Shown here: in pieces, positions 1-64,000 of the stretch
Position numbering within the stretch: position 1 is the stretch's first letter
Layout of the letters: the number at the start of each line of letters is the position of its first letter
Origin: Deinococcales bacterium
GTDB taxonomy: Bacteria > Deinococcota > Deinococci > Deinococcales > JAAFIG01
Reading direction: 5' to 3'
DNA length: 64,000 bases
NCBI GenBank assembly: GCA_031414595.1
Contig: JANNVX010000041.1
Coordinates: 96,001 to 160,000 of the forward strand
Notes under the pieces: model-generated
Database searches by the model: none
Seen by the model: the letters and a program-made list of their open reading frames with translations, nothing else
What the model was told of the DNA's origin: nothing
Position numbers and translations under genes: made by a program

Positions 1-1
1 T

Positions 2-520
2 GTCGAAGAAGCCATGCTGGGCATTCAGTATGCTGGGGTGCAGAGTGTGCAAATTATTTTTAATATGTTTCGGCTTAAACCAAATGATGCTTTTTTTGCC
101 GCCGCTGCCGAAAAACAAGTTGGGATTCTGGCTCGAGTACCGCTTGCCAGTGGTTTACTAACCGGTAAAATGAGTGCTGGCTCGAGTTTTGCCTCCGACG
201 ACCACCGAGCCTTTAACCGCAACGGCGAAGCCTTTGACAAAGGCGAAACTTTTTCTGGTGTACCGTATAATGTTGGACTCGAGGCAGTTGAGCGCCTTCG
301 CCCACTTGTGCCGAATGGCTCGAGCCTAGCCCAATTTGCCCTGCGTTGGATTGGGATGTTCCCACAAGTCACTTGTTGTATTCCAGGCGCAAAAAATGCG
401 TTGCAAGCCGAGCAGAACTTTGCAGCAGCCGATTTACCAGCGCTGACACCAAAGGTAATGCAAGCGGTTCAGAGTATTTATGATGCCCTCATTCGTGAAC
501 ATGTTCATGGCGATTGGTAA
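2..520 (+). CDS. Aldo/keto reductase, 5'-truncated by the window edge
   Basis: C-terminal AKR motifs ARVPLASGLLTGK, LAQFALRW and IPGAKN; the frame is open back to base 2. Confidence 0.9.
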   Translation, partial: VEEAMLGIQYAGVQSVQIIFNMFRLKPNDAFFAAAAEKQVGILARVPLASGLLTGKMSAGSSFASDDHRAFNRNGEAFDKGETFSGVPYNVGLEAVERLRPLVPNGSSLAQFALRWIGMFPQVTCCIPGAKNALQAEQNFAAADLPALTPKVMQAVQSIYDALIREHVHGDW

Positions 521-598
521 GCTCAACCAAGAATGGGTTATCGCTCCAACCTTTGAAAAACTACACACAAAAGCGTTTTATTGGGTACAATGGAATTC

Positions 599-790
599 AT
601 GAAGGCAATTGTGCAAACTGAACTTCTCGCCATTCTCGAGCAAATGCCCGAAGAAGCCAATTGGCATGATTTTAAGCGAGCCATCCAAACTTTTGAACGC
701 ATAGATGAGGGTGTCTTAGACCTCGAGAATCAACGGGTTTGGAGTACCGAAAAACTTCGTAATCATTTCCGAAAGAAGACTTTTTCATGA
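599..790 (+). CDS. Putative type II antitoxin (small protein, partner of the downstream RelE/ParE)
   Basis: Sequence LEQMPEEA...ERIDEG..DLENQRV resembles addiction-module antitoxins; 4-bp ATGA overlap with the toxin gene; TACAAT 7 nt before ATG 599. Confidence 0.7.
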   Translation: MKAIVQTELLAILEQMPEEANWHDFKRAIQTFERIDEGVLDLENQRVWSTEKLRNHFRKKTFS

Positions 791-1134
791 CCCAAGAAGC
801 CGACATTCCAATTATTCCAAGCGAACGTGTTTCATTGCGGATTGAATGGGCAGACCGCGCTCGCCAAGACCTCGAAGAAATTTATGATGCCCTCGAGCAG
901 CATTCAATAGATGCAGCCGACCGCACAGTACAGCGTTTAATCAATGTGATTGAAGATTTGGTCAGCGACCCTAGCCTTGGTGTGGCAGTACCCAATCCGC
1001 GCCATTCGCATATTTTTTCTTTTGGTGAACGCCCTTACCGCATGTACTACCGTAAATTAAATCATAGCCTCGAGATAGTCCATATTGAACAAAGCACCAA
1101 ACGCGGGGCGTTGCTGAATAAACCATTGCGTTAA
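787..1134 (+). CDS. RelE/ParE family toxin
   Basis: IEWADRARQDLEEIYD...AADR...L...P.LG...YRMYYR...LEIVHI is the ParE/RelE pattern. Confidence 0.8.
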   Translation: MTQEADIPIIPSERVSLRIEWADRARQDLEEIYDALEQHSIDAADRTVQRLINVIEDLVSDPSLGVAVPNPRHSHIFSFGERPYRMYYRKLNHSLEIVHIEQSTKRGALLNKPLR

Positions 1135-1172
1135 ACCCTTTCCTCATGGTTTTGCGGTATTTTGTGGAGCGT

Positions 1173-1475
1173 ATGTCTCAACCTACTCAAACGAACCCGC
1201 TTAAATCCTTACAACAAGGCACAATGATGGCAATGGCAACCGACATGAACAACGCGCAAGCTGTTGCGGCTGGTTTATTGCCGTGCTTTGGTTTTGAAAT
1301 CACGGCGGCTGATGAGCAATTCCAAGTCAATGTTGCCGAGTTAAACACGGGGCATGATATTCGTCTGGCTCGAGAAGTCGCGGCTGGAATTCAAGAAGCC
1401 ATGCGCCAATTGGTTGAAAAAATAGACGGACACATTGCCACCCAAGAACCCACCAATATCTCCAAACTGAGTTAA
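1173..1475 (+). CDS. Hypothetical protein
   Basis: About 100-aa ORF with GGAG before ATG 1173; no family recognised. Confidence 0.55.
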   Translation: MSQPTQTNPLKSLQQGTMMAMATDMNNAQAVAAGLLPCFGFEITAADEQFQVNVAELNTGHDIRLAREVAAGIQEAMRQLVEKIDGHIATQEPTNISKLS

Positions 1476-1520
1476 ATCTTGAGTGCTTCCCTTTTGTCCT
1501 TGGTAAGCACTTTTATGGTC

Positions 1521-2279
1521 TTAATCGCAAACCACATTCCCCGAGAAGTAACGGCTGGCAATTCGGTTGATTGAACCATCTTTTTTCATCGCTTCTACCG
1601 AATCACTGAGCAATTTAAGAAGTTCTGTGTTGCCTTTTTTAACTGCCATGGCAATTCTGTCCTCGGTTAAGAGCGGTGAGAGGTTGACTCGAGGCGTGGG
1701 GTATTTTTTGGCAAAGGCTAAAGCGGCTAAACGGTCACTGATGTAGGCATCGGTTTTACCCGACTGCATGGCTTTGAAGGCTTCTAAGTCGGTGGCAAAG
1801 GTGATGACTTGTTTGATTCCAGGGATTTTACGTCCGTACTCAGCAAAGGTAGAGCTTTGTGAGGCAGAAACAACTTTACCTCGTAAACCCTCTGCGTCAA
1901 GTGCTTTGCCGACCAAGGCGATAATCACTGTACCTGTACAGTAATGAGGGATGACAAAATCCACATATTTTTCTCGATTCGCTGTGATGGTGTGCGAAGC
2001 CAATGCCACATCTATTTTACTTTCACCCAGTTTTGTAAAAAGTGAATCAAAGGAAACATTGCGCCACTCGGCTTTTAAGCCAAGGCGCTGAGCTAAAGCT
2101 GCGCCAAAGTCTATTTCAAAACCGACCAAATTGCCTTTTTCAACCGAATAAAAAGGCGGGTAATCCCGACTATTGCCAAAAATGAGTGAGCCACTGGTTT
2201 TGATGTCCGCAACTGGACGAGCCAAGCCCAAAGACAACAAACTGATACCCACCACAAAAGCTCCGATTATAACTTTCAT
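1521..2279 (-). CDS. Polar amino acid ABC transporter substrate-binding protein (family 3)
   Basis: Signal peptide, YPPF, GFEIDF, TITANREKYVDF; GAGGTG RBS before ATG 2279. Confidence 0.9.
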   Translation of the reverse strand: MKVIIGAFVVGISLLSLGLARPVADIKTSGSLIFGNSRDYPPFYSVEKGNLVGFEIDFGAALAQRLGLKAEWRNVSFDSLFTKLGESKIDVALASHTITANREKYVDFVIPHYCTGTVIIALVGKALDAEGLRGKVVSASQSSTFAEYGRKIPGIKQVITFATDLEAFKAMQSGKTDAYISDRLAALAFAKKYPTPRVNLSPLLTEDRIAMAVKKGNTELLKLLSDSVEAMKKDGSINRIASRYFSGNVVCD

Positions 2280-2373
2280 ATACACCTCGAGTGGAAAATG
2301 AATTTGGTTGGAAAGAACCAAATTTCTCAACCATACAAAGAGCCTACACCCCAAATTAAGTTTGGCAAAGTCT

Positions 2374-2485
2374 TTTTACGCATTGTGCAGCAAGACATTT
2401 TACGCATTGTGCAGCAAGACATTTTACGCATTGTGCAGCAAGACATTTACGCATTGTGCAGCAAGACATTTACGCATTGTGCAGC
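2374..2485. repeat. Tandem repeat, about 5 copies of (T)TTTACGCATTGTGCAGCAAGACA (23-24 bp)
   Basis: Head-to-tail copies read directly; the last copy is partial; no spacers. Confidence 0.95.
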
Positions 2486-2490
2486 CAGCC

Positions 2491-3381
2491 TCAAAACACC
2501 ACTGTTTTATTCTGATAGACCAAAACCCGATCCTCGAGATGTGCCTTGACTGCCCTTGCCAGCACTGCCCGTTCAATATCGCGTCCGACCCGGGTTAAGG
2601 CTCTGACATCATCGCGGTGTGTCACCCTCGAGACATCTTGTTCGATAATTGGACCACCATCGAGTTCAGCAGTCACATAATGGGCGGTTGCGCCAATGAT
2701 TTTTACGCCTCGAGCCGCCGCACTTTTGTATGGATTTGCGCCAATAAAAGCGGGGAGGAAACTGTGGTGAATGTTGATGACTGGCACACCGAGTTTTTCT
2801 AAAAAATCTCCACTGAGAATCTGCATGTACCGTGCCAGCACTACAAAATCGGCTTGGTTGTGCAGCAACTCAAGAATTTGCGCTTCCGAGCTTGACTTAT
2901 CTGTGCCTTTTTGTGATTCGACCAAATGATACGGAATTTCAAACGCCGTGACATCTGCCTCGAGTTCGGTGTGGTTGCTAATCACCATTGGGATTTCACA
3001 ATCAAATTCGCCACGCCGTACCCGCCAGAGTAAATCCATTAAACAATGGTCATACTTGCTACACAAAATCGCCATGCGTTTTGGTTCGGCAGCATACGAT
3101 AAACTCCATTCCATGTTGAACGGCACAGCCACCACTTCGGCAAACGCCCGTTCAAATTGGACTCTAGTCATGTCTAAGCCCTCTAAGGAAAATTCTTGAC
3201 GCATAAAAAAACGCCCACCGTCTGGGTTAATGCTGTGCTGGTCTGAAGAAATAATATTGGCGTTGTGATTGAATAAAAACTGCGAAACCGCCGCTACAAT
3301 GCCGCGTTTGTCGGGGCAACTAATCAGTAAACGAGCAGTATTCGGACGGGCTACAACTTTAGAAGAAGGTAGGTCTGACAT
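2491..3381 (-). CDS. purU: Formyltetrahydrofolate deformylase
   Basis: ACT domain ([13 protein letters not shown]), [36 protein letters not shown]. Confidence 0.97.
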
Positions 3382-3434
3382 TAGGCTGTAATTCTAAGGT
3401 CAAATGGGCTTGGCGCAAAGGTCATAATGAGCCG

Positions 3435-4886
3435 ATGACCAAAAACTGGAATCCCCAATATGTGCAGCACCTGCTCGAGCCACATTTTAAGCAAGCCAAA
3501 ACCCATTTTCTATTGCCTCTGCTCGAGATGAGCCGCGCCCATGCAATCATGCTTTTGGGCTGTGACTTACTAGAAAAATCTGTGGCACAAAAAATTCTTG
3601 CTGCCCTAGACCACGTAGACAGCGATTTGCTGGTCTATTCACAACACTTTGAAGACCTGTTTTTTGCACTCGAGGCACAACTGATAAAAAAAACAGATGC
3701 CATCGGTAATCTACAAATTGCCCGTAGTCGCAACGACGTGGATGCAGCCCTGATTCGGATGGTCTTGCGCCAAAAAACCCTCGAGATGATGGCAAGTCTC
3801 GAGCAATTGGCATTTGTGCTGCACACCAAAGCCTTAGAGGGTGTGACTTGGCTAATGCCGGGCTACACCCATCACCAACCCGCCCAACCGACCACTTTAG
3901 GGCATTACCTGACTGGGATTCTGGGTGTGTTAGGGCGCGACATGCAGCGCCTAAAAGCCGCTTACTCGAGCATCAACGCCTCACCACTTGGGGCTGTTGC
4001 CATGACCGGCACAGGATTTCCCATTAACCGTCAAGTGATGGCAGATTTACTTGGATTTGATAGTATTCTAGAAAATGGGATTGATGCAGTTGGAGCAGCC
4101 GACCACAGCTTAGAATTACTAAGTGCTTTACAAATTTGTAACACCACCCTCTCGAGACTGACCCATGACCTGATTTTTTGGGCAAGCCAAGAGACCAACT
4201 TCTTTCGGGTTGCCGATTCCTTTGTGCAAATTAGTTCAATCATGCCACAAAAACGCAACCCTGTTGTGTTAGAACATATCCGCGCTAAATTGGCTCGAGC
4301 CAGTGGCGCAAGCCAGAGTGCGTTTAATATGTGCGGGAACATTCCATTTGGGGATGTCAACGATGTGGCTGAACCACTCCTGCCCGTTAGTTTGGCGGCA
4401 CTCGAGGACAGCCAAGCGGCTGTTTTGTTACTCAGTGCGGTGCTTGAAGTTTCAAACTTTAATGTTCTAAAAATGCAGGACGCGGCTGGGCAGCATTTTA
4501 TGACTGCGACGGGCTTGGCGGATGCGCTGGTTGGTATTGGTTTAACTTTTAAGCAAGCCCACGAGGTTGTTTCAAAAACCGTGGACTATGCGATGCAGCA
4601 CAACTTAAAAAGCACAGACATCACAGCTTTGATTGTTCAAAGTGTCAGCAGCATTCCACTCGAGATAACCGATTCATTTGTACAAGATGCCTTAGACCCA
4701 AACAACTTTGTGCAACGCCGCACCACATTTGGTGGTAGTTCCCCCAAAACTGTTTTGGTTAGTCTCGAGCGGATAAAAATTGAACTCGAGCAGAGCAAGA
4801 ACTGGCGACTCGAGCAGAAACAAAAATTAGTAGATGCCCAAGAAAAACTTAAAAGCATAAATGGACAAATTCTTAATCCTCTGTAA
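3435..4886 (+). CDS. argH: Argininosuccinate lyase
   Basis: ARSRND, MPGYTHHQPAQP and SSIMPQKRNP fumarate-lyase signature. Confidence 0.92.
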   Translation: MTKNWNPQYVQHLLEPHFKQAKTHFLLPLLEMSRAHAIMLLGCDLLEKSVAQKILAALDHVDSDLLVYSQHFEDLFFALEAQLIKKTDAIGNLQIARSRNDVDAALIRMVLRQKTLEMMASLEQLAFVLHTKALEGVTWLMPGYTHHQPAQPTTLGHYLTGILGVLGRDMQRLKAAYSSINASPLGAVAMTGTGFPINRQVMADLLGFDSILENGIDAVGAADHSLELLSALQICNTTLSRLTHDLIFWASQETNFFRVADSFVQISSIMPQKRNPVVLEHIRAKLARASGASQSAFNMCGNIPFGDVNDVAEPLLPVSLAALEDSQAAVLLLSAVLEVSNFNVLKMQDAAGQHFMTATGLADALVGIGLTFKQAHEVVSKTVDYAMQHNLKSTDITALIVQSVSSIPLEITDSFVQDALDPNNFVQRRTTFGGSSPKTVLVSLERIKIELEQSKNWRLEQKQKLVDAQEKLKSINGQILNPL

Positions 4887-5433
4887 TTTTCTTGTACCAA
4901 TCAAATTCTGTATCACGTTTACCAATTGTGTATCGCGCACAAATTTCAATGTTCTCAAATACTTCAATAAGTTCAGGTCGGGCAATACCGTTTTTTTCTG
5001 CCCACATCCGCACTAAACCCATGCTGCTGATGATTTGCATGGTCGGCACTCGCTCGAGAATAACTCGGCGGGCTTTACGGTCATCGGTGACTAAACCAGC
5101 TTTTCTATGAATTGCAGCAGCCGCCGTCATCGCTTCACCATCATCAATTCTATTTTTATTGTCTGGGTCTATAAATTCTAAATACAACTCGAGTTCTACT
5201 GGTGTTAAATCTGCCTCGATATGAATAATCCCAGCCTAAACAACATCGCTTAAATCCAGTGCTACAGCCTCGAGACGCACTTGCCCATCGCGCCGATGAA
5301 CAAATTGACTTTCATTAGGATAAACTTTTGGAATCACTGAAAATCGCAATTCGAGGGCTTTGGCAATTTGCTCCAATCGCCCAGAAGCAGATAAATTCAA
5401 CAAGAAACAAGAATCCAAGAAATACCAATCCAC
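4873..5433 (-). pseudogene. PIN-domain-like protein gene interrupted by one in-frame TAG at 5238-5236
   Basis: ORFs 5236..5433 (YFLDSCFLLNL) and 4873..5187 (IDDGEAMT, LVTDDRKAR) are in the same frame; the read-through is ...LSDVV*AGIIHIEADLTPVELELYLEF..., about 186 aa with PIN acidic motifs. Confidence 0.8.
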
Positions 5434-6668
5434 TACCGACTCCGAACCAAAACAGCTTGCTCGAGGGCGAGTTCGGTCATATCAGGCAGACCATCATCGC
5501 CAAGCGTCATTTGTTCTTGGAAGTGCTGCACAATTTCTCGAGCAGCTAAACGAGAAGTCTCAAGGTATTTAACCAACTGACCTTCACTGAGTTCTTCGGC
5601 TAAAAAGGCTCTGGCTGCCAGAATTTGATAGCGGTCTGGTAATTTGTCAAATCCTGCCCGACCATGTTCTTTAATCCCCACGATTTCTTGGGCTTTACGA
5701 ACCTGTAAACCCTCGGCTTTGTATTGGTCGGATGTGCCAGCCGCCAAAATACCCATCTCCTCGAGTCGCCAACAGTAGGCTTCAAAAGAAACACCAAAAT
5801 AGCGTGCAAAATGCAGTAAATCACCAATTGTAAACGAGCCACCAGCTTGGACATGGGCGCGTAATTGACGGCGCACACCAGCACTGGGCAAAAGAAAACG
5901 AGCCGCAAAAGCATCGGCGAACCGTTCTGAATCTGGGCGACGCTCAAAACGTAGCACCTGAATTTCTGGGCTGTAGCGATTGGTCAAAAAATGGGCGTAT
6001 TCATGGGCTAAAGTCATGCGTTGTCGCTCGGGCGGATGTTTAGCGTTAATCGCAATACAACCACCTAAATCATCGGTGTAGCCAAATAAACCAGCAATTG
6101 GCGAAGGTAAATCAATAAAGAAAATCCGTAAGCCCACTTCAGTCTCGAGCAGTGAACGCAAATCACCAATTGGGGCATCGCCAAGATTCAAACGGTCTCG
6201 TTCTTGTAAAGCAATTTCGTCAGCTGCGATACTGACATCATCGTAGCCAAGAAAAGAATAGGCGGCAGGGTAACGCTTAACCATTGGGACACCAAGCATC
6301 ACCTCAAGTTCAAGGTACTGTTCGCTCAGACGCTGCAAATGGGCTACGGTTTGTTCGAGAACTGTTTCGCCCACCAAATCAAAAAGTCGTTTTTCAAATC
6401 GCGCCCGAAAAGCCACCGATAATTCGGTTTTGGTGACACGGTGACGCAATAATGCTCCTACTTCTTGACGGTACAGATTTGCCAAAGACACCAATTCCGC
6501 CGCCGATAAACGACGTTTACCTTGCTCTATTGCCACAACTGTTGGTCTCGAGACCTTTAAGACCTCAGCCGCACGGTCTTGGGTTAGCCCAGCCGTTTTA
6601 CGGGCTTGTTGTAAACGCGCTCCTAAATCAAGCCAATCTATGTTGTTCATGACTCGGGATTCAATCAT
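5433..6668 (-). CDS. XRE-family HTH fused to an ImmA/IrrE-family (peptidase M78) zinc metallopeptidase
   Basis: N-terminal HTH_XRE (ARKTAGLTQD...VSRPTVVAIEQG); RQRMTLAHEYAH HEXXH motif; E..ADAFAARFLLP; FGVS. Confidence 0.92.
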   Translation of the reverse strand: MIESRVMNNIDWLDLGARLQQARKTAGLTQDRAAEVLKVSRPTVVAIEQGKRRLSAAELVSLANLYRQEVGALLRHRVTKTELSVAFRARFEKRLFDLVGETVLEQTVAHLQRLSEQYLELEVMLGVPMVKRYPAAYSFLGYDDVSIAADEIALQERDRLNLGDAPIGDLRSLLETEVGLRIFFIDLPSPIAGLFGYTDDLGGCIAINAKHPPERQRMTLAHEYAHFLTNRYSPEIQVLRFERRPDSERFADAFAARFLLPSAGVRRQLRAHVQAGGSFTIGDLLHFARYFGVSFEAYCWRLEEMGILAAGTSDQYKAEGLQVRKAQEIVGIKEHGRAGFDKLPDRYQILAARAFLAEELSEGQLVKYLETSRLAAREIVQHFQEQMTLGDDGLPDMTELALEQAVLVRSR

Positions 6669-6675
6669 ATGGGTA

Positions 6676-6712
6676 AGCCTAAACGGTTTATACTAAAATG
6701 TCAAATTTAGTA
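6676..6712 (-). promoter_or_regulatory. Sigma70 promoter (leaderless) with an overlapping inverted-repeat operator for the XRE/ImmA gene
   Basis: Minus strand TTGACA-17bp-TAGGCT-7nt-ATG(6668); inverted repeat TACTAAA-8bp-TTTAGTA (6691-6712) brackets the -35. Confidence 0.7.
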
Positions 6713-6748
6713 ATTGTTAAATGCCTTAAATACTAACTTTGTCAGAAT

Positions 6749-7687
6749 TTACTCAAACACAGCCGAAACCACCGCAAAATCAGTATGAGAATCCGCAAAA
6801 ACACTGGCTCGAGAACCATTGAACCCAATACTCGAGCAACCCTCAAATTCCAAATCAAATAATTTGCCAACCAGCATGGGATTCACCACAGCTTCAATAG
6901 ATTCACAGTTTTGAATCCTAGTAATCGCCCCTCGAGCCACCCATTCTTGCCCTTCAATCAGTTTGGCATCAGCACTCCAAGCCCCAAGCCACTTGGCAGC
7001 ATTGGCGCTGGGTTGCACCAGAATTCGTGTACCTGTTGCATCGGCTTTTGCGATACACGAATCAAAAAAGGCATCGTAACAAATAAGCGTGCCGACTTTA
7101 CCGATTTTGGTTTGCGTCGGACTCCAATCCTCGAGCCTTGCAGCGAATAAACCTAAGCTGCTTTCTAAACCCTTGGTCAAATGAATCTTGGCAGTTCTGA
7201 ACAGTAAACGCCCAGTGGGGGCAAATAAAAAAGAAACATTCTGGACTCGAGGACTGGCAATAAACACACCTTGGGCAGCTTCTTCGTCTATAAAAGGCAA
7301 GAAGCTGCTGCCAGCCACAATATAAGTATTGTGTTCTCGAGCCGCCCGTGAAAATGCCGCCAGAATCGTCTGATGCACTGCCACGGCTCGAGGCAGCAAG
7401 ACATTTGCCAGACGCGGTTTTTGCCAGCCCAATGTGAAGCCCTCGAGCCAATGCTGTTTAGCCAGTTCTAAAGCGGCGGTCTGTACCGAAGTGGCAAAAA
7501 AATCGCGTTCTAAAAAAAAGAAAAGCGGTAAACCAATCAGTTCTGGAAAAGCTACCAGCGCTGGCACAGCAGGGTCTCTTGTCGCCAAGGCTTTAGCTGT
7601 CTGCTCAAAAATCCAAGCCGAAAAACCAATAGATGTTTTATAGGCTTCTGGCTCGAGTTTGGTTTGAATGGCTGCGAGGAAAGTCAT
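6749..7687 (-). CDS. Nitrilase-related carbon-nitrogen hydrolase
   Basis: E-K-C triad motifs AFPE, AKIHL, LICYD. Confidence 0.88.
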   Translation of the reverse strand: MTFLAAIQTKLEPEAYKTSIGFSAWIFEQTAKALATRDPAVPALVAFPELIGLPLFFFLERDFFATSVQTAALELAKQHWLEGFTLGWQKPRLANVLLPRAVAVHQTILAAFSRAAREHNTYIVAGSSFLPFIDEEAAQGVFIASPRVQNVSFLFAPTGRLLFRTAKIHLTKGLESSLGLFAARLEDWSPTQTKIGKVGTLICYDAFFDSCIAKADATGTRILVQPSANAAKWLGAWSADAKLIEGQEWVARGAITRIQNCESIEAVVNPMLVGKLFDLEFEGCSSIGFNGSRASVFADSHTDFAVVSAVFE

Positions 7688-7705
7688 GGTCTGATTATTT
7701 GCATT

Positions 7706-8140
7706 CTAAGACAAACCATCATAGGCATTTTGCAAGGCAACAATCTCGAGCTTATTCATCTGCAACATCGCGTCCAGAACACGTTTGGCTTTGATTGGGT
7801 CTGGGTCTTGCAAATATGCCCCGAGCATCGGTGGAACAAGTTGCCATGAAAGCCCGTATTTGTCCTTTAACCAACCGCAACGGCTGGGTTCGCCGCCATC
7901 AGCCGTTAGTTTCTCCCATAAGTCATCTATTTCGGCTTGGGTTTGGCAATTCACAAAGAGCGAAAAAGCTGGTGATAGTTGGTAATGAGAACCGCCATTA
8001 AATAAAATCAGTTCTTGTCCCTCGAGAATTAAGCGTGGCGGTGTGCCAATTATCTGAGAATTCGGAAAGATACTGGTGTAAAAGTTAAGCATTTCCTCGG
8101 CATTGCCATCAAACCATAAAAACGGCGTAATTTTGTTCAT
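7706..8140 (-). CDS. VOC family protein (PhnB / 3-demethylubiquinone-9 methyltransferase-like)
   Basis: KITPFLWFDGNAEE, CGWLKDKYGLSWQL. Confidence 0.9.
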   Translation of the reverse strand: MNKITPFLWFDGNAEEMLNFYTSIFPNSQIIGTPPRLILEGQELILFNGGSHYQLSPAFSLFVNCQTQAEIDDLWEKLTADGGEPSRCGWLKDKYGLSWQLVPPMLGAYLQDPDPIKAKRVLDAMLQMNKLEIVALQNAYDGLS

Positions 8141-8553
8141 GCGACACGCTCGGTGTGCAGTTTGTAATTCTCTAAAATCGCTTGCCAACCATCGCGTTGC
8201 AATTCTGCGCTGTTGACATCTTCGATTTCAAAGGTTTCGATAATTTTGGTGTCTAAACTCGAGATAACCTCGAATTTGACACTGACGGCACGGTCTCCAA
8301 TCGTGAATTCCAGCAACTCGAGTGGAATCACTTGGCTGTACGTTCCAGCAAAGTCAAAGCCACTGCTGCCGTCTTTGGCTGCCATGCGGTATGAAAATTC
8401 TCCGCCAGTCACAGGGTTATTGCTGGCTCTGGGGCATTCCCAGTCTGGTGAAGCAAAATTCCAGTTGGTGATGTGTTCAGCCTTCGTCCAAGTTGCCCAA
8501 GCCAAAGTGATTGGTACATTTACATTGGTGCTAACGGTGATTGATTCTGCCAT
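8137..8553 (-). CDS. SRPBCC (AHSA1-like) domain protein
   Basis: WNFASPDW, GGEFSYRMAAKDGS.GFDF.G.Y, QRDGWQAIL. Confidence 0.9.
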   Translation of the reverse strand: MAESITVSTNVNVPITLAWATWTKAEHITNWNFASPDWECPRASNNPVTGGEFSYRMAAKDGSSGFDFAGTYSQVIPLELLEFTIGDRAVSVKFEVISSLDTKIIETFEIEDVNSAELQRDGWQAILENYKLHTERVA

Positions 8554-8564
8554 AATAATTCTCC

Positions 8565-9173
8565 TTAACGACTGACCGCATAACAAGCCAGTACATTGCC
8601 TGAGCCAGCCCAAGTGCGACTGCTTAAAAGTTTAAGCGATATAGGCGGACGACCATCAAATATGGGGATGCCTTCGCCAGCGATGATTGGAAAGGTGGTC
8701 AGGTGCAGTTCGTCTATTAAATCGTGTACCAGAAGATGATTCCAGAGTATCCGACTGAGTTGGATTAACAAATTCCCGCCAGCTTGTTGTTTCAGAGCGG
8801 CGATTTGGGTTAGTACATCTGCCACCCTAATAATCCGTGTATTTTCTAAAGTGGCAATGTCTTCGGGCGTAATTTTATCGGAAACCACGATTTTGTTAAT
8901 CTCTTTGATTCGCTTGGCTAACTCGAGCCGAATTGGGGTGGCGTTTGGGTCTTTGGATAGGTTTTCCCAGTACGACATATTTTCTAAAAAGGACTTACGC
9001 CCACTCAAAATCAGTGTGTCAGAGGCATGGAGCAGTTCGGTATTGTATCGGTCAAAGGCTTGGTCTCCGTGGTAATCGGGGTGGTAATAATCAAAAAACC
9101 TGTCAATGGTTTTGTCTTTGGATTCATAAAAACCGTCCAAGGTTACAAAGTTGCAAACAATCAATTTACGCAT
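8565..9173 (-). CDS. Dihydrofolate reductase / RibD C-terminal family protein
   Basis: MRKLIV..FVTLDGF, GRKSF, LIDELHL...PII.GEG.PIF. Confidence 0.88.
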
Positions 9174-9630
9174 TTTGGAATAGTTCCACAAGTTGGTCTA
9201 AGCACATCCCCCAACCAACATGAAACCCCATGTCTTCGTGTTGCTGGCGGCTGGCTTCGTCTTTGTGCATGGCAATGGCGGTGTACTTTGTACCATTACC
9301 GTGTGGCTCGAGCAGAATCGTAGCGGTAAAAAAGGCTTTTTCGTTGGGTCTAAAATCTGCCCCTAAAGCATCGGTAAAGACCAATTTTTGATTGGGGATA
9401 ATTTCTAAATAACAGCCTGTGTTTGGAAAGTCTTGTCCTTCGGGTGAGCGCATGGTGGTGCTGCATAATCCACCAACCCGTAAATCAATCTCGCAGTGGG
9501 CGGTTGTCCAAGGGCGCGGCGCAAACCATTTTTTGAGCTGTTCGGGTTGCGTCCAAGCTGCCCAGACCAGTTCTGGTTTGACATCCACAATACGTTCGAG
9601 TTTCAGGTCGGTGCCTGGGTTAAAGTTCAT
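9166..9630 (-). CDS. SRPBCC family protein
   Basis: [34 protein letters not shown]. Confidence 0.9.
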
Positions 9631-9982
9631 GGTTCTCCTTATTTGGCTCGAGAGAGGGCTTGATGTACATTAAATAACTGTCTAGTTGGTCTAATCGTGT
9701 TTCCCAGATGTGCCGTTGGCTGCTTAACCAATGCTCAACTTGCTGGATGGTTTCTGGCTCGAGGTGATAGGTGCGTACTCGACCTGTTTTTTTTGAGTGT
9801 ACCAAACCGCTTTTCTCGAGTACCCCAAGGTGTTGCACAAACGAAGGCAGTGCCATATGAAAAGGACTGGCGAGTTGGCTAACGGTGGCTGCCCCAAGGC
9901 TCAGGCGTTCAATCACAGCGCGGCGGGTTGGGTCGGCAAGCGCCTGAAAAATTTGGCTGTACTCGAGTAATTGCTTAGGCAC
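9620..9982 (-). CDS. ArsR/SmtB family transcriptional regulator
   Basis: [25 protein letters not shown]...K.GRVR. Confidence 0.92.
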
Positions 9983-10018
9983 TTACCTAAGTATAAATGA
10001 TTGGACTATTCTTGTCAA
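9974..10018 (-). promoter_or_regulatory. Consensus sigma70 promoter and palindromic ArsR operator over the start codon
   Basis: Minus strand TTGACA-17bp-TATACT-7nt-GTG(9982); inverted repeat CTTAGG-6bp-CCTAAG at 9974-9991. Confidence 0.75.
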
Positions 10019-10144
10019 GTCGCATTTTTGATAAACCATTACGTAATTAGACAATTTTGGTAACACTGGCTATAGTATGACGGTTTTGCACTCGAGCCAC
10101 GGCATGGTCTTGCACTCGAGCCAAAAAAGCCGCATACTCGAGTT

Positions 10145-10795
10145 GTGCATTTATATTTAGATACCGCCATCGTCGAAGAAGTCCGTGAAATCGCTGCTTG
10201 GGGCGTTTTGAGTGGTTGTACCACCAATCCTAGCCTGATTTTGGCTTCGGGTCGAAAATTCGAGGAAGTCATTTCCGAGATTATCGAACTGGTCAAGGGT
10301 CCGGTTTCTGCCGAAGTGACGGCGCTAGACACGGCTGGAATGATTAGCCAAGGTAAGGAACTGCGTAAAATCTCAAATCATGTAGTGGTTAAACTGCCGA
10401 CCAACCCAGAAGGTTTAGCCGCTTGCCGTGCTTTGTCCGATGATGGACACCCAGTCAACATGACTTTGTGCTTTTCGATGAACCAAGCAATTTTGATGGC
10501 TCGAGCCGGTGCAGCTTATATTTCGCCGTTCCTTGGGCGTGTGGATGACATCAGCCAAGATGGGATGCAACTCATTAAAGACATTCGCCTGATGCTCGAC
10601 ACCCATGACTTAAAAAGCCAGATTATTGCTGCCAGTATCCGCCACCCAATGCACGTTCACCAAGCTGCTTTGGCAGGAGCGCACATTGGCACGATGCCCG
10701 CAAAAATCTTTCAAATGCTGATTAAGCACCCTTTAACCGATGCTGGGTTAGAAAAATTCAATAGCGATTGGGAAAAAGCCAAGAAGAACCAGTAA
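10145..10795 (+). CDS. tal: Transaldolase / fructose-6-phosphate aldolase (small TalC/Fsa type)
   Basis: LDTA, GCTTNPSL, VVVKLP, NMTL, YISPFLGR, AASIR. Confidence 0.93.
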   Translation: MHLYLDTAIVEEVREIAAWGVLSGCTTNPSLILASGRKFEEVISEIIELVKGPVSAEVTALDTAGMISQGKELRKISNHVVVKLPTNPEGLAACRALSDDGHPVNMTLCFSMNQAILMARAGAAYISPFLGRVDDISQDGMQLIKDIRLMLDTHDLKSQIIAASIRHPMHVHQAALAGAHIGTMPAKIFQMLIKHPLTDAGLEKFNSDWEKAKKNQ

Positions 10796-10829
10796 AAATT
10801 TGGTATTCAAAATCATAAGTACAACCCCG

Positions 10830-10860
10830 AAATGTTTTAGAGTTCTTTGCTAAAACATTT
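10830..10860. terminator. Hairpin downstream of tal
   Basis: Inverted repeat AAATGTTTTAG-9bp-CTAAAACATTT. Confidence 0.45.
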
Positions 10861-10997
10861 CCGACCAACGGGAGTACGGACAACGTATCTCACGCCGAAG
10901 TGACAGAATTGACGCTTTTTGGAAATTCTAAAACGAAGGTGGGAGATACTTAGTTCAAAACTTGGGTGTAGATTGAAAAAAATGCTATTGTTACGTT

Positions 10998-11486
10998 ATG
11001 AGCGAAAAAATTCAGGATGCACTTCAGTTTCAATTTGCCGCTTCATTGCAAATGCTTGGTAATGCCATTGGTGCTTGCCCAGATGAAGTTTGGGGCGATC
11101 AAATCAGTTACTATGAATTTTGGTATTATGCGTATCATACCATTTTCTGGACAGATTTTTACTTATCAGGTATACCAGAAGAAGAATTTAGTCCACCTGC
11201 ACCGTTTACCCTTGGTGAATTTGAAGCCGATGTCTTACCGCCTCGAGTTTATCGCCAAACAGAATTACTCGAGTACCTCGAGTCTGTCAAAATCAAGTGC
11301 AAATCACATATTTTGAGCTTAACTGCCGAAAACATGATGCAGCACCTCACAATTTGGCGGCGTGATTACAGCCATCTCGAGTGGTTGCTGTATAACTTGC
11401 GTCATGTTCAACACCATGCCGCCCAACTGAATTTATTGTTGCGACAACGCACCAATAGCGTACCAAACTGGGTATCAAGGGGCTGA
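10998..11486 (+). CDS. DinB family protein
   Basis: YHTIFW.D.YL and YNLRHVQHHAAQL histidine motifs. Confidence 0.88.
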   Translation: MSEKIQDALQFQFAASLQMLGNAIGACPDEVWGDQISYYEFWYYAYHTIFWTDFYLSGIPEEEFSPPAPFTLGEFEADVLPPRVYRQTELLEYLESVKIKCKSHILSLTAENMMQHLTIWRRDYSHLEWLLYNLRHVQHHAAQLNLLLRQRTNSVPNWVSRG

Positions 11487-11500
11487 ACCATTATTGTGGC

Positions 11501-12922
11501 TTATGTCCGAGCATAAGCCGCTCTAAACTTGGCTCGAGTTTGCTGCAACACCTCAAGATTGGCGTTAGGTTGGGCAATTAATTTGGCTTTTTGCAGCCTT
11601 TGCGTGGTCTGAAAAGCATTCTTAAAAGTACCAATGCCAAGGGCTGCCAATAATGCCGCGCCTCTGGCACTGGCGTTGCTTGTGCCGCTCGAAAAAAGCG
11701 GTTTCTCGAGAACATCACAAAGCAGTTGTTGCCAGCGTGAGTCGAGTGTGCCGCCGCCAACCAGTTGTAATTCTGGGATGATCAAGCCAGTCTGCTCGAG
11801 GGCGCTCAGTCCGTCTTGAATACCAAACGCCACACCCTCAAGGGCGGCTCGAGCCAAATGCGCTTTTTCGTGCTGTAAGCCTAAATTGAGAAATGCACCT
11901 CGGGCGTTTGGGTTTAAGTGCGGGGTGCGTTCACCACTTAAATACGGTAAAAAAATCAAATTTTGGCTGTTGGGTACGCTAAACGCCAAGTCATGGAAAG
12001 TTGCCCAGTCTATACCAAGCCAGCCCCTGACCCGCTCGAGCGCCAAGCCAGCATTTTGCATCGCGCTCATGGCATAGTATTTGGCATTACTCTCGAGAAC
12101 AGTGCGGTAACAATGGGTAGATTTTCCAAATTGAGCGCTTGGGATTGGCACAATAATTTGTGCGCCAGTCCCGACACTTAATTGGGCTGTGCCAGTTTCT
12201 AAAATCCCGTTACCAAGCATCGCGCAGGGTGTATCTCCGCCGCCAATTGCCACGGGAATCCCCACAGGCAAACCAAGATGCAGCGCTGCTTCTCGGGTTA
12301 AACCCCCAGCAATAGAAGTAGAGGCAAGCACTTTCGGCACAATTTGCGGTAACTCGAGGGTATCAAAAACATCCCAAGCCCAATCGTTGGTTTGAAGGTC
12401 GTACAACAAGGTCGCAGACGCATCTGAAGGGTCGGTTGCAACTGTGCCAGTTAAACAAAATCGCAACCAATCTTTGGGTAGTAAAGCCCATTTAACCCCA
12501 TCTAGCCCGAAGTTTTTCCTGTACCAAAGCAGGGTCGCGCCCATCATCCCAGCCACAATTGGGTTGCTTAATCGCTCGAGTTGAGATGTTGCTAATTTTT
12601 TGTAGTCCTCGAGAACACTGCTCGAGCGATTATCTGACCACAAAATTGCATTTTGAATTGGTTGGCAATGTGCATCACAAAGCACTGTGCCGTGCATCTG
12701 CCCAGATAAGCCTATCGCAGAAACTTCTGCCCCATAACTGCCAATCGCTTCTCGAGCCGCCGCCCCAATCGCTTCCCACCACTCGAGCGGATTGCTCTCT
12801 GCCCAACCGTTCTGAGGTGCAATGACTGCATAGCTTCTCGAGGCTTGACCCAGCACCACCCAATCAGCACTTAAAAGCAGCGCCTTACAAGAACCCGTGC
12901 CAAGGTCAAGTCCTAGAAGCAT
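11501..12922 (-). CDS. xylB: Xylulokinase (FGGY sugar kinase)
   Basis: LGLDLGTGSCK, SGQMHG, GGGD, PYLSGERTP, ALEGVAF. Confidence 0.85.
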   Translation of the reverse strand: MLLGLDLGTGSCKALLLSADWVVLGQASRSYAVIAPQNGWAESNPLEWWEAIGAAAREAIGSYGAEVSAIGLSGQMHGTVLCDAHCQPIQNAILWSDNRSSSVLEDYKKLATSQLERLSNPIVAGMMGATLLWYRKNFGLDGVKWALLPKDWLRFCLTGTVATDPSDASATLLYDLQTNDWAWDVFDTLELPQIVPKVLASTSIAGGLTREAALHLGLPVGIPVAIGGGDTPCAMLGNGILETGTAQLSVGTGAQIIVPIPSAQFGKSTHCYRTVLESNAKYYAMSAMQNAGLALERVRGWLGIDWATFHDLAFSVPNSQNLIFLPYLSGERTPHLNPNARGAFLNLGLQHEKAHLARAALEGVAFGIQDGLSALEQTGLIIPELQLVGGGTLDSRWQQLLCDVLEKPLFSSGTSNASARGAALLAALGIGTFKNAFQTTQRLQKAKLIAQPNANLEVLQQTRAKFRAAYART

Positions 12923-12963
12923 AAAAACAGAAAAAGAAAAACCCTAATGAATTATTTTTCAGT

Positions 12964-13070
12964 GGGCAAGGCTTCTTGCCCATAAACGCGCACCTAACGG
13001 GCATGGTCGCATGCCTTGCCCCTACGGTTTAGAACAGCTTTTACCGTAGGGGTGAGGCATGCCTCACCCT
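12964..13070. repeat. Inverted doublet of GTAG-type REP elements; the left copy carries a conserved insert
   Basis: GGGCAAGGC[insert]ATGCCTTGCCCCTACGGT, a 14-bp spacer, then ACCGTAGGGGTGAGGCATGCCTCACCCT. Confidence 0.85.
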
Positions 13071-13147
13071 TTGCGGTCAATGATGATTCATTCCCAAATC
13101 GGGAAATTGATTTTAGATAAATCATAAACCTTCCTTTTTCCCTAGCA

Positions 13148-13930
13148 TCATGCTAGTACCTCATTTGGAATATCTTCGACTTTCATTGCCCCTGTCATAA
13201 TCGCAACCGTGTCGGACATGCTGATTTTCTTGGGATTAACCACGGCGGCGCGTTTACCAAGGCGTTGGACATGAATTCGGTCGGCGATTTCAAAAACGTG
13301 TGGCATGTTGTGGCTAATGATAATCACAGGTAAACCACTTTCACGCACTCGGCGGATTAAATCGAGTACCATATTGCCTTCTTTGACCCCTAAAGCGGCA
13401 GTTGGTTCGTCCATAATCACCACATGGCGGGCAAAGGCAGCACTGCGAGCCACAGCCACACCTTGACGCTGCCCACCAGATAAGGTCTCGACCGCTTGGC
13501 TCATGCTGCGAATACCTATTTTTAAGCCAGCCATGTGATTGGTGGCTTCTTCTAACATTTTTTTGTGGTCAATCACCCGAAAGAGTTTTGCTAAGAAGCC
13601 CGGGCGCAGAATTTCGCGTCCTAAAAATAAGTTCTCGGCTATCGTCATGGCGGGGGCAACCGCTAGGTCTTGATAAACCGTTTCGATGCCGTGCTGCCGT
13701 GCATCTATTGGGCTACGGAATTTGACGGGTTTACCATCGAGCATTATCTCGCCAGAATCGGGAATGGTTGCGCCAGACAGGGCTTTAATTAAACTGCTTT
13801 TGCCCGCGCCATTATCACCAATCACAGCCAGGATTTCACCGGCTCGCAGTAAAAAATCTGTGCCATCCAAGGCGGTCACTTGTCCGTAACGTTTGACCAG
13901 ATTTTTAGCTTCAAAAATCGTCTCTGTCAT
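13148..13930 (-). CDS. frcA: Sugar ABC transporter ATP-binding protein (FrcA-like, single ABC domain)
   Basis: GDNGAGKS, LSGGQRQ, MDEPTAAL, ISHN; GAGGTG RBS before ATG 13930. Confidence 0.85.
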   Translation of the reverse strand: MTETIFEAKNLVKRYGQVTALDGTDFLLRAGEILAVIGDNGAGKSSLIKALSGATIPDSGEIMLDGKPVKFRSPIDARQHGIETVYQDLAVAPAMTIAENLFLGREILRPGFLAKLFRVIDHKKMLEEATNHMAGLKIGIRSMSQAVETLSGGQRQGVAVARSAAFARHVVIMDEPTAALGVKEGNMVLDLIRRVRESGLPVIIISHNMPHVFEIADRIHVQRLGKRAAVVNPKKISMSDTVAIMTGAMKVEDIPNEVLA

Positions 13931-13932
13931 AC

Positions 13933-14931
13933 TCACCTCGAGTTCTTGCCTTTTGAAAGTTGGTCTACCGCCACAGCCACAATCACCAGTACACCAGTAA
14001 TCAGAATTTGTACCTCGGAACGTGCGCCCATCAGGGTTAAGCCACTGCGAAAAACCCCACTGATTAACGCCCCAACAATTGTACCAATCAGTAAACCGCG
14101 CCCACCGAACAGGCTTGTGCCGCCAAGTACCACTGCCGTTATCGAGTCTAAATTCTCGGTCTGTCCTGCGTTGGGGTTGCCAATGCCGTATCTCGAGACC
14201 GATAACCAACCCGCAATGCCGTAAATCAGTCCAGCCAAGGTATAAACCATCAGTAAGACCCGTTGGGTTGGAATGCCAGTCAAACGAGCCGCTTCTGGGT
14301 TGTTGCCAACCGCGTACAAGTGTCTACCGGGGGCGGTGTTACTTAAAGCCCATGAAATAGCAGTGAATAAAAAAAGTGTTAAGGCAATGCCCGTGCCGTA
14401 GCCAATGGTGATACCACCAATTGCAATATCTTGTTTGAACCACAATAAAATCGAAGATTCATCACTGACCGTAATGGTTTGGGCTTGGGTGTAAATTTGG
14501 GTGATCGCAAAAGCGATATTCAGTGTGCCAAGCGTGACAATAAACGGTGGAAGTTTTAAGGTTGTGACCAGTAAGCCATTCAAGAAACCAAAGCCAGTGC
14601 TGACGGTTAAGCCAATCAGTAAACTAACAGGGGCTGGCAAACCAAAATCGGCGGCGAGTTTGGTCATTAACATTGTACTGAGCGCCATCACCATACCGCA
14701 AGATAAATCAATCCCACCGGTTAGAATAATCAGGGTTTGTCCAATTGCCAGCACCGCCACAACCATGACCTGCGAGATGATTAAAGCGCCATTATTGGGG
14801 GTGAGAAAATTAGGATGTTGGGTTGCGAAAAATCCAATCGATAAGAACAGTGCCAAAATTGGACCAAGTACCGAAATACTCGGTAGTTTCTCGAGCCAAT
14901 TGTTTTTATTTTGTGTGCCTTGGTTTGTCAT
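13933..14931 (-). CDS. frcC: Sugar ABC transporter permease (FrcC-like)
   Basis: GGIDLS, PPFIVTLG, GNNPEAARLTGI, AVVLGGTSLFGG. Confidence 0.85.
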   Translation of the reverse strand: MTNQGTQNKNNWLEKLPSISVLGPILALFLSIGFFATQHPNFLTPNNGALIISQVMVVAVLAIGQTLIILTGGIDLSCGMVMALSTMLMTKLAADFGLPAPVSLLIGLTVSTGFGFLNGLLVTTLKLPPFIVTLGTLNIAFAITQIYTQAQTITVSDESSILLWFKQDIAIGGITIGYGTGIALTLFLFTAISWALSNTAPGRHLYAVGNNPEAARLTGIPTQRVLLMVYTLAGLIYGIAGWLSVSRYGIGNPNAGQTENLDSITAVVLGGTSLFGGRGLLIGTIVGALISGVFRSGLTLMGARSEVQILITGVLVIVAVAVDQLSKGKNSR

Positions 14932-14993
14932 ATTCACCCTGACTTTACTCTTTTTGGAGTGATTGAATCGCACTCGATGCTCGAGTGATTGAG

Positions 14994-15019
14994 AAGAGGG
15001 CGCGAATTTGCGCCCTCTT
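14994..15019 (-). terminator. Intercistronic hairpin between the binding-protein and permease genes
   Basis: AAGAGGGCGC-6nt-GCGCCCTCTT. Confidence 0.6.
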
Positions 15020-15127
15020 TTGTGCTTGGAGGAGTGGGAAACCCGTCACCCCTCGAGACGGATTTCCCAGATATGAAGTCGTTTTCCTCGAGCCTCATAG
15101 CCCATAGCTCAAGACTCAAAGCTCTTC

Positions 15128-16117
15128 TTAGTTGCCCCAGCAGTTGGCAAGTCCGAATGCGACATTCTTGCTACCAATACCGACCAAAGCACGCTTGGCA
15201 ATTAAGGTCACGCCAGTGTCCACATAGCCCTTGGCTTTGACACCAGTCTTGGCGTATTTGACACCCGCAGCCACACCCAAAGCAGCCATTTTCAGTGGGT
15301 ATTGTTGGCTGGTTGCCACAATCACGTTCTTGTCTACGTTACGAACGCCTTCACAGCCACCGTCTACGCTAAAAATAGCGGCGGTTTTCTTGGCAGCTTT
15401 AAGGGCTTGGAATGCACCTGCGGCGGCTGGTTCGTTGATCGTGTAAACCACGTTAATGTCTGGGTTTTTCTGCAAGCAGTTTTCCATGGCGGTTTGACCT
15501 TTGGCTTGGTCGCCGAAGGTATCTTGGCTGCATACAACTTGGGCAGTGGTGGCAAGGTCTGCTGTGTCTGCGTCTATGTTATCTGCGCCTAAACCAGCCA
15601 AAAAGCCGTTGTGACGAGCAATCCCAACTGGATGACCAGGGAAAAGGTCGAGCATCGCAATTTTAAGGGTTTTGCCTTTGAGTTGGGCGGCGGCGTATTC
15701 ACCAATCAGAACGCCAGCCTTAAAGTTGTCGGTAGCATAGAGTGCGTCTACGGCATCGGCTGGTTCGGTTGGGCTGTCAAGCGCAATCACTTGAACACCA
15801 GCCGCTTGGGCTTTTTTGATGGCTGGAACGATTGCCTTAGAATCTGATGGGGTAATCAGAATAGTTTGTGCGCCAGCCGCTACAAAGTTCTCAATCGCAG
15901 CCACTTGCCCAGCGTTGTCACCGTCTTGCTTACCGGCAGCACTTAAGAATTTTGCACCCAAACGAGCCGCTTCTTTTGAAGCACCTTCTTTCATTTTGAC
16001 AAAAAACGGGTTGGATTCGGTTTTGGTGATTAAACCAATGATTGGTGACTTGCCTTGGGCAAGTGCCAATGCCAAGGTGCTTACGCCAAGGGCAGCTAAC
16101 AGAGCAATTTTACGCAT
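15128..16117 (-). CDS. frcB: Sugar ABC transporter substrate-binding protein (FrcB-like, fructose/ribose/mannose type)
   Basis: Signal peptide; LITKTESNPFFVKMKEGA; INEPAAAGA; SVDGGC; ATSQQYP. Confidence 0.85.
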   Translation of the reverse strand: MRKIALLAALGVSTLALALAQGKSPIIGLITKTESNPFFVKMKEGASKEAARLGAKFLSAAGKQDGDNAGQVAAIENFVAAGAQTILITPSDSKAIVPAIKKAQAAGVQVIALDSPTEPADAVDALYATDNFKAGVLIGEYAAAQLKGKTLKIAMLDLFPGHPVGIARHNGFLAGLGADNIDADTADLATTAQVVCSQDTFGDQAKGQTAMENCLQKNPDINVVYTINEPAAAGAFQALKAAKKTAAIFSVDGGCEGVRNVDKNVIVATSQQYPLKMAALGVAAGVKYAKTGVKAKGYVDTGVTLIAKRALVGIGSKNVAFGLANCWGN

Positions 16118-16193
16118 GGTGGTTCTCCTATTTTGAAAGAGGGCGAATGACCGAAAATCTGACGGATAATTGAACGCCTAAATTACTCGTTCG

Positions 16194-17213
16194 TTAAGAA
16201 AGCACTTGGATGGGCGGTGGAGCGGTGCTAAAGCGTTGAATAAAGTTGGTGGCTAAACGAATCTGAATCGGTTTTTGGGTTCTGCCACGCTCGAGTCGGT
16301 CAAGTAAGGTTTCGCAGGCAAGGTAAGCCAATTCGTAAGCTGGTTGGGCGACCACGGTAATACTGGGTTGTAAGAGTTTTGCCCAACGTGAATCGTCAAA
16401 ACCAACAATGCTTAGGTCGGCAGGGATAACCAGTCCTAAATCTCTGGCGGCAAAAATTGCCCCAATCGTCATTTCGTTGTTTCCGACAAACAGGGCGGTT
16501 GGGCGTTCACCTTCGGGTCTCGAGAGCAGATTATGGGTAGCTAAGCGTCCACCGTCTTCACGATGATTGCCAGTTTGTACGAGGTCGTCACGGTACGTGA
16601 TACCCGCTTCGGCGAGGGCTTCTTTATACCCAGTATGGCGCTCGACGGCGGTAGATATATCAAGGCTACCTGCAATCATGCCAATCCGTTTGTGTCCAAG
16701 GCTGGTCAGGTGTTGCACGGCGGTTCTCGAGCCGCCAATGTTATCTACCATGATTGTGTGTGCGCCTTTCAGTCCACTGGCACGGTCAAGTTCGATAACT
16801 GGCAAGTTGCCAATTAAACCTAAGTTTTCTTGTGCGCCAGCCGTTGGCATGATAATTAAACCTTGTGGCATGTGGCTGCGTAGACTCTCTAGGGCTTTGC
16901 GTTCTTTATCCGAGTCTTCGTCGGTGTTAAACATAAAGACGGTATAATCGCGTTTGGCAGCCGCATCTTGAACCCCTTTGGCGAGCATCGCGTTACCGGG
17001 GTTCAGCACATCGGAGATGATTAGACCAATGCTCTGGCTTTGTCCGCGCCGCAGCGCACTGGCTAACTGATTGGGCTGGTAGCCAAGTTGATTGGCAATC
17101 TCGAGAACCCGTTCGCGGGTTTTGGTGTTGACCAAATCCGGACGGGTAAACGCCCTCGAGACGGTGGCTCGAGAAACTTGGGCGAGATTGGCTACTTGGT
17201 CTACATCAATCAT
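16194..17213 (-). CDS. LacI family transcriptional regulator
   Basis: VANLAQVSRATVSR, YQPNQLASAL, DLSIVGFDD. Confidence 0.95.
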   Translation of the reverse strand: MIDVDQVANLAQVSRATVSRAFTRPDLVNTKTRERVLEIANQLGYQPNQLASALRRGQSQSIGLIISDVLNPGNAMLAKGVQDAAAKRDYTVFMFNTDEDSDKERKALESLRSHMPQGLIIMPTAGAQENLGLIGNLPVIELDRASGLKGAHTIMVDNIGGSRTAVQHLTSLGHKRIGMIAGSLDISTAVERHTGYKEALAEAGITYRDDLVQTGNHREDGGRLATHNLLSRPEGERPTALFVGNNEMTIGAIFAARDLGLVIPADLSIVGFDDSRWAKLLQPSITVVAQPAYELAYLACETLLDRLERGRTQKPIQIRLATNFIQRFSTAPPPIQVLS

Positions 17214-17226
17214 TATGGTGTCCTTT

Positions 17227-17355
17227 TGCAATCGAATGCAGTTATCTCGAGGCGAAAAGTAGACATAGAAGGCTTTTTTTGCCTAAATTTATACTTTTTC
17301 GACTTTGTATTGCAATCGTTTGCAAAGTATACGCAGTTTGCAAGACGGTTTGCAA
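17227..17355. promoter_or_regulatory. Cluster of LacI-type operators
   Basis: TGCAATCGAATGCA (17227-17240), TTGCAATCGTTTGCAA (17310-17325) and TTGCAAGACGGTTTGCAA (17338-17355); CG-centred palindromes upstream of lacI. Confidence 0.7.
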
Positions 17356-17431
17356 GTATCTTGGAATACATAAGGTTAAGGACACAAACCCAAAGAACTC
17401 GTAGTCTCGAGAAACACGCTAGAATCAGACC

Positions 17432-19036
17432 ATGCACCTATTATCAACCAATCCTTACGCCAGTCACCGTCACTCGAGTTACGGCACATATGGCGCGGTT
17501 GCCACCAGCCAAGCGCTGGCGGCTCAGGCTGGGCTGCAAATACTGCGGGCTGGAGGAAACGCGGTAGATGCGGCGATTGCCACTGCCGCTTGCCTAACGG
17601 TGGTTGAACCCACCAGCAATGGTATCGGCGGCGATGCCTTTGCCCTTGTTTGGGATGGCACAAAACTGCATGGTTTGAACGCTTCGGGACGCTCTCCACA
17701 GAATCTTTCAAAAACACTGCTCGAGGGGCAAGGACACAGCACCATGCCACAACAAGGCTGGCTCAGTGTGACTGTACCAGGAGTACCCGCCGCTTGGCGA
17801 GATTTACACCAGAAATTTGGACGCTTACCGTTTGAAGAACTGCTCGAGCCAGCTATTTTCTATGCCGAGCATGGGTTTGTGGTTTCAAGTACCGTCGCCA
17901 GATTCTGGGCGTATGCTGCCCAAAAATATGCACTGCTCGAGGGGCAAGAATTTAAGCCTTGGCTCGATACCTTTACAAGAGATTCACGTAGCCCACAAGC
18001 GGGTGAAAAGTTCTTAATGCCAGACCATGCCAGAACTTTGCGCCGAATCGCCCAAACTTACAGCCAAGATTTTTATACAGGCAGCCTCGCCCAACAAATC
18101 GAAGATTTTGCAGCCCAGACTGGCGGGGTCATCACCCAAGCCGATTTACGCGCCCACAGCAACACTTGGGTTGACCCAATCGGCACCAATTATCGGGGCT
18201 ATGATGTTTGGGAAATCCCACCCAACGGACAAGGGATTGCCACTTTAAGCGCCCTCAATATCCTTGAAGGTTTTGATTTGTCGCGTCTGGCTCGAGACAG
18301 CGTGGAAAGTTATCATTTACAACTCGAAGCCATGAAACTCGGGTTTTCCGATGCCTTAGCCTATGTTGCCGACCCGACTCGAGTGAGTGTCCCTACGGCT
18401 GGGCTGCTGGATAAAGCCTATGCTGCCGAGCGCCGAGCCCTGATTGGTGAAATGGCATTGCTGCCTAGCCCCGGACAACCACCCAAAGGCGGCACGGTCT
18501 ACTTATGCACTGCCGATTCAGACGGGATGATGGTCAGTTATATCCAAAGTAATTACGCTGGTTTTGGCAGTGGGATTGTGATTCCAAATACGGGTATTGC
18601 CCTGCAAAACCGAGGCGCAAATTTTAATCTCGAGACCAACCACCCAAACTGTTTTGAACCAAATAAACGCCCCTACCACACGATTATTCCAGCTTTTCTA
18701 AGTAAAGATAACCAAGCCATCGGCGCTTTTGGGGTGATGGGCGGATTTATGCAGCCGCAAGGACACCTGCAAATGATTGTCAACACCATAGATTACAACT
18801 TGCATCCACAAGCAGCCCTAGACGCACCACGTTGGCAATGGACGGAACAAAAAAACATTGAACTCGAGATGCAGACCCCACAACATCTTGCCCAAGCACT
18901 ACGCGCCAAAGGACATAATGTACACCTTCAACTCGAGAGTGGCAGTTTTGGACGCGGACAGATTGTTTGGAAAATTGGCGATGCCCTGATAGCAGGGACA
19001 GAATCCAGATGTGACGGTGCAGCCTTGGTGTACTGA
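17432..19036 (+). CDS. ggt: Gamma-glutamyltransferase family (Ntn hydrolase)
   Basis: GGNAVDAA, PPNGQG, GGTVY nucleophile Thr, KRPYHTIIP, GVMGG. Confidence 0.93.
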   Translation: MHLLSTNPYASHRHSSYGTYGAVATSQALAAQAGLQILRAGGNAVDAAIATAACLTVVEPTSNGIGGDAFALVWDGTKLHGLNASGRSPQNLSKTLLEGQGHSTMPQQGWLSVTVPGVPAAWRDLHQKFGRLPFEELLEPAIFYAEHGFVVSSTVARFWAYAAQKYALLEGQEFKPWLDTFTRDSRSPQAGEKFLMPDHARTLRRIAQTYSQDFYTGSLAQQIEDFAAQTGGVITQADLRAHSNTWVDPIGTNYRGYDVWEIPPNGQGIATLSALNILEGFDLSRLARDSVESYHLQLEAMKLGFSDALAYVADPTRVSVPTAGLLDKAYAAERRALIGEMALLPSPGQPPKGGTVYLCTADSDGMMVSYIQSNYAGFGSGIVIPNTGIALQNRGANFNLETNHPNCFEPNKRPYHTIIPAFLSKDNQAIGAFGVMGGFMQPQGHLQMIVNTIDYNLHPQAALDAPRWQWTEQKNIELEMQTPQHLAQALRAKGHNVHLQLESGSFGRGQIVWKIGDALIAGTESRCDGAALVY

Positions 19037-19037
19037 T

Positions 19038-20360
19038 TTACTTCCTAAATTTTAGGGCATTGACTTTAGCCCCAATGCAACGCCCTTGCTCGAGACCCTG
19101 TTCAATGGCGGCTCGGAAATGAATTCCACCATACAGCCTCGAGATGCCAGCTTCGTTAGCCGCTTCGGTAAACGACTTATAACTGCGTGGCTCGAGTCCG
19201 TTATCTGAACCTGTGCGGTCGGTGAAAGCATATTTCTCGCCAAAAAAAGTGGTCAGGACACTGGCGGCGGCACTGCTTTGGGTGCTGTGACCACTCGGGT
19301 ATTCTGGGAATGGTGGAATCAGCAAAATGGTTTCAAAGGTCGAGTCTATGTGCCGACGAATATAGGTACTGGGACGCAATAAATTGTAAATATACTTGGT
19401 GTGCCAGCAACCAATAAAGGCATCATTGACCGCCAGTCCAACGCGGGCTTGGAGTTCGGCAAACTGCTCTAAGCCAAGGTTTTTATCAAGCGCCAGATTT
19501 AGGGCAATGCTAATCCAATGTCCGGGCGGGGTGATGGTTAGCATCGGGTCGTCAGACCAAAATCGGGCAATTTTCTTCTGCTCAGGACTGATATTTTTGA
19601 CGGTGTTGTAAACTTCTAATGCCTCTTTATAGAACGCCGAATCTTTTTCGCTCGAGTAGGTGGGAGGGGCTGGGAGGGGGCAGTCATTACCAGTTTTCAT
19701 GACCAATGGGCGGTTATTACCCCAAGCTGGCAAAAGTGGGGTTTGCTGCATCCCAAGGGCTGCGGTTGGGACCCATTGTTCTGGCTTGGTGGCTTTAGGA
19801 TAAGTGAGCGGGAAACCCAAGTTGCTGATGGTTGCCCCACCGTCTGTTTTGGCAAACTCGAGGATTTGTTGGGCTGCCAAACGCCCATAATTCAGGCTGC
19901 GCTCGAGAACATCTTGAGGCATAGATTTTGCCAAATCTTGGGCAATACGGTTTTTAACAATTGTCAGCACCCGTTGCCCGGTCGGACCAGTATTGCCGTA
20001 CAAAGCCTCCATACTGCTCGAGAATGCCCCGTGCAGAACAGCCGCGTTGTTGTACTTTTGTTTTGGGTCTGGTTTGGTAATCCCGCGAAATCCTTGAACT
20101 TGCCCCTCGAGTGAACGCAGGGTTTTACTGTTTACAGCAACCAATTCGTGCATCGTTAAACCGACATAAGCAAAGGTACGGGCAGCCACTGGTGGCGAGT
20201 AAGTCGCAGTGTGACGGGTTAAATCAAGCATCAGGGTGTACCATTGGGTTGCCACACGCATCTCGAGCGGCAAACTGGGGGTGTTATTCTGAGCGCCAGA
20301 ATGACCTAAGAAAGCCAAACTCGAGCCAAACAGCACAAGAAGTGCAAACTTTGTTTTCAT
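19038..20360 (-). CDS. Secreted vanadium-dependent haloperoxidase / PAP2-like protein
   Basis: K....LLRP, PPFPEYPSGH and SRLYGGIHF vanadate-binding motifs; signal peptide. Confidence 0.88.
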   Translation of the reverse strand: MKTKFALLVLFGSSLAFLGHSGAQNNTPSLPLEMRVATQWYTLMLDLTRHTATYSPPVAARTFAYVGLTMHELVAVNSKTLRSLEGQVQGFRGITKPDPKQKYNNAAVLHGAFSSSMEALYGNTGPTGQRVLTIVKNRIAQDLAKSMPQDVLERSLNYGRLAAQQILEFAKTDGGATISNLGFPLTYPKATKPEQWVPTAALGMQQTPLLPAWGNNRPLVMKTGNDCPLPAPPTYSSEKDSAFYKEALEVYNTVKNISPEQKKIARFWSDDPMLTITPPGHWISIALNLALDKNLGLEQFAELQARVGLAVNDAFIGCWHTKYIYNLLRPSTYIRRHIDSTFETILLIPPFPEYPSGHSTQSSAAASVLTTFFGEKYAFTDRTGSDNGLEPRSYKSFTEAANEAGISRLYGGIHFRAAIEQGLEQGRCIGAKVNALKFRK

Positions 20361-20385
20361 GTATTTTTTGTACCATAAATTACAC

Positions 20386-21201
20386 TTAATTTGATGTTGA
20401 TTTTTGAAGTAGTATCGCCAGATGTCGCACCCAGATTTTCTCCCAGAGGGCTGGGCTTTGCGGTAACTCGAGCTTAAAAACTTGGAGCAGTACATCGTTG
20501 TAGTCAGCTAGACCCTCTAAGGTGCGTTCGGTTTTGCCTGATTTACTCAGCGTTGTTAGCACCGCCCCACGCAGCGTGTACAAGGCTTCTCGAGTCATGC
20601 GCTGGCAAACGGTGGTACGGACAAAACCACTTTCTGGATTGGTTTGTAAGTCGGTGCAGCGCTCGGCAAAGTAATCTAAAGTCCTTGGCTCGAGGCTAAA
20701 AATAAAACCAGCCGTATTACTTTGTGGCGGGTTGTGCATTGTCCAATGAGGTTGTGAATAACCCATGCGGTACTCGAGAAAACCTGTTTGGTATGTGCCT
20801 TCTTGTAAAGGCAGCGCTTCTATTGCCCCATCGCCAAAGCCAACATCAGCTAAGTATGTTCCTTCTTCGAGTTTGACCAGTAAAATCATGTGGTCGCCAT
20901 CTGGTGTTTGTCCGTTGGGGCGCAGTACACCACTTGATAAACACTGCACCTCAAAGCCTATTTCGCGTAGCACCCATGCAAAAAGCGTGTTCATTTCAAA
21001 GCACCAACCGCCACGCTGCTCGAGAACAATTTTTTGGTAGGCTTGGGCTAATCCTAGTGGCAGTTTGCGTCCTAAGTGAATGTCCAGATTCTCGTAGGGG
21101 ATGGTGTTTAGGTGCGCTTCTTGGAGGGCATTGAGTACCGCCAGCGTGGGTTCTCGTGCGCCGTGGTACTCAATCCGTTGTAAGTAAGTCTCGAGTTGCA
21201 T
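20386..21201 (-). CDS. Arylamine N-acetyltransferase
   Basis: IPYENLD, RGGWCFE (Cys), DHM (His), ADVGFG (Asp). Confidence 0.93.
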   Translation of the reverse strand: MQLETYLQRIEYHGAREPTLAVLNALQEAHLNTIPYENLDIHLGRKLPLGLAQAYQKIVLEQRGGWCFEMNTLFAWVLREIGFEVQCLSSGVLRPNGQTPDGDHMILLVKLEEGTYLADVGFGDGAIEALPLQEGTYQTGFLEYRMGYSQPHWTMHNPPQSNTAGFIFSLEPRTLDYFAERCTDLQTNPESGFVRTTVCQRMTREALYTLRGAVLTTLSKSGKTERTLEGLADYNDVLLQVFKLELPQSPALWEKIWVRHLAILLQKSTSN

Positions 21202-21297
21202 GGTCTGTATTCTAAACAAAAGTTCTTCTGGCATTGCTAAGAATAAATTACTTCCTTTTGGGACACATGACAGCCCAATGCTTGTTACGATTTTTTC

Positions 21298-22317
21298 ATG
21301 CTAAGGTTACTTTTTTGGTTGCCGGCATTCTTACTCTCAAGCAATGCCGAAGCCCATGTCAAATGGTTTCATCAAGGAGAACGACCGCCCTTTGATTGGC
21401 TGGCGGTTTTTTCGATGCCCAGCCTGATTTTTATTGTGGCGGTTGGTCTTACGGTGCTTGGTTTGTGGTTTTGGCAAGGCGCTCGAGGTGGAGCGGGTTT
21501 TATCCCTAACCTTGCGTGGTTTGGGGCGATTCCAGAACGACGCATGGCGTTGTACGGCTTAATTCCAGCCATTCTGGCAGTGCATTTTGCCGTGCCGCTT
21601 TTTGTTGCAAGTGTGCAGGGGAATTTATTTGCACCCGCCTTAAAACTACCGGGCGCTTGGGCGTATTTTATTGGTTTACTGCAAGCAGGCGTGGCACTGG
21701 CGCTTTTCTATGGTGGCTTCACTCGAGCCGCAGCCGTGGTATTGGCTTGGCTGTGGTTAGTGGGTATTGCTTTTGTTGGACTCGAGGCAAGCCTAGATAA
21801 TGCCCATGTGCTTGGTTTTGCGGTCTTTTTCTATTTGGCTGGGCGTGGTCCGATTGCGATTGACCGACTGATTTTAACCCGTTTTGAACCAACCCCAAAC
21901 CTGATGCGTCATGCTGTGACCGCCCTAAGAATTGGGGTCGGGCTGGGTTTAATTGCTGCCGCCTTTACCGAAAAACTGGGCAATCCAATGCTGGCGCTTT
22001 CTTTTCTCGAGCAGCAACCCTTAAATTTTACAGCCGCCCTTGGTTTGCCAATTCCCAACGAACTTTTTTTGCGTTTTGCTGGCAGTGTCGAATTGTTGGT
22101 GGGCTTGTGTTTGGTCGCCAATGTCTTTACCCGTGAAATCATTGTGATTGCGTGGATTCCCCTAAATTTAACTTTAACGATTTTTGATTGGAATGAATTG
22201 GTCGGGCATTTACCGATTTATGGGGCAATGGCGGTGCTGTTAATCTGGGAAAACTCGAGTCAGAATACCGAATTATGGTTGCGCGGACTGCGGGAAGGTC
22301 CTTTGCCGATTAAGTGA
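21298..22317 (+). CDS. Multi-pass membrane protein (DoxX-like repeats)
   Basis: Many hydrophobic segments; AHVKWF N-terminus; EKL..P and ELVGHLP motifs. Confidence 0.65.
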   Translation: MLRLLFWLPAFLLSSNAEAHVKWFHQGERPPFDWLAVFSMPSLIFIVAVGLTVLGLWFWQGARGGAGFIPNLAWFGAIPERRMALYGLIPAILAVHFAVPLFVASVQGNLFAPALKLPGAWAYFIGLLQAGVALALFYGGFTRAAAVVLAWLWLVGIAFVGLEASLDNAHVLGFAVFFYLAGRGPIAIDRLILTRFEPTPNLMRHAVTALRIGVGLGLIAAAFTEKLGNPMLALSFLEQQPLNFTAALGLPIPNELFLRFAGSVELLVGLCLVANVFTREIIVIAWIPLNLTLTIFDWNELVGHLPIYGAMAVLLIWENSSQNTELWLRGLREGPLPIK

Positions 22318-22365
22318 GCTATGAGCTTGAGGGTTAAACGGTTAAAGGGTGAAAAGGTTAAAGTT

Positions 22366-22533
22366 TTTCGCCTTTCGCCTTTCGCCTTTCGCCTTTCGCC
22401 TTTCGCCTTTCGCCTTTCGCCTTTTGCCTTTTGCCTTTTGCCTTTTGCCTTTTGCCTTTTGCCTTTTGCCTTTTGCCTTTTGCCTTTTGCCTTTTGCCTT
22501 TTGCCTTTTGCCTTTTGCCTTTTGCCTTTCGCC
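22366..22533. repeat. Heptamer microsatellite (TTTCGCC)8(TTTTGCC)15(TTTCGCC)1
   Basis: 24 head-to-tail 7-mers counted directly. Confidence 0.97.
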
Positions 22534-22593
22534 TTCCCTCTAAGCCATTTGATTTATTTGCAAAATGAAACTATTTTAGTTTAGAATAATCGC

Positions 22594-23091
22594 GTGGTTA
22601 AACCGTCTTTAAGTTCTGAACCTTCGTCTGGTCTGATTGTCTATAAATCTCATGCTCAAGCGCTGCTCGAGGCGTGGTGGTCGTTTGGACAAACCATGCG
22701 GCAACATGTCATCCCCAAAGTGATTGGCGAACTCGACCTTGAATTTAAGGATTTTTTGGCTTTGGTTGCCATTCATGACGGCGCACTTTATCCCAAGCTG
22801 ATTTGCACTCGGCTTGCCACCAACCCTTCAGACATTTCTCGGATTCTCGAGAAGCTCGAGGAAAAAGAACTGGTCACTCGAGCGCTTGACCCCGAAGATT
22901 CGCGCCGTATTCGGGTGGTTTTGACTGCCCACGGGCTTGCCACACTCGAGCATAAGCGGCAAGCCATGGCAGAACACATCCTCAAAGCGGTAGAAGATAT
23001 GCCTGCCAACGAACTCGAGCGTTTTGCCAATACCATGAAACATCTGACCGACGGCATCAAAGCCCAATTCAAAGACGATACGAACCAATAA
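22594..23091 (+). CDS. MarR family transcriptional regulator
   Basis: ISRILEKLEEKELVTR..DPEDSRRIRV.LT..G; TAGAAT 6 nt before the GTG. Confidence 0.92.
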   Translation: MVKPSLSSEPSSGLIVYKSHAQALLEAWWSFGQTMRQHVIPKVIGELDLEFKDFLALVAIHDGALYPKLICTRLATNPSDISRILEKLEEKELVTRALDPEDSRRIRVVLTAHGLATLEHKRQAMAEHILKAVEDMPANELERFANTMKHLTDGIKAQFKDDTNQ

Positions 23092-25385
23092 TGAAGGAGT
23101 CTTTTATGTCTGCCCCAGCCATTGCTATTCCAGAACTAACTCGGCAACAAAAAATCTTTACCCTGATTGGTGCATTTTTAGGGGTGCTGCTGGCTGCCCT
23201 TGACCAAACCATTGTTGCCACCGCCGGACCAAGTATCCAAGCCGACCTAAACATCGAAGCTACCTTGTTTGGTTGGGTTACAACTGCTTACCTCGTCTCG
23301 AGTACCGTGATGGTCCCAATTTACGGCAAATTATCCGATATTTTTGGTCGTAAACCGATTTTACTGATTGGTATTGGGATTTTTTTAGCGGGCAGTGTGC
23401 TGTGTGGTTTGGCAACTGAAACTTGGCAAATCATTGCTGCTAGAGGTATTCAAGGACTGGGTAGTGCAGCGCTTTTTACCAGTGCGCTTTCTATTATTGG
23501 CGATATTTTCCCTCCTACTGAACGCGGCAAATACAGTGGTTTATTTGGGGCGGTCTTTGGTCTCTCGAGTGTGGTTGGTCCACTGGTTGGTGGTTTTCTA
23601 ACCGATAATTTCTCGTGGCATTGGGTTTTCTTTGTCAATTTACCAGTTGGGGCGGTTGCCTTGGCTTTTATTCTTTCTAAAATGCCAAACCTGAATTTGG
23701 TGCAAAATAAACCTTCGATAGATTATGCTGGCGCAGTCACCTTACTGCTTAGCACTGTTCCGTTGTTGTTGGCGTTGTCTTTGGGTAAAACATCGGTGCG
23801 CCCTTTTGAGACTGGTTATTCATGGAGCAGCCCCGAAATCCTTGGGATGTTTGCATTATCGGCTGTTGCCCTAATTGCTTTTATCTTTATTGAACGCCGC
23901 GCCAAAGACCCTTTACTCGATTTAGGTTTATTCAAAAATCCAGCCTTTAGTATTGGCAACGCTGCCGCTTTTGTGATTGGTATGGCGTTCTTAAGCGCGA
24001 TTGTCTTTTTACCTATTTTTATGCAGAACGTGGTCGGTTTGAGCGCCACCGCTAGTGGTTTTGCGGGGCTGCCTTTGGTGATTGGCTTGGTGATTGGCAA
24101 TGTGCTGAGTGGACAATTGGTCAGTCGTTTTGGACGCTACAAACCCCTGATGTTGGTTGGCTTAATCATCATGATGATTGGTTTTGCAATTGCTGGCTTT
24201 ACCTTAACCCCACAAAGCACCTTTTGGGAGGTCTTTCTGAAAATGCTGGTCATGGGCTTGGGTTTAGGACCAAGTATTCCTTTGTACACCCTAGCCATTC
24301 AAGCGGCTGCACCAATAGAGAAAATGGGGGTTGCGACCTCGAGTGCTACCTTTTTTCGCAGTATGGGCAGCAGTGTTGGTTTAGCCGTGTTTTTTAGTAT
24401 CTTTGGAAATATCCTCGCCCAGAACCTTGCCCCTAAACTCGAGCAAGCCACCAAGGATGTTCCACCAGCCTTACGCGCCCAATTGACCCAAGGCAGCGCA
24501 GGTAGTGCAAGTGCCGAAGGGAATAATAATTTACGTTTTGATGCCGTCGGTATTAAAAAAATAGCCTTACAAAGCATCACCAACACCGAGCGCAACCTCG
24601 AGAAAGCGATGTTGCAAAACGATTTAGCGGCTCTAAAAGTTCTGGCGAATAACAAACAAATGCCTAGCCAAATGCAAACGCAACTGGCGGCGGCGGTGCA
24701 AGCGGGTGGTTTTTGGCAGTATTTAGAGGCTCAAAACCGTGCTGTACAACTTTTAATGGTTCGGGCTTTACGTGATAACGACCCGCTTGCCAAAGCTGCC
24801 CTGCTTAAAAATCCGCAAATTCCAGCCCAACTCAAAAAGACGCTACAAGTAGGTGGAATTGCCGCCCAAATCCGCCAAGGACTCGAGGCACAGTACAAAT
24901 TGGTAGAAACCGCCATGGCGGACGAAAACCCCAAAGAAGCCCTAGCTAGACTTGCCAAGAACTCAGACTTGCCAACCCCGATTAAAGCCCGTTTAAGCAG
25001 TATCCCAGAAGCTGTCCTGACCTATCCTGAACGCCGAGCGGGTATCCTTATCCAAATTAGGCAAAGCCTTGATGCGGCTGCCCCACAAGTGATTTCAGGG
25101 GCAATTAACACCGCCCTAGCCGCCGTTGTCAAAAACCAGCCGCAACCCAAAACCGTGGCGGCTGGAATTTATCAAAATAGCCTAAAAGGTTTAGAAAGCA
25201 ACAAAAGCACGATTATTAGCACCATAGATAAGGTAGACGCAGCTTTCAAAAGTGTTCTGACCGACAGCATCACAATTATTTATAAACTGGGTATTTTGGT
25301 GGCATTGGTGGCGTTCTTACTGACCCTTGCCTTGCCAGAAATCCCATTGCGAAAAAGTAATTTTGCTGCACCCGCCGCAGAATAA
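23091..25385 (+). CDS. DHA2-type MFS efflux permease with a large C-terminal loop insertion
   Basis: LAALDQTIV, GKLSDIFGRK, WHWVFFVNLP; about 280-aa hydrophilic insert before the last TM helix. Confidence 0.92.
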   Translation: MKESFMSAPAIAIPELTRQQKIFTLIGAFLGVLLAALDQTIVATAGPSIQADLNIEATLFGWVTTAYLVSSTVMVPIYGKLSDIFGRKPILLIGIGIFLAGSVLCGLATETWQIIAARGIQGLGSAALFTSALSIIGDIFPPTERGKYSGLFGAVFGLSSVVGPLVGGFLTDNFSWHWVFFVNLPVGAVALAFILSKMPNLNLVQNKPSIDYAGAVTLLLSTVPLLLALSLGKTSVRPFETGYSWSSPEILGMFALSAVALIAFIFIERRAKDPLLDLGLFKNPAFSIGNAAAFVIGMAFLSAIVFLPIFMQNVVGLSATASGFAGLPLVIGLVIGNVLSGQLVSRFGRYKPLMLVGLIIMMIGFAIAGFTLTPQSTFWEVFLKMLVMGLGLGPSIPLYTLAIQAAAPIEKMGVATSSATFFRSMGSSVGLAVFFSIFGNILAQNLAPKLEQATKDVPPALRAQLTQGSAGSASAEGNNNLRFDAVGIKKIALQSITNTERNLEKAMLQNDLAALKVLANNKQMPSQMQTQLAAAVQAGGFWQYLEAQNRAVQLLMVRALRDNDPLAKAALLKNPQIPAQLKKTLQVGGIAAQIRQGLEAQYKLVETAMADENPKEALARLAKNSDLPTPIKARLSSIPEAVLTYPERRAGILIQIRQSLDAAAPQVISGAINTALAAVVKNQPQPKTVAAGIYQNSLKGLESNKSTIISTIDKVDAAFKSVLTDSITIIYKLGILVALVAFLLTLALPEIPLRKSNFAAPAAE

Positions 25386-25458
25386 AATTAAAAACTCGAG
25401 GGGAAACCAATGTTCTGGAAGTTTTTGCTTTTTTGCGTCTGCGAAGCATTTGCGTTTT

Positions 25459-25485
25459 GTAGGGGCGAACCCCTGTGTTCGCCCT
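25459..25485 (+). repeat. GTAG-type REP element
   Basis: GTAGGGGCGAAC-CCCTGT-GTTCGCCCT. Confidence 0.8.
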
Positions 25486-25550
25486 GTAGGATGACATAAG
25501 TTCAATTTCCCCTGAGAATTTACCGAACTATTGTAAACCAATCAAGTTTT

Positions 25551-26516
25551 TCAGTCATCCAGCGCGTAATTATGATTGCCCTGTAAGCCCAGCATTAGGT
25601 CTATGTTCTGAGCCGCAGCCCCAGATGCACCCTTGCCCAGATTATCGGCTCGAGCCACCAGCAGGGCTTGTTTTTTAGCGGGGTTGGCAAAAACCATAAT
25701 TTCCATTTGGTTTGTCCCATTTAAGGTTTCTGGATTTAAGACCGCCTTGGCTGGGGCTTCCATCTCGAGCGGTAAAACCTTGATAAAAGGCTGTCCAGCA
25801 TAACGTTCCTCGAGGATACTTTGGATTTCTAAAGCGGTTGGTTGTTTTGGCAAAGACGAAAGATGAATTGGGATTTGCACCAACATCCCTTTAAGCCATT
25901 TGCCTACGGCTGGCGTAAAAATTGGTTCGGTTGCCAGTCTCGAGTAGGCTGTGATTTCAGGCAAGTGCTTATGGCTTAGCGATAAGCCGTAACCTCGGTA
26001 TGCTCCTGCCAAATGATGCTGGCTGCCGCGTCCTTCAACCGCATCTATCAGTTGTCGTCCGCCACCACTGTAGCCCTGAACGCCTTGAATACTTAACGGG
26101 TAATCAGTGGGAATCAAACCCGCATCCACCAACGGACGAAGCAGGGCAATCGCATTCTGGGCGTAACAACCGGGGTTTGCCACAAAACGGGCTGCTTTTA
26201 TGGCTGTGCTTTGTTCACCATTCAGTTCTGGAAAACCATAAACCCAATTTGGCGCAACGCGGTGGGCGGTGCTGGCATCTAAAACTCGAGTCTTGGGGTT
26301 GCTAATCATTTGTACGGCTGCCCTTGCTAGGTCGTCGTGCAGACATAAAACCGCTAAATCCACACTGTTCAGTAAGCGCTGCCGCTCGAGTTCGTCTTTG
26401 CGCCTTTCTGGGTCAATCGAAACCAATTCAAGGTCGGCTCGAGGCTCGAGACGCGCTCGGATTTGCAATCCGGTTGTGCCGGCTTCTCCATCAATATAAA
26501 TGCGGGGCTTACTCAC
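25551..26516 (-). CDS. argC: N-acetyl-gamma-glutamyl-phosphate reductase (type 2)
   Basis: [31 protein letters not shown]; start placed at GTG 26516 because TACAAT lies 7 nt upstream. Confidence 0.95.
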
Positions 26517-26558
26517 AAGAAGCATTGTACGATGAAAACTCAGTATAAAAGGAGCAAG

Positions 26559-27326
26559 ATGTTTATAACCGTGGATGAAACCAAGCTCTACACCACTTCT
26601 TTTGGTCGTGTGGATGCCCCGCCTATCCTGTTTTTAAGTGGTTGGATTGGCAGTTGGGAAGACTGGGCGGATACGATGTCGGTACTCAGTGAAAATTGGC
26701 GCACCATTTCTTTTGACCATCGCGGCACAGGGGCAACAGTTGCACCCCTCGAGACGATCAACTTTGACAACATGGTAGCTGATGTTTTTCGGGTCTTAGA
26801 CCATTACAAAATTGAGCGTTGTGTCTTAGCCGCAATGTCGGCGGGGGCGGGAGTGGCATTATCAGCCGCCTTACAACATCCTGAACGGTTCACAGGGCTT
26901 GTACTGGCAAACAGCATAGATTTTCGTGGTGGCGCACAACCCAATCCCCCGTTTTTAGCCGTACTCGAGAAAGACTATGAGGCGGCGCTTGATTATTTTG
27001 TATCAGCTTGTGTACCAGAAAAAAATAGCGAACACATCAAGCGCTGGGGTCGGCAAATCCTTAATCGGGCATCAAGAGAAGCGGCACTGGCTTTATTTCG
27101 GATGGCTCGAGCCATTGATTTACGCCCAGATTTAGCCAACATCAATCTTCGCACGTTGTTGCTGCATGGGGATTTAGATACGATTTCACCGCTCGAGTCG
27201 GCGCAATGGTTAGCCGCTACTTTACCCAATGCAAGTTTAGAAATCGTATCTGAAACTGGGCATGTGCCAATCTTGACCAAGCCCGAAGAAGTGGCAAGCC
27301 GAATCAATGCGTTTTTTGGAATTTGA
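26559..27326 (+). CDS. Alpha/beta fold hydrolase
   Basis: DHRGTG, AMSAG nucleophile elbow, HGDLD, GH; AGGAG RBS. Confidence 0.88.
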
Positions 27327-27344
27327 CAGGTTGGCAATTTTTTG

Positions 27345-27361
27345 TTATGATATACACGTAA
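27345..27361. promoter_or_regulatory. RDRM-like 17-bp palindrome (candidate DdrO operator)
   Basis: TTATGATATACACGTAA 48 bp upstream of ddrB; fits the Deinococcus RDRM form TTATG-N7-CGTAA. Confidence 0.75.
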
Positions 27362-27409
27362 GATTAAGCCTTCGTTATTCGTCTATTACCAGTACACTCA
27401 GGAGAAACC

Positions 27410-27913
27410 ATGCTCATTACAATTCATTTCACCACCCCACTTGGCGCGAACATCAGCGTTGAACTCGAGCCGCACGAGACTACCCTAAGCGCCCTTCGCA
27501 AACATGGCGCAAGCGGCTGGACAAGCGGCGATGTTGTCAAAAACGGCGGATTGCGCTTACCCCTCGAGAATGCCGAGCGTTTTGACTGGCGACTTTTGGG
27601 CGCTCGAGCTGCCGAACTTCGCAATAACACCACCCAAGCCCTCGAAGCTGGGGTTTGGTACAAAGGCGACTTTTATAAACGCCGTGAACTCGAGGCACTC
27701 GAGACCAAAAAAATGAAACTGGCTGCCGCGATCAAATACTCGAGAGGCGCACGCGACAGCGACCCACCCGAAATCAAAGAGAGAAGTGGCGAATTTGAGT
27801 ACGTGACTTTAATTCTTTTCCGTGGTGGTGGACATTTACCAGAGTACGATTTGCCAACAGATGGAATGCCGCTTGGTGCAAACAGACAAAATGGCGTTGC
27901 GGCTCGGTCTTAA
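27410..27913 (+). CDS. ddrB: DdrB single-stranded DNA-binding/annealing protein
   Basis: F.T.LGA, GWTSG, FDWRLLGAR, RRELEA...KL.AAIKYSRGA..SDP, EYVTL..FRGG all match Deinococcus DdrB. Confidence 0.9.
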   Translation: MLITIHFTTPLGANISVELEPHETTLSALRKHGASGWTSGDVVKNGGLRLPLENAERFDWRLLGARAAELRNNTTQALEAGVWYKGDFYKRRELEALETKKMKLAAAIKYSRGARDSDPPEIKERSGEFEYVTLILFRGGGHLPEYDLPTDGMPLGANRQNGVAARS

Positions 27914-27986
27914 TTGGGCGACTCGAGAATTTGAAGAACAACCCCGTGTTCTCGAGGTTCAAAAAACTGGTTGCATAAAATTTGAA

Positions 27987-28014
27987 CCGCTCTCGCAAAT
28001 AAGCGCGAGAGCGG
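27987..28014 (-). terminator. Intrinsic terminator between convergent ddrB and the histone-like gene
   Basis: CCGCTCTCGC-8nt-GCGAGAGCGG with a T-rich tail on the minus strand. Confidence 0.7.
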
Positions 28015-28032
28015 AACAATTGGCAAAAAAGC

Positions 28033-28482
28033 TTAAGCTTTCTTTGCGGCTGGTTTTTTCGCAGCAGCTTTCGCGGCTGGCTTTGCGGCTTTTGGAGCAG
28101 CCTTTGCTTTTGCGGCTGGTTTAGCAGCTTTAGGAGCGGCTTTTGCAGCTTTTGGTGCAGCAGCTTTTGCGGCTGGTTTAGCGGTAGCTTTGGCTGCCTT
28201 TGGAGCAGCTTTTGGTGCAGCTTTCGCGGCTGGTTTAGCAGCAGCTTTGGCTGCCTTTGGAGCAGCTTTTGCGGCTGGTTTAGCAGCTTTTGGTGCAGCA
28301 GCTTTCTTAGCTGGAGCTTTTACTGCTGTCGCTTTGGCTGTGGCTGTTGCTTTGGCTGGTTTAGCAGCTTTAGGGGCAGCTTTTGCTGCCTTTGGAGCAG
28401 CAGCTTTCGCGGCTGGTTTAGCAGCTTTTGGTGCAGCAGCCTTTGCAGCTTTCGGTGCAACTTCTGTCTTGGTTTTTGCCAT
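28033..28482 (-). CDS. Histone H1-like Lys/Ala/Pro-rich repeat protein
   Basis: Made almost entirely of AAPKAAKPAAK repeats; strong RBS upstream. Confidence 0.85.
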   Translation of the reverse strand: MAKTKTEVAPKAAKAAAPKAAKPAAKAAAPKAAKAAPKAAKPAKATATAKATAVKAPAKKAAAPKAAKPAAKAAPKAAKAAAKPAAKAAPKAAPKAAKATAKPAAKAAAPKAAKAAPKAAKPAAKAKAAPKAAKPAAKAAAKKPAAKKA

Positions 28483-28905
28483 ATCACTCACCCCCTTTTG
28501 TTTGAGTCAACGTACTTACCCCAAACTGCGATACGGGTTCTAGGGATACTTCCCGAGCCGCGCATTGAAGCGGAACAACTATATGTAGGGGTTTAATGGG
28601 ATTAAGCACCACAGAGAGTGTAGCATGTTTTTATCTTGTTGTGTGCAAGTTTTTGACAAAATTGTACTTACTCGAGATTGAAAAAAATAGACTTGAGATT
28701 GAAAAACAAATTTATAATGTCCTGTACAATTTTTTCTTTTGATTGCAAAAAATAACAAAAATAATACTTCTAAAATAATAGTATAAATATTATCACAATT
28801 TCAAGCGAATCTCGAGAATAAAAATAAAAATTTCGAGCCAAAAACACCTACTTTCAACTCGAGATTTACAAATTTTAGTTTTGAAATGCCCAATGCGGTA
28901 AATAC

Positions 28906-29880
28906 TTACCCACTGATTGGTTTAGCAAACTGCCCACGTTCAGAAAGAATACACGCCAACGCAATACTATTAAATTTTGTTTCGCCACTATCCGCCCGAG
29001 AAGTTAAAATCATTGGCGCACTCGCCCCCATAATAATCCCAGCCACATTGCTGTTAGAAAAGTAAACCAATGTCTTATAGAAAACATTTCCCACATCTAT
29101 GTTATCCACAATTAAGACATCGGCATGACCCGCGACTGGCGAAATAATCCCCTTGATTTCGGCGGCTTGGGGCGAAACTGCATTATCAAGCGCCAACGGA
29201 CCATCTATGGTTGCGCCTTTAATCTGCCCACGGTCTCCCATTTTAGAAATAATAGCGTCATCCACGGCGGTACTCATCTCGGGATTAACCACTTCCACGG
29301 CTGCCAGCATTGCCACTTTAGGTTTCTCGAGACCAAGGGCAATTGATACCGCCACGGCATTCTGCACAATTTCAATTTTAGCTTTTAAGTCCGGTTCGAT
29401 ATTCATTGCCCCATCAGACATGCAAAATAAACGCTCAAATTTATTCGGGGCATCGAAGACCAAAATATGCGATAACAACTTGCCCGTTCTTAAACCCCAT
29501 TCTTTATTCAGCACTGCCCGTAGAATCGTGGCGGTGTCCACCAAACCCTTCATTAAAATATCTGCTCGACCTTCACGCACGGCTTTGACCGCCAATTCCG
29601 AAGCCAAAGCATTGGAAGCCGCATGATGAATCTCGAGTTTAGAAGCATCAATCCCAATTTCTAAACACACGGCTTTAATTTTAGCTTCATCACCAAATAA
29701 AATTGGATGAATCATGCCCTCCAAACGCGCATTATGCACCGCCTCGAGAACATGGTCATCTTCGGCTGCTGCCACTGCCACACGCTTGGTAGCACGCACT
29801 TGACCAATCAGTTTGGCTAAACCAATAATGCTTCGCATGTCACGCAAGGGTTCGATATTCGAGAAATCAAGGGTTTCCAT
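28906..29880 (-). CDS. ptb: Phosphate butyryltransferase / phosphate acyltransferase
   Basis: LMKGLVDT, KVAMLAAVE, DGPLALDNA, LTSRADS. Confidence 0.85.
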   Translation of the reverse strand: METLDFSNIEPLRDMRSIIGLAKLIGQVRATKRVAVAAAEDDHVLEAVHNARLEGMIHPILFGDEAKIKAVCLEIGIDASKLEIHHAASNALASELAVKAVREGRADILMKGLVDTATILRAVLNKEWGLRTGKLLSHILVFDAPNKFERLFCMSDGAMNIEPDLKAKIEIVQNAVAVSIALGLEKPKVAMLAAVEVVNPEMSTAVDDAIISKMGDRGQIKGATIDGPLALDNAVSPQAAEIKGIISPVAGHADVLIVDNIDVGNVFYKTLVYFSNSNVAGIIMGASAPMILTSRADSGETKFNSIALACILSERGQFAKPISG

Positions 29881-29917
29881 AGCAGTATTCTAAACTGTTT
29901 AACGAACAACCAATGGT

Positions 29918-30247
29918 CTAACGTTCGTCGCCATCACCAGAAATTTTGCCGCGTTCTAACCTCGAAAAGAGCTTTTTGATATTGGCGGCAGCAACTTCTT
30001 CAAGGGTCAGGTTTAATTCGGTGCAGAGTTGGGTTAAGTACCACAGCACATCGCCAAGTTCGCCTTTTAAGGCTTGACGGTCTTGTTCAGAAATGATGCC
30101 GTTTTTATCTCTGAAAATCTTTTTAATTTTGCCGGCAAATTCGCCAGCTTCATTGACCAAACCCAGTGTGGGATAGGCAATGCTGTGATGACACTCGACA
30201 GCCTGAGCGGTTTTTCGTGATTCGGTTTGATAAGTGGCAAAATCCAT
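29918..30247 (-). CDS. MazG-like nucleoside triphosphate pyrophosphohydrolase
   Basis: LGLVNEAGE...KK..RD, ELGDVLWY, G.GD.R. Confidence 0.9.
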   Translation of the reverse strand: MDFATYQTESRKTAQAVECHHSIAYPTLGLVNEAGEFAGKIKKIFRDKNGIISEQDRQALKGELGDVLWYLTQLCTELNLTLEEVAAANIKKLFSRLERGKISGDGDER

Positions 30248-30397
30248 GGGTTCATTTTATCCTAAGAGTACGAACCGCCAAGCACCGACCTTGCAAGCCC
30301 ATGTTTTGAGGCATTTCTTAAATTTAAAAAGCACCGCCAAGGGCATCATCAATTTGTAGATGGCAATCTATTTGCCAGTGCGTGGTATTTTTGGCTT

Positions 30398-31315
30398 TTA
30401 ATCCTCGGCTACCCCAAGGGCTTTACGCCACTGCAATACCAAACTCGAGAAAGCTGTGCTGGGTGTGGCATAACGCTCTAAAGCCAGAATTGTCGTCTCG
30501 AGAGCGGCATCAGCTTTTATTCGCGCTGGCACTTCTAAATTTCGCAAGGCAAAACGCAGCGCATCTGGGGTCAGTAAGCGGTCAAAATTCTTCTCGAGCA
30601 TATCGGCGGCGGTGAACGCCTCGAGCAGCCCTAATTGCAATTTTTCTAAGAAATTTTTGGCGCTGTTCATGACCGCTTTGGTTTTTTCGGCTTCGAGAAT
30701 CAGCCCCGGTCTACCCGCCGCAAAAATCAGTAATTCGGGGTCTATGACTTTCATCTGCTGCTCGAGGATAAAATCTGGCACAGGCGGTACTCGGTAACGT
30801 TGCGAACGCGAAACAATAGTGGGAATCATGCCCGAAGCATCCTCGGTGATAAACACAAAACGCGCCTTGTGTGGTGGTTCTTCGATGCTTTTTAAGAGGG
30901 CGTTGGCGGCTGATTCGTTCAAGAACTGCGCCCCATCAAAAATAATCACTTTATGACGGTAACGCGGCGATAATTCAATAAATTCTAAGACATGATGTTC
31001 ATAGTCTTTGCCAGTGTCATGCGAAGCGCTGATTGCCCCAATCGGAATTAAACTGACCCGAGCGCGTTTACCAGTGCTGGTTTCTTCTCGTGGAGAAATC
31101 TCGAGAATATCTGCGTGTGAACCTGATAAAAAATTTTGACACGAGGCACACGCCCCACAAGGCTCGAGACCAGTCGGGGCTTTACAATTGAGGCGCATGG
31201 CGTACCATTTGGCAAGCCCACGCCGTCCCACGCGGGCTGTGCCTTCGAGAATCAGGCTGTTGGCACTGGTCTGCTCGAGTAGCTTTTTTACTTTGTCATG
31301 TCCGATTAAGTTCAT
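30398..31315 (-). CDS. holB: DNA polymerase III delta' subunit
   Basis: IGHD, PCGACASC zinc motif, AANALLKSIEEPP, TIVSR. Confidence 0.88.
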   Translation of the reverse strand: MNLIGHDKVKKLLEQTSANSLILEGTARVGRRGLAKWYAMRLNCKAPTGLEPCGACASCQNFLSGSHADILEISPREETSTGKRARVSLIPIGAISASHDTGKDYEHHVLEFIELSPRYRHKVIIFDGAQFLNESAANALLKSIEEPPHKARFVFITEDASGMIPTIVSRSQRYRVPPVPDFILEQQMKVIDPELLIFAAGRPGLILEAEKTKAVMNSAKNFLEKLQLGLLEAFTAADMLEKNFDRLLTPDALRFALRNLEVPARIKADAALETTILALERYATPSTAFSSLVLQWRKALGVAED

Positions 31316-31363
31316 TTGTCATGACCTATTAAGTTCATTGTCTGCCATGCCTGAAGATGTTCA

Positions 31364-32122
31364 TTACCGACCTATGTCTAAACGCGAAGCCAAGGCTTCA
31401 GGTAGACCAGCCGCCCTAATTTTCTTTTGGGCAGAGGCAATATCGTAGTTGACTCGGTAAATCTCGAGCAGTTTGGTGTTGGTGTCAAAAACGCCATAAC
31501 TGGCTTTGGGGTTGCCGTCTCGAGGTTGTCCAACACTGCCCGGATTGACAATCCAGCGCCCTCTGGGTGGCATTGGCAAACGGTTCTCGTTTTCGACACA
31601 AGCATGAAAAATCGTCACTTCGGTGTTGTTTTCTAAGCAAGCAAAGACCCCAGCCAAATGTGAATGCCCAACAAAAGCCAGTTTGCCAGTCCAGTCCTTA
31701 AAAATGACCCGAGCGATATTGACATTATCCACATACTCTTTAGGGTCGCGTGGTGAACCATGAATAAACATCACCGAAGCCCCATCTAATTTAACACTGG
31801 CTTGTTCTGCCCAAGTTTGCATCCAACCAATCTGACTCGGCAGTAGTTGGGCTAAATTCTGGCGTAAACTCATCCCTACTGGGGTATCCAATTTAATGCT
31901 TTTACCTTGCGCCATCTCGAGCAGCATCTGGTCATGATTGCCGATAATCGAACGTGGTTTTAGCGGCTCGAGTTGTTTGAACACCGCTCCAGCATCCGCT
32001 CCGTAGCCAACAGCATCACCCAAAAAAATCGTCTGTTCAAAATTGCGTCTTAAAGCATCTTCAAGCACCGCTTCAAGCGCATCTGAGTTACTGTGAATAT
32101 CGGCAAGCAACAAGTAGCGCAT
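31364..32122 (-). CDS. Metallophosphoesterase family protein
   Basis: DIHSN, GDAVGYG, GNHD, HGSP, GHSH, NPGSVGQPRD. Confidence 0.93.
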   Translation of the reverse strand: MRYLLLADIHSNSDALEAVLEDALRRNFEQTIFLGDAVGYGADAGAVFKQLEPLKPRSIIGNHDQMLLEMAQGKSIKLDTPVGMSLRQNLAQLLPSQIGWMQTWAEQASVKLDGASVMFIHGSPRDPKEYVDNVNIARVIFKDWTGKLAFVGHSHLAGVFACLENNTEVTIFHACVENENRLPMPPRGRWIVNPGSVGQPRDGNPKASYGVFDTNTKLLEIYRVNYDIASAQKKIRAAGLPEALASRLDIGR

Positions 32123-32195
32123 TAAGAGTCTCCAACCAAGTCAAAAACGTAAATCAAGATGAAAACAGTATACCTTGCAAATTATAAAAACCAAA

Positions 32196-33038
32196 TCAAA
32201 CTTGCACAGGCTCCATTAAAATCCCATATGTGCCAGGTCCAACGTGGGCGGCAATCACTGCACCACACTGAATCACGCCAAATTCTTGTACTCCGAGTTT
32301 CTTACCTTCTTCACGGGCTGGTGCGACATCTTCGGGCTTATCGGTGTAAATATAGGCTGCCCTGACCTGCCCGTGTTTAGCTGTGTATTCACGTAAATTC
32401 TTGACCACATTTTCAAGGGCTGCCCTCGAGCCACGTTCACGCCCCGCCGCTTCGATTTTACCATCCACCAAATGCAAAATCGGCTTAAAACCAAGTAAAC
32501 CGCCCAAGAGTGCCTGAGCGCCACCAATCCGACCATTTTTCTTTAAGAAATCTAGGCTGGCAACACAAAAACGCAAATTGGTCAAAGAAATCAGTTTATC
32601 CAAAGTGGCTTTGATGCTTTCAATACTCGCGCCATCAGCCGCTAGGCGCTGCGCTCGGTCTAACATCATGCCCATCGAGCCACTGGCAGCTTTAGAATCT
32701 ATGACCGTAATTTTACCCGCAAAATCTCTTGCCGAAAGTTCTGCCGAATTGTGTGTGCCACTGAGTTTACTCGAGATATGCAGGCTCAGCACATGGTCAT
32801 GAGACTGCAACAAACGCTCATATTCACGCGAAAAATCCACGGGTGTGGGTTGGCTGGTGCTTGGCATGGCAGCCCCAGCTTTGACCCCATCAAAAATATC
32901 ATGAGCGTTAATCTCGAGTGCATCTTTACGGATTTCATTCTTAAAATTGACGTAAAGCGGCACAACCGTTACACCCATTTGGGCAGCAAGTTCTGGTCTG
33001 ATGTCCGAAGTTGAATCGGTGACAAGCGCAATTTTCAT
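32196..33038 (-). CDS. DegV family fatty acid-binding protein
   Basis: VTDSTSD, TSQP, SSKLSGT, GRIG, HVGPG. Confidence 0.95.
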   Translation of the reverse strand: MKIALVTDSTSDIRPELAAQMGVTVVPLYVNFKNEIRKDALEINAHDIFDGVKAGAAMPSTSQPTPVDFSREYERLLQSHDHVLSLHISSKLSGTHNSAELSARDFAGKITVIDSKAASGSMGMMLDRAQRLAADGASIESIKATLDKLISLTNLRFCVASLDFLKKNGRIGGAQALLGGLLGFKPILHLVDGKIEAAGRERGSRAALENVVKNLREYTAKHGQVRAAYIYTDKPEDVAPAREEGKKLGVQEFGVIQCGAVIAAHVGPGTYGILMEPVQV

Positions 33039-33144
33039 AATTTCTCCTTTGATGATGTGAAAGGAGATTAGCATTCCTCGGGGGTAGAAATGAAGTCTTG
33101 CATCACCATGAAAGTATTAACTTTACGGAAGATACCTGTTGTCA

Positions 33145-33954
33145 CTACGGAATGTACCCTTGGCGCAGTTCAAAAACCTCTCCTGTGACATCGCTAATAA
33201 TTGCATAGAAATAGGTGTCCCAATCAAAACCCCAACCAAAATCTTTGCCATTCAAACCCGCCTCGAGTTCTTTAGGGCTAACAAACATAAATTCACTGGC
33301 AGATTTAAGTAAACGAATCCGTCCAGCTTTAGCAAACATAAAACTACGAAGTGTGGCATTGGTGTTAGAAATCATCAGCCCACCGGGATTATCGTTCATG
33401 GTCTGTCCAACTCGGCGCATTTCACGCTCAGAACCATAAACATTGACAAAATCCAGCACCAACTTAAAGGGGTTAAAGACTGTTTGTTTAGAAATCAGCA
33501 CGGCTTGCTGATAGACACCCGTGATGGCTCGAGTATTGACCTGTTTAATGGCGGTGATTGTGCCACTTGAAATGCTCAGGGAAAAAATCGGGGTGCTTTC
33601 AAATTCGCTTGGTAAGTCATCACTGTTTGAAACCATCAAGCGTAAGTTCTCGAGACTGGTGTTCTTGGCGGTTAAACTCGGGAAAGTTAATAGTGAGACA
33701 CTGGCTTTAGAACTGACAGAATAAGTTCTCAGTAACGGATTTTGATTGCTAAAAACGGCTTTATAGTGCCGTGCTTGAACTGATGTAATCTCTCCTCGAG
33801 AAACCGCGATTTTAGGACTGACCAAATCCACATGGTCAGCTTGCAGGGTGTTCTTCTCGAAACCCGACAGAATGGCGTATTGGGTTTGGGCAACGGCACT
33901 CGAGAAGCCTAGAAAAGCCAAACTGACAAGAAATTGTGCAAAAAGTTTTTTCAT
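33145..33954 (-). CDS. Hypothetical secreted protein
   Basis: Signal peptide (MKK...AVA); GGAG RBS; no family recognised. Confidence 0.65.
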   Translation of the reverse strand: MKKLFAQFLVSLAFLGFSSAVAQTQYAILSGFEKNTLQADHVDLVSPKIAVSRGEITSVQARHYKAVFSNQNPLLRTYSVSSKASVSLLTFPSLTAKNTSLENLRLMVSNSDDLPSEFESTPIFSLSISSGTITAIKQVNTRAITGVYQQAVLISKQTVFNPFKLVLDFVNVYGSEREMRRVGQTMNDNPGGLMISNTNATLRSFMFAKAGRIRLLKSASEFMFVSPKELEAGLNGKDFGWGFDWDTYFYAIISDVTGEVFELRQGYIP

Positions 33955-33962
33955 GGGTTCTC

Positions 33963-34391
33963 CTAAAAGAACTTTTGAACAGCTTTAGAAAGCTCAAACC
34001 CACGTTTATCAAGATTGACACAACGCAAACGAGCCGTGGTGACATCACAGGTAAAGCCGCCTGCTTTCCAAGTTTTGCCATATGCCAAGGTCTTATAATT
34101 TGGGTTTTTAATCGTGTCGCCATAACAACCACGTTCGGCTTTACCGCGCTGGCTCATGCCAAAACGGTAGCCATAATCAAGATTGCAATCCTTTGGGTTG
34201 GCTGGAATTTTAGCGGTGATTTCAGTCATTTCGCACTGCATTTCGGCTGTATTTGCCACCTTGTCACGCCAAGCAATACAGTAAATATTATTACTTGGTG
34301 TTTTGAAACTTCCAATGTCTTCAAAACCTTGGGCATAAGCAAGGGCGAAAAATGCCAGACTCGAGACGACCACAGCCGTAATTATTTTCAT
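33963..34391 (-). CDS. Secreted Cys-rich protein (DUF6636-like)
   Basis: F.TPS.NI.C, C.GDT, L.YG..W...G..C.....G..C.N....GF.LS. Confidence 0.7.
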   Translation of the reverse strand: MKIITAVVVSSLAFFALAYAQGFEDIGSFKTPSNNIYCIAWRDKVANTAEMQCEMTEITAKIPANPKDCNLDYGYRFGMSQRGKAERGCYGDTIKNPNYKTLAYGKTWKAGGFTCDVTTARLRCVNLDKRGFELSKAVQKFF

Positions 34392-34454
34392 ATTCTTACC
34401 TCGAACTTTATTTTACAGCCCCAACGTGACACCAGCGTGACTCGAGAAGGTAGT

Positions 34455-34497
34455 TTTCCTCTTTCCTCTTTCCTCTTTCCTCTATACCCTATTCTCC
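34455..34497. repeat. Short heptamer repeat (TTTCCTC)n
   Basis: About 4 TTTCCTC copies followed by degenerate copies. Confidence 0.7.
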
Positions 34498-34950
34498 ATG
34501 CGTGAATACACTGTCCGAGTTGGTACACCATCCGATGCGACTGGCTTAGCCCCAATTCTAGCCGAACTCCTAAAACGCCCTCGGCTCGAGGAAGGGGTTC
34601 TGGCAGCGCTGAACACCAATGTGCTGCGCTTATTGCAAACCCCCGGGGCGACTTTTTTAGTAGCAGAGACCGCTTCGGGTGCATTGCTTGGGTTTGCTTC
34701 GCTGCATGTTCGTTGGGGACTGCTTGACCAAAGCCCAAGTGGACTAATAGACCGTGTGGTGGTGCGCCCAAGTGTAGTTGACTCGAGTGTCGCCAGTGCG
34801 CTTTTAGAACAAGCCCTAGGCGCGTGCCAAGGCATGGGATGCTCGAGCATAGATTTGGTTTTAACGCTGGAAAGTACCGTGGATAAGGGTGTACTCGAGG
34901 GGTTTGGGTTTGCAGAATTGGGTAAGCGTTTTCATTTAGAAGTTTTATAA
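34498..34950 (+). CDS. GNAT family N-acetyltransferase
   Basis: FLVAE...LLGF, I..VVV.P, ALLEQA, GF pattern; acetyl-CoA motif A is degenerate. Confidence 0.7.
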   Translation: MREYTVRVGTPSDATGLAPILAELLKRPRLEEGVLAALNTNVLRLLQTPGATFLVAETASGALLGFASLHVRWGLLDQSPSGLIDRVVVRPSVVDSSVASALLEQALGACQGMGCSSIDLVLTLESTVDKGVLEGFGFAELGKRFHLEVL

Positions 34951-34996
34951 GACAAAAAGCACAGCAAAATGCCGCCCAGTGTGGCAAAATAGGATT

Positions 34997-35821
34997 ATGA
35001 ATCTAGCAGCCTTTATGGGCGAGTTCAAAGCCGAAGCCTACGACCACTTGGAAAAGTTGGATCAGGGCTTGTTGCAACTCGAGCGTGATCCAAGCAATAA
35101 CCAACTTATTCGTGGTCTATTTTTAAGTATGCACACGATTAAAGGCGGCGCGAGTATGCTCGAGTTAAAGGCATTAAAGCACCTGACCCATGCCTTTGAG
35201 GATGTGCTGGCGAGGCTACGTGACCACGGTGAGGCTTGTGATTCGAGTACCGCGACCTTATTGCTGAAGGCTGTGGACATGGTTCGTGAAATTGTGGACA
35301 CCGACCCGAGCATGGAAACGATGTCGCCACCTGTCGAAGACATGACCAATAAATTGCGCCAACGTGCTAGTGGGGTGATTGTCACCCTCGAGCCAAGTGC
35401 TTCGGTCAGTGGGATTCAGGCTTCATTAGCCGACCTCGACCCGCCGATTGAGACCAAAGCTGCCACAAAATCCAATTTGGCACTATTACTCGAGCCTTCC
35501 GAAACAGCCCGAAACGTCATGACCACCCAACTCGAGAGCGCTGGTTGGACAGTGGCGGGGTTTGCTTCGGCTACCGAAATTCAAAATCGTGTTGCCGAAG
35601 CAGGTTTATTGGTTTTGCCACTCGAGCCAAGCGGTGGGATAGATGGTTTAGCACTGGCGAGGGATTGGCGGGCATTTGGTACAAAAACCCCGATTGTGAT
35701 TACCGCCCTAGAATTTAGCGCTGCCCAAGAAACCGATGCCAAAACCCTTGGGGTGGCATGTGCGCCTAAACCAAGTTGGCGTGATTCGCATTTGACTGAA
35801 CTTGCAAGGAGCTTGGTGTGA
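34997..35821 (+). CDS. CheA-P1-like Hpt domain plus degenerate receiver domain
   Basis: F..EA.DHL..L...LL.LE and LFLSMHTIKGGA phospho-His motif; C-terminal REC-like fold (DGLALAR, PIVITA, KP); no HATPase. Confidence 0.8.
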   Translation: MNLAAFMGEFKAEAYDHLEKLDQGLLQLERDPSNNQLIRGLFLSMHTIKGGASMLELKALKHLTHAFEDVLARLRDHGEACDSSTATLLLKAVDMVREIVDTDPSMETMSPPVEDMTNKLRQRASGVIVTLEPSASVSGIQASLADLDPPIETKAATKSNLALLLEPSETARNVMTTQLESAGWTVAGFASATEIQNRVAEAGLLVLPLEPSGGIDGLALARDWRAFGTKTPIVITALEFSAAQETDAKTLGVACAPKPSWRDSHLTELARSLV

Positions 35822-36786
35822 TCGAAGCGCGACGAATTTTAATCATCGAAGATAGTTTACTGATGCGTAACTTGTTGGTCGGTTTACTCGACGGGGCTGG
35901 TTACGGCGATATTCGAGCGGTCGGGACACTCGAGCAAGGACTGCGCTTATTGGGAATGCGAAGCGAACCTGGCGAGCAATTCAGTCTGATTTTAATGGAT
36001 AAACTCCTGCCCGATGGTGACGGTATAGATGGCATCCGCGAAATCAGACAAATTCCGCACTTAACCGAAAAACCAATTATCATGGTCACGGGTTTTGATG
36101 ACCGCGAAACCCTGCGCGAAGCCTTTGACGCTGGGGCAAGTGACTTTATCAACAAGTCCTTTGATGAAACCGAATTGCTGGCTCGAGTCCGCAGCGCCCT
36201 GCGTTTAGATGCTGCCATCGAAGCCGCCAAGAGCCGCGAAGCCGATTTGCGGCGTTTAACCCGAGAACTCGAGAAGCTCTCCTACACCGATGGTCTAACC
36301 AAAGTGACCAATCGCCGTGGTTTTGACGCTGCCTTAGAACGGGCATGGGTTGAAAGTTATGAGCAGCGCAAACCCTTAAGTGTGGTGATGCTCGATGTCG
36401 ATCATTTCAAAAAGTACAACGATGCCCTCGGACACCAACAAGGTGACGAGTGTCTAAAAGCCGTGGCTGCCGCCTTAGAACAACAAGTCAATGCCAGTGG
36501 CGAAGCCCATATGTTGGCTCGCTACGGTGGCGAGGAATTCGCCGCAATTCTCCGCACCAATGCCAGTACCGCCCAGTATGTTTCCGAAAAACTCCGCTCG
36601 AGTATCCAAGAATTACAATTGGTACACCCCAACTCTACCGTTGGCAGTTTTGTCAGCATCAGTGTTGGTTTAACCACCGTTATTCCAGATGAACGCAGCA
36701 CAGCATCCGATTTACTGGCGGCGGCTGATTCGGCTTTGTACCAAGCTAAAAATACGGGTCGTAACCGTGTGGTGATGAAGTCTTGA
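35818..36786 (+). CDS. Response-regulator diguanylate cyclase (REC-GGDEF)
   Basis: IIEDS, LMDKLLPDGDG; TDGLT, DVDHFKKYND, RYGGEEF. Confidence 0.95.
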   Translation: MIEARRILIIEDSLLMRNLLVGLLDGAGYGDIRAVGTLEQGLRLLGMRSEPGEQFSLILMDKLLPDGDGIDGIREIRQIPHLTEKPIIMVTGFDDRETLREAFDAGASDFINKSFDETELLARVRSALRLDAAIEAAKSREADLRRLTRELEKLSYTDGLTKVTNRRGFDAALERAWVESYEQRKPLSVVMLDVDHFKKYNDALGHQQGDECLKAVAAALEQQVNASGEAHMLARYGGEEFAAILRTNASTAQYVSEKLRSSIQELQLVHPNSTVGSFVSISVGLTTVIPDERSTASDLLAAADSALYQAKNTGRNRVVMKS

Positions 36787-36789
36787 AGA

Positions 36790-36817
36790 AAGGCGAAAGT
36801 TAAATCGCTTTCGCCTT
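36790..36817 (+). terminator. Hairpin after the cyclase gene
   Basis: AAGGCGAAAG-8nt-CTTTCGCCTT with a T-rich tail. Confidence 0.6.
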
Positions 36818-36854
36818 GTCTTGCCTTTATGCCCGTAAAGCGTTACCTTAAACC

Positions 36855-37148
36855 ATGTTCTCTTTTTTCAAAAAACGTGAAACCACACCGCAATTCCTTA
36901 AATTTGATGGACAGAATGCCTATCGGGTGCGGATTCGGACTGCTAAGCGCGGTGAAATCGTCGAGATTCGCTTTACCCGCAGTGGTGACATCTCGAGTGA
37001 TGAGGGCGGTTTTTATGTGCGAAAAGGAGTGGTCGGACCTAATAGTTTTGACCGTGCCACGCTCGAGGTTCGTTTTAGCAGTGGGTACAGTAAACCCATT
37101 ATTACTGTGGATGGCGGCGAAGCTGTGCCTGTGAACGAATGGGAATAA
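36855..37148 (+). CDS. Hypothetical protein
   Basis: 97-aa ORF coupled to rnhB (TAATG). Confidence 0.6.
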   Translation: MFSFFKKRETTPQFLKFDGQNAYRVRIRTAKRGEIVEIRFTRSGDISSDEGGFYVRKGVVGPNSFDRATLEVRFSSGYSKPIITVDGGEAVPVNEWE

Positions 37149-37759
37149 TGTGGAGTCTCGAAACTCAGCACTGGGCAGATGGGGCTAAATTTGTGGCTGG
37201 AATAGATGAAGCTGGACGTGGCGCATTGGCGGGACCAGTTTGTGTGGCAGCCGTGATTTTACCGCCAGACCAAAAACCACGTTTTTACCGTGACTCTAAA
37301 ACCTTATCGAGCAGCAAACGCCAACAACTGGCGCTCGAGATTAAACAAGAAGCCTTGGCGTGGGCAATCGAATTTGCATCTGCTACCGAAGTAGACCAGC
37401 ACAATGTCTTACGCGCCACGCACCGCGCTGCCGCTCGAGCCATTGCCCAGTTAAACCTTGCCCCAGATGCCCTGATTACTGATTACTTGAAACTGATAAC
37501 CACCTTACCGCTTTTAGCTCCAGCTAAAGCCGACTCGAGCAGTTACAGTGTGGCGGCAGCCAGTATCCTTGCAAAAACGGCTCGAGATGAATATATGGTT
37601 GCCCTTAGTCAGCAACACCCAGCGTATGGTTTTGAAGCCCACAAGGGGTATGGCTCAAGTCGGCATCTTCAAGCCCTCGAGCAGTACGGGGTTTTACTCG
37701 AGCATCGCAAAACCTTTGCTCCTGTGGCATTGCTGGTGAATGGTTTGGACTTTGGGTAA
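37148..37759 (+). CDS. rnhB: Ribonuclease HII
   Basis: GIDEAGRG..AGPV, DSK, AAASILAK..RD, HKGY. Confidence 0.95.
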   Translation: MWSLETQHWADGAKFVAGIDEAGRGALAGPVCVAAVILPPDQKPRFYRDSKTLSSSKRQQLALEIKQEALAWAIEFASATEVDQHNVLRATHRAAARAIAQLNLAPDALITDYLKLITTLPLLAPAKADSSSYSVAAASILAKTARDEYMVALSQQHPAYGFEAHKGYGSSRHLQALEQYGVLLEHRKTFAPVALLVNGLDFG

Positions 37760-37799
37760 TACATTGCATGATATGATTTTGTCGTACCTCGGAGGATTC

Positions 37800-38150
37800 A
37801 TGAAGTTTGATTATCGCATCCCCACAATGAAATTCTCAAAGGTATACCCGTTGTATCTCGAGAAGGTAAAACGCAAAAATCGCAGTCAAGAAGAAGTAGA
37901 TCAAGTCATCTGCTGGTTGACTGGTTATGACCAAATTGGATTGCAACAGCAGCTAGACCAACAAAGTGACTTCGAGACATTTTTTGCCCAAGCGCCTGCT
38001 ATCCACCCCAATAGCTCAAAAATCAAAGGCGTAATATGTGGGGTGCGGGTCGAAGACATAGAGAATCCACTGGTGCAAAAAGTGCGATTCTTAGACAAAC
38101 TGATTGATGAACTCGCAAAAGGCAAAGCCATTGATAAGGTTATGCTTTAA
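37800..38150 (+). CDS. DUF2200 family protein
   Basis: F..VYPLY..K, I.WLTGY, GVICGVRVE, LDKLIDELAKG; GGAGG RBS. Confidence 0.85.
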   Translation: MKFDYRIPTMKFSKVYPLYLEKVKRKNRSQEEVDQVICWLTGYDQIGLQQQLDQQSDFETFFAQAPAIHPNSSKIKGVICGVRVEDIENPLVQKVRFLDKLIDELAKGKAIDKVML

Positions 38151-38153
38151 GGG

Positions 38154-39254
38154 TCAAGTGCTTGCTTGTGGTTTTGGCAGTACCACAGTAAAAATCGCTC
38201 CGCCTTCAGGGTGATTTGTGGCATTGACGTTCCCGCCTTGAGCTTCGATTAGGGTTTTTACAATTGCCAGTCCGAGTCCACTACCTCCATCTTGGCGGTT
38301 ACGGGTGGTGTCGGTGCGGTACAACCTTTGGAAAACCCGTTCTAAATCGGCTTTGGCAAGTCCCGTCCCGTGGTCACGAATTTGCAGCGAAATTTCTTGT
38401 TGGCTGCTCTGCACTGTGCAATTGATTTCTGTGCCTTCGGCGGTGTGTTTGACGGCGTTATCGAGCAAATTATAAAGCACTTGTTGGATTCGTTCTCGGT
38501 CAACTTGAACCAGAATGGGTGTGCCAGTCACAGTTATTAAACATTTTTTCTGCTCGGCAATTTGGGCAAAGGCTTGGGCTGCACTTTGTACCAGTTCGGT
38601 AAAATCCAGTTCAACAAAATTAAACTCGAGACCGCCCGAATCGCTTAACGACAGTAATCGTAAATCGCCAACCAAGCGCACCAGTAAGTCAACTTCTTCA
38701 CTCAGGCGTTGAATCACTTGTGGTGAGGCTTGGGTAATCCCATCTTGGATGTACTCGAGTTCGCCTTTTAGCACAGTCAGTGGGGTGCGTAATTCATGGG
38801 CAACATCGGCAACCAGTTGTTTATGTTGTTGTTGTTCTTTTTGTATTTGGTCTGCCATTAAATTAAAGGTCATGCCAAGTTCATGGAGTTCGTCTTGTCC
38901 ATGACTGGTGTAACGCAAATTGCGTTCTCCACGTAGGTAACGGCGGTTTATTTCGGTCAAAGTTCGGACTGGCTTAACAAGGCGCGAAGCTAAAAAAGCC
39001 CCAATCATAAAGGCAAAACTTAGGGCAATAATCGTTGCGCCAACCTGTGAGGCTTGCAGGCTTTTGAGTAATCGTTCTGCGCCTCGTGGCGTTTCGGCTT
39101 GTGGGAAAATCTGCGGCAAAATAGACCCAGAAATCTCGGGAGGACTCAGCCGAATCCGCCCTCGAGCCGCTTGTTCACTCAGCCACGAAGCCATAAAAGC
39201 AGCAATAAATGCCACAACCACAAAAGCCAGTACGAAACGCGGAAAAAGCCTCAT
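38154..39254 (-). CDS. Sensor histidine kinase (BaeS-like, HAMP-HisKA-HATPase)
   Basis: VAHELRTPL, NLLDNA, D.G.G, GSGLGLAI. Confidence 0.95.
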   Translation of the reverse strand: MRLFPRFVLAFVVVAFIAAFMASWLSEQAARGRIRLSPPEISGSILPQIFPQAETPRGAERLLKSLQASQVGATIIALSFAFMIGAFLASRLVKPVRTLTEINRRYLRGERNLRYTSHGQDELHELGMTFNLMADQIQKEQQQHKQLVADVAHELRTPLTVLKGELEYIQDGITQASPQVIQRLSEEVDLLVRLVGDLRLLSLSDSGGLEFNFVELDFTELVQSAAQAFAQIAEQKKCLITVTGTPILVQVDRERIQQVLYNLLDNAVKHTAEGTEINCTVQSSQQEISLQIRDHGTGLAKADLERVFQRLYRTDTTRNRQDGGSGLGLAIVKTLIEAQGGNVNATNHPEGGAIFTVVLPKPQAST

Positions 39255-39256
39255 AC

Positions 39257-39943
39257 TTAATTCTCGCCACCAGACCCAAGCCGATAACCAACGCCCCGCA
39301 CAGTTTGCAGTAAATCGCCACAAGTCCCCATGCGCGAACGCAAATTGCGAATATGGGTGTCTATGGTGCGTTCATCCAAGTTGTTGATGCTGATGCCGTC
39401 CAATAACTCGAGCCGACTAAACACCCGTCCGGGGCGACTGGCAAGCACTGCCAGTAGATGAAAATGAGTTCGGGTAAGTTGTAATTCGTTTAACCCACAA
39501 CCTGCAACAAAAGATTCTAAATCCAAGCTCAGTTCACCCACTTGAACTCGAGGGCGTTCTTTGGGGGCAGTTTTAGCGACTCTGCGTAAAACAGTTTTGA
39601 CCCGCAGCAGCACTTCTCGAGGACTAAATGGCTTAATGATGTAATCGTCTGCCCCAAATTCTAAGCCCAGCAAGCGGTCTATTTCTTCGACTTTGGCACT
39701 GAGGATAAGAACAGGCACATCGGATTCATGACGAATGGTTTTTAGTACCTCGAGACCATCTGGGGCGGGAATCATGATGTCTAATAAAATCAGTTGCGGA
39801 CGGGCTGCCCGCCAAAGCTCGAGCGCTCGCTTCCCAGAACTCGCCCGTTCGGTGCGGTAGCCAGCCGTTTGCAAACCACGCTCGAGCAGGTCAGCAATCC
39901 GTGGTTCGTCTTCGACAATTAAAATCAGTTCTGATGTGTTCAA
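39257..39943 (-). CDS. OmpR/PhoB family response regulator
   Basis: IVEDE, LLDIMIP, DDYIIKPF, winged helix RTIDTHI.NLR, TVRGVGY; start codon uncertain. Confidence 0.93.
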   Translation of the reverse strand: MNTSELILIVEDEPRIADLLERGLQTAGYRTERASSGKRALELWRAARPQLILLDIMIPAPDGLEVLKTIRHESDVPVLILSAKVEEIDRLLGLEFGADDYIIKPFSPREVLLRVKTVLRRVAKTAPKERPRVQVGELSLDLESFVAGCGLNELQLTRTHFHLLAVLASRPGRVFSRLELLDGISINNLDERTIDTHIRNLRSRMGTCGDLLQTVRGVGYRLGSGGEN

Positions 39944-39957
39944 GCGGACATCACACC

Positions 39958-41040
39958 TTAGTTTATCACGCGCTCGAGAAACCAAATACTGCCCATTAAA
40001 ACAGCGCTCAGGGTTGCCAGTAATGAAGCAGTTTTTACACTGCGCCCACCGAACAATTTTTGCAGCAAAGTAAGTCCGACAATAGCCAGCCCTGCCACAC
40101 CAACTTGGGCAATTTCAATGCCTAAGTTAAAACCAAGCAGCGTTGCACCTTGCTGGGTTGGATTGATACCCAGTGATGCCAGAGCGCCACCCAAGCCAAG
40201 CCCATGAATTAACGAGCAACCAAAAACCAAACCATAACGCAGTTCTCGAGCCGATGACGCTGTACTCGAGCGGGTTAAGTCATACAAGGCTAAACCAATA
40301 ATTGTTGCGGCAATCGCAGGTTCGACAATGTTTTCTGGGAATGTGATTCCACTGTAGACCACGGTCATCAGACTAATCGCATGACCAACTGTAAAAATAC
40401 TCAGGGCGGTCAAAATTTGTTTCCAACCCCAACCAGAAGCCATCACCACCAGCAAAAATAATAGATGATCCAGTCCAGCAAGCACGTGTTCGATGCCGTG
40501 TTGTAAAAACGAGGCAAAAACATTCAGGGCTGGCTCGTACAGTTTTCCTTGTGGGTGTTCTGGGGTCAGCATCAGCAGTTGTTCGTCTTTGAGGTTCTTG
40601 GTGATGGTTAGCCCTAAAGATTGCTCGGTTTCTTTTTTGCCCCATAATTTTGCTTCAAACGATAAGGGTTTATTTGGGTCCGTCAGTGCAAACCGACCCA
40701 TGACAATCAATTGATCGGCGGGTTGCCCTTCTTTTGAATCTTCTGGCGAGAGGGTCAGCATCAGCCCCTCGAGTGGACGAACGCCATCGGTATCGCTTAA
40801 GTGCAAACCTGCCTGAATTTGCTGCTGAATACTTTTGGTGTGAAGACTGAGTTCTCGAGCCGATAATAAACCATCACTGTCATCATCTACCTTCTCGAGT
40901 GATGAAGTGGGAATCGAAACCAGTAAGTACGCGCCATTCCCAGATAAATTCAGTGTGCCTTTTTGGGCGACCATCAAATGCGCCAAAGCCGTGTTGAATA
41001 GCCCTATTGTCAAGAGCAGGGCAAACAGTGCCGTTTTCAT
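39958..41040 (-). CDS. HupE/UreJ family membrane protein
   Basis: G..H...G.DHLLFL, FT.GH, LIHGLG, GFNLGIE..Q. Confidence 0.88.
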   Translation of the reverse strand: MKTALFALLLTIGLFNTALAHLMVAQKGTLNLSGNGAYLLVSIPTSSLEKVDDDSDGLLSARELSLHTKSIQQQIQAGLHLSDTDGVRPLEGLMLTLSPEDSKEGQPADQLIVMGRFALTDPNKPLSFEAKLWGKKETEQSLGLTITKNLKDEQLLMLTPEHPQGKLYEPALNVFASFLQHGIEHVLAGLDHLLFLLVVMASGWGWKQILTALSIFTVGHAISLMTVVYSGITFPENIVEPAIAATIIGLALYDLTRSSTASSARELRYGLVFGCSLIHGLGLGGALASLGINPTQQGATLLGFNLGIEIAQVGVAGLAIVGLTLLQKLFGGRSVKTASLLATLSAVLMGSIWFLERVIN

Positions 41041-41043
41041 GCG

Positions 41044-41988
41044 TTACCGCCCCGGAGGTGGTGCTTGGGTACTGGAGACGACAACTTTGCCTTTGACACA
41101 GCGCTGCAAGAACGGATAAGTATCAGTAGCGTAATAATGGTATGTGCCATTGGGGAATTCTGGGGTGACACCCGTCCGTCCGTTGCACTCGTCGAGTTCA
41201 CTTAGACCCGCCACGTACTCCCAGTCGTTCTTAAATGTACCCATGGCGTATAAGCTAGTGGCTGGACGGTTGGCATCGGGGGTGGCTTTGGTGCGGTAAC
41301 TGCCTTTCATGACTTTAATAGCAGATGTGGCATCGGTGGCAGTCGTGTAGCCATAACGCGCATAAATTGGGAAACCATCGGCTGCCCAACCAACCAGCGT
41401 CATGGCTTGACCTTTGCCTAGTTTGGTTAAATAACCCTCTGGCATCCCATGATAATGGTATTCGCCGCTTGGTTGAACATGCGCCGTATTGCTGTCTGTG
41501 CCAAAGTTAAAAGCCGTTCCACCAAGGGCTTCCATTCGCCATTGCCCAACATTGCCATTTAGGGTGCAGTTATTACCGCTATCGTTACAACTCCCACCCG
41601 TATCTGGGTCGAGTTTGACACCGTTTAAGATATAACCCACTGCTCCTCGAGGACCGCCTAAGGTGGTAGACGTGCTGGTTTTCTCTGGCGCTAAGGTGTA
41701 AGTCGCCGTTACATTCTGTGCCGATATTCTATTGGGATTGTTGGCATTGGGGAATGTGCCAACGGCATGATCCGGAATTCCATTGGCGGTCAATACCCTT
41801 GAAGTTGCTGTACAAGACCATTTGACGGTACTGGTGGCATTGACCGAAGCGCTGTTATTAAAAACGCTTTGGGTATAGTCACATAATACGCCTGCCATTC
41901 CAGTAGTTGCTGTTGTTGCCGTCCCTGCTGGCGTACAAGCGATTAACGCCAGCGCTGCCATTCCACCTAATTTATAGAACCGATTCAT
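41044..41988 (-). CDS. YHYH domain lipoprotein
   Basis: Lipobox LIAC; AH.QP.G.YHYH, GWAADGFPIY, LDECNG, YHYY. Confidence 0.9.
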   Translation of the reverse strand: MNRFYKLGGMAALALIACTPAGTATTATTGMAGVLCDYTQSVFNNSASVNATSTVKWSCTATSRVLTANGIPDHAVGTFPNANNPNRISAQNVTATYTLAPEKTSTSTTLGGPRGAVGYILNGVKLDPDTGGSCNDSGNNCTLNGNVGQWRMEALGGTAFNFGTDSNTAHVQPSGEYHYHGMPEGYLTKLGKGQAMTLVGWAADGFPIYARYGYTTATDATSAIKVMKGSYRTKATPDANRPATSLYAMGTFKNDWEYVAGLSELDECNGRTGVTPEFPNGTYHYYATDTYPFLQRCVKGKVVVSSTQAPPPGR

Positions 41989-42089
41989 AAAACCTCCTGC
42001 CTTCAGGCTGAATATCCTTTAGGTATGAAGACAATACAAAGACATGTGTGCAAGTACACCTAAAGAAATATGCAAATTCAAAGGAGAAA

Positions 42090-42641
42090 TCATCTTTTTA
42101 GTAGCTCGAGAAAATTTGGCGGTACAGCATCGGCTAACCAAACACCGTTTTCTGAGCAGTAAAACGAATACCCCATTTTGTGCATCTCGAGGGCATGAAC
42201 TTTAAGAAGGATGGCTTTCCCATGCCGATTACCTACTTTAAGCGCGGTTTGCGTATCAATGGATAAATGCACATGATGGCGTTTCATTTTATCTAAGCCA
42301 GTCTCGAGAATTGCGGTTAAAGACTGCTCCGTTGTACCGTGGAACAAAAATTCTGGCGGCTCGAGAGAAATTAAATCAAGCTCCACAGTCACGCTATGAC
42401 CTTGACTGGCACGAATGTTTTGTTTGGTTTCATCAAAAGCAAAGCGCTGTTTATCGTTTTTTAATACCACTTCCTCAAGTTCGGCTCGAGATAGGCTAAA
42501 TCCTTTACGATTAAAGGCTTCTAGCAGCGCATCCACCGATACCCAACCACTGAGTGATAATTGCAAGCCAAGTCTTTGAGGGTTATGACGCAGGGCTTTA
42601 GACATGGTTTTACTGATTTGTACAAGACGATTATTTTCCAT
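42090..42641 (-). CDS. kptA: RNA 2'-phosphotransferase (KptA/Tpt1)
   Basis: SK..S..LRH, KQRF, IRASQGHS, FHGT, RHHVHLS, NGVWL; start codon uncertain. Confidence 0.93.
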   Translation of the reverse strand: MENNRLVQISKTMSKALRHNPQRLGLQLSLSGWVSVDALLEAFNRKGFSLSRAELEEVVLKNDKQRFAFDETKQNIRASQGHSVTVELDLISLEPPEFLFHGTTEQSLTAILETGLDKMKRHHVHLSIDTQTALKVGNRHGKAILLKVHALEMHKMGYSFYCSENGVWLADAVPPNFLELLKR

Positions 42642-42741
42642 CTGTTTATTTTGGTGCTTCTCGAGCCAAATAGCCACAGTGTTCTGGCTTAAGCGCAAAG
42701 ACCGATACCAAACCTGCATAATTGTACTAGACTCGAGTCTC

Positions 42742-43740
42742 ATGTCCATCGAACTCTTGGTTTTAGGTCAATCTGGCAACGACAACGCCGCTTTGGTGCG
42801 AATTGATACAGGGCAGGCGATTCACCGTTTACTCTTTGACTGCGGACAAGATGTTCTAAACTCTCTCGAGTACAACGAAATTTTGTCAATAGACCATCTG
42901 TTCTTCTCGCATTTGCACATGGATCATATTGCGGGTTTCGATGCGCTTTTTCGTGGCTTGTACGCCCGTACCCATAAACCCAATTCAATTTGGGGTCCAG
43001 ACCAAACGGCTCGGATTTTACAGCACCGTTTTTGTGGCACACTCTGGAATTTGCATGAGGGCATGAACGCCACATGGTTGGTGCATGACATTCTTGAGGA
43101 GCAGATTCGTACCTACCGATATGAATTAGCCGATGCCTTTGAAAATGCCTATTTAGAACCCAAAAAACCACGTTCCAAATATATTCTCGAGCATCCAGAT
43201 TACAGTGTAGAAGTGATTATTCTTGACCACCGCACCCCAAGTCTTGCCTATGTGGTACGAGAAAAAGACCGAATCAATCTCGAGCCAGAAAAACTCAAAG
43301 CCCTTGGTTTAGAAGCTGGTGCATGGGTACGAGACCTCAAAAATTTGGAACTCCAAAAAGAAACATTGAACATTAACGGTAAAATCTATCCACTCGAGGC
43401 GCTACGTTCTGAGCTTTTAACCACGACCAAAGGCGATGCGGTGGCGTACTGCACCGATTTTATTCTTAACCAAGAAACAGCCAAAAAACTCATTCCAGCT
43501 TTACAAGGTGTGCGGTTACTGCTCTGCGAAAGTCAATATTTACACACCGACCTCGAGATGGCAGAGAAAAACTTTCACATGACCAATAAACAAGTGGCAG
43601 AACTGGCAGCTTTGGCAGAGGTGCAGGAGCTACGGCTTTTTCATGTTTCTGACAGGTATTCAGCCCTCGAGCGCCAAATTTTACTCGAGCAAGCCAGAAG
43701 CATTTTTGCCAATGCCCATTATCCGAGTCATTGGGTATAA
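42742..43740 (+). CDS. Ribonuclease Z-like metallo-beta-lactamase
   Basis: LFDCG, SHLHMDH, DH..PS..Y, exosite-like insert, D, HMT, H.S.RY. Confidence 0.85.
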   Translation: MSIELLVLGQSGNDNAALVRIDTGQAIHRLLFDCGQDVLNSLEYNEILSIDHLFFSHLHMDHIAGFDALFRGLYARTHKPNSIWGPDQTARILQHRFCGTLWNLHEGMNATWLVHDILEEQIRTYRYELADAFENAYLEPKKPRSKYILEHPDYSVEVIILDHRTPSLAYVVREKDRINLEPEKLKALGLEAGAWVRDLKNLELQKETLNINGKIYPLEALRSELLTTTKGDAVAYCTDFILNQETAKKLIPALQGVRLLLCESQYLHTDLEMAEKNFHMTNKQVAELAALAEVQELRLFHVSDRYSALERQILLEQARSIFANAHYPSHWV

Positions 43741-43789
43741 ATGTCTGGGTATGAGTGACGCTCATCAAATACTTGAGTAAACTAGGGGC

Positions 43790-44851
43790 GTGAGTTTACG
43801 AGTTACCCCTGTCACCAATCCCCTCGAGTGGGATGCCTTGGTTCAAACCTTTACTTATCATAGTGCGCTGCAAGGCTGGGGCTTTGGCGAAGCAAGGCGT
43901 GTTACAGCTTGGACACCGCACCGCCTAAAACTCGAGCGGGACGGCGTGGTTTTTGCAGCTGCTCAAGTGCTGCGCCGTTCGCAATACGGCTTAGGGTATT
44001 TGTACTGCCCCCGTGGACCTGCCCTAAACAGTCTGGGGGATTTACAGGATGTGGCAACTGCCTTAAAGTCATGGGCAAAAATGACCGATGTCAGCCTCAA
44101 AATTGAGCCATGTGTACCAATTTCGTCACTTGGCGACCCAAGCATCATGCCCGAAAAAATCGGAGTTTGGAGTTTAGCCGAAACAATCCAACCCACCCAC
44201 ACGGTTTTAATCAGTCTCGAGGAAAGCGAAGATGTGCGCCTGTCCGCCATGCACCAAATGGCAAAACGCAACACCAAACAAAGCCTCAAAGAAGGTGTGA
44301 CCGCCGAAACCGATGATGACTTCGAGGCATTCTGGGAACTTTTTAGCGAGACCAATACGCGCTCAAAATTGTTGCAACGCTCAAAAGCCTATTACCAAGC
44401 GATGTTCAAGGAGTGCGCCAAGTACGGTGGTGAAGCCAGAATCATCAATGCTCGCTGGAATGGTAAGGCGCTGGCAACCTGCTTTGTGATTGGGCTGGGC
44501 AACGAACTGTGTTACTTGTATGGCGGCAGTATCCGAGCCGAGCGTGAAGAAGGACAACGTGACCCGAAAGCCCCAAATGGCGCGTATTGGGGCATGATTC
44601 GGTTTGGGCTGTCTCGAGCCTACAAGACTTTGGATTTATACGGCATCCCGAAGCGCATAGACGAAAGCACAAGCGATAAAATCAGCAATGGAGTCTATGA
44701 GTTTAAGATGCGGCTTGGTGGGCAAATGGCGTACTTTCCAGCTTATGAAATTGCACTTAATCCGCTATCATCTGCCGTCAATACTGCCCTGCGCTGGCGG
44801 CGAAAAGCCATGAATCGTAAAGCTCGAGGGAACGAAAATGATGTCTTATAA
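43790..44851 (+). CDS. FemABX family peptidoglycan bridge glycyltransferase
   Basis: LQ.W.FG, Y.PRGP, KIEP, YLYGGS, D.YG, G...FK...GG. Confidence 0.88.
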   Translation: MSLRVTPVTNPLEWDALVQTFTYHSALQGWGFGEARRVTAWTPHRLKLERDGVVFAAAQVLRRSQYGLGYLYCPRGPALNSLGDLQDVATALKSWAKMTDVSLKIEPCVPISSLGDPSIMPEKIGVWSLAETIQPTHTVLISLEESEDVRLSAMHQMAKRNTKQSLKEGVTAETDDDFEAFWELFSETNTRSKLLQRSKAYYQAMFKECAKYGGEARIINARWNGKALATCFVIGLGNELCYLYGGSIRAEREEGQRDPKAPNGAYWGMIRFGLSRAYKTLDLYGIPKRIDESTSDKISNGVYEFKMRLGGQMAYFPAYEIALNPLSSAVNTALRWRRKAMNRKARGNENDVL

Positions 44852-44924
44852 AATAGTCTAACTCGGTCTTTTAAGCACGGGTTAAAAGTTTTGACGTGTA
44901 CTTAGAAGGGTTATTTACTTTCAC

Positions 44925-46241
44925 CTAGCCCTTAAACCGCCCCATCAGTTGTTGCAAGCCACGTCCTTTGCTGCCGCGCATCAGTTTCATCATGTCTTTC
45001 ATTTGGTCATACATTTTGACCAAACGGTTCAGTTCCTGCACCGTGTTACCGCTTCCTACCGCGATGCGTTTTCGGCGTTGCCCGTCTATCAGTTTGGGAT
45101 TACGGCGTTCTTTTAAGGTCATGCTTTGAATCATGGCTTCGATGCGCTTAAATTGTTTTTCGTCTACGTTTAAGTCATTAGGCAGCATTCGGCTCATACC
45201 GGGAATCATTTTCACTAAGTCGCCAATCGGACCCATTTTCTGAATACTTTTTAACTGCTCGAGTAGGTCTTCAAAGTCAAATTCATTGGGTTTTTTCGGC
45301 GCAAAGGACTGAATATCGGCTTGTTGGGCGCGTTCAATCAGGGTCAGGACATCGCCCATACCAAGGATTCGTTGGGCAACCCGCTCTGGGTAAAATGGCT
45401 CGAGTCCGCCGATTTTTTCAGACACACCCGCAAACATAATCGGTTTACCTGTCACGCTTCTTGCCGATAATGCCGCGCCGCCACGAGCATCACCATCGAG
45501 TTTGGTCATGATTAAACCCGAAACACCAATTCGCGCATCGAAAGCCGATGAAACATTCAATGCCTCTTGTCCGGTCATGGCATCCACGACTAAAAAGGTT
45601 TCCGATGGGCTTAACTGGGTTTTTAAGTCTGCTAGCGCGTCCATTAGCCCTTCGTCTATTTGCAAACGCCCGGCGGTGTCCACAATCACCAAATCATGGA
45701 AATTGGTTCTTAGGTATTCTTCCAGTCTGGCTTTGGTGCTGCTGGGTGATTCGTTGTCTTGCACCTCGAGAACTGGTACACCGACCTGTTGCCCTAAGAC
45801 CTTGAGTTGGTCTCGAGCCGCAGGGCGTTGCGTGTCGGCTGCCACCAGTAGGGGTCTGCGACCTTTAGATTTATAAAATGAAGCCAATTTACCGGTAGTG
45901 GTAGTCTTACCCGCACCTTGTAAACCGACCATAAACCAGACGTTGCCTTCGGTTTTTAAGAGTGGCTGGCTGGCATCGCCGCCGAGCATTTCTCTAAGTT
46001 CGTCATAGACAATTTTAATCACTTGCTGACCGGGCGTTAGGCTGGTCAGGACTTCTTGCCCAACGGCTTTTTCTTGGACTCGAGCCACAAAGTCTTTGGC
46101 AACCGTAAAATTGACATCGGCTTCGAGCAGTGCCACACGAACTTCACGCAGGGCGGTTTTGACATCCGCATCGGTCAGTTTGCCGCGTTGACGCAATTTA
46201 TCAAAAATATCTTGGAGTTTATTTCCTAGGGTTTCAAACAT
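44925..46241 (-). CDS. ffh: Signal recognition particle protein
   Basis: [26 protein letters not shown] domain. Confidence 0.98.
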
Positions 46242-46290
46242 ACGCTATTGTATAGGCAAACGGCGCAAGAAAAAAGCCAAAACTGATTAA

Positions 46291-46355
46291 ACCGTAGGGG
46301 CGAGGCTTCTTGATTCTAAACGCGCACCTGTCGGGCAGAATCGCATGCCTCGCCC
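46291..46355 (+). repeat. GTAG-type REP with the conserved structured insert
   Basis: ACCGTAGGGGCGAGGC-TTCTT-GATTCT-AAACGCGCACCTGTCGGGC-AGAATC-GCATGCCTCGCCC. Confidence 0.85.
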
Positions 46356-46395
46356 GCTAACGCAATCCATTTTGGTTTATTGCCATAGTCATTTT

Positions 46396-47295
46396 TCAAT
46401 CTGATTCTGACAATACCTGCAACCAAAGCGGGTATTCGGCTCGAGTTGTGCCGTTTCTAAAACGATCTAGGTGCTTGTTGCCGTACTCCATAAAGTCAAA
46501 TTCAAGGCTCGAGATACCACTTTGTAAATACCCCCAAAAGGCTTCTCGAGCATCGGACACAAGGCGCATCAGTTGAACTTGGGCAAGCAAAATAGGGGTT
46601 ATTTGCCCGTAATAAAGGCTAATCAGGTTTTGCAGTTCAATTTCGTTTAACTCGAGGTTCGCCGCCAAGTTACCAAGGTCAAAAGCGCAGTTGCTATTGC
46701 CAGCGTATTCCCAATCCACAATCCAAAGCTGGTTGGTGACTAAAATATTGGCGGGTAATAAATCGTTATGGCACGGCACAATAACCGCATGAGGCTCGAG
46801 AATGGCTTTTATGTGTTGTAACTGCTCGAGAATTTGGGTCGTATCTTTTGGAAATTTGACGTGGTGTTCAAGCGCTAATTGATGGTAATTTCGGATGGTT
46901 TCAAAGGCGCTAAAAGATTTAGGGAAGGCTGGGGCAGCATGAATTTTTTTCAGGGCGTTCAGGATTGCTTCAAGCTGCATTTTGGCTCTGGGGATGGTCA
47001 GTGTTTCGGCATTCTCGAGATAGCGGGTAAAAAGCGCCCCATGAATTTGCAGGTACGCCACGGGCTGAGCGCCGATGCCAACCGAGTAAGCGGTGCTACT
47101 GCATTCAAATTCGCATTTGCGGTCTATCCCCAAAAGCTCGGTGCGTTCGCCCGGAACACGCAGCATATATGTGCCAGATGCGGCTTCTAGTTTGTAATTG
47201 CGGTTGGTGATGCCACCGGGGATGGCTTCTAGGCTAAGGATTTTGCCCACCAGCAATTGCACATCCTTGGTTAGTTCTCGGGTCAATTGGTTCAC
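46396..47295 (-). CDS. Choline/ethanolamine kinase-like phosphotransferase
   Basis: GGITN.NY, CHNDLL..N, DWEYA, FDL. Confidence 0.88.
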   Translation of the reverse strand: MNQLTRELTKDVQLLVGKILSLEAIPGGITNRNYKLEAASGTYMLRVPGERTELLGIDRKCEFECSSTAYSVGIGAQPVAYLQIHGALFTRYLENAETLTIPRAKMQLEAILNALKKIHAAPAFPKSFSAFETIRNYHQLALEHHVKFPKDTTQILEQLQHIKAILEPHAVIVPCHNDLLPANILVTNQLWIVDWEYAGNSNCAFDLGNLAANLELNEIELQNLISLYYGQITPILLAQVQLMRLVSDAREAFWGYLQSGISSLEFDFMEYGNKHLDRFRNGTTRAEYPLWLQVLSESD

Positions 47296-47328
47296 AGTGT
47301 CTGGTAGTTTAGCCTGTTATGCTTATTC

Positions 47329-48696
47329 ATGCTCAAAATTTTAGATACAGCACAATCTTGGGATGTGATTGTTCTTGGTGGTGGCACGGCTGGGGCAATT
47401 GCCGCCATCAAAGCGGCTCGAGCCGGGGCTAAAACACTGGTGGTCGAAGCCCTAGGAAGCCTAGGCGGAACGGGAACAAATGCCCAAGTGACCCCCTTAA
47501 TGCGAAATATCTCGAGTGGCATTAACCTCAATCAAGGTTTAACCAACGAGCTTAAGACGCGGCTTTTTGCCCAAGGTGATGGTGCGACCGATATGCACAA
47601 TAATGACAACTGGTTTAACCCCGAAGGCATGAAATATGTTCTCGAGCGAATGCTGGTCGAGTCCGGTGGGGATATTTTGTACCACACCCATTTTGTGTCC
47701 CCTGAACTCGAGCAAGAGCGGGTGACGAGTGTGGTTGTGCATAACAAAGATGGTTTGGTGCGCTTAAAAGCCAAAGCCTTTATAGATGCGACTGGCGATG
47801 CCGACTTGAGTGTTCGGGCAGGAGCGCCTTTTCAAGCTGGCGAAGCCGAAACGGGTTTACATCAAGCCATGAGTCTGCGCTTTATTCTGGGCGGGGTTGA
47901 CCGCCAAAAACTTTGCGGGTTTTTAGCTAGGCACGGACAAGTTCAAGAATCCGAGCAGTTTATGCACTTTTGGATGGTTTGGGGCAAAAACGCCAGTCTT
48001 GAACCAATTTTCAAAAAAGCCGTCGAACAAGGTGTTCTCGAGGAACGTGACGGCGATTACTTTCAGGGTTTTAGTATCCCCGGAATGCCCAACTGTATCT
48101 CTTTTAATAATCCGCGTTTAGCCGAAGACATCAATGATGGCGCAGATGCTTGGACACTTTCCAGAGCGCAAATAGATGGCAAGCACGCGATTAACCGCCT
48201 TGTTAAATTCTTACGCAACACCTTTGAAGGTTGCGAGAACAGTTTTGTCTCGAGTTACGCTGCTATCCCCGGAGTACGCGAAACCAGACGAATCGAAGGT
48301 GAATACATGCTGACCTTAGACGACATTCTCGAGTGCCGCACCTTTGAAGACGCAATTTGCCGCAACCATTACCCTGTAGACATTCACACCCCACGCGGAC
48401 AAAAGCTCTACCACGAACGTTCTGGCGACCTACCGTACTTCAAACCTGATGCCTTCCATGAAATCCCCTATCGTAGCCTGATACCGCTTGGACTCGAGAA
48501 TGTGCTTGTCCCCGGACGTTGTGCCAGTGCCACCTTTGAAGCTCAGAGCGCCATCCGAGTTCAACAGAACTGCCACAGCATGGGCGAAGCGGCTGGACTG
48601 GCGGCAGCATGGATGGCAGAACAGAACTTAACTTCAAGGCAAGTCAACGCCCTCGAGTTACGGGCAGCCCTGAAAGCCGACGGAGCGTATTTATGA
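47329..48696 (+). CDS. FAD-dependent oxidoreductase
   Basis: DVIVLGGGTAG, IDATGDAD, GVRETRRI.G, IPYRSL. Confidence 0.9.
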   Translation: MLKILDTAQSWDVIVLGGGTAGAIAAIKAARAGAKTLVVEALGSLGGTGTNAQVTPLMRNISSGINLNQGLTNELKTRLFAQGDGATDMHNNDNWFNPEGMKYVLERMLVESGGDILYHTHFVSPELEQERVTSVVVHNKDGLVRLKAKAFIDATGDADLSVRAGAPFQAGEAETGLHQAMSLRFILGGVDRQKLCGFLARHGQVQESEQFMHFWMVWGKNASLEPIFKKAVEQGVLEERDGDYFQGFSIPGMPNCISFNNPRLAEDINDGADAWTLSRAQIDGKHAINRLVKFLRNTFEGCENSFVSSYAAIPGVRETRRIEGEYMLTLDDILECRTFEDAICRNHYPVDIHTPRGQKLYHERSGDLPYFKPDAFHEIPYRSLIPLGLENVLVPGRCASATFEAQSAIRVQQNCHSMGEAAGLAAAWMAEQNLTSRQVNALELRAALKADGAYL

Positions 48697-48710
48697 GCAA
48701 CGAGCAAATC

Positions 48711-48795
48711 AGGGCGAACACAAGGTTCGCCCCTACGGTTGGACACGACTTATTTTGCAATTTAATCGTTAGGGGCAGACCTCTGTGTCTGCCCT
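48711..48795. repeat. Inverted doublet of REP elements
   Basis: AGGGCGAACACAAGGTTCGCCCCTACGGT ... TAGGGGCAGACCTCTGTGTCTGCCCT. Confidence 0.8.
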
Positions 48796-48832
48796 GTAAG
48801 AAAACTTTTTTTAATATTCTCTTTAGGAATCC

Positions 48833-49588
48833 ATGCCTCTGCTCATTGACCTAAACGCCGATGCTGGTGAATCCTACGGAACTTGGACGCTTGGACAGGA
48901 TGCGGCGCTTTTTGGGTTTCTCTCGAGTGTCAACATCGCTTGTGGGTTTCATGCTGGCGACCCAAAGATGATATTGCAGACCCTCGAGTTGGCAGAGCAG
49001 CATGGTTTAGCGATTGGCGCACATCCGGGCTTTCCAGATTTAATTGGTTTTGGCAGACGCGAAATGAACCTTGAAGCCAATCAGATTTATGCCGATGTGC
49101 TGTATCAGATTGCGGCACTCGAGGGCATGACACAGGCTCAGGGTTTAAGGCTGCACCATGTCAAAGCCCACGGCGCACTGTACAACCAAGCCGCCCGAAA
49201 TCTAAGCACCGCCAAAGCCATTGCTAAAGCCGTCCATGATTTTGACTCGAGTTTGCCATTTGTTGGACTGCCCAATTCAAAACTCGAGGAAGCTGCCACC
49301 GAATACGGCTTGCGATTCATCCCAGAAGCCTTTCCAGAACGCGGCTATGTGGATTCTGGGCAACTTGCACCACGCAGTATCAATGGCTCAAGTATTCACG
49401 ACCCAGAACTGGCGGCGGCTCGAGCCGTACAGATGGCAAGGGGTTGGATTGAAACACTTGAAGGGCATATCCTCGAGATTGCGCCACAAACCTTGTGTAT
49501 TCACGGCGATAACCCCAATGCTGTCGAGATTGCCAAGGCAGTCCGCCAAGCACTCGAGCAAGCAGGGTTTCAGGTTCGGGCTTATTGA
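48833..49588 (+). CDS. pxpA: 5-oxoprolinase subunit A (LamB/YcsF)
   Basis: DLNAD.GE, NIACGFHAGD, GAHPG..D..GFGRR, KAHGALYN, CIHGD. Confidence 0.95.
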   Translation: MPLLIDLNADAGESYGTWTLGQDAALFGFLSSVNIACGFHAGDPKMILQTLELAEQHGLAIGAHPGFPDLIGFGRREMNLEANQIYADVLYQIAALEGMTQAQGLRLHHVKAHGALYNQAARNLSTAKAIAKAVHDFDSSLPFVGLPNSKLEEAATEYGLRFIPEAFPERGYVDSGQLAPRSINGSSIHDPELAAARAVQMARGWIETLEGHILEIAPQTLCIHGDNPNAVEIAKAVRQALEQAGFQVRAY

Positions 49589-51129
49589 TGCGTTTAGGTC
49601 TTTACATTCCTTTTGCGGGTAAACCCGATGTGGCTGCCTCATCTCGAGCCTTAAATGCTGTTAAAGCCATGCGTGAACATCTGCTTGAGGGTATTACTGA
49701 TATTATTCCAAGTTATTTGAATCTTTATTTTGAATTTGATACTCGAGTGACCACCAAAAAAGCTGTGCAGGATTGGGCATTGTCTTTTCTAAACCGTAGG
49801 GGTGGGGCTGTCTTGACCCTAAACACGCACCTGGCGGGCAGGGTCGCTTGCCTCGCCCAACCTAGCCAGTCCATAGAAATTCCAGTCCAGTACAACGGTC
49901 TTGACCTCGAGTTTATCGCCAAAAAAACAGGGTTGACCATCCCAGACATTATCCAAACCCACTCGAGCCATGTCTACCACGCTTTTGCCGTTGGTTTTAC
50001 GCCTGGTTTTCCGTTTCTTGGTGTGTTACCGCCCCCTTTGCATTTGCCGCGTCGAGAAAACCCTCGAGCAAGAGTAGAGGCACATTCGGTGGGGATTGCC
50101 ATGGCGCAAACCGGTGTTTATCCGTTCTCGAGTCCGGGCGGTTGGCATCTGCTCGGTACTTCTGGTGTAGCAATGTTTGACCCGCACCGAGAACCGCCAT
50201 TCTGGGTGCAAGCGGGTGATGCCGTGCGTTTTGTGCCAGTCCAACAAGTACAAATCCCGACCCTCGAGTCAGTATCGTTGTTGCCACTCGAGCCAAAATT
50301 CCCAGTCTTAAAACTCGAGCAGGCGGGTTTGCAGACCTTGTTGCTCGATGCTGGGCGGGTACAGGTCGGTCATCTTGGTTTGGCGCAGTCGGGGGTACTT
50401 GACGCTAGAAGTGCGGCTCGAGCAAATGCCGTTGTGGGCAACGCAGCAGACGCGCCACTGCTCGAGCTAACCCTGCTTGGTGGGGTATTTACGGCACTGC
50501 GTGATGTGGTGCTTGGCTTTGCGGGGTACGGTATGAATCCAATTTTGAATGGTGAAATAATACCCGCCGCCTCGAGTTTTTTATTGCGCCGTGGACAAAC
50601 CCTGTCTTTTAAGCCGAGCAGTACGGGGGTGCGTGGTTATTTGAGTGTCGCGGGTGGTTTTGAGGGCGTACCGATGTGGAATAGTATCAGTTCAGATGCT
50701 CGGGCGAGTTTGGGGCGAGCTTTACAAGCGGGGGATGTGCTTGGGGCAAGGTTGCTTAAATCCGTCCGAGCAGGTTTTTACCTATCACAACCGAGTCTCG
50801 AGCCTAGGGCTTTTCGACTTCTTCAAGGGGCGCAAGCCAATCCCGAGGCTTTTGTAGCCCTGACCAGTGCCAATTTTACGGTTGAAGGCGGCGACCGGAT
50901 GGGTTTGCGTTTATCGGGGGCGTTGCTGGGTGGCGGTGATGTTCCCAGTGAAGCTACCCCGCTTGGTGCGGTACAAATCACATCTGGTGGGCAACCGATT
51001 ATTTTGCTGCATGACCGTGGGCGGATGGGCGGCTACACCAAGCCAGCCGTGGTGCATCCAGCCGATTTATGGCGCTTAGCGCAACTGCGAGATGGTCAGG
51101 GTTTGCGATTCTCGAGATTTTTGCACTGA
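49588..51129 (+). CDS. pxpBC: Fused 5-oxoprolinase subunits B and C (CT_C_D + CT_A_B)
   Basis: IPSY, IEIPV.Y, GFTPGF, SPGGW.L.G; then D.GR, R.G.RL, GAVQ, GGY. Confidence 0.88.
   Translation: MRLGLYIPFAGKPDVAASSRALNAVKAMREHLLEGITDIIPSYLNLYFEFDTRVTTKKAVQDWALSFLNRRGGAVLTLNTHLAGRVACLAQPSQSIEIPVQYNGLDLEFIAKKTGLTIPDIIQTHSSHVYHAFAVGFTPGFPFLGVLPPPLHLPRRENPRARVEAHSVGIAMAQTGVYPFSSPGGWHLLGTSGVAMFDPHREPPFWVQAGDAVRFVPVQQVQIPTLESVSLLPLEPKFPVLKLEQAGLQTLLLDAGRVQVGHLGLAQSGVLDARSAARANAVVGNAADAPLLELTLLGGVFTALRDVVLGFAGYGMNPILNGEIIPAASSFLLRRGQTLSFKPSSTGVRGYLSVAGGFEGVPMWNSISSDARASLGRALQAGDVLGARLLKSVRAGFYLSQPSLEPRAFRLLQGAQANPEAFVALTSANFTVEGGDRMGLRLSGALLGGGDVPSEATPLGAVQITSGGQPIILLHDRGRMGGYTKPAVVHPADLWRLAQLRDGQGLRFSRFLH
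49793..49858 (+). repeat. REP element with structured insert lying in frame inside pxpBC
   Basis: ACCGTAGGGGTGGGGC-TGTCTT-GACCCT-AAACACGCACCTGGCGGGC-AGGGTC-GCTTGCCTCGCCC, 66 bp, homologous to the copies at 46291 and 12964. Confidence 0.8.
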
Positions 51130-51240
51130 GTATAATTTTATTTGCCCATTCGAGCGCCAAAACCTTGTAGAATCTGCCAATTCCCAAAAGTATCCACGCT
51201 CTGTTTTGTGGATACCCTCATGCCTAATCATAGGAGACAT

Positions 51241-51723
51241 ATGGATCCCAAAGACTTAAAAAGAATTTTAGATGCCCTCAAAGACGCAGATGTGTCCGAA
51301 TTTAACCTCGAGACCCCAGAGTACAAAGTTCATGTCAAACGCGGGGCGCAAATTGTTCATGTGGCAGCCCCCGCGCCCATCGTCATGACTGCCCCAACAC
51401 CGATGCACGCTCTACCCGTGGTGGCTGCGCCTGTGGTTAGCGCCGCCCCTGCTGTGGCTGAAGTTGCCCCTGAAAAAGCAGTCATCAACGGTCATCAAGT
51501 CAAAGCCCCGATTGTTGGTACGTTCTACCGCTCGAGCAGCCCAGATGCCCCTGTTTTTGTCCAAGTTGGCGATAAAGTCGAATCTGGTCAAGTGCTGTGC
51601 ATCATCGAAGCCATGAAACTGATGAACGAAATCGAATCCGATAAAGCGGGTGTGGTACGAGAAATCCTCGTCACAAATGCCCAACCTGTTGAATACGGAC
51701 AAGCGTTGTTTGTTATTGAGTAA
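51241..51723 (+). CDS. accB: Biotin carboxyl carrier protein of acetyl-CoA carboxylase
   Basis: EAMKLMN biotinylation motif; AGGAG RBS before ATG 51241. Confidence 0.96.
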   Translation: MDPKDLKRILDALKDADVSEFNLETPEYKVHVKRGAQIVHVAAPAPIVMTAPTPMHALPVVAAPVVSAAPAVAEVAPEKAVINGHQVKAPIVGTFYRSSSPDAPVFVQVGDKVESGQVLCIIEAMKLMNEIESDKAGVVREILVTNAQPVEYGQALFVIE

Positions 51724-51815
51724 AAAAGCGACTAGCTGCTAGTCATAAGCTCGAGAAATGCCTTATCAACTCGAGAAGAAGCTAGAAGCTAAAAGCCAGA
51801 AGCTAGGAGCTTTCT

Positions 51816-53153
51816 ATGTTCAAAAAAATACTAATTGCCAATCGTGGCGAAATTGCTTTGCGGGTCATCCGCACCGCTAAAGAAATGGGGATTAAAACCG
51901 TGCTGGTCTACTCAGAAGCCGATGCAGGCAGCCTGCCCGTACTGCTCGCCGATGAATCGGTTTGTGTTGGACCTCCCGCCTCGAGTGGTTCGTATCTCAA
52001 TATCCCCAATGTCTTGTCGGCAGCCGTGATGACTGGCGCAGAAGCAATTCACCCCGGTTATGGGTTCTTATCCGAAAATCCAGATTTTGCCGAAAAATGC
52101 CGTGACCACGGAATTGTCTTTATTGGACCGACCCCTGAATCCATGCACGCCCTTGGTTCAAAAGCCGGTGGGCGTGAAATCGCGGCGCTTTCTAATGTGC
52201 CAGTTGTGCCGGGGACTGGGGTTCTCGAGTCCACCGAAGAAGCGATTTTACAAGCCGAAAAAATTGGTTATCCAGTGCTGTTAAAAGCCAGTGCTGGCGG
52301 TGGCGGACGCGGACAAAAAATTGTCCGCTCGAGCGAAGAAATGCAGAGTGCCTTCGCACAAGCTGGTCAAGAAGCGCTTTCGTACTTTAGCGATGCCGCC
52401 CTGATTATGGAAAAGTTTATCACCGAATTTCGGCATGTTGAAGTCCAAGTCATGGGTGATGGTACTGGGCATGTGATTCACATTGGCGAACGCGATTGCA
52501 GTATCCAGCGCCGCAACCAAAAGCTGATCGAAGAAGCCCCGAGTACCTTACCAACAGACTTGCGTGACGAAATTTTATCGGCTGGGGTTCGGCTGGCTCA
52601 GCATGTCAAATACAGTGGGGCGGGAACTTTAGAATTTATTGTAGACCCCGAAGACAATTTTTATTTTATGGAAATGAACACCCGAATCCAAGTCGAACAT
52701 TGTGTGTCTGAAGCCATCTCGAGACTGGACTTTGTGCGTTTACAAATTGAAATCGCGGCTGGCGAAGGGCTGCATCTACAGCAATCCGATATTCGGCTCG
52801 AGGGACACGCCATCGAATGCCGCATTAACGCCGAAGACCCCGATAAGGATTTTCGTCCAGCCGCCGGTAAGCTCGAGAGTGTCCATTTTGCGGGTGGTTG
52901 CGGCGTGCGGGTGGATAGCCATGCCTTTAGTGGTTACACCATCCCACCTCATTACGACAGCTTAATTGGTAAATTAATTTGTTGGGCTCCGACTCGAGAG
53001 ATGGCAATTGCCAGAACCAAACGGGCTTTGGATGAAACCGTGATTCAAGGGGTCAAAACCACGATTCCGTTGTACGTGAAAATCATGCAGAATGCTTTTT
53101 ACCAACGCGGCGTGGTGCAAACCAATTTCTTAAAAACCCGAATGGAGATGTAA
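51816..53153 (+). CDS. accC: Biotin carboxylase
   Basis: ANRGEIA, HPGYGFLSEN, ERDCSIQRRNQK, EMNTRIQVEH. Confidence 0.97.
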   Translation: MFKKILIANRGEIALRVIRTAKEMGIKTVLVYSEADAGSLPVLLADESVCVGPPASSGSYLNIPNVLSAAVMTGAEAIHPGYGFLSENPDFAEKCRDHGIVFIGPTPESMHALGSKAGGREIAALSNVPVVPGTGVLESTEEAILQAEKIGYPVLLKASAGGGGRGQKIVRSSEEMQSAFAQAGQEALSYFSDAALIMEKFITEFRHVEVQVMGDGTGHVIHIGERDCSIQRRNQKLIEEAPSTLPTDLRDEILSAGVRLAQHVKYSGAGTLEFIVDPEDNFYFMEMNTRIQVEHCVSEAISRLDFVRLQIEIAAGEGLHLQQSDIRLEGHAIECRINAEDPDKDFRPAAGKLESVHFAGGCGVRVDSHAFSGYTIPPHYDSLIGKLICWAPTREMAIARTKRALDETVIQGVKTTIPLYVKIMQNAFYQRGVVQTNFLKTRMEM

Positions 53154-53171
53154 AGAAGTACAATCGTTTGT

Positions 53172-54317
53172 ATGAGCAGCCCAGCCACTCAAGAAAAACC
53201 GCTTAAAAACCCATCTGACCGAGTGAAAATCCAGACCCTCGAGATTACGGGTTTTCGGGGTATTAAACACGCCCAAATTGAACTAGGCGATGTCAATGTT
53301 TTAATTGGGGCAAATGGCGCAGGGAAAAGCAATATTTTGTCTGCTTTAGGGTTTCTCGAGCGGGTTGCAGATTCTTCTTTTCAACAAGCCATTGGTGAAA
53401 TTGGCGGGTCAAATTTTGTTTTGTACGGTGGTCGAAAAGTGACTACACATGCAAGAATTGCAGTGGATTTTCAAGATTCTATACCATCAAACACGACTGT
53501 TTTTGAGCTTACAATTCGATTTGGCGAAGATGATTTACCTGTCTTAAAAGAGAAACTAAATTCTCAAAAAATAGGAAGAAGCAATTTTTTCGTAAAAGAA
53601 TCAGAATTCTTTAGAACTCCACTTGACCACATTGAGTTCCAAAATTTTACTTTTGCATCTGCAATCAAAAACAACTTAAGCCAAACTCGGGTGTATCACT
53701 TTTCTGACTCGAGTTCGCAGGCAAGAAGTCGTCAGGGTTGTTTAATCAACGACAATCACTATCTAAAGTCTGATGCAGGTAACTTGGCTGCTTTTTTATA
53801 TCGTTTTGCTAAGGTAAAGCCCGAGCGGTTTGGGTCTTTTGAGAATTTAATCAAGCGCATTGTTCCGGGCTTTGGTCGTTTTATGCTCAGCCCAGACCGA
53901 CTCAACGAAACTTTGATTCGGCTCGAGTACCGCGATACTCGTCATGATTTATTATTAACAGCTTCGTATTTATCCGATGGCTCACTGCGTTTTATTGCAT
54001 TGGCGGCATTACTTTATTTTGAACCCCCACCGCTTGTAATTATTGACGAACCAGAACTTGGTTTGCATCCTACAGCCTTGATATTCTTAGCTGAACTGAT
54101 TCAGCAAGCATCTTTTGAGAGTCAAATTTTGGTGGCGACTCAAAACCCAGAGTTCTTAAATCAATTCCAGCCGCATCAGATTTTGGTGGTTGAACAAGAT
54201 GAGCTAACCGAAGAAACAATTGTTAAGCGCTTAGATACAACTGAATTAGAAGGTTGGCTCGAGGATTACAAAATTGGTGATTTGTGGCTACAAAATGTCT
54301 TGGGTGGTAAGCCTTGA
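53172..54317 (+). CDS. ABC/AAA_21-type ATPase
   Basis: Walker A GANGAGKS, signature LSDG, Walker B IIDEPELGLHP, ATQ. Confidence 0.9.
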   Translation: MSSPATQEKPLKNPSDRVKIQTLEITGFRGIKHAQIELGDVNVLIGANGAGKSNILSALGFLERVADSSFQQAIGEIGGSNFVLYGGRKVTTHARIAVDFQDSIPSNTTVFELTIRFGEDDLPVLKEKLNSQKIGRSNFFVKESEFFRTPLDHIEFQNFTFASAIKNNLSQTRVYHFSDSSSQARSRQGCLINDNHYLKSDAGNLAAFLYRFAKVKPERFGSFENLIKRIVPGFGRFMLSPDRLNETLIRLEYRDTRHDLLLTASYLSDGSLRFIALAALLYFEPPPLVIIDEPELGLHPTALIFLAELIQQASFESQILVATQNPEFLNQFQPHQILVVEQDELTEETIVKRLDTTELEGWLEDYKIGDLWLQNVLGGKP

Positions 54318-54958
54318 ATTTGACAATTATCGCTGAGGGACATTGTGAGGAGCAGTTTGTTAAACGCATTTTGCGTCCACATCTTAGGCAATTTGATATT
54401 TTTGCCAAAGCCATTCAAGTACCAACTTCAAAACAACAAAGTGGTGGTGTGACCTCGTTTACTCGGGTCGAGAAAAGTATTCGTCTTGAATTACGGCATG
54501 GTTATGTGAGTACGATGTTTGATTTGTTTGGTTTACACAAATCCTTTCCGAGTTTTGAAACGCAGCCATCCCAACTCGAGTCAAAATTAAAGCACCTTGA
54601 AAAAGCCTTAGCGGATGTTATTGATGATTGGCGATTTATTCCCTATATCCAAGCGCATGAATTCGAGGCATTGCTGTTTAGCGCCCCTGAAGAATTAGAT
54701 TCGGTTTTGTGTCGTGACCACGGGTGTACTTCGCGGCTTGTTGAACTCAAAACGGTTTTATTAAAATTTGATTCTCCTGAACATATCAATGGTGGCACAC
54801 AAACTTCCCCAGCCAAACGGCTGATTAGCTTGTACGAAAAATATCAAAAAGTCAGAAATGGCTTGGAAATTGCCGAACAAATTACTTTACCTGTTATGCG
54901 TCAAAAGTGCTTACATTTTGACGCGTGGATAGGGAAACTCGAGAACCTAAATAATTAA
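54314..54958 (+). CDS. DUF4276 family (TOPRIM-like) protein
   Basis: I.AEG..EE.F, T.FD, PYIQ.HEFEALLF, PE.IN....T.P.KR, C.HF..W; overlaps the ATPase stop codon. Confidence 0.8.
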   Translation: MNLTIIAEGHCEEQFVKRILRPHLRQFDIFAKAIQVPTSKQQSGGVTSFTRVEKSIRLELRHGYVSTMFDLFGLHKSFPSFETQPSQLESKLKHLEKALADVIDDWRFIPYIQAHEFEALLFSAPEELDSVLCRDHGCTSRLVELKTVLLKFDSPEHINGGTQTSPAKRLISLYEKYQKVRNGLEIAEQITLPVMRQKCLHFDAWIGKLENLNN

Positions 54959-55368
54959 GCCTGTGCCAAAGGCGGCTTAGGGGCTTCTTCGCGCATCAGT
55001 TGCCTAAATTCTCGCATTGCACTGGCAAGTAAATCTATTTGTCTGCCCAAAACAGGAAAGACATCTTCAATTTTGCCATAAAAATTCTCGATTGCCACAC
55101 AAACATCGTTTTGCATGATGTAAAACTTAGCGGCTTTGTAGTCGGTGTTGAGTTTCATAATCACTTTGGTGGCACGTTCGGTTTCTTCTTCGCTCTCGAG
55201 TTCCCAAAAGTAAGGCACCATTAAACGAAAAAAAGTTTCGTCTTTTTCGTTGGCAAACAGCACAAAGTTAATCCGTTCGTGCTTGAAAGAAATATCTTGG
55301 TCATTGTCGAGTTCTGGGCGGTAGCCTTGTTCGTTTAGCCATGCCATATAAGTTTCGGTCTTGGTCAT
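54955..55368 (-). CDS. YbjN-like domain protein
   Basis: L.EQGY.P..D.D.DI.FK, N..YK..K.Y pattern. Confidence 0.6.
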   Translation of the reverse strand: MTKTETYMAWLNEQGYRPELDNDQDISFKHERINFVLFANEKDETFFRLMVPYFWELESEEETERATKVIMKLNTDYKAAKFYIMQNDVCVAIENFYGKIEDVFPVLGRQIDLLASAMREFRQLMREEAPKPPLAQA

Positions 55369-55398
55369 AAGTAATAGCATCTCGTGTTTTTGCCTTCT

Positions 55399-55456
55399 CG
55401 TCAACTACCCCGTATGCGCCAAGCGTCAACTACCCCGTATGCGTGAAACGTCAACT
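55399..55456. repeat. Direct repeats CGTCAACTACCCCGTATGCG with a 25-bp period
   Basis: Exact 20-mers at 55399 and 55424, plus CGTCAACT at 55449. Confidence 0.9.
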
Positions 55457-55498
55457 GGCAATTTGGCGCACTGAGTCCAAAACACGGTACAATTTATC

Positions 55499-56398
55499 AT
55501 GATTGTTGTTGTTGGCAGCCTGAACCTTGATTATGTAACTCGAGTCGAACGTCATCCTAAACCGGGTGAAACGGTACTGGGTTCTGACTTAGAGCTTCAT
55601 TCGGGTGGTAAGGGCGCGAATCAGGCGGTGGCGGCGGCTCGAGCCGGGGCGAAAGTGCGGATGGTTGGTTGTCTTGGCTCAGACATGGCGGGCAGTTTGC
55701 TGCGTGGCAATCTTGAACGAGAAGGTGTGGATACCAGCAGTTTACAAACCTTAGAAACCGCGACTGGTTCGGCTTTTATTACGCTCAACAGAGCAGGACA
55801 AAACACGATTGTGGTCTCCCAGGGGGCAAATGGCAAATTGCGACCATCCGACCTGCGGGTTCAAACCTTTAGTGATGCCAAATTGGTCTTAATTCAACTC
55901 GAGATTCCACTCGAGACAGCAGTGGCGGCGGCTAAACTCGGGCGAGTAGCTGGGGCGCGAGTGGTCTTAAACCTTGCACCCGCCCAAGCCCTCGAGCCAA
56001 ATCAATTGCGTGATGTGACTACACTGGTGGTCAATGAAACCGAAGCGGGGGTGCTGCTCGGGCGAGCGCCGCAAAACATCAAAGAAGCACTGCTCGAGGC
56101 ACAAGCCTTGCGTGAACTTGTACCCGAAGCAATTATTACGCTTGGTGTAAATGGCGCAGTCTATGCCAATAGTGCTGGAGAAGGACATGTGCCGAGTTTT
56201 CCAGTCAAAGTCGTGGACAGCACCGCCGCCGGAGATGCCTTTATCGGTGCATTCGCGGCTGCCCTAGTCGAAGATGCCTCACTCGAGGAGGCAGTACGGC
56301 GTGGTGTGGCGGCTGGCGCATTGGCTTGCACCCGAATTGGCGCTCAACCGAGTTTGCCATTTGAATCGGATGTGGACAAGCTCTTAAAAAGTCGTTAG
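55499..56398 (+). CDS. rbsK: Ribokinase
   Basis: GSLNLD, GGKGANQA, NETE, DSTAAGDAF. Confidence 0.93.
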   Translation: MIVVVGSLNLDYVTRVERHPKPGETVLGSDLELHSGGKGANQAVAAARAGAKVRMVGCLGSDMAGSLLRGNLEREGVDTSSLQTLETATGSAFITLNRAGQNTIVVSQGANGKLRPSDLRVQTFSDAKLVLIQLEIPLETAVAAAKLGRVAGARVVLNLAPAQALEPNQLRDVTTLVVNETEAGVLLGRAPQNIKEALLEAQALRELVPEAIITLGVNGAVYANSAGEGHVPSFPVKVVDSTAAGDAFIGAFAAALVEDASLEEAVRRGVAAGALACTRIGAQPSLPFESDVDKLLKSR

Positions 56399-56410
56399 TG
56401 TGTCAGCGAC

Positions 56411-56444
56411 TAGCTTCTAGTCTTTAGCTAAAGACTAGAAGCTA
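56411..56444. repeat. Perfect 34-bp palindrome between convergent genes
   Basis: TAGCTTCTAGTCTTTAG|CTAAAGACTAGAAGCTA. Confidence 0.85.
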
Positions 56445-56446
56445 AT

Positions 56447-57049
56447 TCACCCTCGGTGTTTCTCGAGGAAAATCACTTGAATTAAGGCTAAAGCAATCAG
56501 GCGTTCATCGTTGCCTGTCGCAGCTTCGGCAGTCATTTGTTCTAAGGTAAAGTGACTTTCTAAGATACTGCGTTTTTTGGTGATGCGGTATAAAACTGTG
56601 CCGCTCGAGTCGGTCATTAAATAACGCGGGTTGATAAACATAGCAATCACAAAACCGACGATTGGAATTTCGTCCACCAAGGCATCCAGCACTTTAATCC
56701 ACGGGTTTTCTTCGCGGACAGTCAAAATAGTTTGGTCACTCGAGTCGGCAATATCGTATTGGGTACGCCAAAGACTCCGCATTCCAGCCGCTTTGACTGC
56801 GCCAACAGGGGCATTATCGGCAAGGCGGGTGATTTTATGGACTGCCCGAAAACCAATCACTCTATCAGCCATCATTTTGTAAAGCGCAACTTTTTTGGCT
56901 TCATCGGCAAAGACCGTGGTTTCTTCACGCAGCGTAAAACCCTTTTGTTTGACCTGTAGCATCAGCGCCCCACTCGAGTCACGCACCGTAACTTCAGGAG
57001 AAAGTGCGAGGAGCTTAAAAGTCGCGGTCAGTGGATAATTAATTGCCAT
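56447..57049 (-). CDS. LURP-one/scramblase-like hypothetical protein
   Basis: V.QK.F.LRE...VF.D, G..SLW...Y.I pattern; family assignment tentative. Confidence 0.6.
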   Translation of the reverse strand: MAINYPLTATFKLLALSPEVTVRDSSGALMLQVKQKGFTLREETTVFADEAKKVALYKMMADRVIGFRAVHKITRLADNAPVGAVKAAGMRSLWRTQYDIADSSDQTILTVREENPWIKVLDALVDEIPIVGFVIAMFINPRYLMTDSSGTVLYRITKKRSILESHFTLEQMTAEAATGNDERLIALALIQVIFLEKHRG

Positions 57050-57077
57050 AAGTGCATTCTACCCGTAAACTCGAGAA

Positions 57078-57608
57078 ATGCGAATTGCCTTACTTTCAGA
57101 TACGCACGGATTTATCGATGATGAAATCCTTGAACACTGCCGAGAAGCCGACGAAATCTGGCACGCTGGAGACATGGGTGCTAGGGCTGTGATGACTCAA
57201 CTCGAGACTTTACAAAAACCAATTATTGCTGTCAGTGGAAATGTGGACAATCAGGCACTGCAACTCGAGTACCCCGAAGACCAGCAATTTAGCAAAGAGG
57301 GGGTCAGTGTTTGGATACGCCATATTGTCGGGCATCCAAAACGTTACAACCCAGAAATTCTCGAGGTCTTACGCCAGCCAGCCCAGCGTCCGCAATTACT
57401 GATTTGTGGTCATTCGCACATCCTCGAGATTGCCAGAGATGCTTTTGGGGTGCTGTACATCAATCCCGGGGCAGTTGGACATCATGGGGTACATCAAAAA
57501 CGCACGATGGTACGGTTTAGTCTCGAGAACGGCAAAGTTTTGAATGTTGAAGCGATTGACTTTGGTACTCGAGGACGCAAGGCAAAGAATTCAAATCCAC
57601 AATTTTAA
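57078..57608 (+). CDS. YfcE-like metallophosphoesterase
   Basis: SDTH, HAGD, GNVD, GHSH, NPG. Confidence 0.9.
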   Translation: MRIALLSDTHGFIDDEILEHCREADEIWHAGDMGARAVMTQLETLQKPIIAVSGNVDNQALQLEYPEDQQFSKEGVSVWIRHIVGHPKRYNPEILEVLRQPAQRPQLLICGHSHILEIARDAFGVLYINPGAVGHHGVHQKRTMVRFSLENGKVLNVEAIDFGTRGRKAKNSNPQF

Positions 57609-60569
57609 GGTGATAATTTCAAAACCACGCATCTCGAGGGTTACAGCGCCATTAACAATCTCGAGTTCTTGTAATTCTTGTTCCAAGAAATTGATAACTG
57701 AAACCTGTTGTGCCTTAAAACTACCGACCTTCAAGATTTGTCTGCTGTGTTGCCCGTTTAATTCATAGAAACGCAGAATTAGGGCTTGGTCAGTGTGACT
57801 CTTGTACATCGCACTGCACATTAAACCATCAGTGCGTGCCAGCACTTCTAAGGTGCTAAGTATTGGGCTATTCATGGATAACCCGCGTTGTGCCGCCGTC
57901 TCGAGCGGCAGGTACGGGGTCAGTACGGGGTCGCCGAGGTAATCCAGCAAATACGTAAATTCGTGTTCGCCCATATCGGCACTTGGGTCTGGATAGATTG
58001 TGCCACGCAGTAAAGACATGGTGATTAAATTGTCCCGCACGGCAAAACCGTATTTGCAGTCATTCAGCAGCACCATACTTTTTAAGCCTTCTTGCAACAG
58101 CACAAAGCGCTGGCTAGGAACTTCAAAAGCCGCCATCTCGAGGGCGGTATTGGCTCGAGTTGGGTGTTGCACCACCCCAAAAGCAGTTTCAAAAAAAGCC
58201 GTTTGCCCATGCACTGCCATCGGAAATTCAGCGCGTAGCATGATTCGTTTTTCTTGCCAAAAAACCTTATTTTTGACTTCAACCCCTGTGTGCAATAGCC
58301 TAAATTCTTGTTCAAAGCTCGAGTCTCGCCAATGATGGATGACGCGAACACCCGTTTCGGACGGTATAAATTCTACACGGCTTTCGATGGTTTGGCTACT
58401 CGGTGGGTTGACATCCCAAGCCTCCCATTCCCTTGGCACATCACGCTGGTAGGTCAGGGTACAAGGTGCGGCAATGTATTCGATGTTGCGGTAGGTTTCA
58501 TGAATAGACTCTAGCCACCCCGAGGCGTTAATCGTGGCGGTGGTCGTCGAGTCTTGCAACTTGTACCCACCATTCTCGAGTGGAACAACTTCTATTTCTA
58601 TTCGTTCGGCTTCGGCAGAATCCTCAATCACATGCTCGAGTAAAGCTCGCAAAGCACCTTTTTTTGGTGCAGAGTCTCGCAACGACGTGGTTTCTTGTAA
58701 GGCTGTTTCCAAGGCAGTATGGGCATCCTTGTAGACTTCCCTGATACTCGAGCCGGGCAGAATGTCATGGAATTGATGCAGCAATAAAGTTTTCCACAAA
58801 CCTTCAAGTTGCGCCTGTGGATAAGTTTCACCTTCGAGCCAAGCCAGTGACCACAGCACTTCTGTCTCGAGCAGCCGATGCTCTAACATGCGGTGCAGTT
58901 TCTTGATTTTGGCTTGGGTGGTTAGCGTTCCACGGTGCAACTCGAGGTACATTTCACCTTTCCAGATTGGTAAATCGGTTGGTAGTGAAGAATAAAAATC
59001 ATCCACTCTGGTCATTTCGAGTTTTGGCATGGCAGGGTACTGTTGCAGTCGGGCATAACTCTCTAAGTGTTCGCGGCTTGGTCCTCCGCCACCATCGCCG
59101 TACCCAAAAGACAGTAAACTTTGAGGCGCGGTATTATGCTTTAACCAAGCTGGACTGCTTTTGCCCTTAAAGTTACGCCATGTTTCAAAAATACTTTTGG
59201 GGTCTAAAAGCGCGTTGTAACTGTCAAACTTATTCCAAAAACAATGTGCCAAGACTTTAGAACCATCTAAGCCCTGCCAAATAAATAAATCATGGGGAAA
59301 TTCGGTTGTTTCATTCCAACGTAACTTAGTGGTAAAAAATGAATTCATCCCGCCTAAACGCAGTATTTGCGGCAATTGTGGATTAAAACCAAAGGTGTCT
59401 GGCAACCATGCCACGGTGTTGATACGCCCGAATTTTTCTAAGAAATACTGTTGACCAAAAATAATTTGTCGCACCCAAGATTCACCATTTAGCATCTGAC
59501 CATCGGGTTCGACCCACATCCCGCCAATCGTTTCCCAGCGTCCTTCGAGAACCCGAGTTTTGACTTGCTCGAAAAGTACAGGGTCGTCCTGCTCGAGCCA
59601 CGCATAGGCTTGGGCGCTGGACTGATTAAACCTAAAATCTGGATAGCGATTCATTAAATCCAGCACTGTGGCAAAAGTGCGTTTTATTTTTCGCCGTGTT
59701 TCAGAAATCGTCCAAAGCCACGCCAAATCAATATGGGCATGACCACTTAGTGCCAAACTGCCTTGTGGTGGATACAAGACTTTTATTTTATTGACATGCG
59801 CTTGCAATTGTTCTCGAGCCAGATTTATGCCCTCGAGATACTGTGTTTCGAGTGGTTTTAACTCTGGGATTTTCGGCAAACTCCATAAGATACTGCGTTC
59901 AAATGAATTGCCAAGCGTGCCATGCAGCAACCTCGAGAGGTATTCGGTAGCGTTACTTGTCCAAGGTAGCGTTGTTAAAACATCCTCGGCAGCAGCCAAT
60001 AAAAGTGGTACAACCTCGTGCAAATCAAGCGTCAGACAAACCTGATGCAGTGCTTCTAAATCGCCCAAGAATGCTCGAATCTCGAGATGCGGCGCAACCA
60101 AATGCGCCCGCGCCAAACTGGGCGAATCGTTTCTCGAGCCAAATAAACCCTTTGGGACGACATCTACAGTTACTGTCAATGATTCCCCACCTGTAGCTTT
60201 CTCGAGTATTGGAAATGCCTTATGAAACGGATTCAAACCGCCACGAAAAATAATCCCATTCGAGTTTGTAATTTCAACAAAACCCTCGCCACCAAAATCA
60301 AGCTCGAGTTCGACTGGAAAACCTGCCAAAGATGTGGGAATAACCAGATTGGCTTCAAAGCGCACCGCCCCTTGCTGATGGGTGTTGTAGCCGTGTGTGC
60401 CATCCGAGAAGCCCCATGAATCCCCTAGACGCACCGCTCGAGAATTCATATTTGGTTGTGTTAGCACCCATTCGAGAACTGGGAACTCCAACGCCACCCG
60501 CCACGCCGAGAGTTCAAGCATTCGCCGTTCAAGCAAACGCAAACGCTGCGAAATTGTTAATTGCCACAT
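57591..60569 (-). CDS. Alpha-mannosidase, glycoside hydrolase family 38
   Basis: GHAHIDLAWLW, WLPDTFG, GYGDGGGGP, YLELHRG, QFHDILPGSSI. Confidence 0.95.
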   Translation of the reverse strand: MWQLTISQRLRLLERRMLELSAWRVALEFPVLEWVLTQPNMNSRAVRLGDSWGFSDGTHGYNTHQQGAVRFEANLVIPTSLAGFPVELELDFGGEGFVEITNSNGIIFRGGLNPFHKAFPILEKATGGESLTVTVDVVPKGLFGSRNDSPSLARAHLVAPHLEIRAFLGDLEALHQVCLTLDLHEVVPLLLAAAEDVLTTLPWTSNATEYLSRLLHGTLGNSFERSILWSLPKIPELKPLETQYLEGINLAREQLQAHVNKIKVLYPPQGSLALSGHAHIDLAWLWTISETRRKIKRTFATVLDLMNRYPDFRFNQSSAQAYAWLEQDDPVLFEQVKTRVLEGRWETIGGMWVEPDGQMLNGESWVRQIIFGQQYFLEKFGRINTVAWLPDTFGFNPQLPQILRLGGMNSFFTTKLRWNETTEFPHDLFIWQGLDGSKVLAHCFWNKFDSYNALLDPKSIFETWRNFKGKSSPAWLKHNTAPQSLLSFGYGDGGGGPSREHLESYARLQQYPAMPKLEMTRVDDFYSSLPTDLPIWKGEMYLELHRGTLTTQAKIKKLHRMLEHRLLETEVLWSLAWLEGETYPQAQLEGLWKTLLLHQFHDILPGSSIREVYKDAHTALETALQETTSLRDSAPKKGALRALLEHVIEDSAEAERIEIEVVPLENGGYKLQDSTTTATINASGWLESIHETYRNIEYIAAPCTLTYQRDVPREWEAWDVNPPSSQTIESRVEFIPSETGVRVIHHWRDSSFEQEFRLLHTGVEVKNKVFWQEKRIMLRAEFPMAVHGQTAFFETAFGVVQHPTRANTALEMAAFEVPSQRFVLLQEGLKSMVLLNDCKYGFAVRDNLITMSLLRGTIYPDPSADMGEHEFTYLLDYLGDPVLTPYLPLETAAQRGLSMNSPILSTLEVLARTDGLMCSAMYKSHTDQALILRFYELNGQHSRQILKVGSFKAQQVSVINFLEQELQELEIVNGAVTLEMRGFEIITLKLWI

Positions 60570-60690
60570 GGTCTTAGTCTAACAAGTTATGATGCCTCAT
60601 GGCTCGAGAATCAAAAATACACTTAGTATTCAGCACAAAAAGTAACCCCTCACCAACTCCCCCACTCGCGCTTTCCTCCCCAAGGTTTTT

Positions 60691-61566
60691 ATGAGTTGGA
60701 TTGCGTATGCACGGGCTTATCCGACGGTGGCGGGTCATTCGGTTGTGGGTAATGTTCGGGTAAAACGCAATGTTGGTGGTGGAACGGTGGCGGCAAGGGA
60801 TATTGTTGTTTATCTTCCGCCAAGTTATTCTAAAATTAAAACCGCACATTATCCTGTGTTGTACATGCACGATGGGCAGAATTGCTTTGACAATAAAACC
60901 AGTTACTCGGGGGAATGGGCAGCCGATGAAGCCGCTGAACGACTCGCCAAGCGTGGTCTCGAGTGTATTATTGTGGCTGTGCCGAACGCTGGGGTGGCGC
61001 GGATTGATGAGTACGGTCCTTGGTTTGAAGCTAAAATTAAATTACCGGGCATTAACGGCGGGGCGGGTGGTCGGGCAAACGAGTACCTTGATTATCTGGT
61101 GAATGTGGTTAAACCGCTTGTGGATTTGAGTTTTCGCACCCTAACCGAGGCTCGTTTTACAGGTGTAGCGGGCAGCAGTATGGGTGGAATCATGAGTTTG
61201 TATGCACTCTTGGAGGCATCGGATATTTTTGGGTTTGCTGCCTGCTTCTCGAGTGCTTTTTGGGTTGGTAAAGCTGGGTTACTCAAGCACGTGCAGACCC
61301 ATATTGCCCCAAATACGCGGATTTACTTGGATTGTGGTCATCGAGAAGGTGGGCAGTCTAAGGACAGTAAATCATATCTCGAGGACAGTCGTAAAATTGC
61401 TGGAATGTTGGTCTCGCAAGGCTGTTACGATTTGGTTTTTTTGGAGGACGAAACGGGTGTGCATTCAGAATCCGAATGGCGTAAGCGTTTCCCAGCCATG
61501 CTTGAATGGTTTTTGAATCCGCGTCGAAAACCCAAAACCGACATGTGGCTCAAACCCTCAAGTTAA
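60691..61566 (+). CDS. Putative esterase (alpha/beta hydrolase, IroE/Fes-like)
   Basis: VYLPPSY, YPVLYMHDGQN, GSSMGG, HSE..W. Confidence 0.88.
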   Translation: MSWIAYARAYPTVAGHSVVGNVRVKRNVGGGTVAARDIVVYLPPSYSKIKTAHYPVLYMHDGQNCFDNKTSYSGEWAADEAAERLAKRGLECIIVAVPNAGVARIDEYGPWFEAKIKLPGINGGAGGRANEYLDYLVNVVKPLVDLSFRTLTEARFTGVAGSSMGGIMSLYALLEASDIFGFAACFSSAFWVGKAGLLKHVQTHIAPNTRIYLDCGHREGGQSKDSKSYLEDSRKIAGMLVSQGCYDLVFLEDETGVHSESEWRKRFPAMLEWFLNPRRKPKTDMWLKPSS

Positions 61567-61578
61567 AGGAGAAAAATA

Positions 61579-62058
61579 ATGGCGAATGTTGAATCGTTTA
61601 ATCTTGACCACACCAAAGTACAAGCCCCTTATGTGCGTCTGGCAGGTCGGCACATCACCAAGCATGGGGATACAATCACCAAATTTGATTTGCGGCTTGC
61701 CCAACCAAATCAAAGCGCCCTCGAGACTGGGGCAATGCACACCTTAGAGCATTTGCTGGCGGGTGGTTTACGTGACCATTTAAGCGGCGTGATAGACCTT
61801 TCGCCAATGGGTTGCCGCACAGGATTTTATCTTGTCCATGAAGGTGAAATCAGCCCCGAAAAGGTCAAAACGGCGCTCGAGAAAACCTTGGCTGGGGTAG
61901 CAGAAATTGTTCATATTCCGGGCGTGTCTGAACTTGAATGCGGTAATTACCGTGACCATAACCTCGAGTCGGCGCAGTTTTGGGCAAAAACCACGCTGGA
62001 ACATGGTTTTCGGGTGCAAGAAACGATTAAAATCCCAGAAGGAAGCTCGAGCCAGTAA
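61579..62058 (+). CDS. luxS: S-ribosylhomocysteine lyase (AI-2 synthase)
   Basis: ESFNLDHT, HTLEH, SPMGCRTGFY, CGNY..H. Confidence 0.97.
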   Translation: MANVESFNLDHTKVQAPYVRLAGRHITKHGDTITKFDLRLAQPNQSALETGAMHTLEHLLAGGLRDHLSGVIDLSPMGCRTGFYLVHEGEISPEKVKTALEKTLAGVAEIVHIPGVSELECGNYRDHNLESAQFWAKTTLEHGFRVQETIKIPEGSSSQ

Positions 62059-62061
62059 AAC

Positions 62062-62472
62062 TTATTTTTTGCTGATAGCACACCCAAAACCAGCTGTTTT
62101 GCGATCATTTTGATACTGTGCGCCAATGCCTTTATTGGCTAGGGTCTGTTCGGTTAAAGGTACAACACAAGACAGTTGTTCGGTGCTGGAAATTTGAAAA
62201 ACCATCACTAAGTTTTTACGATCACTCGGCACAACCCCAGAACCCGCCAAGGCTGGGGCGGTGGTTTTGAAGGTAGCATAAACCCAGTTGGTCTTGTCTA
62301 AGCGTGGTGTCCCAGTCAAAGAAAAATCAAAAGCGATTTCTTTTGGAGCGTTAAAAACCACCTTCCAAACCTCATCTGATTTGAGTGGGAAGTCAAAATT
62401 GAATTTTGAAACAAAAGCAGGACTACAAGAAGCAAGAAACAACGCCAAAGCAACACAAACAAACCATTTCAT
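62062..62472 (-). CDS. Hypothetical lipoprotein
   Basis: Lipobox LASC after a hydrophobic stretch. Confidence 0.65.
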   Translation of the reverse strand: MKWFVCVALALFLASCSPAFVSKFNFDFPLKSDEVWKVVFNAPKEIAFDFSLTGTPRLDKTNWVYATFKTTAPALAGSGVVPSDRKNLVMVFQISSTEQLSCVVPLTEQTLANKGIGAQYQNDRKTAGFGCAISKK

Positions 62473-62491
62473 TCCCCGAGAATACCTGACT

Positions 62492-64000
62492 TTAGCGCTG
62501 TGTGGGTTGTCCTAACAAACCAGCTTCGGGGTTTTGCATCAGGGTGCGCCAAGTTCCAGTCTCGAGGGAATAGGTTATTGCTCCATCTCGGTCGGTGCGA
62601 AACGCCAAAGGGCGGTATGGTTTTAGGCGTTCCAAAACATCTTTACTTGGGTGTCCGTAAGTGTTGTCTGCGCCGCTCGAGACGACCACGGCTTTGGGTG
62701 TGGTACGACGCAAAAGTGTTTGGCTGGTGCTAAATCGGCTGCCATGATGCGCCAGTTTTAAGACATCTACTGCGCCCGGATTCATCGTCTCTTCGACTTC
62801 GCTGGGCGCATCGCCTAAAAAAAGCAGACGCTTACCTTTGAACTCGAGACTGAATGCCACCGAATTGATATTGTCGTCCTCCAAATTAAAAGGTGGGGCT
62901 GGATGCAAGAATTGAATCGTGGCTGTACCAAGTTTCCACTGCATTCCACGCCCAACCACTCGAATTGGAATGTTACGGCTTTTGGCAGAAGCAATCATTT
63001 CATCCCAAACAGTATCTTCGCCTGTTGGCTTATCATGCCCAATCATCAGGCTCGAGACTGGAAAATGACGCAGTACCGCATTCAGCCCCTCGATGTGGTC
63101 AGCATCACCGTGTGTAGCAATCACGGTCAGGCTTTTGACCCCAAGGCTACGCAATGCCGGCACAACTACCCTTGCGCCCATATCAAAGTCCGATTGGGGT
63201 GTTCCACCACCATCCACAAGAATATCGCCAACGGGCAATCGAATCAGGGTGGCATCGCCTTGTCCAACGTCCAAGTAAATAATTTCGGCTCGAGAACGAT
63301 TGGGTAATGCTGTGACCAACACCGATGCCAGCATAATTGCCAGCATTTGATACGGACGCAACCAACCTTGCAGTGCCGCGTAAATAGCCATCACACTGGC
63401 ATAAAACGCCACATAACCCAGTGTGGAAACACTGCCCCACTCGAGAACAGGTGCATTAGAAAAAAACTTTGCACCCTCGAGCATGAGCCAAGCCAAATGT
63501 TGGATGACCAAGTTCACAATCCAACCTGCCGAGCCAAGCAGCCCCGCGATAAAACTCAGAATGACAAGCGGCAACATTAGCAGTTCTGCAAACAAATTAC
63601 TGATTGGAGAAATGAGGGGAATTGCGCCAAAACTTGAGGCGCTTAATGGCAAAGTCAGTGCTTGAGCAGCAAGGGTCGTGACCAGCACACCAATTACCCA
63701 GAACTTGACTCGAGAAAAAGTCAGGAATTTTAAGCCCCAAAGATGGACGAACCTAGGGTTTAAGTCGTTTTCATCTGGGCTTTTAAGGCGCAAGACCGCA
63801 AGAATTGGCAACACAAAAAAGACCATGCCCAGTACCGCCAAATACGAGAGTAGCCAGCCTAAATCTGCCAGCCAAGCCGGTTGCCAAAGCAGCGTCAGAA
63901 CAGCACTTAAACCAATCGTGGGTAAGACCTCGAGTCTGCCACGCCCTAACCAACCCGTGACCAGCACAGCTAAACCCATGAGAATTGCTCTCGAGACACT
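62492..64000 (-). CDS. comEC: ComEC/Rec2 DNA internalisation protein, 5'-truncated by the window edge
   Basis: Competence TM domain (G..LSY.AV) plus MBL domain (DVGQGDA, TH.DADH, HHGS, N.YGHP, RTD..G). Confidence 0.93.
   Translation of the reverse strand, partial: SVSRAILMGLAVLVTGWLGRGRLEVLPTIGLSAVLTLLWQPAWLADLGWLLSYLAVLGMVFFVLPILAVLRLKSPDENDLNPRFVHLWGLKFLTFSRVKFWVIGVLVTTLAAQALTLPLSASSFGAIPLISPISNLFAELLMLPLVILSFIAGLLGSAGWIVNLVIQHLAWLMLEGAKFFSNAPVLEWGSVSTLGYVAFYASVMAIYAALQGWLRPYQMLAIMLASVLVTALPNRSRAEIIYLDVGQGDATLIRLPVGDILVDGGGTPQSDFDMGARVVVPALRSLGVKSLTVIATHGDADHIEGLNAVLRHFPVSSLMIGHDKPTGEDTVWDEMIASAKSRNIPIRVVGRGMQWKLGTATIQFLHPAPPFNLEDDNINSVAFSLEFKGKRLLFLGDAPSEVEETMNPGAVDVLKLAHHGSRFSTSQTLLRRTTPKAVVVSSGADNTYGHPSKDVLERLKPYRPLAFRTDRDGAITYSLETGTWRTLMQNPEAGLLGQPTQR

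Follow-up and report, generated by a model that had tools for sequence, protein, structure and literature searches.

The closest described counterparts of the motif considered here are HIP1 (GCGATCGC) and the alternative highly iterated palindromes of cyanobacteria (Elhai 2015, PMC4390886; Xu et al. 2018, PMC5861425). These are short exact palindromes that are hyper-abundant in genes, in all reading frames, and in spacers; HIP1 is in addition conserved above neutral expectation and is a trait of a whole lineage. In the table of Elhai (PMC4390886), HIP1 densities of 300–2,700 copies per Mb are quoted. Two conserved orphan methylases, DmtA and DmtC, recognize the word or its core, the effect of HIP1 on transformation depends on methylation, and recent work links HIP1 to transformation more generally. 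A second group of relevant words is formed by the DUS of Neisseria and the USS of Pasteurellaceae, which are over-represented in core DNA, poor in foreign islands, found in coding DNA at the expense of the protein, and accompanied by enriched one-off variants; their accumulation is explainable by a molecular drive coupled to recombination. The known uptake sequences are non-palindromic, 9–12 nt long and found about once per kb, and ComP is the Neisseria receptor. Chi and the GATC/Dam system of enterobacteria likewise rest on short words that occur often and are linked to recombination or methyl-directed repair. Chi sites lack symmetry and act in an orientation-dependent way; GATC is about as common as chance predicts and requires Dam and MutH.

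The palindrome CTCGAG resembles HIP1 in its abundance, placement, conservation and lineage-wide spread, but in another phylum and with a word of 6 bp rather than 8 bp. It was noticed in a stretch of 64,000 nucleotides from Deinococcales bacterium (GCA_031414595.1, JANNVX010000041.1:96001-160000), referred to below as the window. The original prediction had named eight copies near the start of the window, had described a similar density across both strands, all frames and intergenic DNA, and had called this a HIP1-like phenomenon. All eight copies are exact matches, and the density is confirmed: the window contains 357 copies (5.6/kb), compared with 7.65 on average (sd 2.82, maximum 14) in 100 shuffles that preserve dinucleotides, none of which attained 357. 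At least one copy is present in 62 of the 66 called ORFs.

1..64000, genes on both strands, all frames and spacers: 357 CTCGAG sites, by exact match count
132..1074, unstranded: the eight named CTCGAG sites (132, 181, 278, 319, 635, 722, 892, 1069), each an exact match

The genome as a whole carries 23,235 copies in 4,488,778 bases (5.18/kb; 5,176 per Mb), or one per ~190 bp on average, which is three times the count of the second most frequent hexamer. Observed-to-expected ratios (O/E) are 24, 44 and 18 under backgrounds of order 0, 1 and 2, and rise to 67–79 when the background is computed with the motif masked. Unrelated DNA carries 0–0.6 copies/kb, against about 5/kb in self DNA. This density is about twice the top value in the quoted HIP1 range, and comes close to the GATC density of E. 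coli. The word is not HIP1 proper, whose core CGATCG occurs only three times in 4.49 Mb. Unlike in the case of HIP1, the genome avoids most other palindromes, with an O/E of 0.1 or less for 34 of the 64 six-base palindromes; and unlike Chi and GATC, the hexamer is driven far above chance, GATC itself being depleted here (O/E 0.26). The flanks are flat, so that the motif is an exact 6-bp palindrome without flanking consensus. As to the quasi-periodic spacing described for the cyanobacterial palindromes, intervals between CTCGAG sites are slightly more even than random (CV 0.99), with deficits below 20 bp and at 400–1600 bp and an excess at 50–200 bp, but apart from the 3-base codon periodicity they show no clear period. 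Counts per gene come close to a Poisson distribution (dispersion 1.31). One-off variants are enriched, those differing by a transition by 1.35–2.3 times.

CTCGAG is as frequent in non-coding DNA (5.35/kb) as in coding DNA (5.15/kb), the latter holding 88% of all sites. In synonymous shuffles that keep the protein sequence and the codon usage of each gene (n=10), 1,316, 402 and 276 copies are expected in frames 0, 1 and 2, compared with 12,092, 4,001 and 4,304 observed. The codon and dipeptide control proposed in the original prediction therefore leaves a 9–16-fold excess in each frame, and the readings it had given for the three frames (LE, xR and SS/SR) are recovered as LE, x-R-x and x-S-S/x-S-R. 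An excess in all frames, and equal densities inside and outside coding sequence, show that the force acts on DNA rather than on translation. Its effects reach the proteome. Frame 0 (Leu-Glu) accounts for 59% of coding sites, and CTC-GAG encodes 12,092 of the 20,155 Leu-Glu pairs, although outside the motif CTC makes up 7.9% of Leu codons and GAG 20% of Glu codons. Owing to the motif, Leu-Glu is over-represented more strongly than any other dipeptide (O/E 2.23); codon choice, and to some extent amino-acid sequence, gives way to CTCGAG. The density falls to 4.2/kb in the most conserved quartile of genes, against 5.4–5.7/kb in the others, as would be expected if protein constraint worked against a drive.

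The motif is a trait of an uncultured Deinococcales family. All 16 sampled family genomes, including one single-contig genome, carry 4.3–6.7 copies/kb, compared with 2.7–3.4/kb in genus g22 and 1–3/kb in relatives of high GC whose genes use CTC and GAG. The enrichment is thus real, lineage-wide, and acting on DNA itself. No published report of it was found. Among sequencing runs, four contain the whole window and may be its source, and seven more contain 5–20% of the sampled words. Viral contigs with clustered CTCGAG were rejected as family-type: among the matches listed (at least 126 stretches), the 80 loci analyzed are mostly of 64–72% GC and also rich in GAGCTC and GGCC, and only two of the 80 (GC 52–55%) look remotely similar to the family type.

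Comparison with close species shows that sites are aligned and conserved above neutral sequence. Relative to species G005, the third base has diverged in 14 of 443 CTC codons within the motif (3.2%) and in 73 of 360 other CTC codons (20.3%); the corresponding values for GAG are 12 of 439 (2.7%) and 80 of 429 (18.6%), and four-fold sites as a whole show 16.9% divergence. Synonymous sites within CTCGAG consequently evolve about six times slower than elsewhere. Whole sites are conserved in 89.8% of cases against G005 (any hexamer, 72.5%) and in 87.3% against species G001 (any hexamer, 61.5%). Private sites are balanced in the two comparisons (99 vs 112 and 59 vs 72). CTCGAG is actively maintained, and its sites turn over steadily, new ones arising about as often as old ones are lost.

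This turnover often involves several bases. At least three of the six bases separate the motif allele from its motif-free counterpart in 37 of 211 cases against G005 (17.5%; control hexamers, 6.6%) and in 33 of 131 against G001 (25%; controls, 8.1%; p=4e-9). The excess persists where flanks are well conserved (10 of 74, vs 4.0%), and some events combine three to four changed bases with a flank divergence of only 0.01–0.04. In a small sample of polarised gains, 8 of 13 changed two or more bases. The commonest multi-base partner is TTAGAA/TTCTAA, which encodes Leu-Glu in preferred codons. Flank divergence at multi-base events is not raised (0.096, vs 0.116 in controls), and import of long tracts from distant donors is therefore unsupported. 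Compensatory turnover was considered and rejected: it is at expectation within 50 bp (5 vs 5.2) and weak at 100–200 bp (within 100 bp, 16 vs 9.7 expected, p=0.03), where rate heterogeneity could explain it. The MAG itself contains 3.6 kb of repeats of at least 500 bp, too little to serve as a clock of motif gain. Three loci in the window illustrate the pattern, two of them with allele distributions that conflict with the species tree.

4269..4274, unstranded: multi-base turnover; TTAGAA in the window, CTCGAG in the close species G005, TTAGAG in G001 and G004, with flanks otherwise almost identical
36334..36339, unstranded: conflict with the species tree; TTAGAA in G000, G001 and G004, CTCGAG in G005 and in the distant G003 and G007
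44767..44772, unstranded: second conflict with the species tree; ATCATC in G000 and G001, CTCGAG in G005, G003, G006 and G007, the alleles differing at four of six bases and at one linked flank base

From these alignments, turnover looks like allele replacement.

Among 1,852 genes of at least 900 bp in the genome, 29 contain no CTCGAG (4.5 expected), and 18 of these have a GC content of 0.41 or less. Low-GC islands with polysaccharide and defence genes have no copies and sharp borders; restriction-modification genes of sporadic distribution show the usual motif density. Two genes in the window had been noted as lacking the motif, and both do. One is among 11 genes of at least 900 bp with ordinary GC (0.45–0.51) and no site; in the other, a histone-like gene, the absence is trivial because its Lys/Ala/Pro-rich composition cannot encode the motif.

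15128..16117, minus strand: periplasmic sugar-binding protein gene (predicted as frcB-like), 0 CTCGAG, GC 0.51, Poisson P of zero 0.006
28033..28491, minus strand: gene for a histone H1-like Lys/Ala/Pro-rich protein, by translation, 0 CTCGAG
62492..64000, minus strand: comEC (Competence and metallo-beta-lactamase domains), 10 CTCGAG in the ORF, 4.3/kb, a normal density

The likeness to HIP1 claimed at the outset thus holds: the word is a short exact palindrome, hyper-abundant in every frame and between genes, kept at the same positions across species, shared by the whole lineage, and lacking in foreign islands. CTCGAG likewise bears the genomic signature of DUS and USS, with an excess in resident DNA, scarcity in recently acquired DNA, enriched one-off variants, placement in coding DNA at protein cost, and an accumulation that recombination-coupled molecular drive could explain. 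It differs from them in being a 6-bp palindrome at 5/kb.

We propose, with a probability of about 0.4, that CTCGAG persists through a bias, linked to homologous recombination, towards alleles with the exact hexamer, most likely in the manner of an uptake or self-recognition sequence. CTCGAG-rich fragments would be preferentially taken up or processed in natural transformation, and alleles of relatives that bear the motif would displace, over short patches, those that do not; this would be a molecular drive as reportedly conceived by Maughan, Wilson and Redfield. Foreign DNA would be motif-free on arrival. In a close variant, repair of recombination heteroduplexes would be biased to the motif-bearing strand. 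The enriched one-off variants are as expected for a graded preference. The lineage carries comEC and a minor-pilin operon, and its 34 avoided palindromes and about 25 DNA methyltransferase ORFs are consistent with a long-standing importance of restricting incoming DNA. Recent work on HIP1 leans towards a similar reading. The comEC of the window is a generic gene, however, and gives the uptake idea no specific support. Further cautions apply. A 6-mer gives only a quantitative contrast between self and non-self, the related Thermus shows no uptake specificity, and most of these patterns would also be expected if individual sites were directly selected and recombination operated as well.

No uptake receptor was identified. 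A 377-aa pilin-like protein was rejected as the reader, with no PDB sequence match. A 1,194-aa protein of the operon was also rejected: it is hypervariable (44–49% identity between species ~93% identical in DNA) and occurs in 11 of the 15 other family genomes, as well as in genera where the motif is moderately dense. Searches of the remaining four, of family genera g3 and g4, and of genus g22 did not find it. It has no clean association with the motif and is a poor candidate reader.

A bolder reading is that the hexamer is installed as a unit, e.g. TTAGAA converted to CTCGAG in one event, and spread through the recombining family by a process of a new kind, which could be short-patch motif-biased recombination or uptake, or a dedicated writer. 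We consider this on balance doubtful.

The original prediction had offered an uptake or recombination signal as the alternative to a methylation- or repair-driven bias, and the former seems, on the genomic patterns, to fit the data better. In the latter, a methylase for CTCGAG or its TCGA core would mark the sites, and methyl-directed repair or a methylation-dependent function would favour the word. Both are classic methyltransferase targets, and the HIP1 analogy would point the same way, as would the methyltransferase complement of the genome, which includes two ORFs with TaqI-type specificity domains. These two candidates are sporadic, however, each being present in only 2 of 12 relatives, and were rejected as family-wide cognate enzymes; of 17 family genomes, 6 have TaqI_C domains, and the single-contig genome G033 is not one of them. 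Across six genomes of five genera (G000, G006, G009, G010, G011, G012; MAGs 87–94% complete), no orthologue group common to all six was found in the four main methyltransferase classes (PF01555, PF00145, PF02384 and PF02086), a contrast with the conserved methylases of HIP1, and G010 had no C5 methylase match. A divergent or unclassified methylase could escape four Pfam searches of such MAGs. As to repair, Vsr (PF03852) had no match in the 94%-complete genome under study, and one-off transition variants are enriched, where a very-short-patch repair drive would predict their depletion, which argues against it. Single-base partner alleles show no strong CpG-transition excess (56 at C3/G4 vs 46 at C1/G6). 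Overall, we regard the methylation-driven inference as unlikely. A role as a target of XhoI/PaeR7I-type (CTCGAG) or TaqI-type (TCGA) restriction-modification was also rejected: such targets are normally avoided, whereas CTCGAG is enriched 24–79 times, and the candidate methylases are sporadic. The XhoI nuclease family (PF04555) had no match in the genome, but the control genomes were silent as well, so that this absence carries no weight.

It is likewise improbable, in our judgement, that the sites form a binding array for an abundant chromosomal protein, with roles in nucleoid organisation, alignment of genome copies, repair or segregation, and with each site or the local density directly selected. 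A palindromic hexamer suits a dimeric DNA-binding protein, and the uniform density over genes, slightly regular spacing, strong synonymous constraint and weak compensation at 100–200 bp are consistent with such an array. Selection on about 23,000 single sites would, however, impose a heavy load, and a conserved candidate reader was not identified. An array would not by itself explain multi-base allele replacement, nor why sporadic restriction-modification genes have normal density and low-GC islands none.

A dedicated writer, in which an enzyme system or templated patch-conversion would install the hexamer in single multi-base events, independently of cell-to-cell exchange, would account for changes of three to four bases between near-identical flanks and for the multi-base share (about 60%) of inferred gains. 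We nonetheless consider it very unlikely: we know of no precedent for such a writer, candidate genes were not found, only 13 gains are polarised, and recombination explains alleles shared across species more simply.

Finally, base, codon or amino-acid usage might produce the enrichment as a side effect, as might a dispersed repeat element or the assembly, and the frame-0 majority and the density in high-GC CTC/GAG users might speak for this. Such an explanation is refuted, since the enrichment survives synonymous shuffles in all frames, is equal in spacers, recurs in every family genome sampled, and is conserved site by site, with flat flanks and a coding share of 88% that also dismiss a REP/MITE-type repeat.

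CTCGAG is the denser counterpart, in another phylum, of cyanobacterial HIP1. HIP1 has been known for three decades, and its function is just beginning to be worked out, in cyanobacteria only. An independent case in a second phylum, with a different word, effects on the proteome and no conserved methylase found, makes the phenomenon general and separates highly iterated palindromes from the methyltransferase explanation. Multi-base turnover and tree-conflicting alleles hint that recombination, rather than point mutation plus selection, moves the sites. If the hexamer is installed as a unit, it would be the first palindromic, hexamer-sized self-DNA tag, with no conserved methyltransferase needed, and the first uptake-type signal in Deinococcota. 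With 34 of 64 palindromes nearly absent, the family also offers a natural system for how the handling of incoming DNA shapes genome word usage, and CTCGAG provides a strong marker of resident versus foreign DNA in its MAGs.

CTCGAG is iterated throughout the window, as originally described. There are 357 copies in the 64 kb, compared with a mean of 7.65 and a maximum of 14 in 100 dinucleotide-preserving shuffles, and each of the eight positions first listed is an exact match. The window's own genome (G000; 4,488,778 bases, 120 contigs, 47.2% GC) contains 23,235 copies, or 5.18 per kb. The next commonest hexamers reach one third of this count and themselves overlap the motif. Observed/expected ratios (O/E) are 24 for a Markov background of order 0, 44 for order 1 and 18 for order 2; higher orders soak up the motif's own sub-words. 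On a motif-masked background, 293-346 copies are expected, corresponding to a 67-79 times excess. Among the 33,474 TCGA tetramers in the genome, 23,235 lie inside CTCGAG.

Palindromes are generally avoided in this genome. O/E is at most 0.1 for 34 of the 64 six-base palindromes (at most 0.05 for 27), compared with 2% of non-palindromic hexamers, and the median is 0.09 for palindromes versus 0.84 for other hexamers. GGGCCC is absent from the 4.49 Mb, while TGCGCA occurs twice, GGCGCC and CGATCG three times each, and GAGCTC six times. GGCC is present in 152 copies (O/E 0.01).

The excess of CTCGAG is seen in every reading frame. The 3,856 long ORFs that we called take up 88% of the genome; motif density is 5.15 per kb in coding sequence and 5.35 per kb in the remainder. 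Counts in frames 0, 1 and 2 are 12,092, 4,001 and 4,304, versus 1,316, 402 and 276 in ten shuffles that held each protein sequence and each gene's codon usage fixed. The enrichment noted originally therefore persists in all three frames after codon and amino acid usage are controlled (9.2, 10.0 and 15.6 times). This control is conservative, because codon usage already includes the motif. Of the 20,155 Leu-Glu pairs, 12,092 are written CTC-GAG, yet CTC makes up 10,341 of the remaining 130,390 Leu codons and GAG 11,763 of the remaining 58,625 Glu codons. Leu-Glu is also the most over-represented dipeptide (20,155 versus 9,040 expected, O/E 2.23), with Ser-Ser at 1.50 and Glu-Leu at 0.98. From the frame shuffles and the dipeptide excess, it follows that the pressure acts on DNA and is strong enough to alter proteins.

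The sites are conserved between species. Aligning sixty contigs of a close species (G005) with G000 gave 209,473 columns (93.3% identity). Both species have 988 of the sites, G005 alone has 99 and G000 alone 112, so that 89.8% of G000 sites are kept versus 72.5% for any hexamer. For a second species (G001; forty contigs, 98,220 columns, 90.3% identity), 495 sites are common and 59 and 72 private, with 87.3% kept versus 61.5%. In remoter species of the same genus, 61-74% of window sites are kept versus 26-28% of hexamers in general. Third bases of CTC differ in 14 of 443 cases inside the motif versus 73 of 360 elsewhere, and those of GAG in 12 of 439 versus 80 of 429; 16.9% of four-fold sites differ overall. 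The synonymous third base thus evolves about six times slower within the motif. An amino acid difference accompanies 39 of 124 private coding sites.

Where sites do turn over, several bases often change together. Motif and non-motif alleles are separated by at least three differences within the hexamer in 37 of 211 cases between G005 and G000, versus 6.6% of all differing hexamers, and in 33 of 131 cases between G001 and G000, versus 8.1% in the control (Fisher p=4e-9). This excess persists among sites with well-conserved flanks (100 bases; 10 of 74 versus 4.0%), and flank divergence at multi-base events is not significantly raised (0.096 versus 0.116 in controls). The most frequent multi-base partner is TTAGAA/TTCTAA, which encodes Leu-Glu in the genome's preferred codons. 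When the window is aligned across three species (44,271 positions), all three have the motif at 218 sites, two at 44 and a single one at 29. Gains of sites, the subject of a comparison suggested with the original prediction, do occur, with 13 polarised compared with 44 losses. In this small sample of strictly polarisable gains, 8 of 13 involve at least two bases and 4 of 13 at least three; among losses, 7 of 44 involve at least three (control 5.5%). At window positions 36334 and 44767, distant species have the CTCGAG allele in common, while closer species carry a shared multi-base alternative. Judging from the four-fold rate, independent point substitutions cannot plausibly have produced such alleles at 7-10% divergence. 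Recombinational allele replacement or concerted conversion can account for them.

Flanking sequences in G000 reveal no consensus around the motif, merely a mild shortage of preceding C and following G. Gaps between sites average 191 bp (CV 0.99); those below 20 bp are scarce (0.3-0.5 of expectation), those of 50-200 bp in excess (1.2) and those of 400-1600 bp at 0.8. Doublets of the form CTCGAG-N-CTCGAG (spacing 7) number 101, versus 17-54 at spacings 8-14; they have any middle base and unrelated flanks, and some lie within terminator-like hairpins. Counts per gene are near Poisson (dispersion 1.31), and density climbs with gene GC from 0.81 per kb (GC below 0.36) to 6.5 per kb (GC above 0.52). 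The window and other contigs of the genome contain the following features:

22366-22535: heptanucleotide microsatellite TTTTGCC x 24.3, 98% matches, in intergenic DNA upstream of the ORF 22594-23091
28033-28491, reverse strand: 152-aa Lys/Ala/Pro-rich protein with AAKPAAK-type repeats, histone H1-like, no Pfam match
46289-46355, 49789-49863 and 48703-48820: family of GC-rich repeats between genes, some 60-75 nt long, potentially forming hairpins and lacking CTCGAG
C46:36667-41608, C30:4279-7534, C49:33402-35798, C102:12375-14486 and others: low-GC islands (29-40% GC) without CTCGAG
C8:37431-43102 (L467:6432-12102): operon of minor pilins; three of its ORFs are N_methyl pilin-like, and a 1,194-aa product has no Pfam match

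The TTTTGCC tract is possibly slippage-prone. The intergenic repeat family gives 14-26 BLAST hits in G000 and many at 85-97% identity in each same-genus genome; the stretch 44868-44909 has many matches in relatives and no second copy in G000.

All 11 motif-free gaps of at least 2 kb in G000 have a GC content of 32-44%. Five of the eight gaps examined contain recognisable Pfam ORFs, two have no Pfam match and one has a NOV_C domain only; the edges of the examined gaps are sharp. Their genes include polysaccharide synthesis, an ABC-3C-type defence pair (DUF2326 plus CTD12/Mrr_cat), a PNP_UDP_1 phosphorylase fusion, NOV_C, SUKH and clostripain. Two major-pilin-like genes on contig C42 also fall within a motif-free gap. 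The low-GC islands listed above are probably recent acquisitions. Unlike them, restriction-modification genes mostly have normal motif density.

High density characterizes one family of the order. The nearest public loci of the window's GH38 protein (67-95% protein identity) contain 5.2-6.3 CTCGAG per kb, versus 0-0.6 for loci from unrelated phyla. Among the 161 genomes sampled from the order (genome sizes rounded), density is 4.3-6.7 per kb in 16 of 16 genomes of the uncultured family that includes G000 (f1; five genera, among them one single-contig genome). Raw densities are 0.3-2.6 per kb in f2, 0.7-2.9 in f4 and, within f5, 0.6-1.1 in genus g9 and 1.4-3.4 in g13, g22 and g24; these families of intermediate density have high-GC genomes. 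In f3, the motif is scarce in 43 of 43 genomes (0.01-0.27 per kb, 26-1,193 copies per genome; for example G014, G083 and G090), the reverse of f1.

Maintenance linked to methylation is unlikely. The original prediction pointed to a methyltransferase for CTCGAG or TCGA, and candidates do exist, since G000 has approximately 25 ORFs with methyltransferase domains, two with TaqI-type specificity domains. The approximately 25 ORFs of this palindrome-avoiding genome vary between species. The two TaqI-type enzymes were rejected as a factor common to the family, each having orthologues in just 2 of the 12 relatives compared; of the family's genomes, 6 of 17 carry a TaqI_C domain. We also searched PF01555, PF00145, PF02384 and PF02086 in five genomes, which together with G000 represent all five genera, and compared matches by BLAST. 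In these four Pfam classes, no methylase orthologue group was common to the six incomplete MAGs, whereas HIP1 is a target of the methylases DmtA and DmtC according to PMC13756078. In that work, HIP1 was also related to protein-family presence by regression with phylogenetic correction (PGLS). No C5 methylase match was found in G010 and no Vsr in G000. Single-base neighbours of CTCGAG are not depleted (transitions 1.35-2.3 times and outer-position changes 1.2-2.0 times enriched). PMC8112702 describes a Halorubrum strain in which CTCGAG carries m5C.

Direct selection on CTCGAG as an array of binding sites is likewise doubtful, and a dedicated writer of the motif is highly improbable.

Full-text literature searches found no earlier report of the motif in Deinococcota, while the supplementary data to PMC4390886 and PMC13756078 could contain more palindromes. 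As far as its available text extends, Elhai 2015 (PMC4390886) covers cyanobacteria only and does not mention CTCGAG; other HIP1 sources are preprint 10.1101/2024.09.10.611283 and PMC5861425. PMC3903499 concerns CTCGAG in honey-bee intergenic DNA and is unrelated.

The proposed likeness to HIP1 is borne out by the all-frame excess, presence in non-coding DNA, conservation between species and lack of a flanking consensus: CTCGAG is a HIP-type palindrome. Some observations count against the reading favored below. No receptor for CTCGAG was found among the minor-pilin operon proteins examined, and lost sites are only weakly compensated by newly gained ones. The 1,194-aa protein of this operon is only 44-49% identical between species with approximately 93% identical DNA and is therefore unusually fast-evolving. 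While tentative (probability about 0.4), our favored reading is that CTCGAG would be maintained by a bias that is coupled to recombination and works like that of uptake sequences, a molecular drive in the sense reportedly used by Maughan, Wilson and Redfield in 2010.

Follow-up and report, generated by a model that had tools for sequence, protein, structure and literature searches.

The window analysed here, the whole 64 kb stretch of DNA, carries three REP hairpins whose centres are each split by a short insert of shared design, termed the unit below, together with plain REPs and one longer repeat in which no unit is present (a caret in sequence marks an insertion point or a cut):

12973..13010, + strand: unit copy 1, 38 nt, stem GCCCAT/ATGGTC with one mismatch, NN = AA; 59.8 bits, E 1.2e-12
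46307..46344, + strand: unit copy 2, 38 nt, stem GATTCT/AGAATC, NN = GT; 60.2 bits
49810-49847 (49809 with the leading T), + strand: unit copy 3, 39 nt, stem GACCCT/AGGGTC, NN = GG; 63.3 bits
13044..13070, + strand: plain type-A REP, CCGTAGGGGTGAGGC ATGCCTCACCC, with the unsplit centre GGC^ATGCC
25459..25484, + strand: plain type-C REP, GTAG GGGCGAACCC ct GTGTTCGCCC
48712..48736, - strand: plain type-B REP, GTAG GGGCGAAC cttgt GTTCGCCC
48768..48794, + strand: plain type-C-like REP with GTTAG, GGGCAGAC ctctgt GTCTGCCC
10822..10965, - strand: repeat of ~130 nt without a unit, arms AAGTATCTC..CC / GGCGTGAGATAC

Copy 1, laid out as GGGCAAGGC-[TTCTT GCCCAT AAACGCGCACCT AA CGGGC ATGGTC GC]-ATGCCTTGCCCCTACGG, occupies an inverted type-A REP (12964-13028) with its GTAG on the minus strand, and the plain REP at 13044-13070 is the inverted partner of this host; the ~145-nt doublet that they form (12964-13105) is also present at three loci outside the window (L028, L035 and L064). 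Copy 2, CCGTAGGGGCGAGGC-[TTCTT GATTCT ...GT... AGAATC GC]-ATGCCTCGCCC, is hosted by a direct type-A REP (46291-46355) neighboured by ffh (44925-46241, minus strand) and a choline-kinase-like gene (46396-47295, minus strand). Copy 3, CCGTAGGGGTGGGGC-[TGTCTT GACCCT ...GG... AGGGTC GC]-TTGCCTCGCCC, lies in a type-A-like REP (49793-49858) inside a fused pxpB-pxpC (kipI-kipA-like) ORF (49585-51129), where unit and REP together supply 66 nt, or 22 codons, in frame. All three window copies are exactly as the earlier note first described them, with the insert on the plus strand in 3/3 and the GTAG end on the 3' side of the first copy but on the 5' side of the other two. The common strand is most likely a coincidence, since contigs with several copies use both strands, and a shared strand is not a general rule. 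Three instances of the loop motif AAACRCGCACCTNNCGGGC are present in the window against 0.35 expected, a count reached in 0/100 shuffles, and a covariance model of 47 distinct units found only these three copies there, at E values of about 1e-12 to 1e-13, with the next-best match at E = 0.33. The type-C and type-B REPs are both unit-bearing in other genomes, the latter with a single unit or a tandem dimer. The repeat at 10822-10965 can be used as an empty-site reference, because related copies hold a unit, either after ..CGCC (L010, L014, L067) or after CAATTCTG (L084).

The unit is a discrete insert of 38-39 nt, and its length is constant across about 40 contexts. It consists of T(G)TCTTG, a 6-bp stem, the 19-nt loop AAAC-R-CGCACC^T-NN-CGGGC, the return stem and GC. 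Its 3' boundary is sharp and its 5' boundary varies (T, TG, C, TC or TT before TCTTG). TCTT/CTTG precedes the stem in 47/47 distinct units, with no GTAG or GTGG at the foot. The stem exists in five arm variants and is fully paired in 82 of the 89 listed copies. The earlier suggestion of a covarying stem is borne out: 96.5% of cells are paired, both sides change in three of the six pairs, and none of 500 shuffles scored as high, although the covariation is drawn from few subfamilies and the number of independent changes is therefore small. Across these subfamilies TCTTG, GCACCT..CGGGC and the terminal CGC are fixed while the stem changes by compensatory pairs. The loop may also contain an inner 2-bp GC/GC helix, which is invariant.

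When species-representative genomes were scanned with a pattern comprising the fixed loop and the closing T-A pair, 104 scorable matches were listed, 89 of which are family copies; the 15 found elsewhere lack the flanks. The family comprises at least 89 copies in at least 82 loci, distributed over at least 10 Deinococcales/Deinococcota MAG assemblies and 37-42 distinct flank contexts, and all of the related DNA consists of MAG contigs. The invariance of the loop among the 89 copies is partly built in, since the scan pattern fixed it, and truly fixed positions were judged only from about 24 divergent copies.

Across these contexts, it is evident that the unit has been inserted repeatedly, as a module sharply bounded on its 3' side, and that its target sequences are unrelated to one another and are mostly apical hairpin loops. 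Its REP hosts belong to types A, B and C, which have unrelated arms and loops, and it occurs in either orientation relative to GTAG. Non-REP sites include a tRNA, a tnpA gene, an ORF at L074, a CCTTTTAA repeat tract, the 130-nt repeat and the loop of the unit itself. Nested units are found at CACC^TNNCGGGC in eight loci (L004, L012, L013, L014, L032, L061, L092 and L093), up to three deep and in the order L1 L2 L3 NN R3 R2 R1, and tandem dimers are spaced at exactly 38 nt (L015, L044, L084 and L092). Among 37 reconstructed empty sites, 22 have their insertion point within a hairpin loop when folded at minimum free energy, compared with 421/1500 random positions; the other 15/37 lie outside a predicted loop, 11/37 being not within 3 nt of one, and the recurrent genic site at L074 has no predicted hairpin. 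Of the three options offered by the earlier note, the data favour the "site-specific passenger targeting REP centres", but a target confined to REPs is too narrow a reading, and hairpin loops and C^T-like sites generally, the unit's own loop included, describe the targets better.

Filled and empty alleles can be compared directly in several genes. Homologues of pxpB-pxpC form a series from no REP, through a plain REP, to the REP plus 13 aa of the window; further homologues carry a REP plus 13 aa whose best match is the reverse translation of a unit, and in one more state another 13 aa are nested within the reverse-unit-like 13 aa. In a conserved protein of ~200 aa, 2/10 aligned homologues have 13 extra residues cleanly placed between KKNDFEQ and GW, both of which are invariant, and a relative with 90% identity lacks it. 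Translation passes in frame through two ORF copies, of which one is sense and the other antisense, and the ORF-borne copies surviving in coding sequence keep the frame and contain no stops, the antisense copy included. At L043, units lie within the tnpA of an IS605-like tnpA-tnpB element, one of the sites being a short hairpin; here a 38-nt unit causes a frameshift in a gene that also has a stop codon. The tRNA-Arg(tcg) of L032 holds a 37-nt unit in its anticodon loop, after position 33-35 if the loop is the canonical CTTCGAA. The gene is called only after in silico removal of the unit, the Rfam tRNA model spans the interrupted sequence at 48.4 bits, and ARAGORN, with introns allowed, reports a tRNA-Arg with a 37-nt intron. 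A tRNA intron of group I or bulge-helix-bulge type was considered and rejected: 37 nt is far too short for a group I core, no Rfam intron matches, and a bulge-helix-bulge motif would be expected at position 37/38.

The junctions are similarly informative. A target C precedes the inserted DNA, whose first base is T; its last base is C, and the base that follows is usually T. On the left, C^T is readable in 38/39 non-tandem contexts, a figure more easily satisfied by chance because the reading allows a 1-4 nt T/G-rich extension. On the right, the base after the last C of the unit is T in 22/39 contexts (background 0.22), a CT follows one base later in 6/39, the base is A in 5/39, and 6/39 are neither C^T nor C^A. 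The 5' flanks end variously in GGC, ACC, CCC, GAC, CGC, ATC and others, with no fixed target word. Junction microhomology (for example, the tnpA site shares TTCT, the tRNA site TC and type-A REPs GC) averages 1.64 nt over 39 contexts versus 0.76 +/- 0.15 in the control; 16/39 contexts have none, and there is no constant target duplication. As described in PMC8266576, TnpA-REP of E. coli and S. maltophilia cuts single-stranded REP DNA at C^T and then performs strand transfer, a Marinomonas enzyme does so at CT and CA, and substrates of Y1 transposases have a conserved tetra- or pentanucleotide immediately 5' of the hairpin foot. With its T...C ends and its C^T targets, the unit agrees with the published C^T (or C^A) cut beside the hairpin (PMC8266576), and the junction bases, judged as sequence, are compatible with the C^T cut of REP-associated HUH transposases.

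The reading we prefer, at a probability of roughly 0.6, treats the unit as a non-autonomous hairpin element that travels as single-stranded DNA, has hairpin loops as its target and is moved by a putative enzyme. Presumably, the unit moves as single-stranded DNA, and a structure-specific cleave-and-join enzyme of HUH/Y1 type, encoded elsewhere in the genome, would recognise the folded hairpin as well as the conserved 5' pentanucleotide and the loop. A relative of the REP-associated TnpA (RAYT) or of IS200/IS605 TnpA is the candidate, which would cleave at C^T to either side of the hairpin and insert the released piece at a loop-exposed C^T or, at times, C^A. On this view the stem would covary because the unit is selected to fold each time it transposes, and not because it serves the cell as an RNA. 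Among the 68 window ORFs that were scanned there is no match to a Y1 transposase family, and no RAYT was seen in the flanks of the unit loci; the unit lacks GTAG, the motif that RAYTs need, and is thus not a standard RAYT substrate. A bolder version, which we hold only tentatively and think somewhat doubtful, is that the unit represents a new minimal transposable class: one hairpin of 38 nt, set between C^T cut sites, carried in single-stranded form by its own HUH-type enzyme, aimed at hairpin tips rather than at sequence, and about the smallest self-defined mobile unit known. If so, such a unit would stack in itself and re-hit the same sites in different lineages, and it would have added 13-residue loops to proteins and interrupted a tRNA anticodon loop. 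The most far-reaching form of this version, in which removal at the RNA level also makes the tRNA and gene copies tolerable, is unlikely and at most conceivable for the tRNA.

Template switching during replication or repair, in which no dedicated enzyme takes part, would also account for the blurred 5' end and the junction microhomology: a nascent strand stalled at a hairpin would pair through a few bases with a unit at another place or with a small free copy of one, extend to the end of that template and return. Entry by annealing and run-off at the template end would yield a variable 5' and a sharp 3' boundary, and the microhomology is about twice that of the control. Deinococcus relatives are known for synthesis-dependent strand annealing repair, which counts in favour of this route. 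We nevertheless consider it unlikely, given the contexts without microhomology, the constant unit length and the exact 38-nt dimers, which together with the reused loop position CACC^T point to defined cleavage; moreover, no free template molecule is known. Nesting invites a different reading, namely that the unit is the fused left and right ends of a larger REP-targeting IS, a MITE-like internal deletion with cargo once located at NN, to which the nested order and the hypervariability of NN, the nesting point, lend support. REPs are known IS targets, the palindrome being a preferred integration site (PMC3116915). Yet the "inverted repeats" are just 6 bp long and covarying, unlike terminal repeats bound by a transposase, no consistent target duplication accompanies them (16/39 contexts share no bases), and no parent element was found: cargo-separated halves are absent from the 64 kb window and about 126 kb of loci, a weak test with 1 kb on each side, and plasmid and phage collections gave no match. 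The unit therefore does not fall among MITEs, and we regard this origin as improbable.

It could also be argued that the unit has no mobility of its own and is part of a long-loop REP variant, spread with its REP by a REP-associated transposase. The literature describes long REPs that have additional stems and sizeable loops (PMC6006769, PMC8266576), and unit-bearing REP doublets do spread as blocks, as illustrated by the shared 12964-13105 doublet and by L045, which has a whole doublet that is absent at window ~1475-1496. This view is contradicted by the three unrelated REP types hosting the unit in both orientations, by the non-REP sites listed above, and by homologues with a plain REP and with a REP plus unit at one gene position, so that we give it very little weight. 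Least credible in our judgement, to the point of being hardly tenable, is a structured RNA, be it a small ribozyme, a protein-binding RNA hairpin or a removable intron-like insert, in which the covariation would reflect RNA function. The covarying stem, the sense orientation of four of the five genic or tRNA insertions (the window pxpBC, the L032 tRNA and L043 tnpA twice) and the ARAGORN intron call all speak for it. The Rfam comparison proposed in the earlier note, however, returned no match at gathering score in the window, none at E<=10 around copies 2 and 3, and tRNAs only at E<=1 in 10 loci, so that no family, self-cleaving classes included, corresponds to the unit. Orientation is also independent of flanking ORFs (20 sense, 13 antisense, 16 mixed), the in-frame, stop-free ORF copies on both strands imply translation rather than removal, and the tnpA copy frameshifts a gene already holding a stop codon; the ribozyme or structured-RNA option raised earlier is accordingly not supported.

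Several known repeats resemble the preferred single-stranded DNA element in part. The RPEs of Rickettsia are palindromic repeats found in frame in protein genes and in RNA genes and tolerated in surface loops; they measure about 100-150 bp and belong to a different phylum, and we know of no report of hairpin-loop targeting or self-nesting among them. The SDRs of Nostocaceae cyanobacteria, whose sequence families SDR1-8 were reportedly defined by Elhai et al. in 2008, are smaller than the unit at 21-27 nt. Like the unit, they are tiny modules placed precisely within a short palindrome, with no encoded protein and no known mechanism, but they differ in phylum, sequence and target, and the likeness is one of behaviour, drawn from second-hand descriptions. 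SDR5, for example, inserts between nucleotides 3 and 4 of HIP1 GCGATCGC (PMC4390886, PMC5861425). IS200/IS605 elements and PATEs share hairpin-guided single-strand transposition that is precise and leaves no target duplication, but their two ends form different hairpins and their insertion point lies on the 3' side of a fixed tetra- or pentanucleotide, whereas the unit has a single hairpin, varied 5' flanks and no fixed word, which places it outside the PATEs. The IS605-like tnpA-tnpB element of L043 occurs in the same genomes as the unit; by eye, its left-end region upstream of tnpA bears no resemblance to the unit (the right end lies outside the locus). REP-targeting IS, with examples in the IS3 and IS110 families, are kilobase-sized, autonomous and transposase-encoding, in contrast to a 38-nt unit.

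The closest parallels are with the REP/REPIN systems (RAYT, TnpA-REP), which similarly consist of single hairpins, short and numerous, in which a conserved motif abuts the 5' side of the foot and the stem varies by compensation; they act as single-stranded DNA, and REPs likewise occur in frame inside genes (PMC6006769). By published rules, the basal stem of a REP measures 7-20 nt and is capped by a loop of 2-5 nt or, beyond a bulge, by another stem (PMC6006769). The repeats of a REPtron flank a cognate Y1 transposase gene, of which the 68 window ORFs and the flanks of the unit loci gave no example. The unit departs from the GC-rich hairpin rule, with its 6-bp stem and 19-nt loop, and has TCTTG in place of the GTAG or GTGG expected 0-2 nt from the foot, the GTAG being carried by its host REPs. 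It also resides inside REP loops and inside itself, and nesting of REPs in hairpin loops was not found in the literature searched.

At 38 nt, the unit, found in a group of uncultured Deinococcus relatives, would appear from its sequence to rank with the tiniest mobile pieces of DNA on record. The spread of REP-like repeats is still little understood, and published biochemical work goes no further than cleavage and strand transfer with oligonucleotides. Single-hairpin mobility has left an uncommonly clear natural trace here: the junctions of the unit are mapped, its independent targets number in the dozens, conserved genes exist in filled and empty forms, and self-nesting marks a preferred cut in its own loop. 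Should an HUH enzyme be shown to move it, the unit would provide a minimal substrate for single-strand transposition together with a target rule directed by structure, namely by the loop, as well as a compact tool to insert short sequences at DNA hairpins. It also illustrates how very small repeats remodel RNA genes of free-living bacteria as well as their proteins, which gain 13 residues in frame at sites that recur.

Re-reading the sequence of all three REP copies that the earlier note had described as split by an insert gave the same picture. In each copy, the GTAG-type REP centre GGC^ATGCC (^ marks the insertion point) is interrupted by 38-39 nt, and an intact centre is visible as well:

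12973-13010 (+): window copy 1 of the unit, stem arms GCCCAT/ATGGTC (one mismatch)
13044-13070: intact REP centre
46307-46344 (+): window copy 2, stem arms GATTCT/AGAATC
49809-49847 (+): window copy 3, stem arms GACCCT/AGGGTC

All three inserts lie on the + strand, as had also been claimed, despite the first REP being inverted, and they share a layout of T(G)TCTTG, a 6-nt arm, AAAC(G/A)CGCACCT-NN-CGGGC, the complementary arm, and GC. The loop motif occurs 3 times in the window versus 0.35 expected, a count reached in none of 100 shuffles, and a covariance-model search of the window returned only the three units, the next match having E = 0.33. There are seven REP hairpins in total, six identified by REP flagging and copy 3, which has two arm mismatches, added to them; the insert is present in three of the four type-A REPs and in none of the three type-B or type-C REPs. 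A replication-strand rule based upon the three same-strand copies was rejected, since multi-copy contigs carry units on both strands. GC skew is flat across the window, whose GC content is ~47-50%. Genes for DdrB and an IrrE-like protein lie in it, and a 1.6-kb stretch shares 92-96% identity with one unit-bearing MAG, which marks the host as an uncultured, low-GC relative of Deinococcus. At 53172-54958 (+), the window also has an AAA_21/AAA_15 ATPase gene side by side with a DUF4276 gene, a pair that we take to resemble the two-gene PARIS anti-phage system.

When species-representative genomes (596 Gb) were scanned with the 18-base pattern TAAACNCGCACCTNNCGGGCA, at least 97 loci were found. 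By hand count, at least 82 of these reside in at least 10 MAG assemblies that carry the label Deinococcales or Deinococcota (22, 17, 17, 10, 6, 5, 2, 1, 1 and 1 loci per assembly among the matches listed). The other loci, at least 15 and from other phyla, have neither TCTTG nor TCGC at their flanks; their number is close to what we estimate that chance would yield with an 18-base pattern over 596 Gb. The comparative DNA consists of MAG contigs throughout, and the sample is skewed toward canonical loops, as the pattern fixed the loop and the closing T-A pair. Among the matches listed, 89 of 104 scorable pattern matches are family members, with the stems GACCAT/ATGGTC (63), GACCCT/AGGGTC (12), GATTCT/AGAATC (5), GACTCT/AGAGTC (1) and GACTAT/ATAGTC (1), the other 7 having at least one mismatch. 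The earlier note had proposed a covarying stem and named a loss of pairing in further copies as the outcome that would speak against it. The proposal is borne out: across 47 distinct units, pairing is retained in 96.5% of cells, both-sided change is found at three of the six pairs (21 cells), none of 500 shuffles equals the covariation score, and slid controls fall to 24-55% pairing. A covariance model applied to the 82 loci yielded 111 matches, ~24 of which are divergent copies that keep TCTTG, GCACCT-N(1-2)-CGGGC and the terminal CGC, vary in the A-rich stretch on the 5' side of the loop, and contribute the new arm pairs GATTCC/GGAATC, GACCAC/GTGGTC, GATCCC/GGGATC and GGTTTC/GAAACC. The covariation is real, though a modest number of subfamilies lies behind it.

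The evidence favours a unit that works at the level of DNA, not RNA. A structured RNA or ribozyme, which had been offered as one option, is disfavoured by the lack of any Rfam match at unit positions, by mixed orientation, and by in-frame translated copies. Relative to the nearest long ORFs, units are sense-sense in 20 cases, antisense-antisense in 13, divergent in 9 and convergent in 7, the rest being undetermined, and both strands are used on multi-copy contigs. The two units found within intact ORFs (39 nt; one sense, one antisense) maintain the frame and introduce no stops, as selection on translated DNA insertions would leave them and as a spliced element would not require. A Chlorobi-1 RNA match at window 46536-46623 (+) scored 24.1 bits versus a threshold of 50 (E 0.0018); it sits within a coding region of the opposite strand and is probably due to chance.

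The suggestion of a passenger aimed at REP centres was correct as far as insertion into REP centres is concerned, but too narrow, as units also occupy their own loops, a tRNA gene, tnpA, other repeats and ORFs. The host REPs have type-A (AT), type-B (CTTGT) or type-C (CCCCGT or CCCTGT) loops with unrelated arms, and the unit points either way with respect to GTAG. Among the relatives' loci, tandem dimers with an exact 38-nt spacing are found at L015, L044, L084 and L092, whereas self-nesting occurs at CACC^TNNCGGGC, to at most three levels, at L004, L012, L013, L014, L032, L061, L092 and L093. One unit lies within a CCTTTTAA repeat tract and several more within other repeat families. A composite repeat, ACTCCCCCTCGC-[unit]-TCGCTCGACCCCTCAAAGAGGGG, has an inverted partner ~50-100 nt downstream at no fewer than 11 loci (L008, L009, L024, L039-L041, L049, L052, L073, L077 and L096) and evidently moves as one block. 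Several contigs (those of L023, L048, L086, L091, L014, L087 and L010) terminate in or beside unit-bearing repeats, which suggests that such repeats interrupt MAG assembly.

At L032 (529-639, -), a 37-nt unit is located in the anticodon loop of tRNA-Arg(tcg), within a cluster ordered Tyr, Asn, the interrupted gene, Arg-gcg, Arg-tct, Pro and Ala. ARAGORN made no call on the unedited gene, yet reported tRNA-Arg(tcg) once the 37 nt were deleted in silico and tRNA-Arg with a 37-nt intron when introns were allowed; the Rfam tRNA model covers the interrupted gene with 48.4 bits. A tRNA-like 3' fragment (1034-1091) adjoins another nested unit pair at the same locus. The window encodes a homologue of the RNA 2'-phosphotransferase Tpt1/KptA (42090-42749, -), which acts in fungal and plant tRNA splicing; any link to the interrupted tRNA of the related genome would be conjectural. 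At L043 (~600-1500, -), an IS605-like tnpA followed by tnpB carries two units of 36 and 38 nt, both in tnpA and both sense, the first inside the loop of a 5-bp hairpin (GTATC...GATAC); this tnpA also contains an in-frame TGA. Searches by tblastn with pieces of this TnpA mostly recovered translated unit, the sole other match being a leuA-like gene at L089.

Filled and empty versions of several sites can be compared. A copy of a ~130-nt repeat at window 10822-10965 lacks the unit, while the repeat is filled at one site in L010, L014 and L067 and has a divergent unit at another in L084. A ParE-family toxin gene (window 787-1134, +) precedes a small ORF (1146-1475) that matches nothing in Pfam. 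At locus L045 of the related MAG, a unit-bearing REP doublet has been inserted just downstream, and the window has no doublet at ~1475-1496. Window copy 3 is in frame within a fused pxpB-pxpC gene (49585-51129, +) of the KipI-KipA-like, TTHA0988 type, where REP and unit together make up a 22-codon insert. The Thermus structure 3oep is missing ~18 residues at this site, and 8 of 14 aligned homologues have no REP-like sequence there. One homologue has a short REP-like NRRVEVYLDQ alone, whereas the window protein has an NRRVEVYLDQ-type segment plus 13 residues. Another homologue shares 81% identity with the window protein over the 200 N-terminal residues searched and has 13 different residues, best matched by the reverse translation of a unit, and a third insert-bearing protein has 13 more residues nested inside such a reverse-unit insert, the unit orientation in these two homologues having been called from protein sequence only. 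Across the homologues, the site is seen in successive forms: empty, with the REP alone, with REP and unit, and doubly nested. At L074 (737-1408, -), the unit, translated antisense, adds exactly 13 residues between the invariant KKNDFEQ and GW of a widespread protein of ~200 aa that has no precomputed Pfam domain and 2340 relatives at E<=1e-10. The insert is absent from 8 of 10 aligned homologues, including one of 90% identity; a near-identical insert recurs at this point in a homologue of 70% identity, and a further family member (among P0057-P0064) carries 12 extra residues at a second point. Hits that recur at one position speak for targeting and against chance.

To locate the insertion point relative to local structure, the unit was deleted in silico and 70 nt of the empty site were folded as DNA. 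In 22 of 37 flank-context clusters, the insertion point fell within the apical loop of the hairpin with minimum free energy, and in 26 of 37 it lay in such a loop or at most 3 nt from one, the corresponding values for random positions at the same loci being 421/1500 and 734/1500. Some of the non-loop cases are tandem neighbours or REP arms clipped by the fixed boundaries, and at others, such as the L074 site, no hairpin is predicted. No fixed target word was found among 39 non-tandem contexts. At the left junction, the insert can be read as a T right after a C in 38 of 39 (allowing a T/G-rich lead of 1-4 nt before CTTG), while at the right junction, T follows the last C of the unit in 22 (background 0.22), CT comes after one intervening base in 6, and A follows directly in 5. 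By eye, N-T-G immediately follows the insertion 3' in 14 of 39. Three other readings were set aside. A guide-like matching of the loop NN to the target flank fails because type-A sites have AA, GT, TA and GA alike; a circular permutation, in which the mobile piece runs from loop nick to loop nick, would account for the dimers but does not explain how the halves are ordered inside REPs; and an IS91 or rolling-circle reading with CTTG as the target is contradicted by the absence of CTTG from type-A REP centres.

The unit is a discrete hairpin-forming element whose ends read T...C and whose targets are C^T-like; it has been inserted repeatedly, mostly at hairpin tips prone to be single-stranded. 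The main rival explanation is template switching without a dedicated enzyme, which accounts for the fuzzy 5' end as well as for junction microhomology, which averages 1.64 nt over the 39 contexts (our own arithmetic on the distribution, with three tandem contexts left out) versus 0.76 +/- 0.15 at random cut points, and is zero in 16 of 39. However, template switching leaves the constant unit length, the exact dimers and the single nesting point unexplained.

In behaviour, the nearest known systems are REP/REPIN, the small dispersed repeats of Nostocaceae, IS200/IS605 miniatures and, in their effect on genes, the palindromic elements of Rickettsia. Our literature search turned up neither the unit sequence nor any account of a 38-nt hairpin that enters REP loops as well as copies of itself, and plasmid and phage collections contained no unit match. 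Of the Nostocaceae repeats, which are very small, one sits precisely within the HIP1 palindrome (PMC4390886), and both in-frame REPs within genes and long-loop REPs are already known (PMC6006769). The unit lacks the defining GTAG and so falls outside the REPs, strictly defined.

Presumably, the unit moves as single-stranded DNA, with an HUH/Y1-type cleave-and-join enzyme that would read the folded hairpin, the 5' TCTTG and the loop. Such movement fits the published properties of REP-associated TnpA (PMC8266576): the enzyme cuts single-stranded DNA at C|T, on the 5' or the 3' side of the hairpin, prior to strand transfer, a Marinomonas enzyme cuts at CT and CA, and site choice is aided by a tetranucleotide at the foot of the hairpin. 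None of the 68 window ORFs matches a Y1 transposase, and no candidate enzyme was found in the locus flanks. If movement by an HUH enzyme as single-stranded DNA is correct, the unit would require an enzyme of its own.
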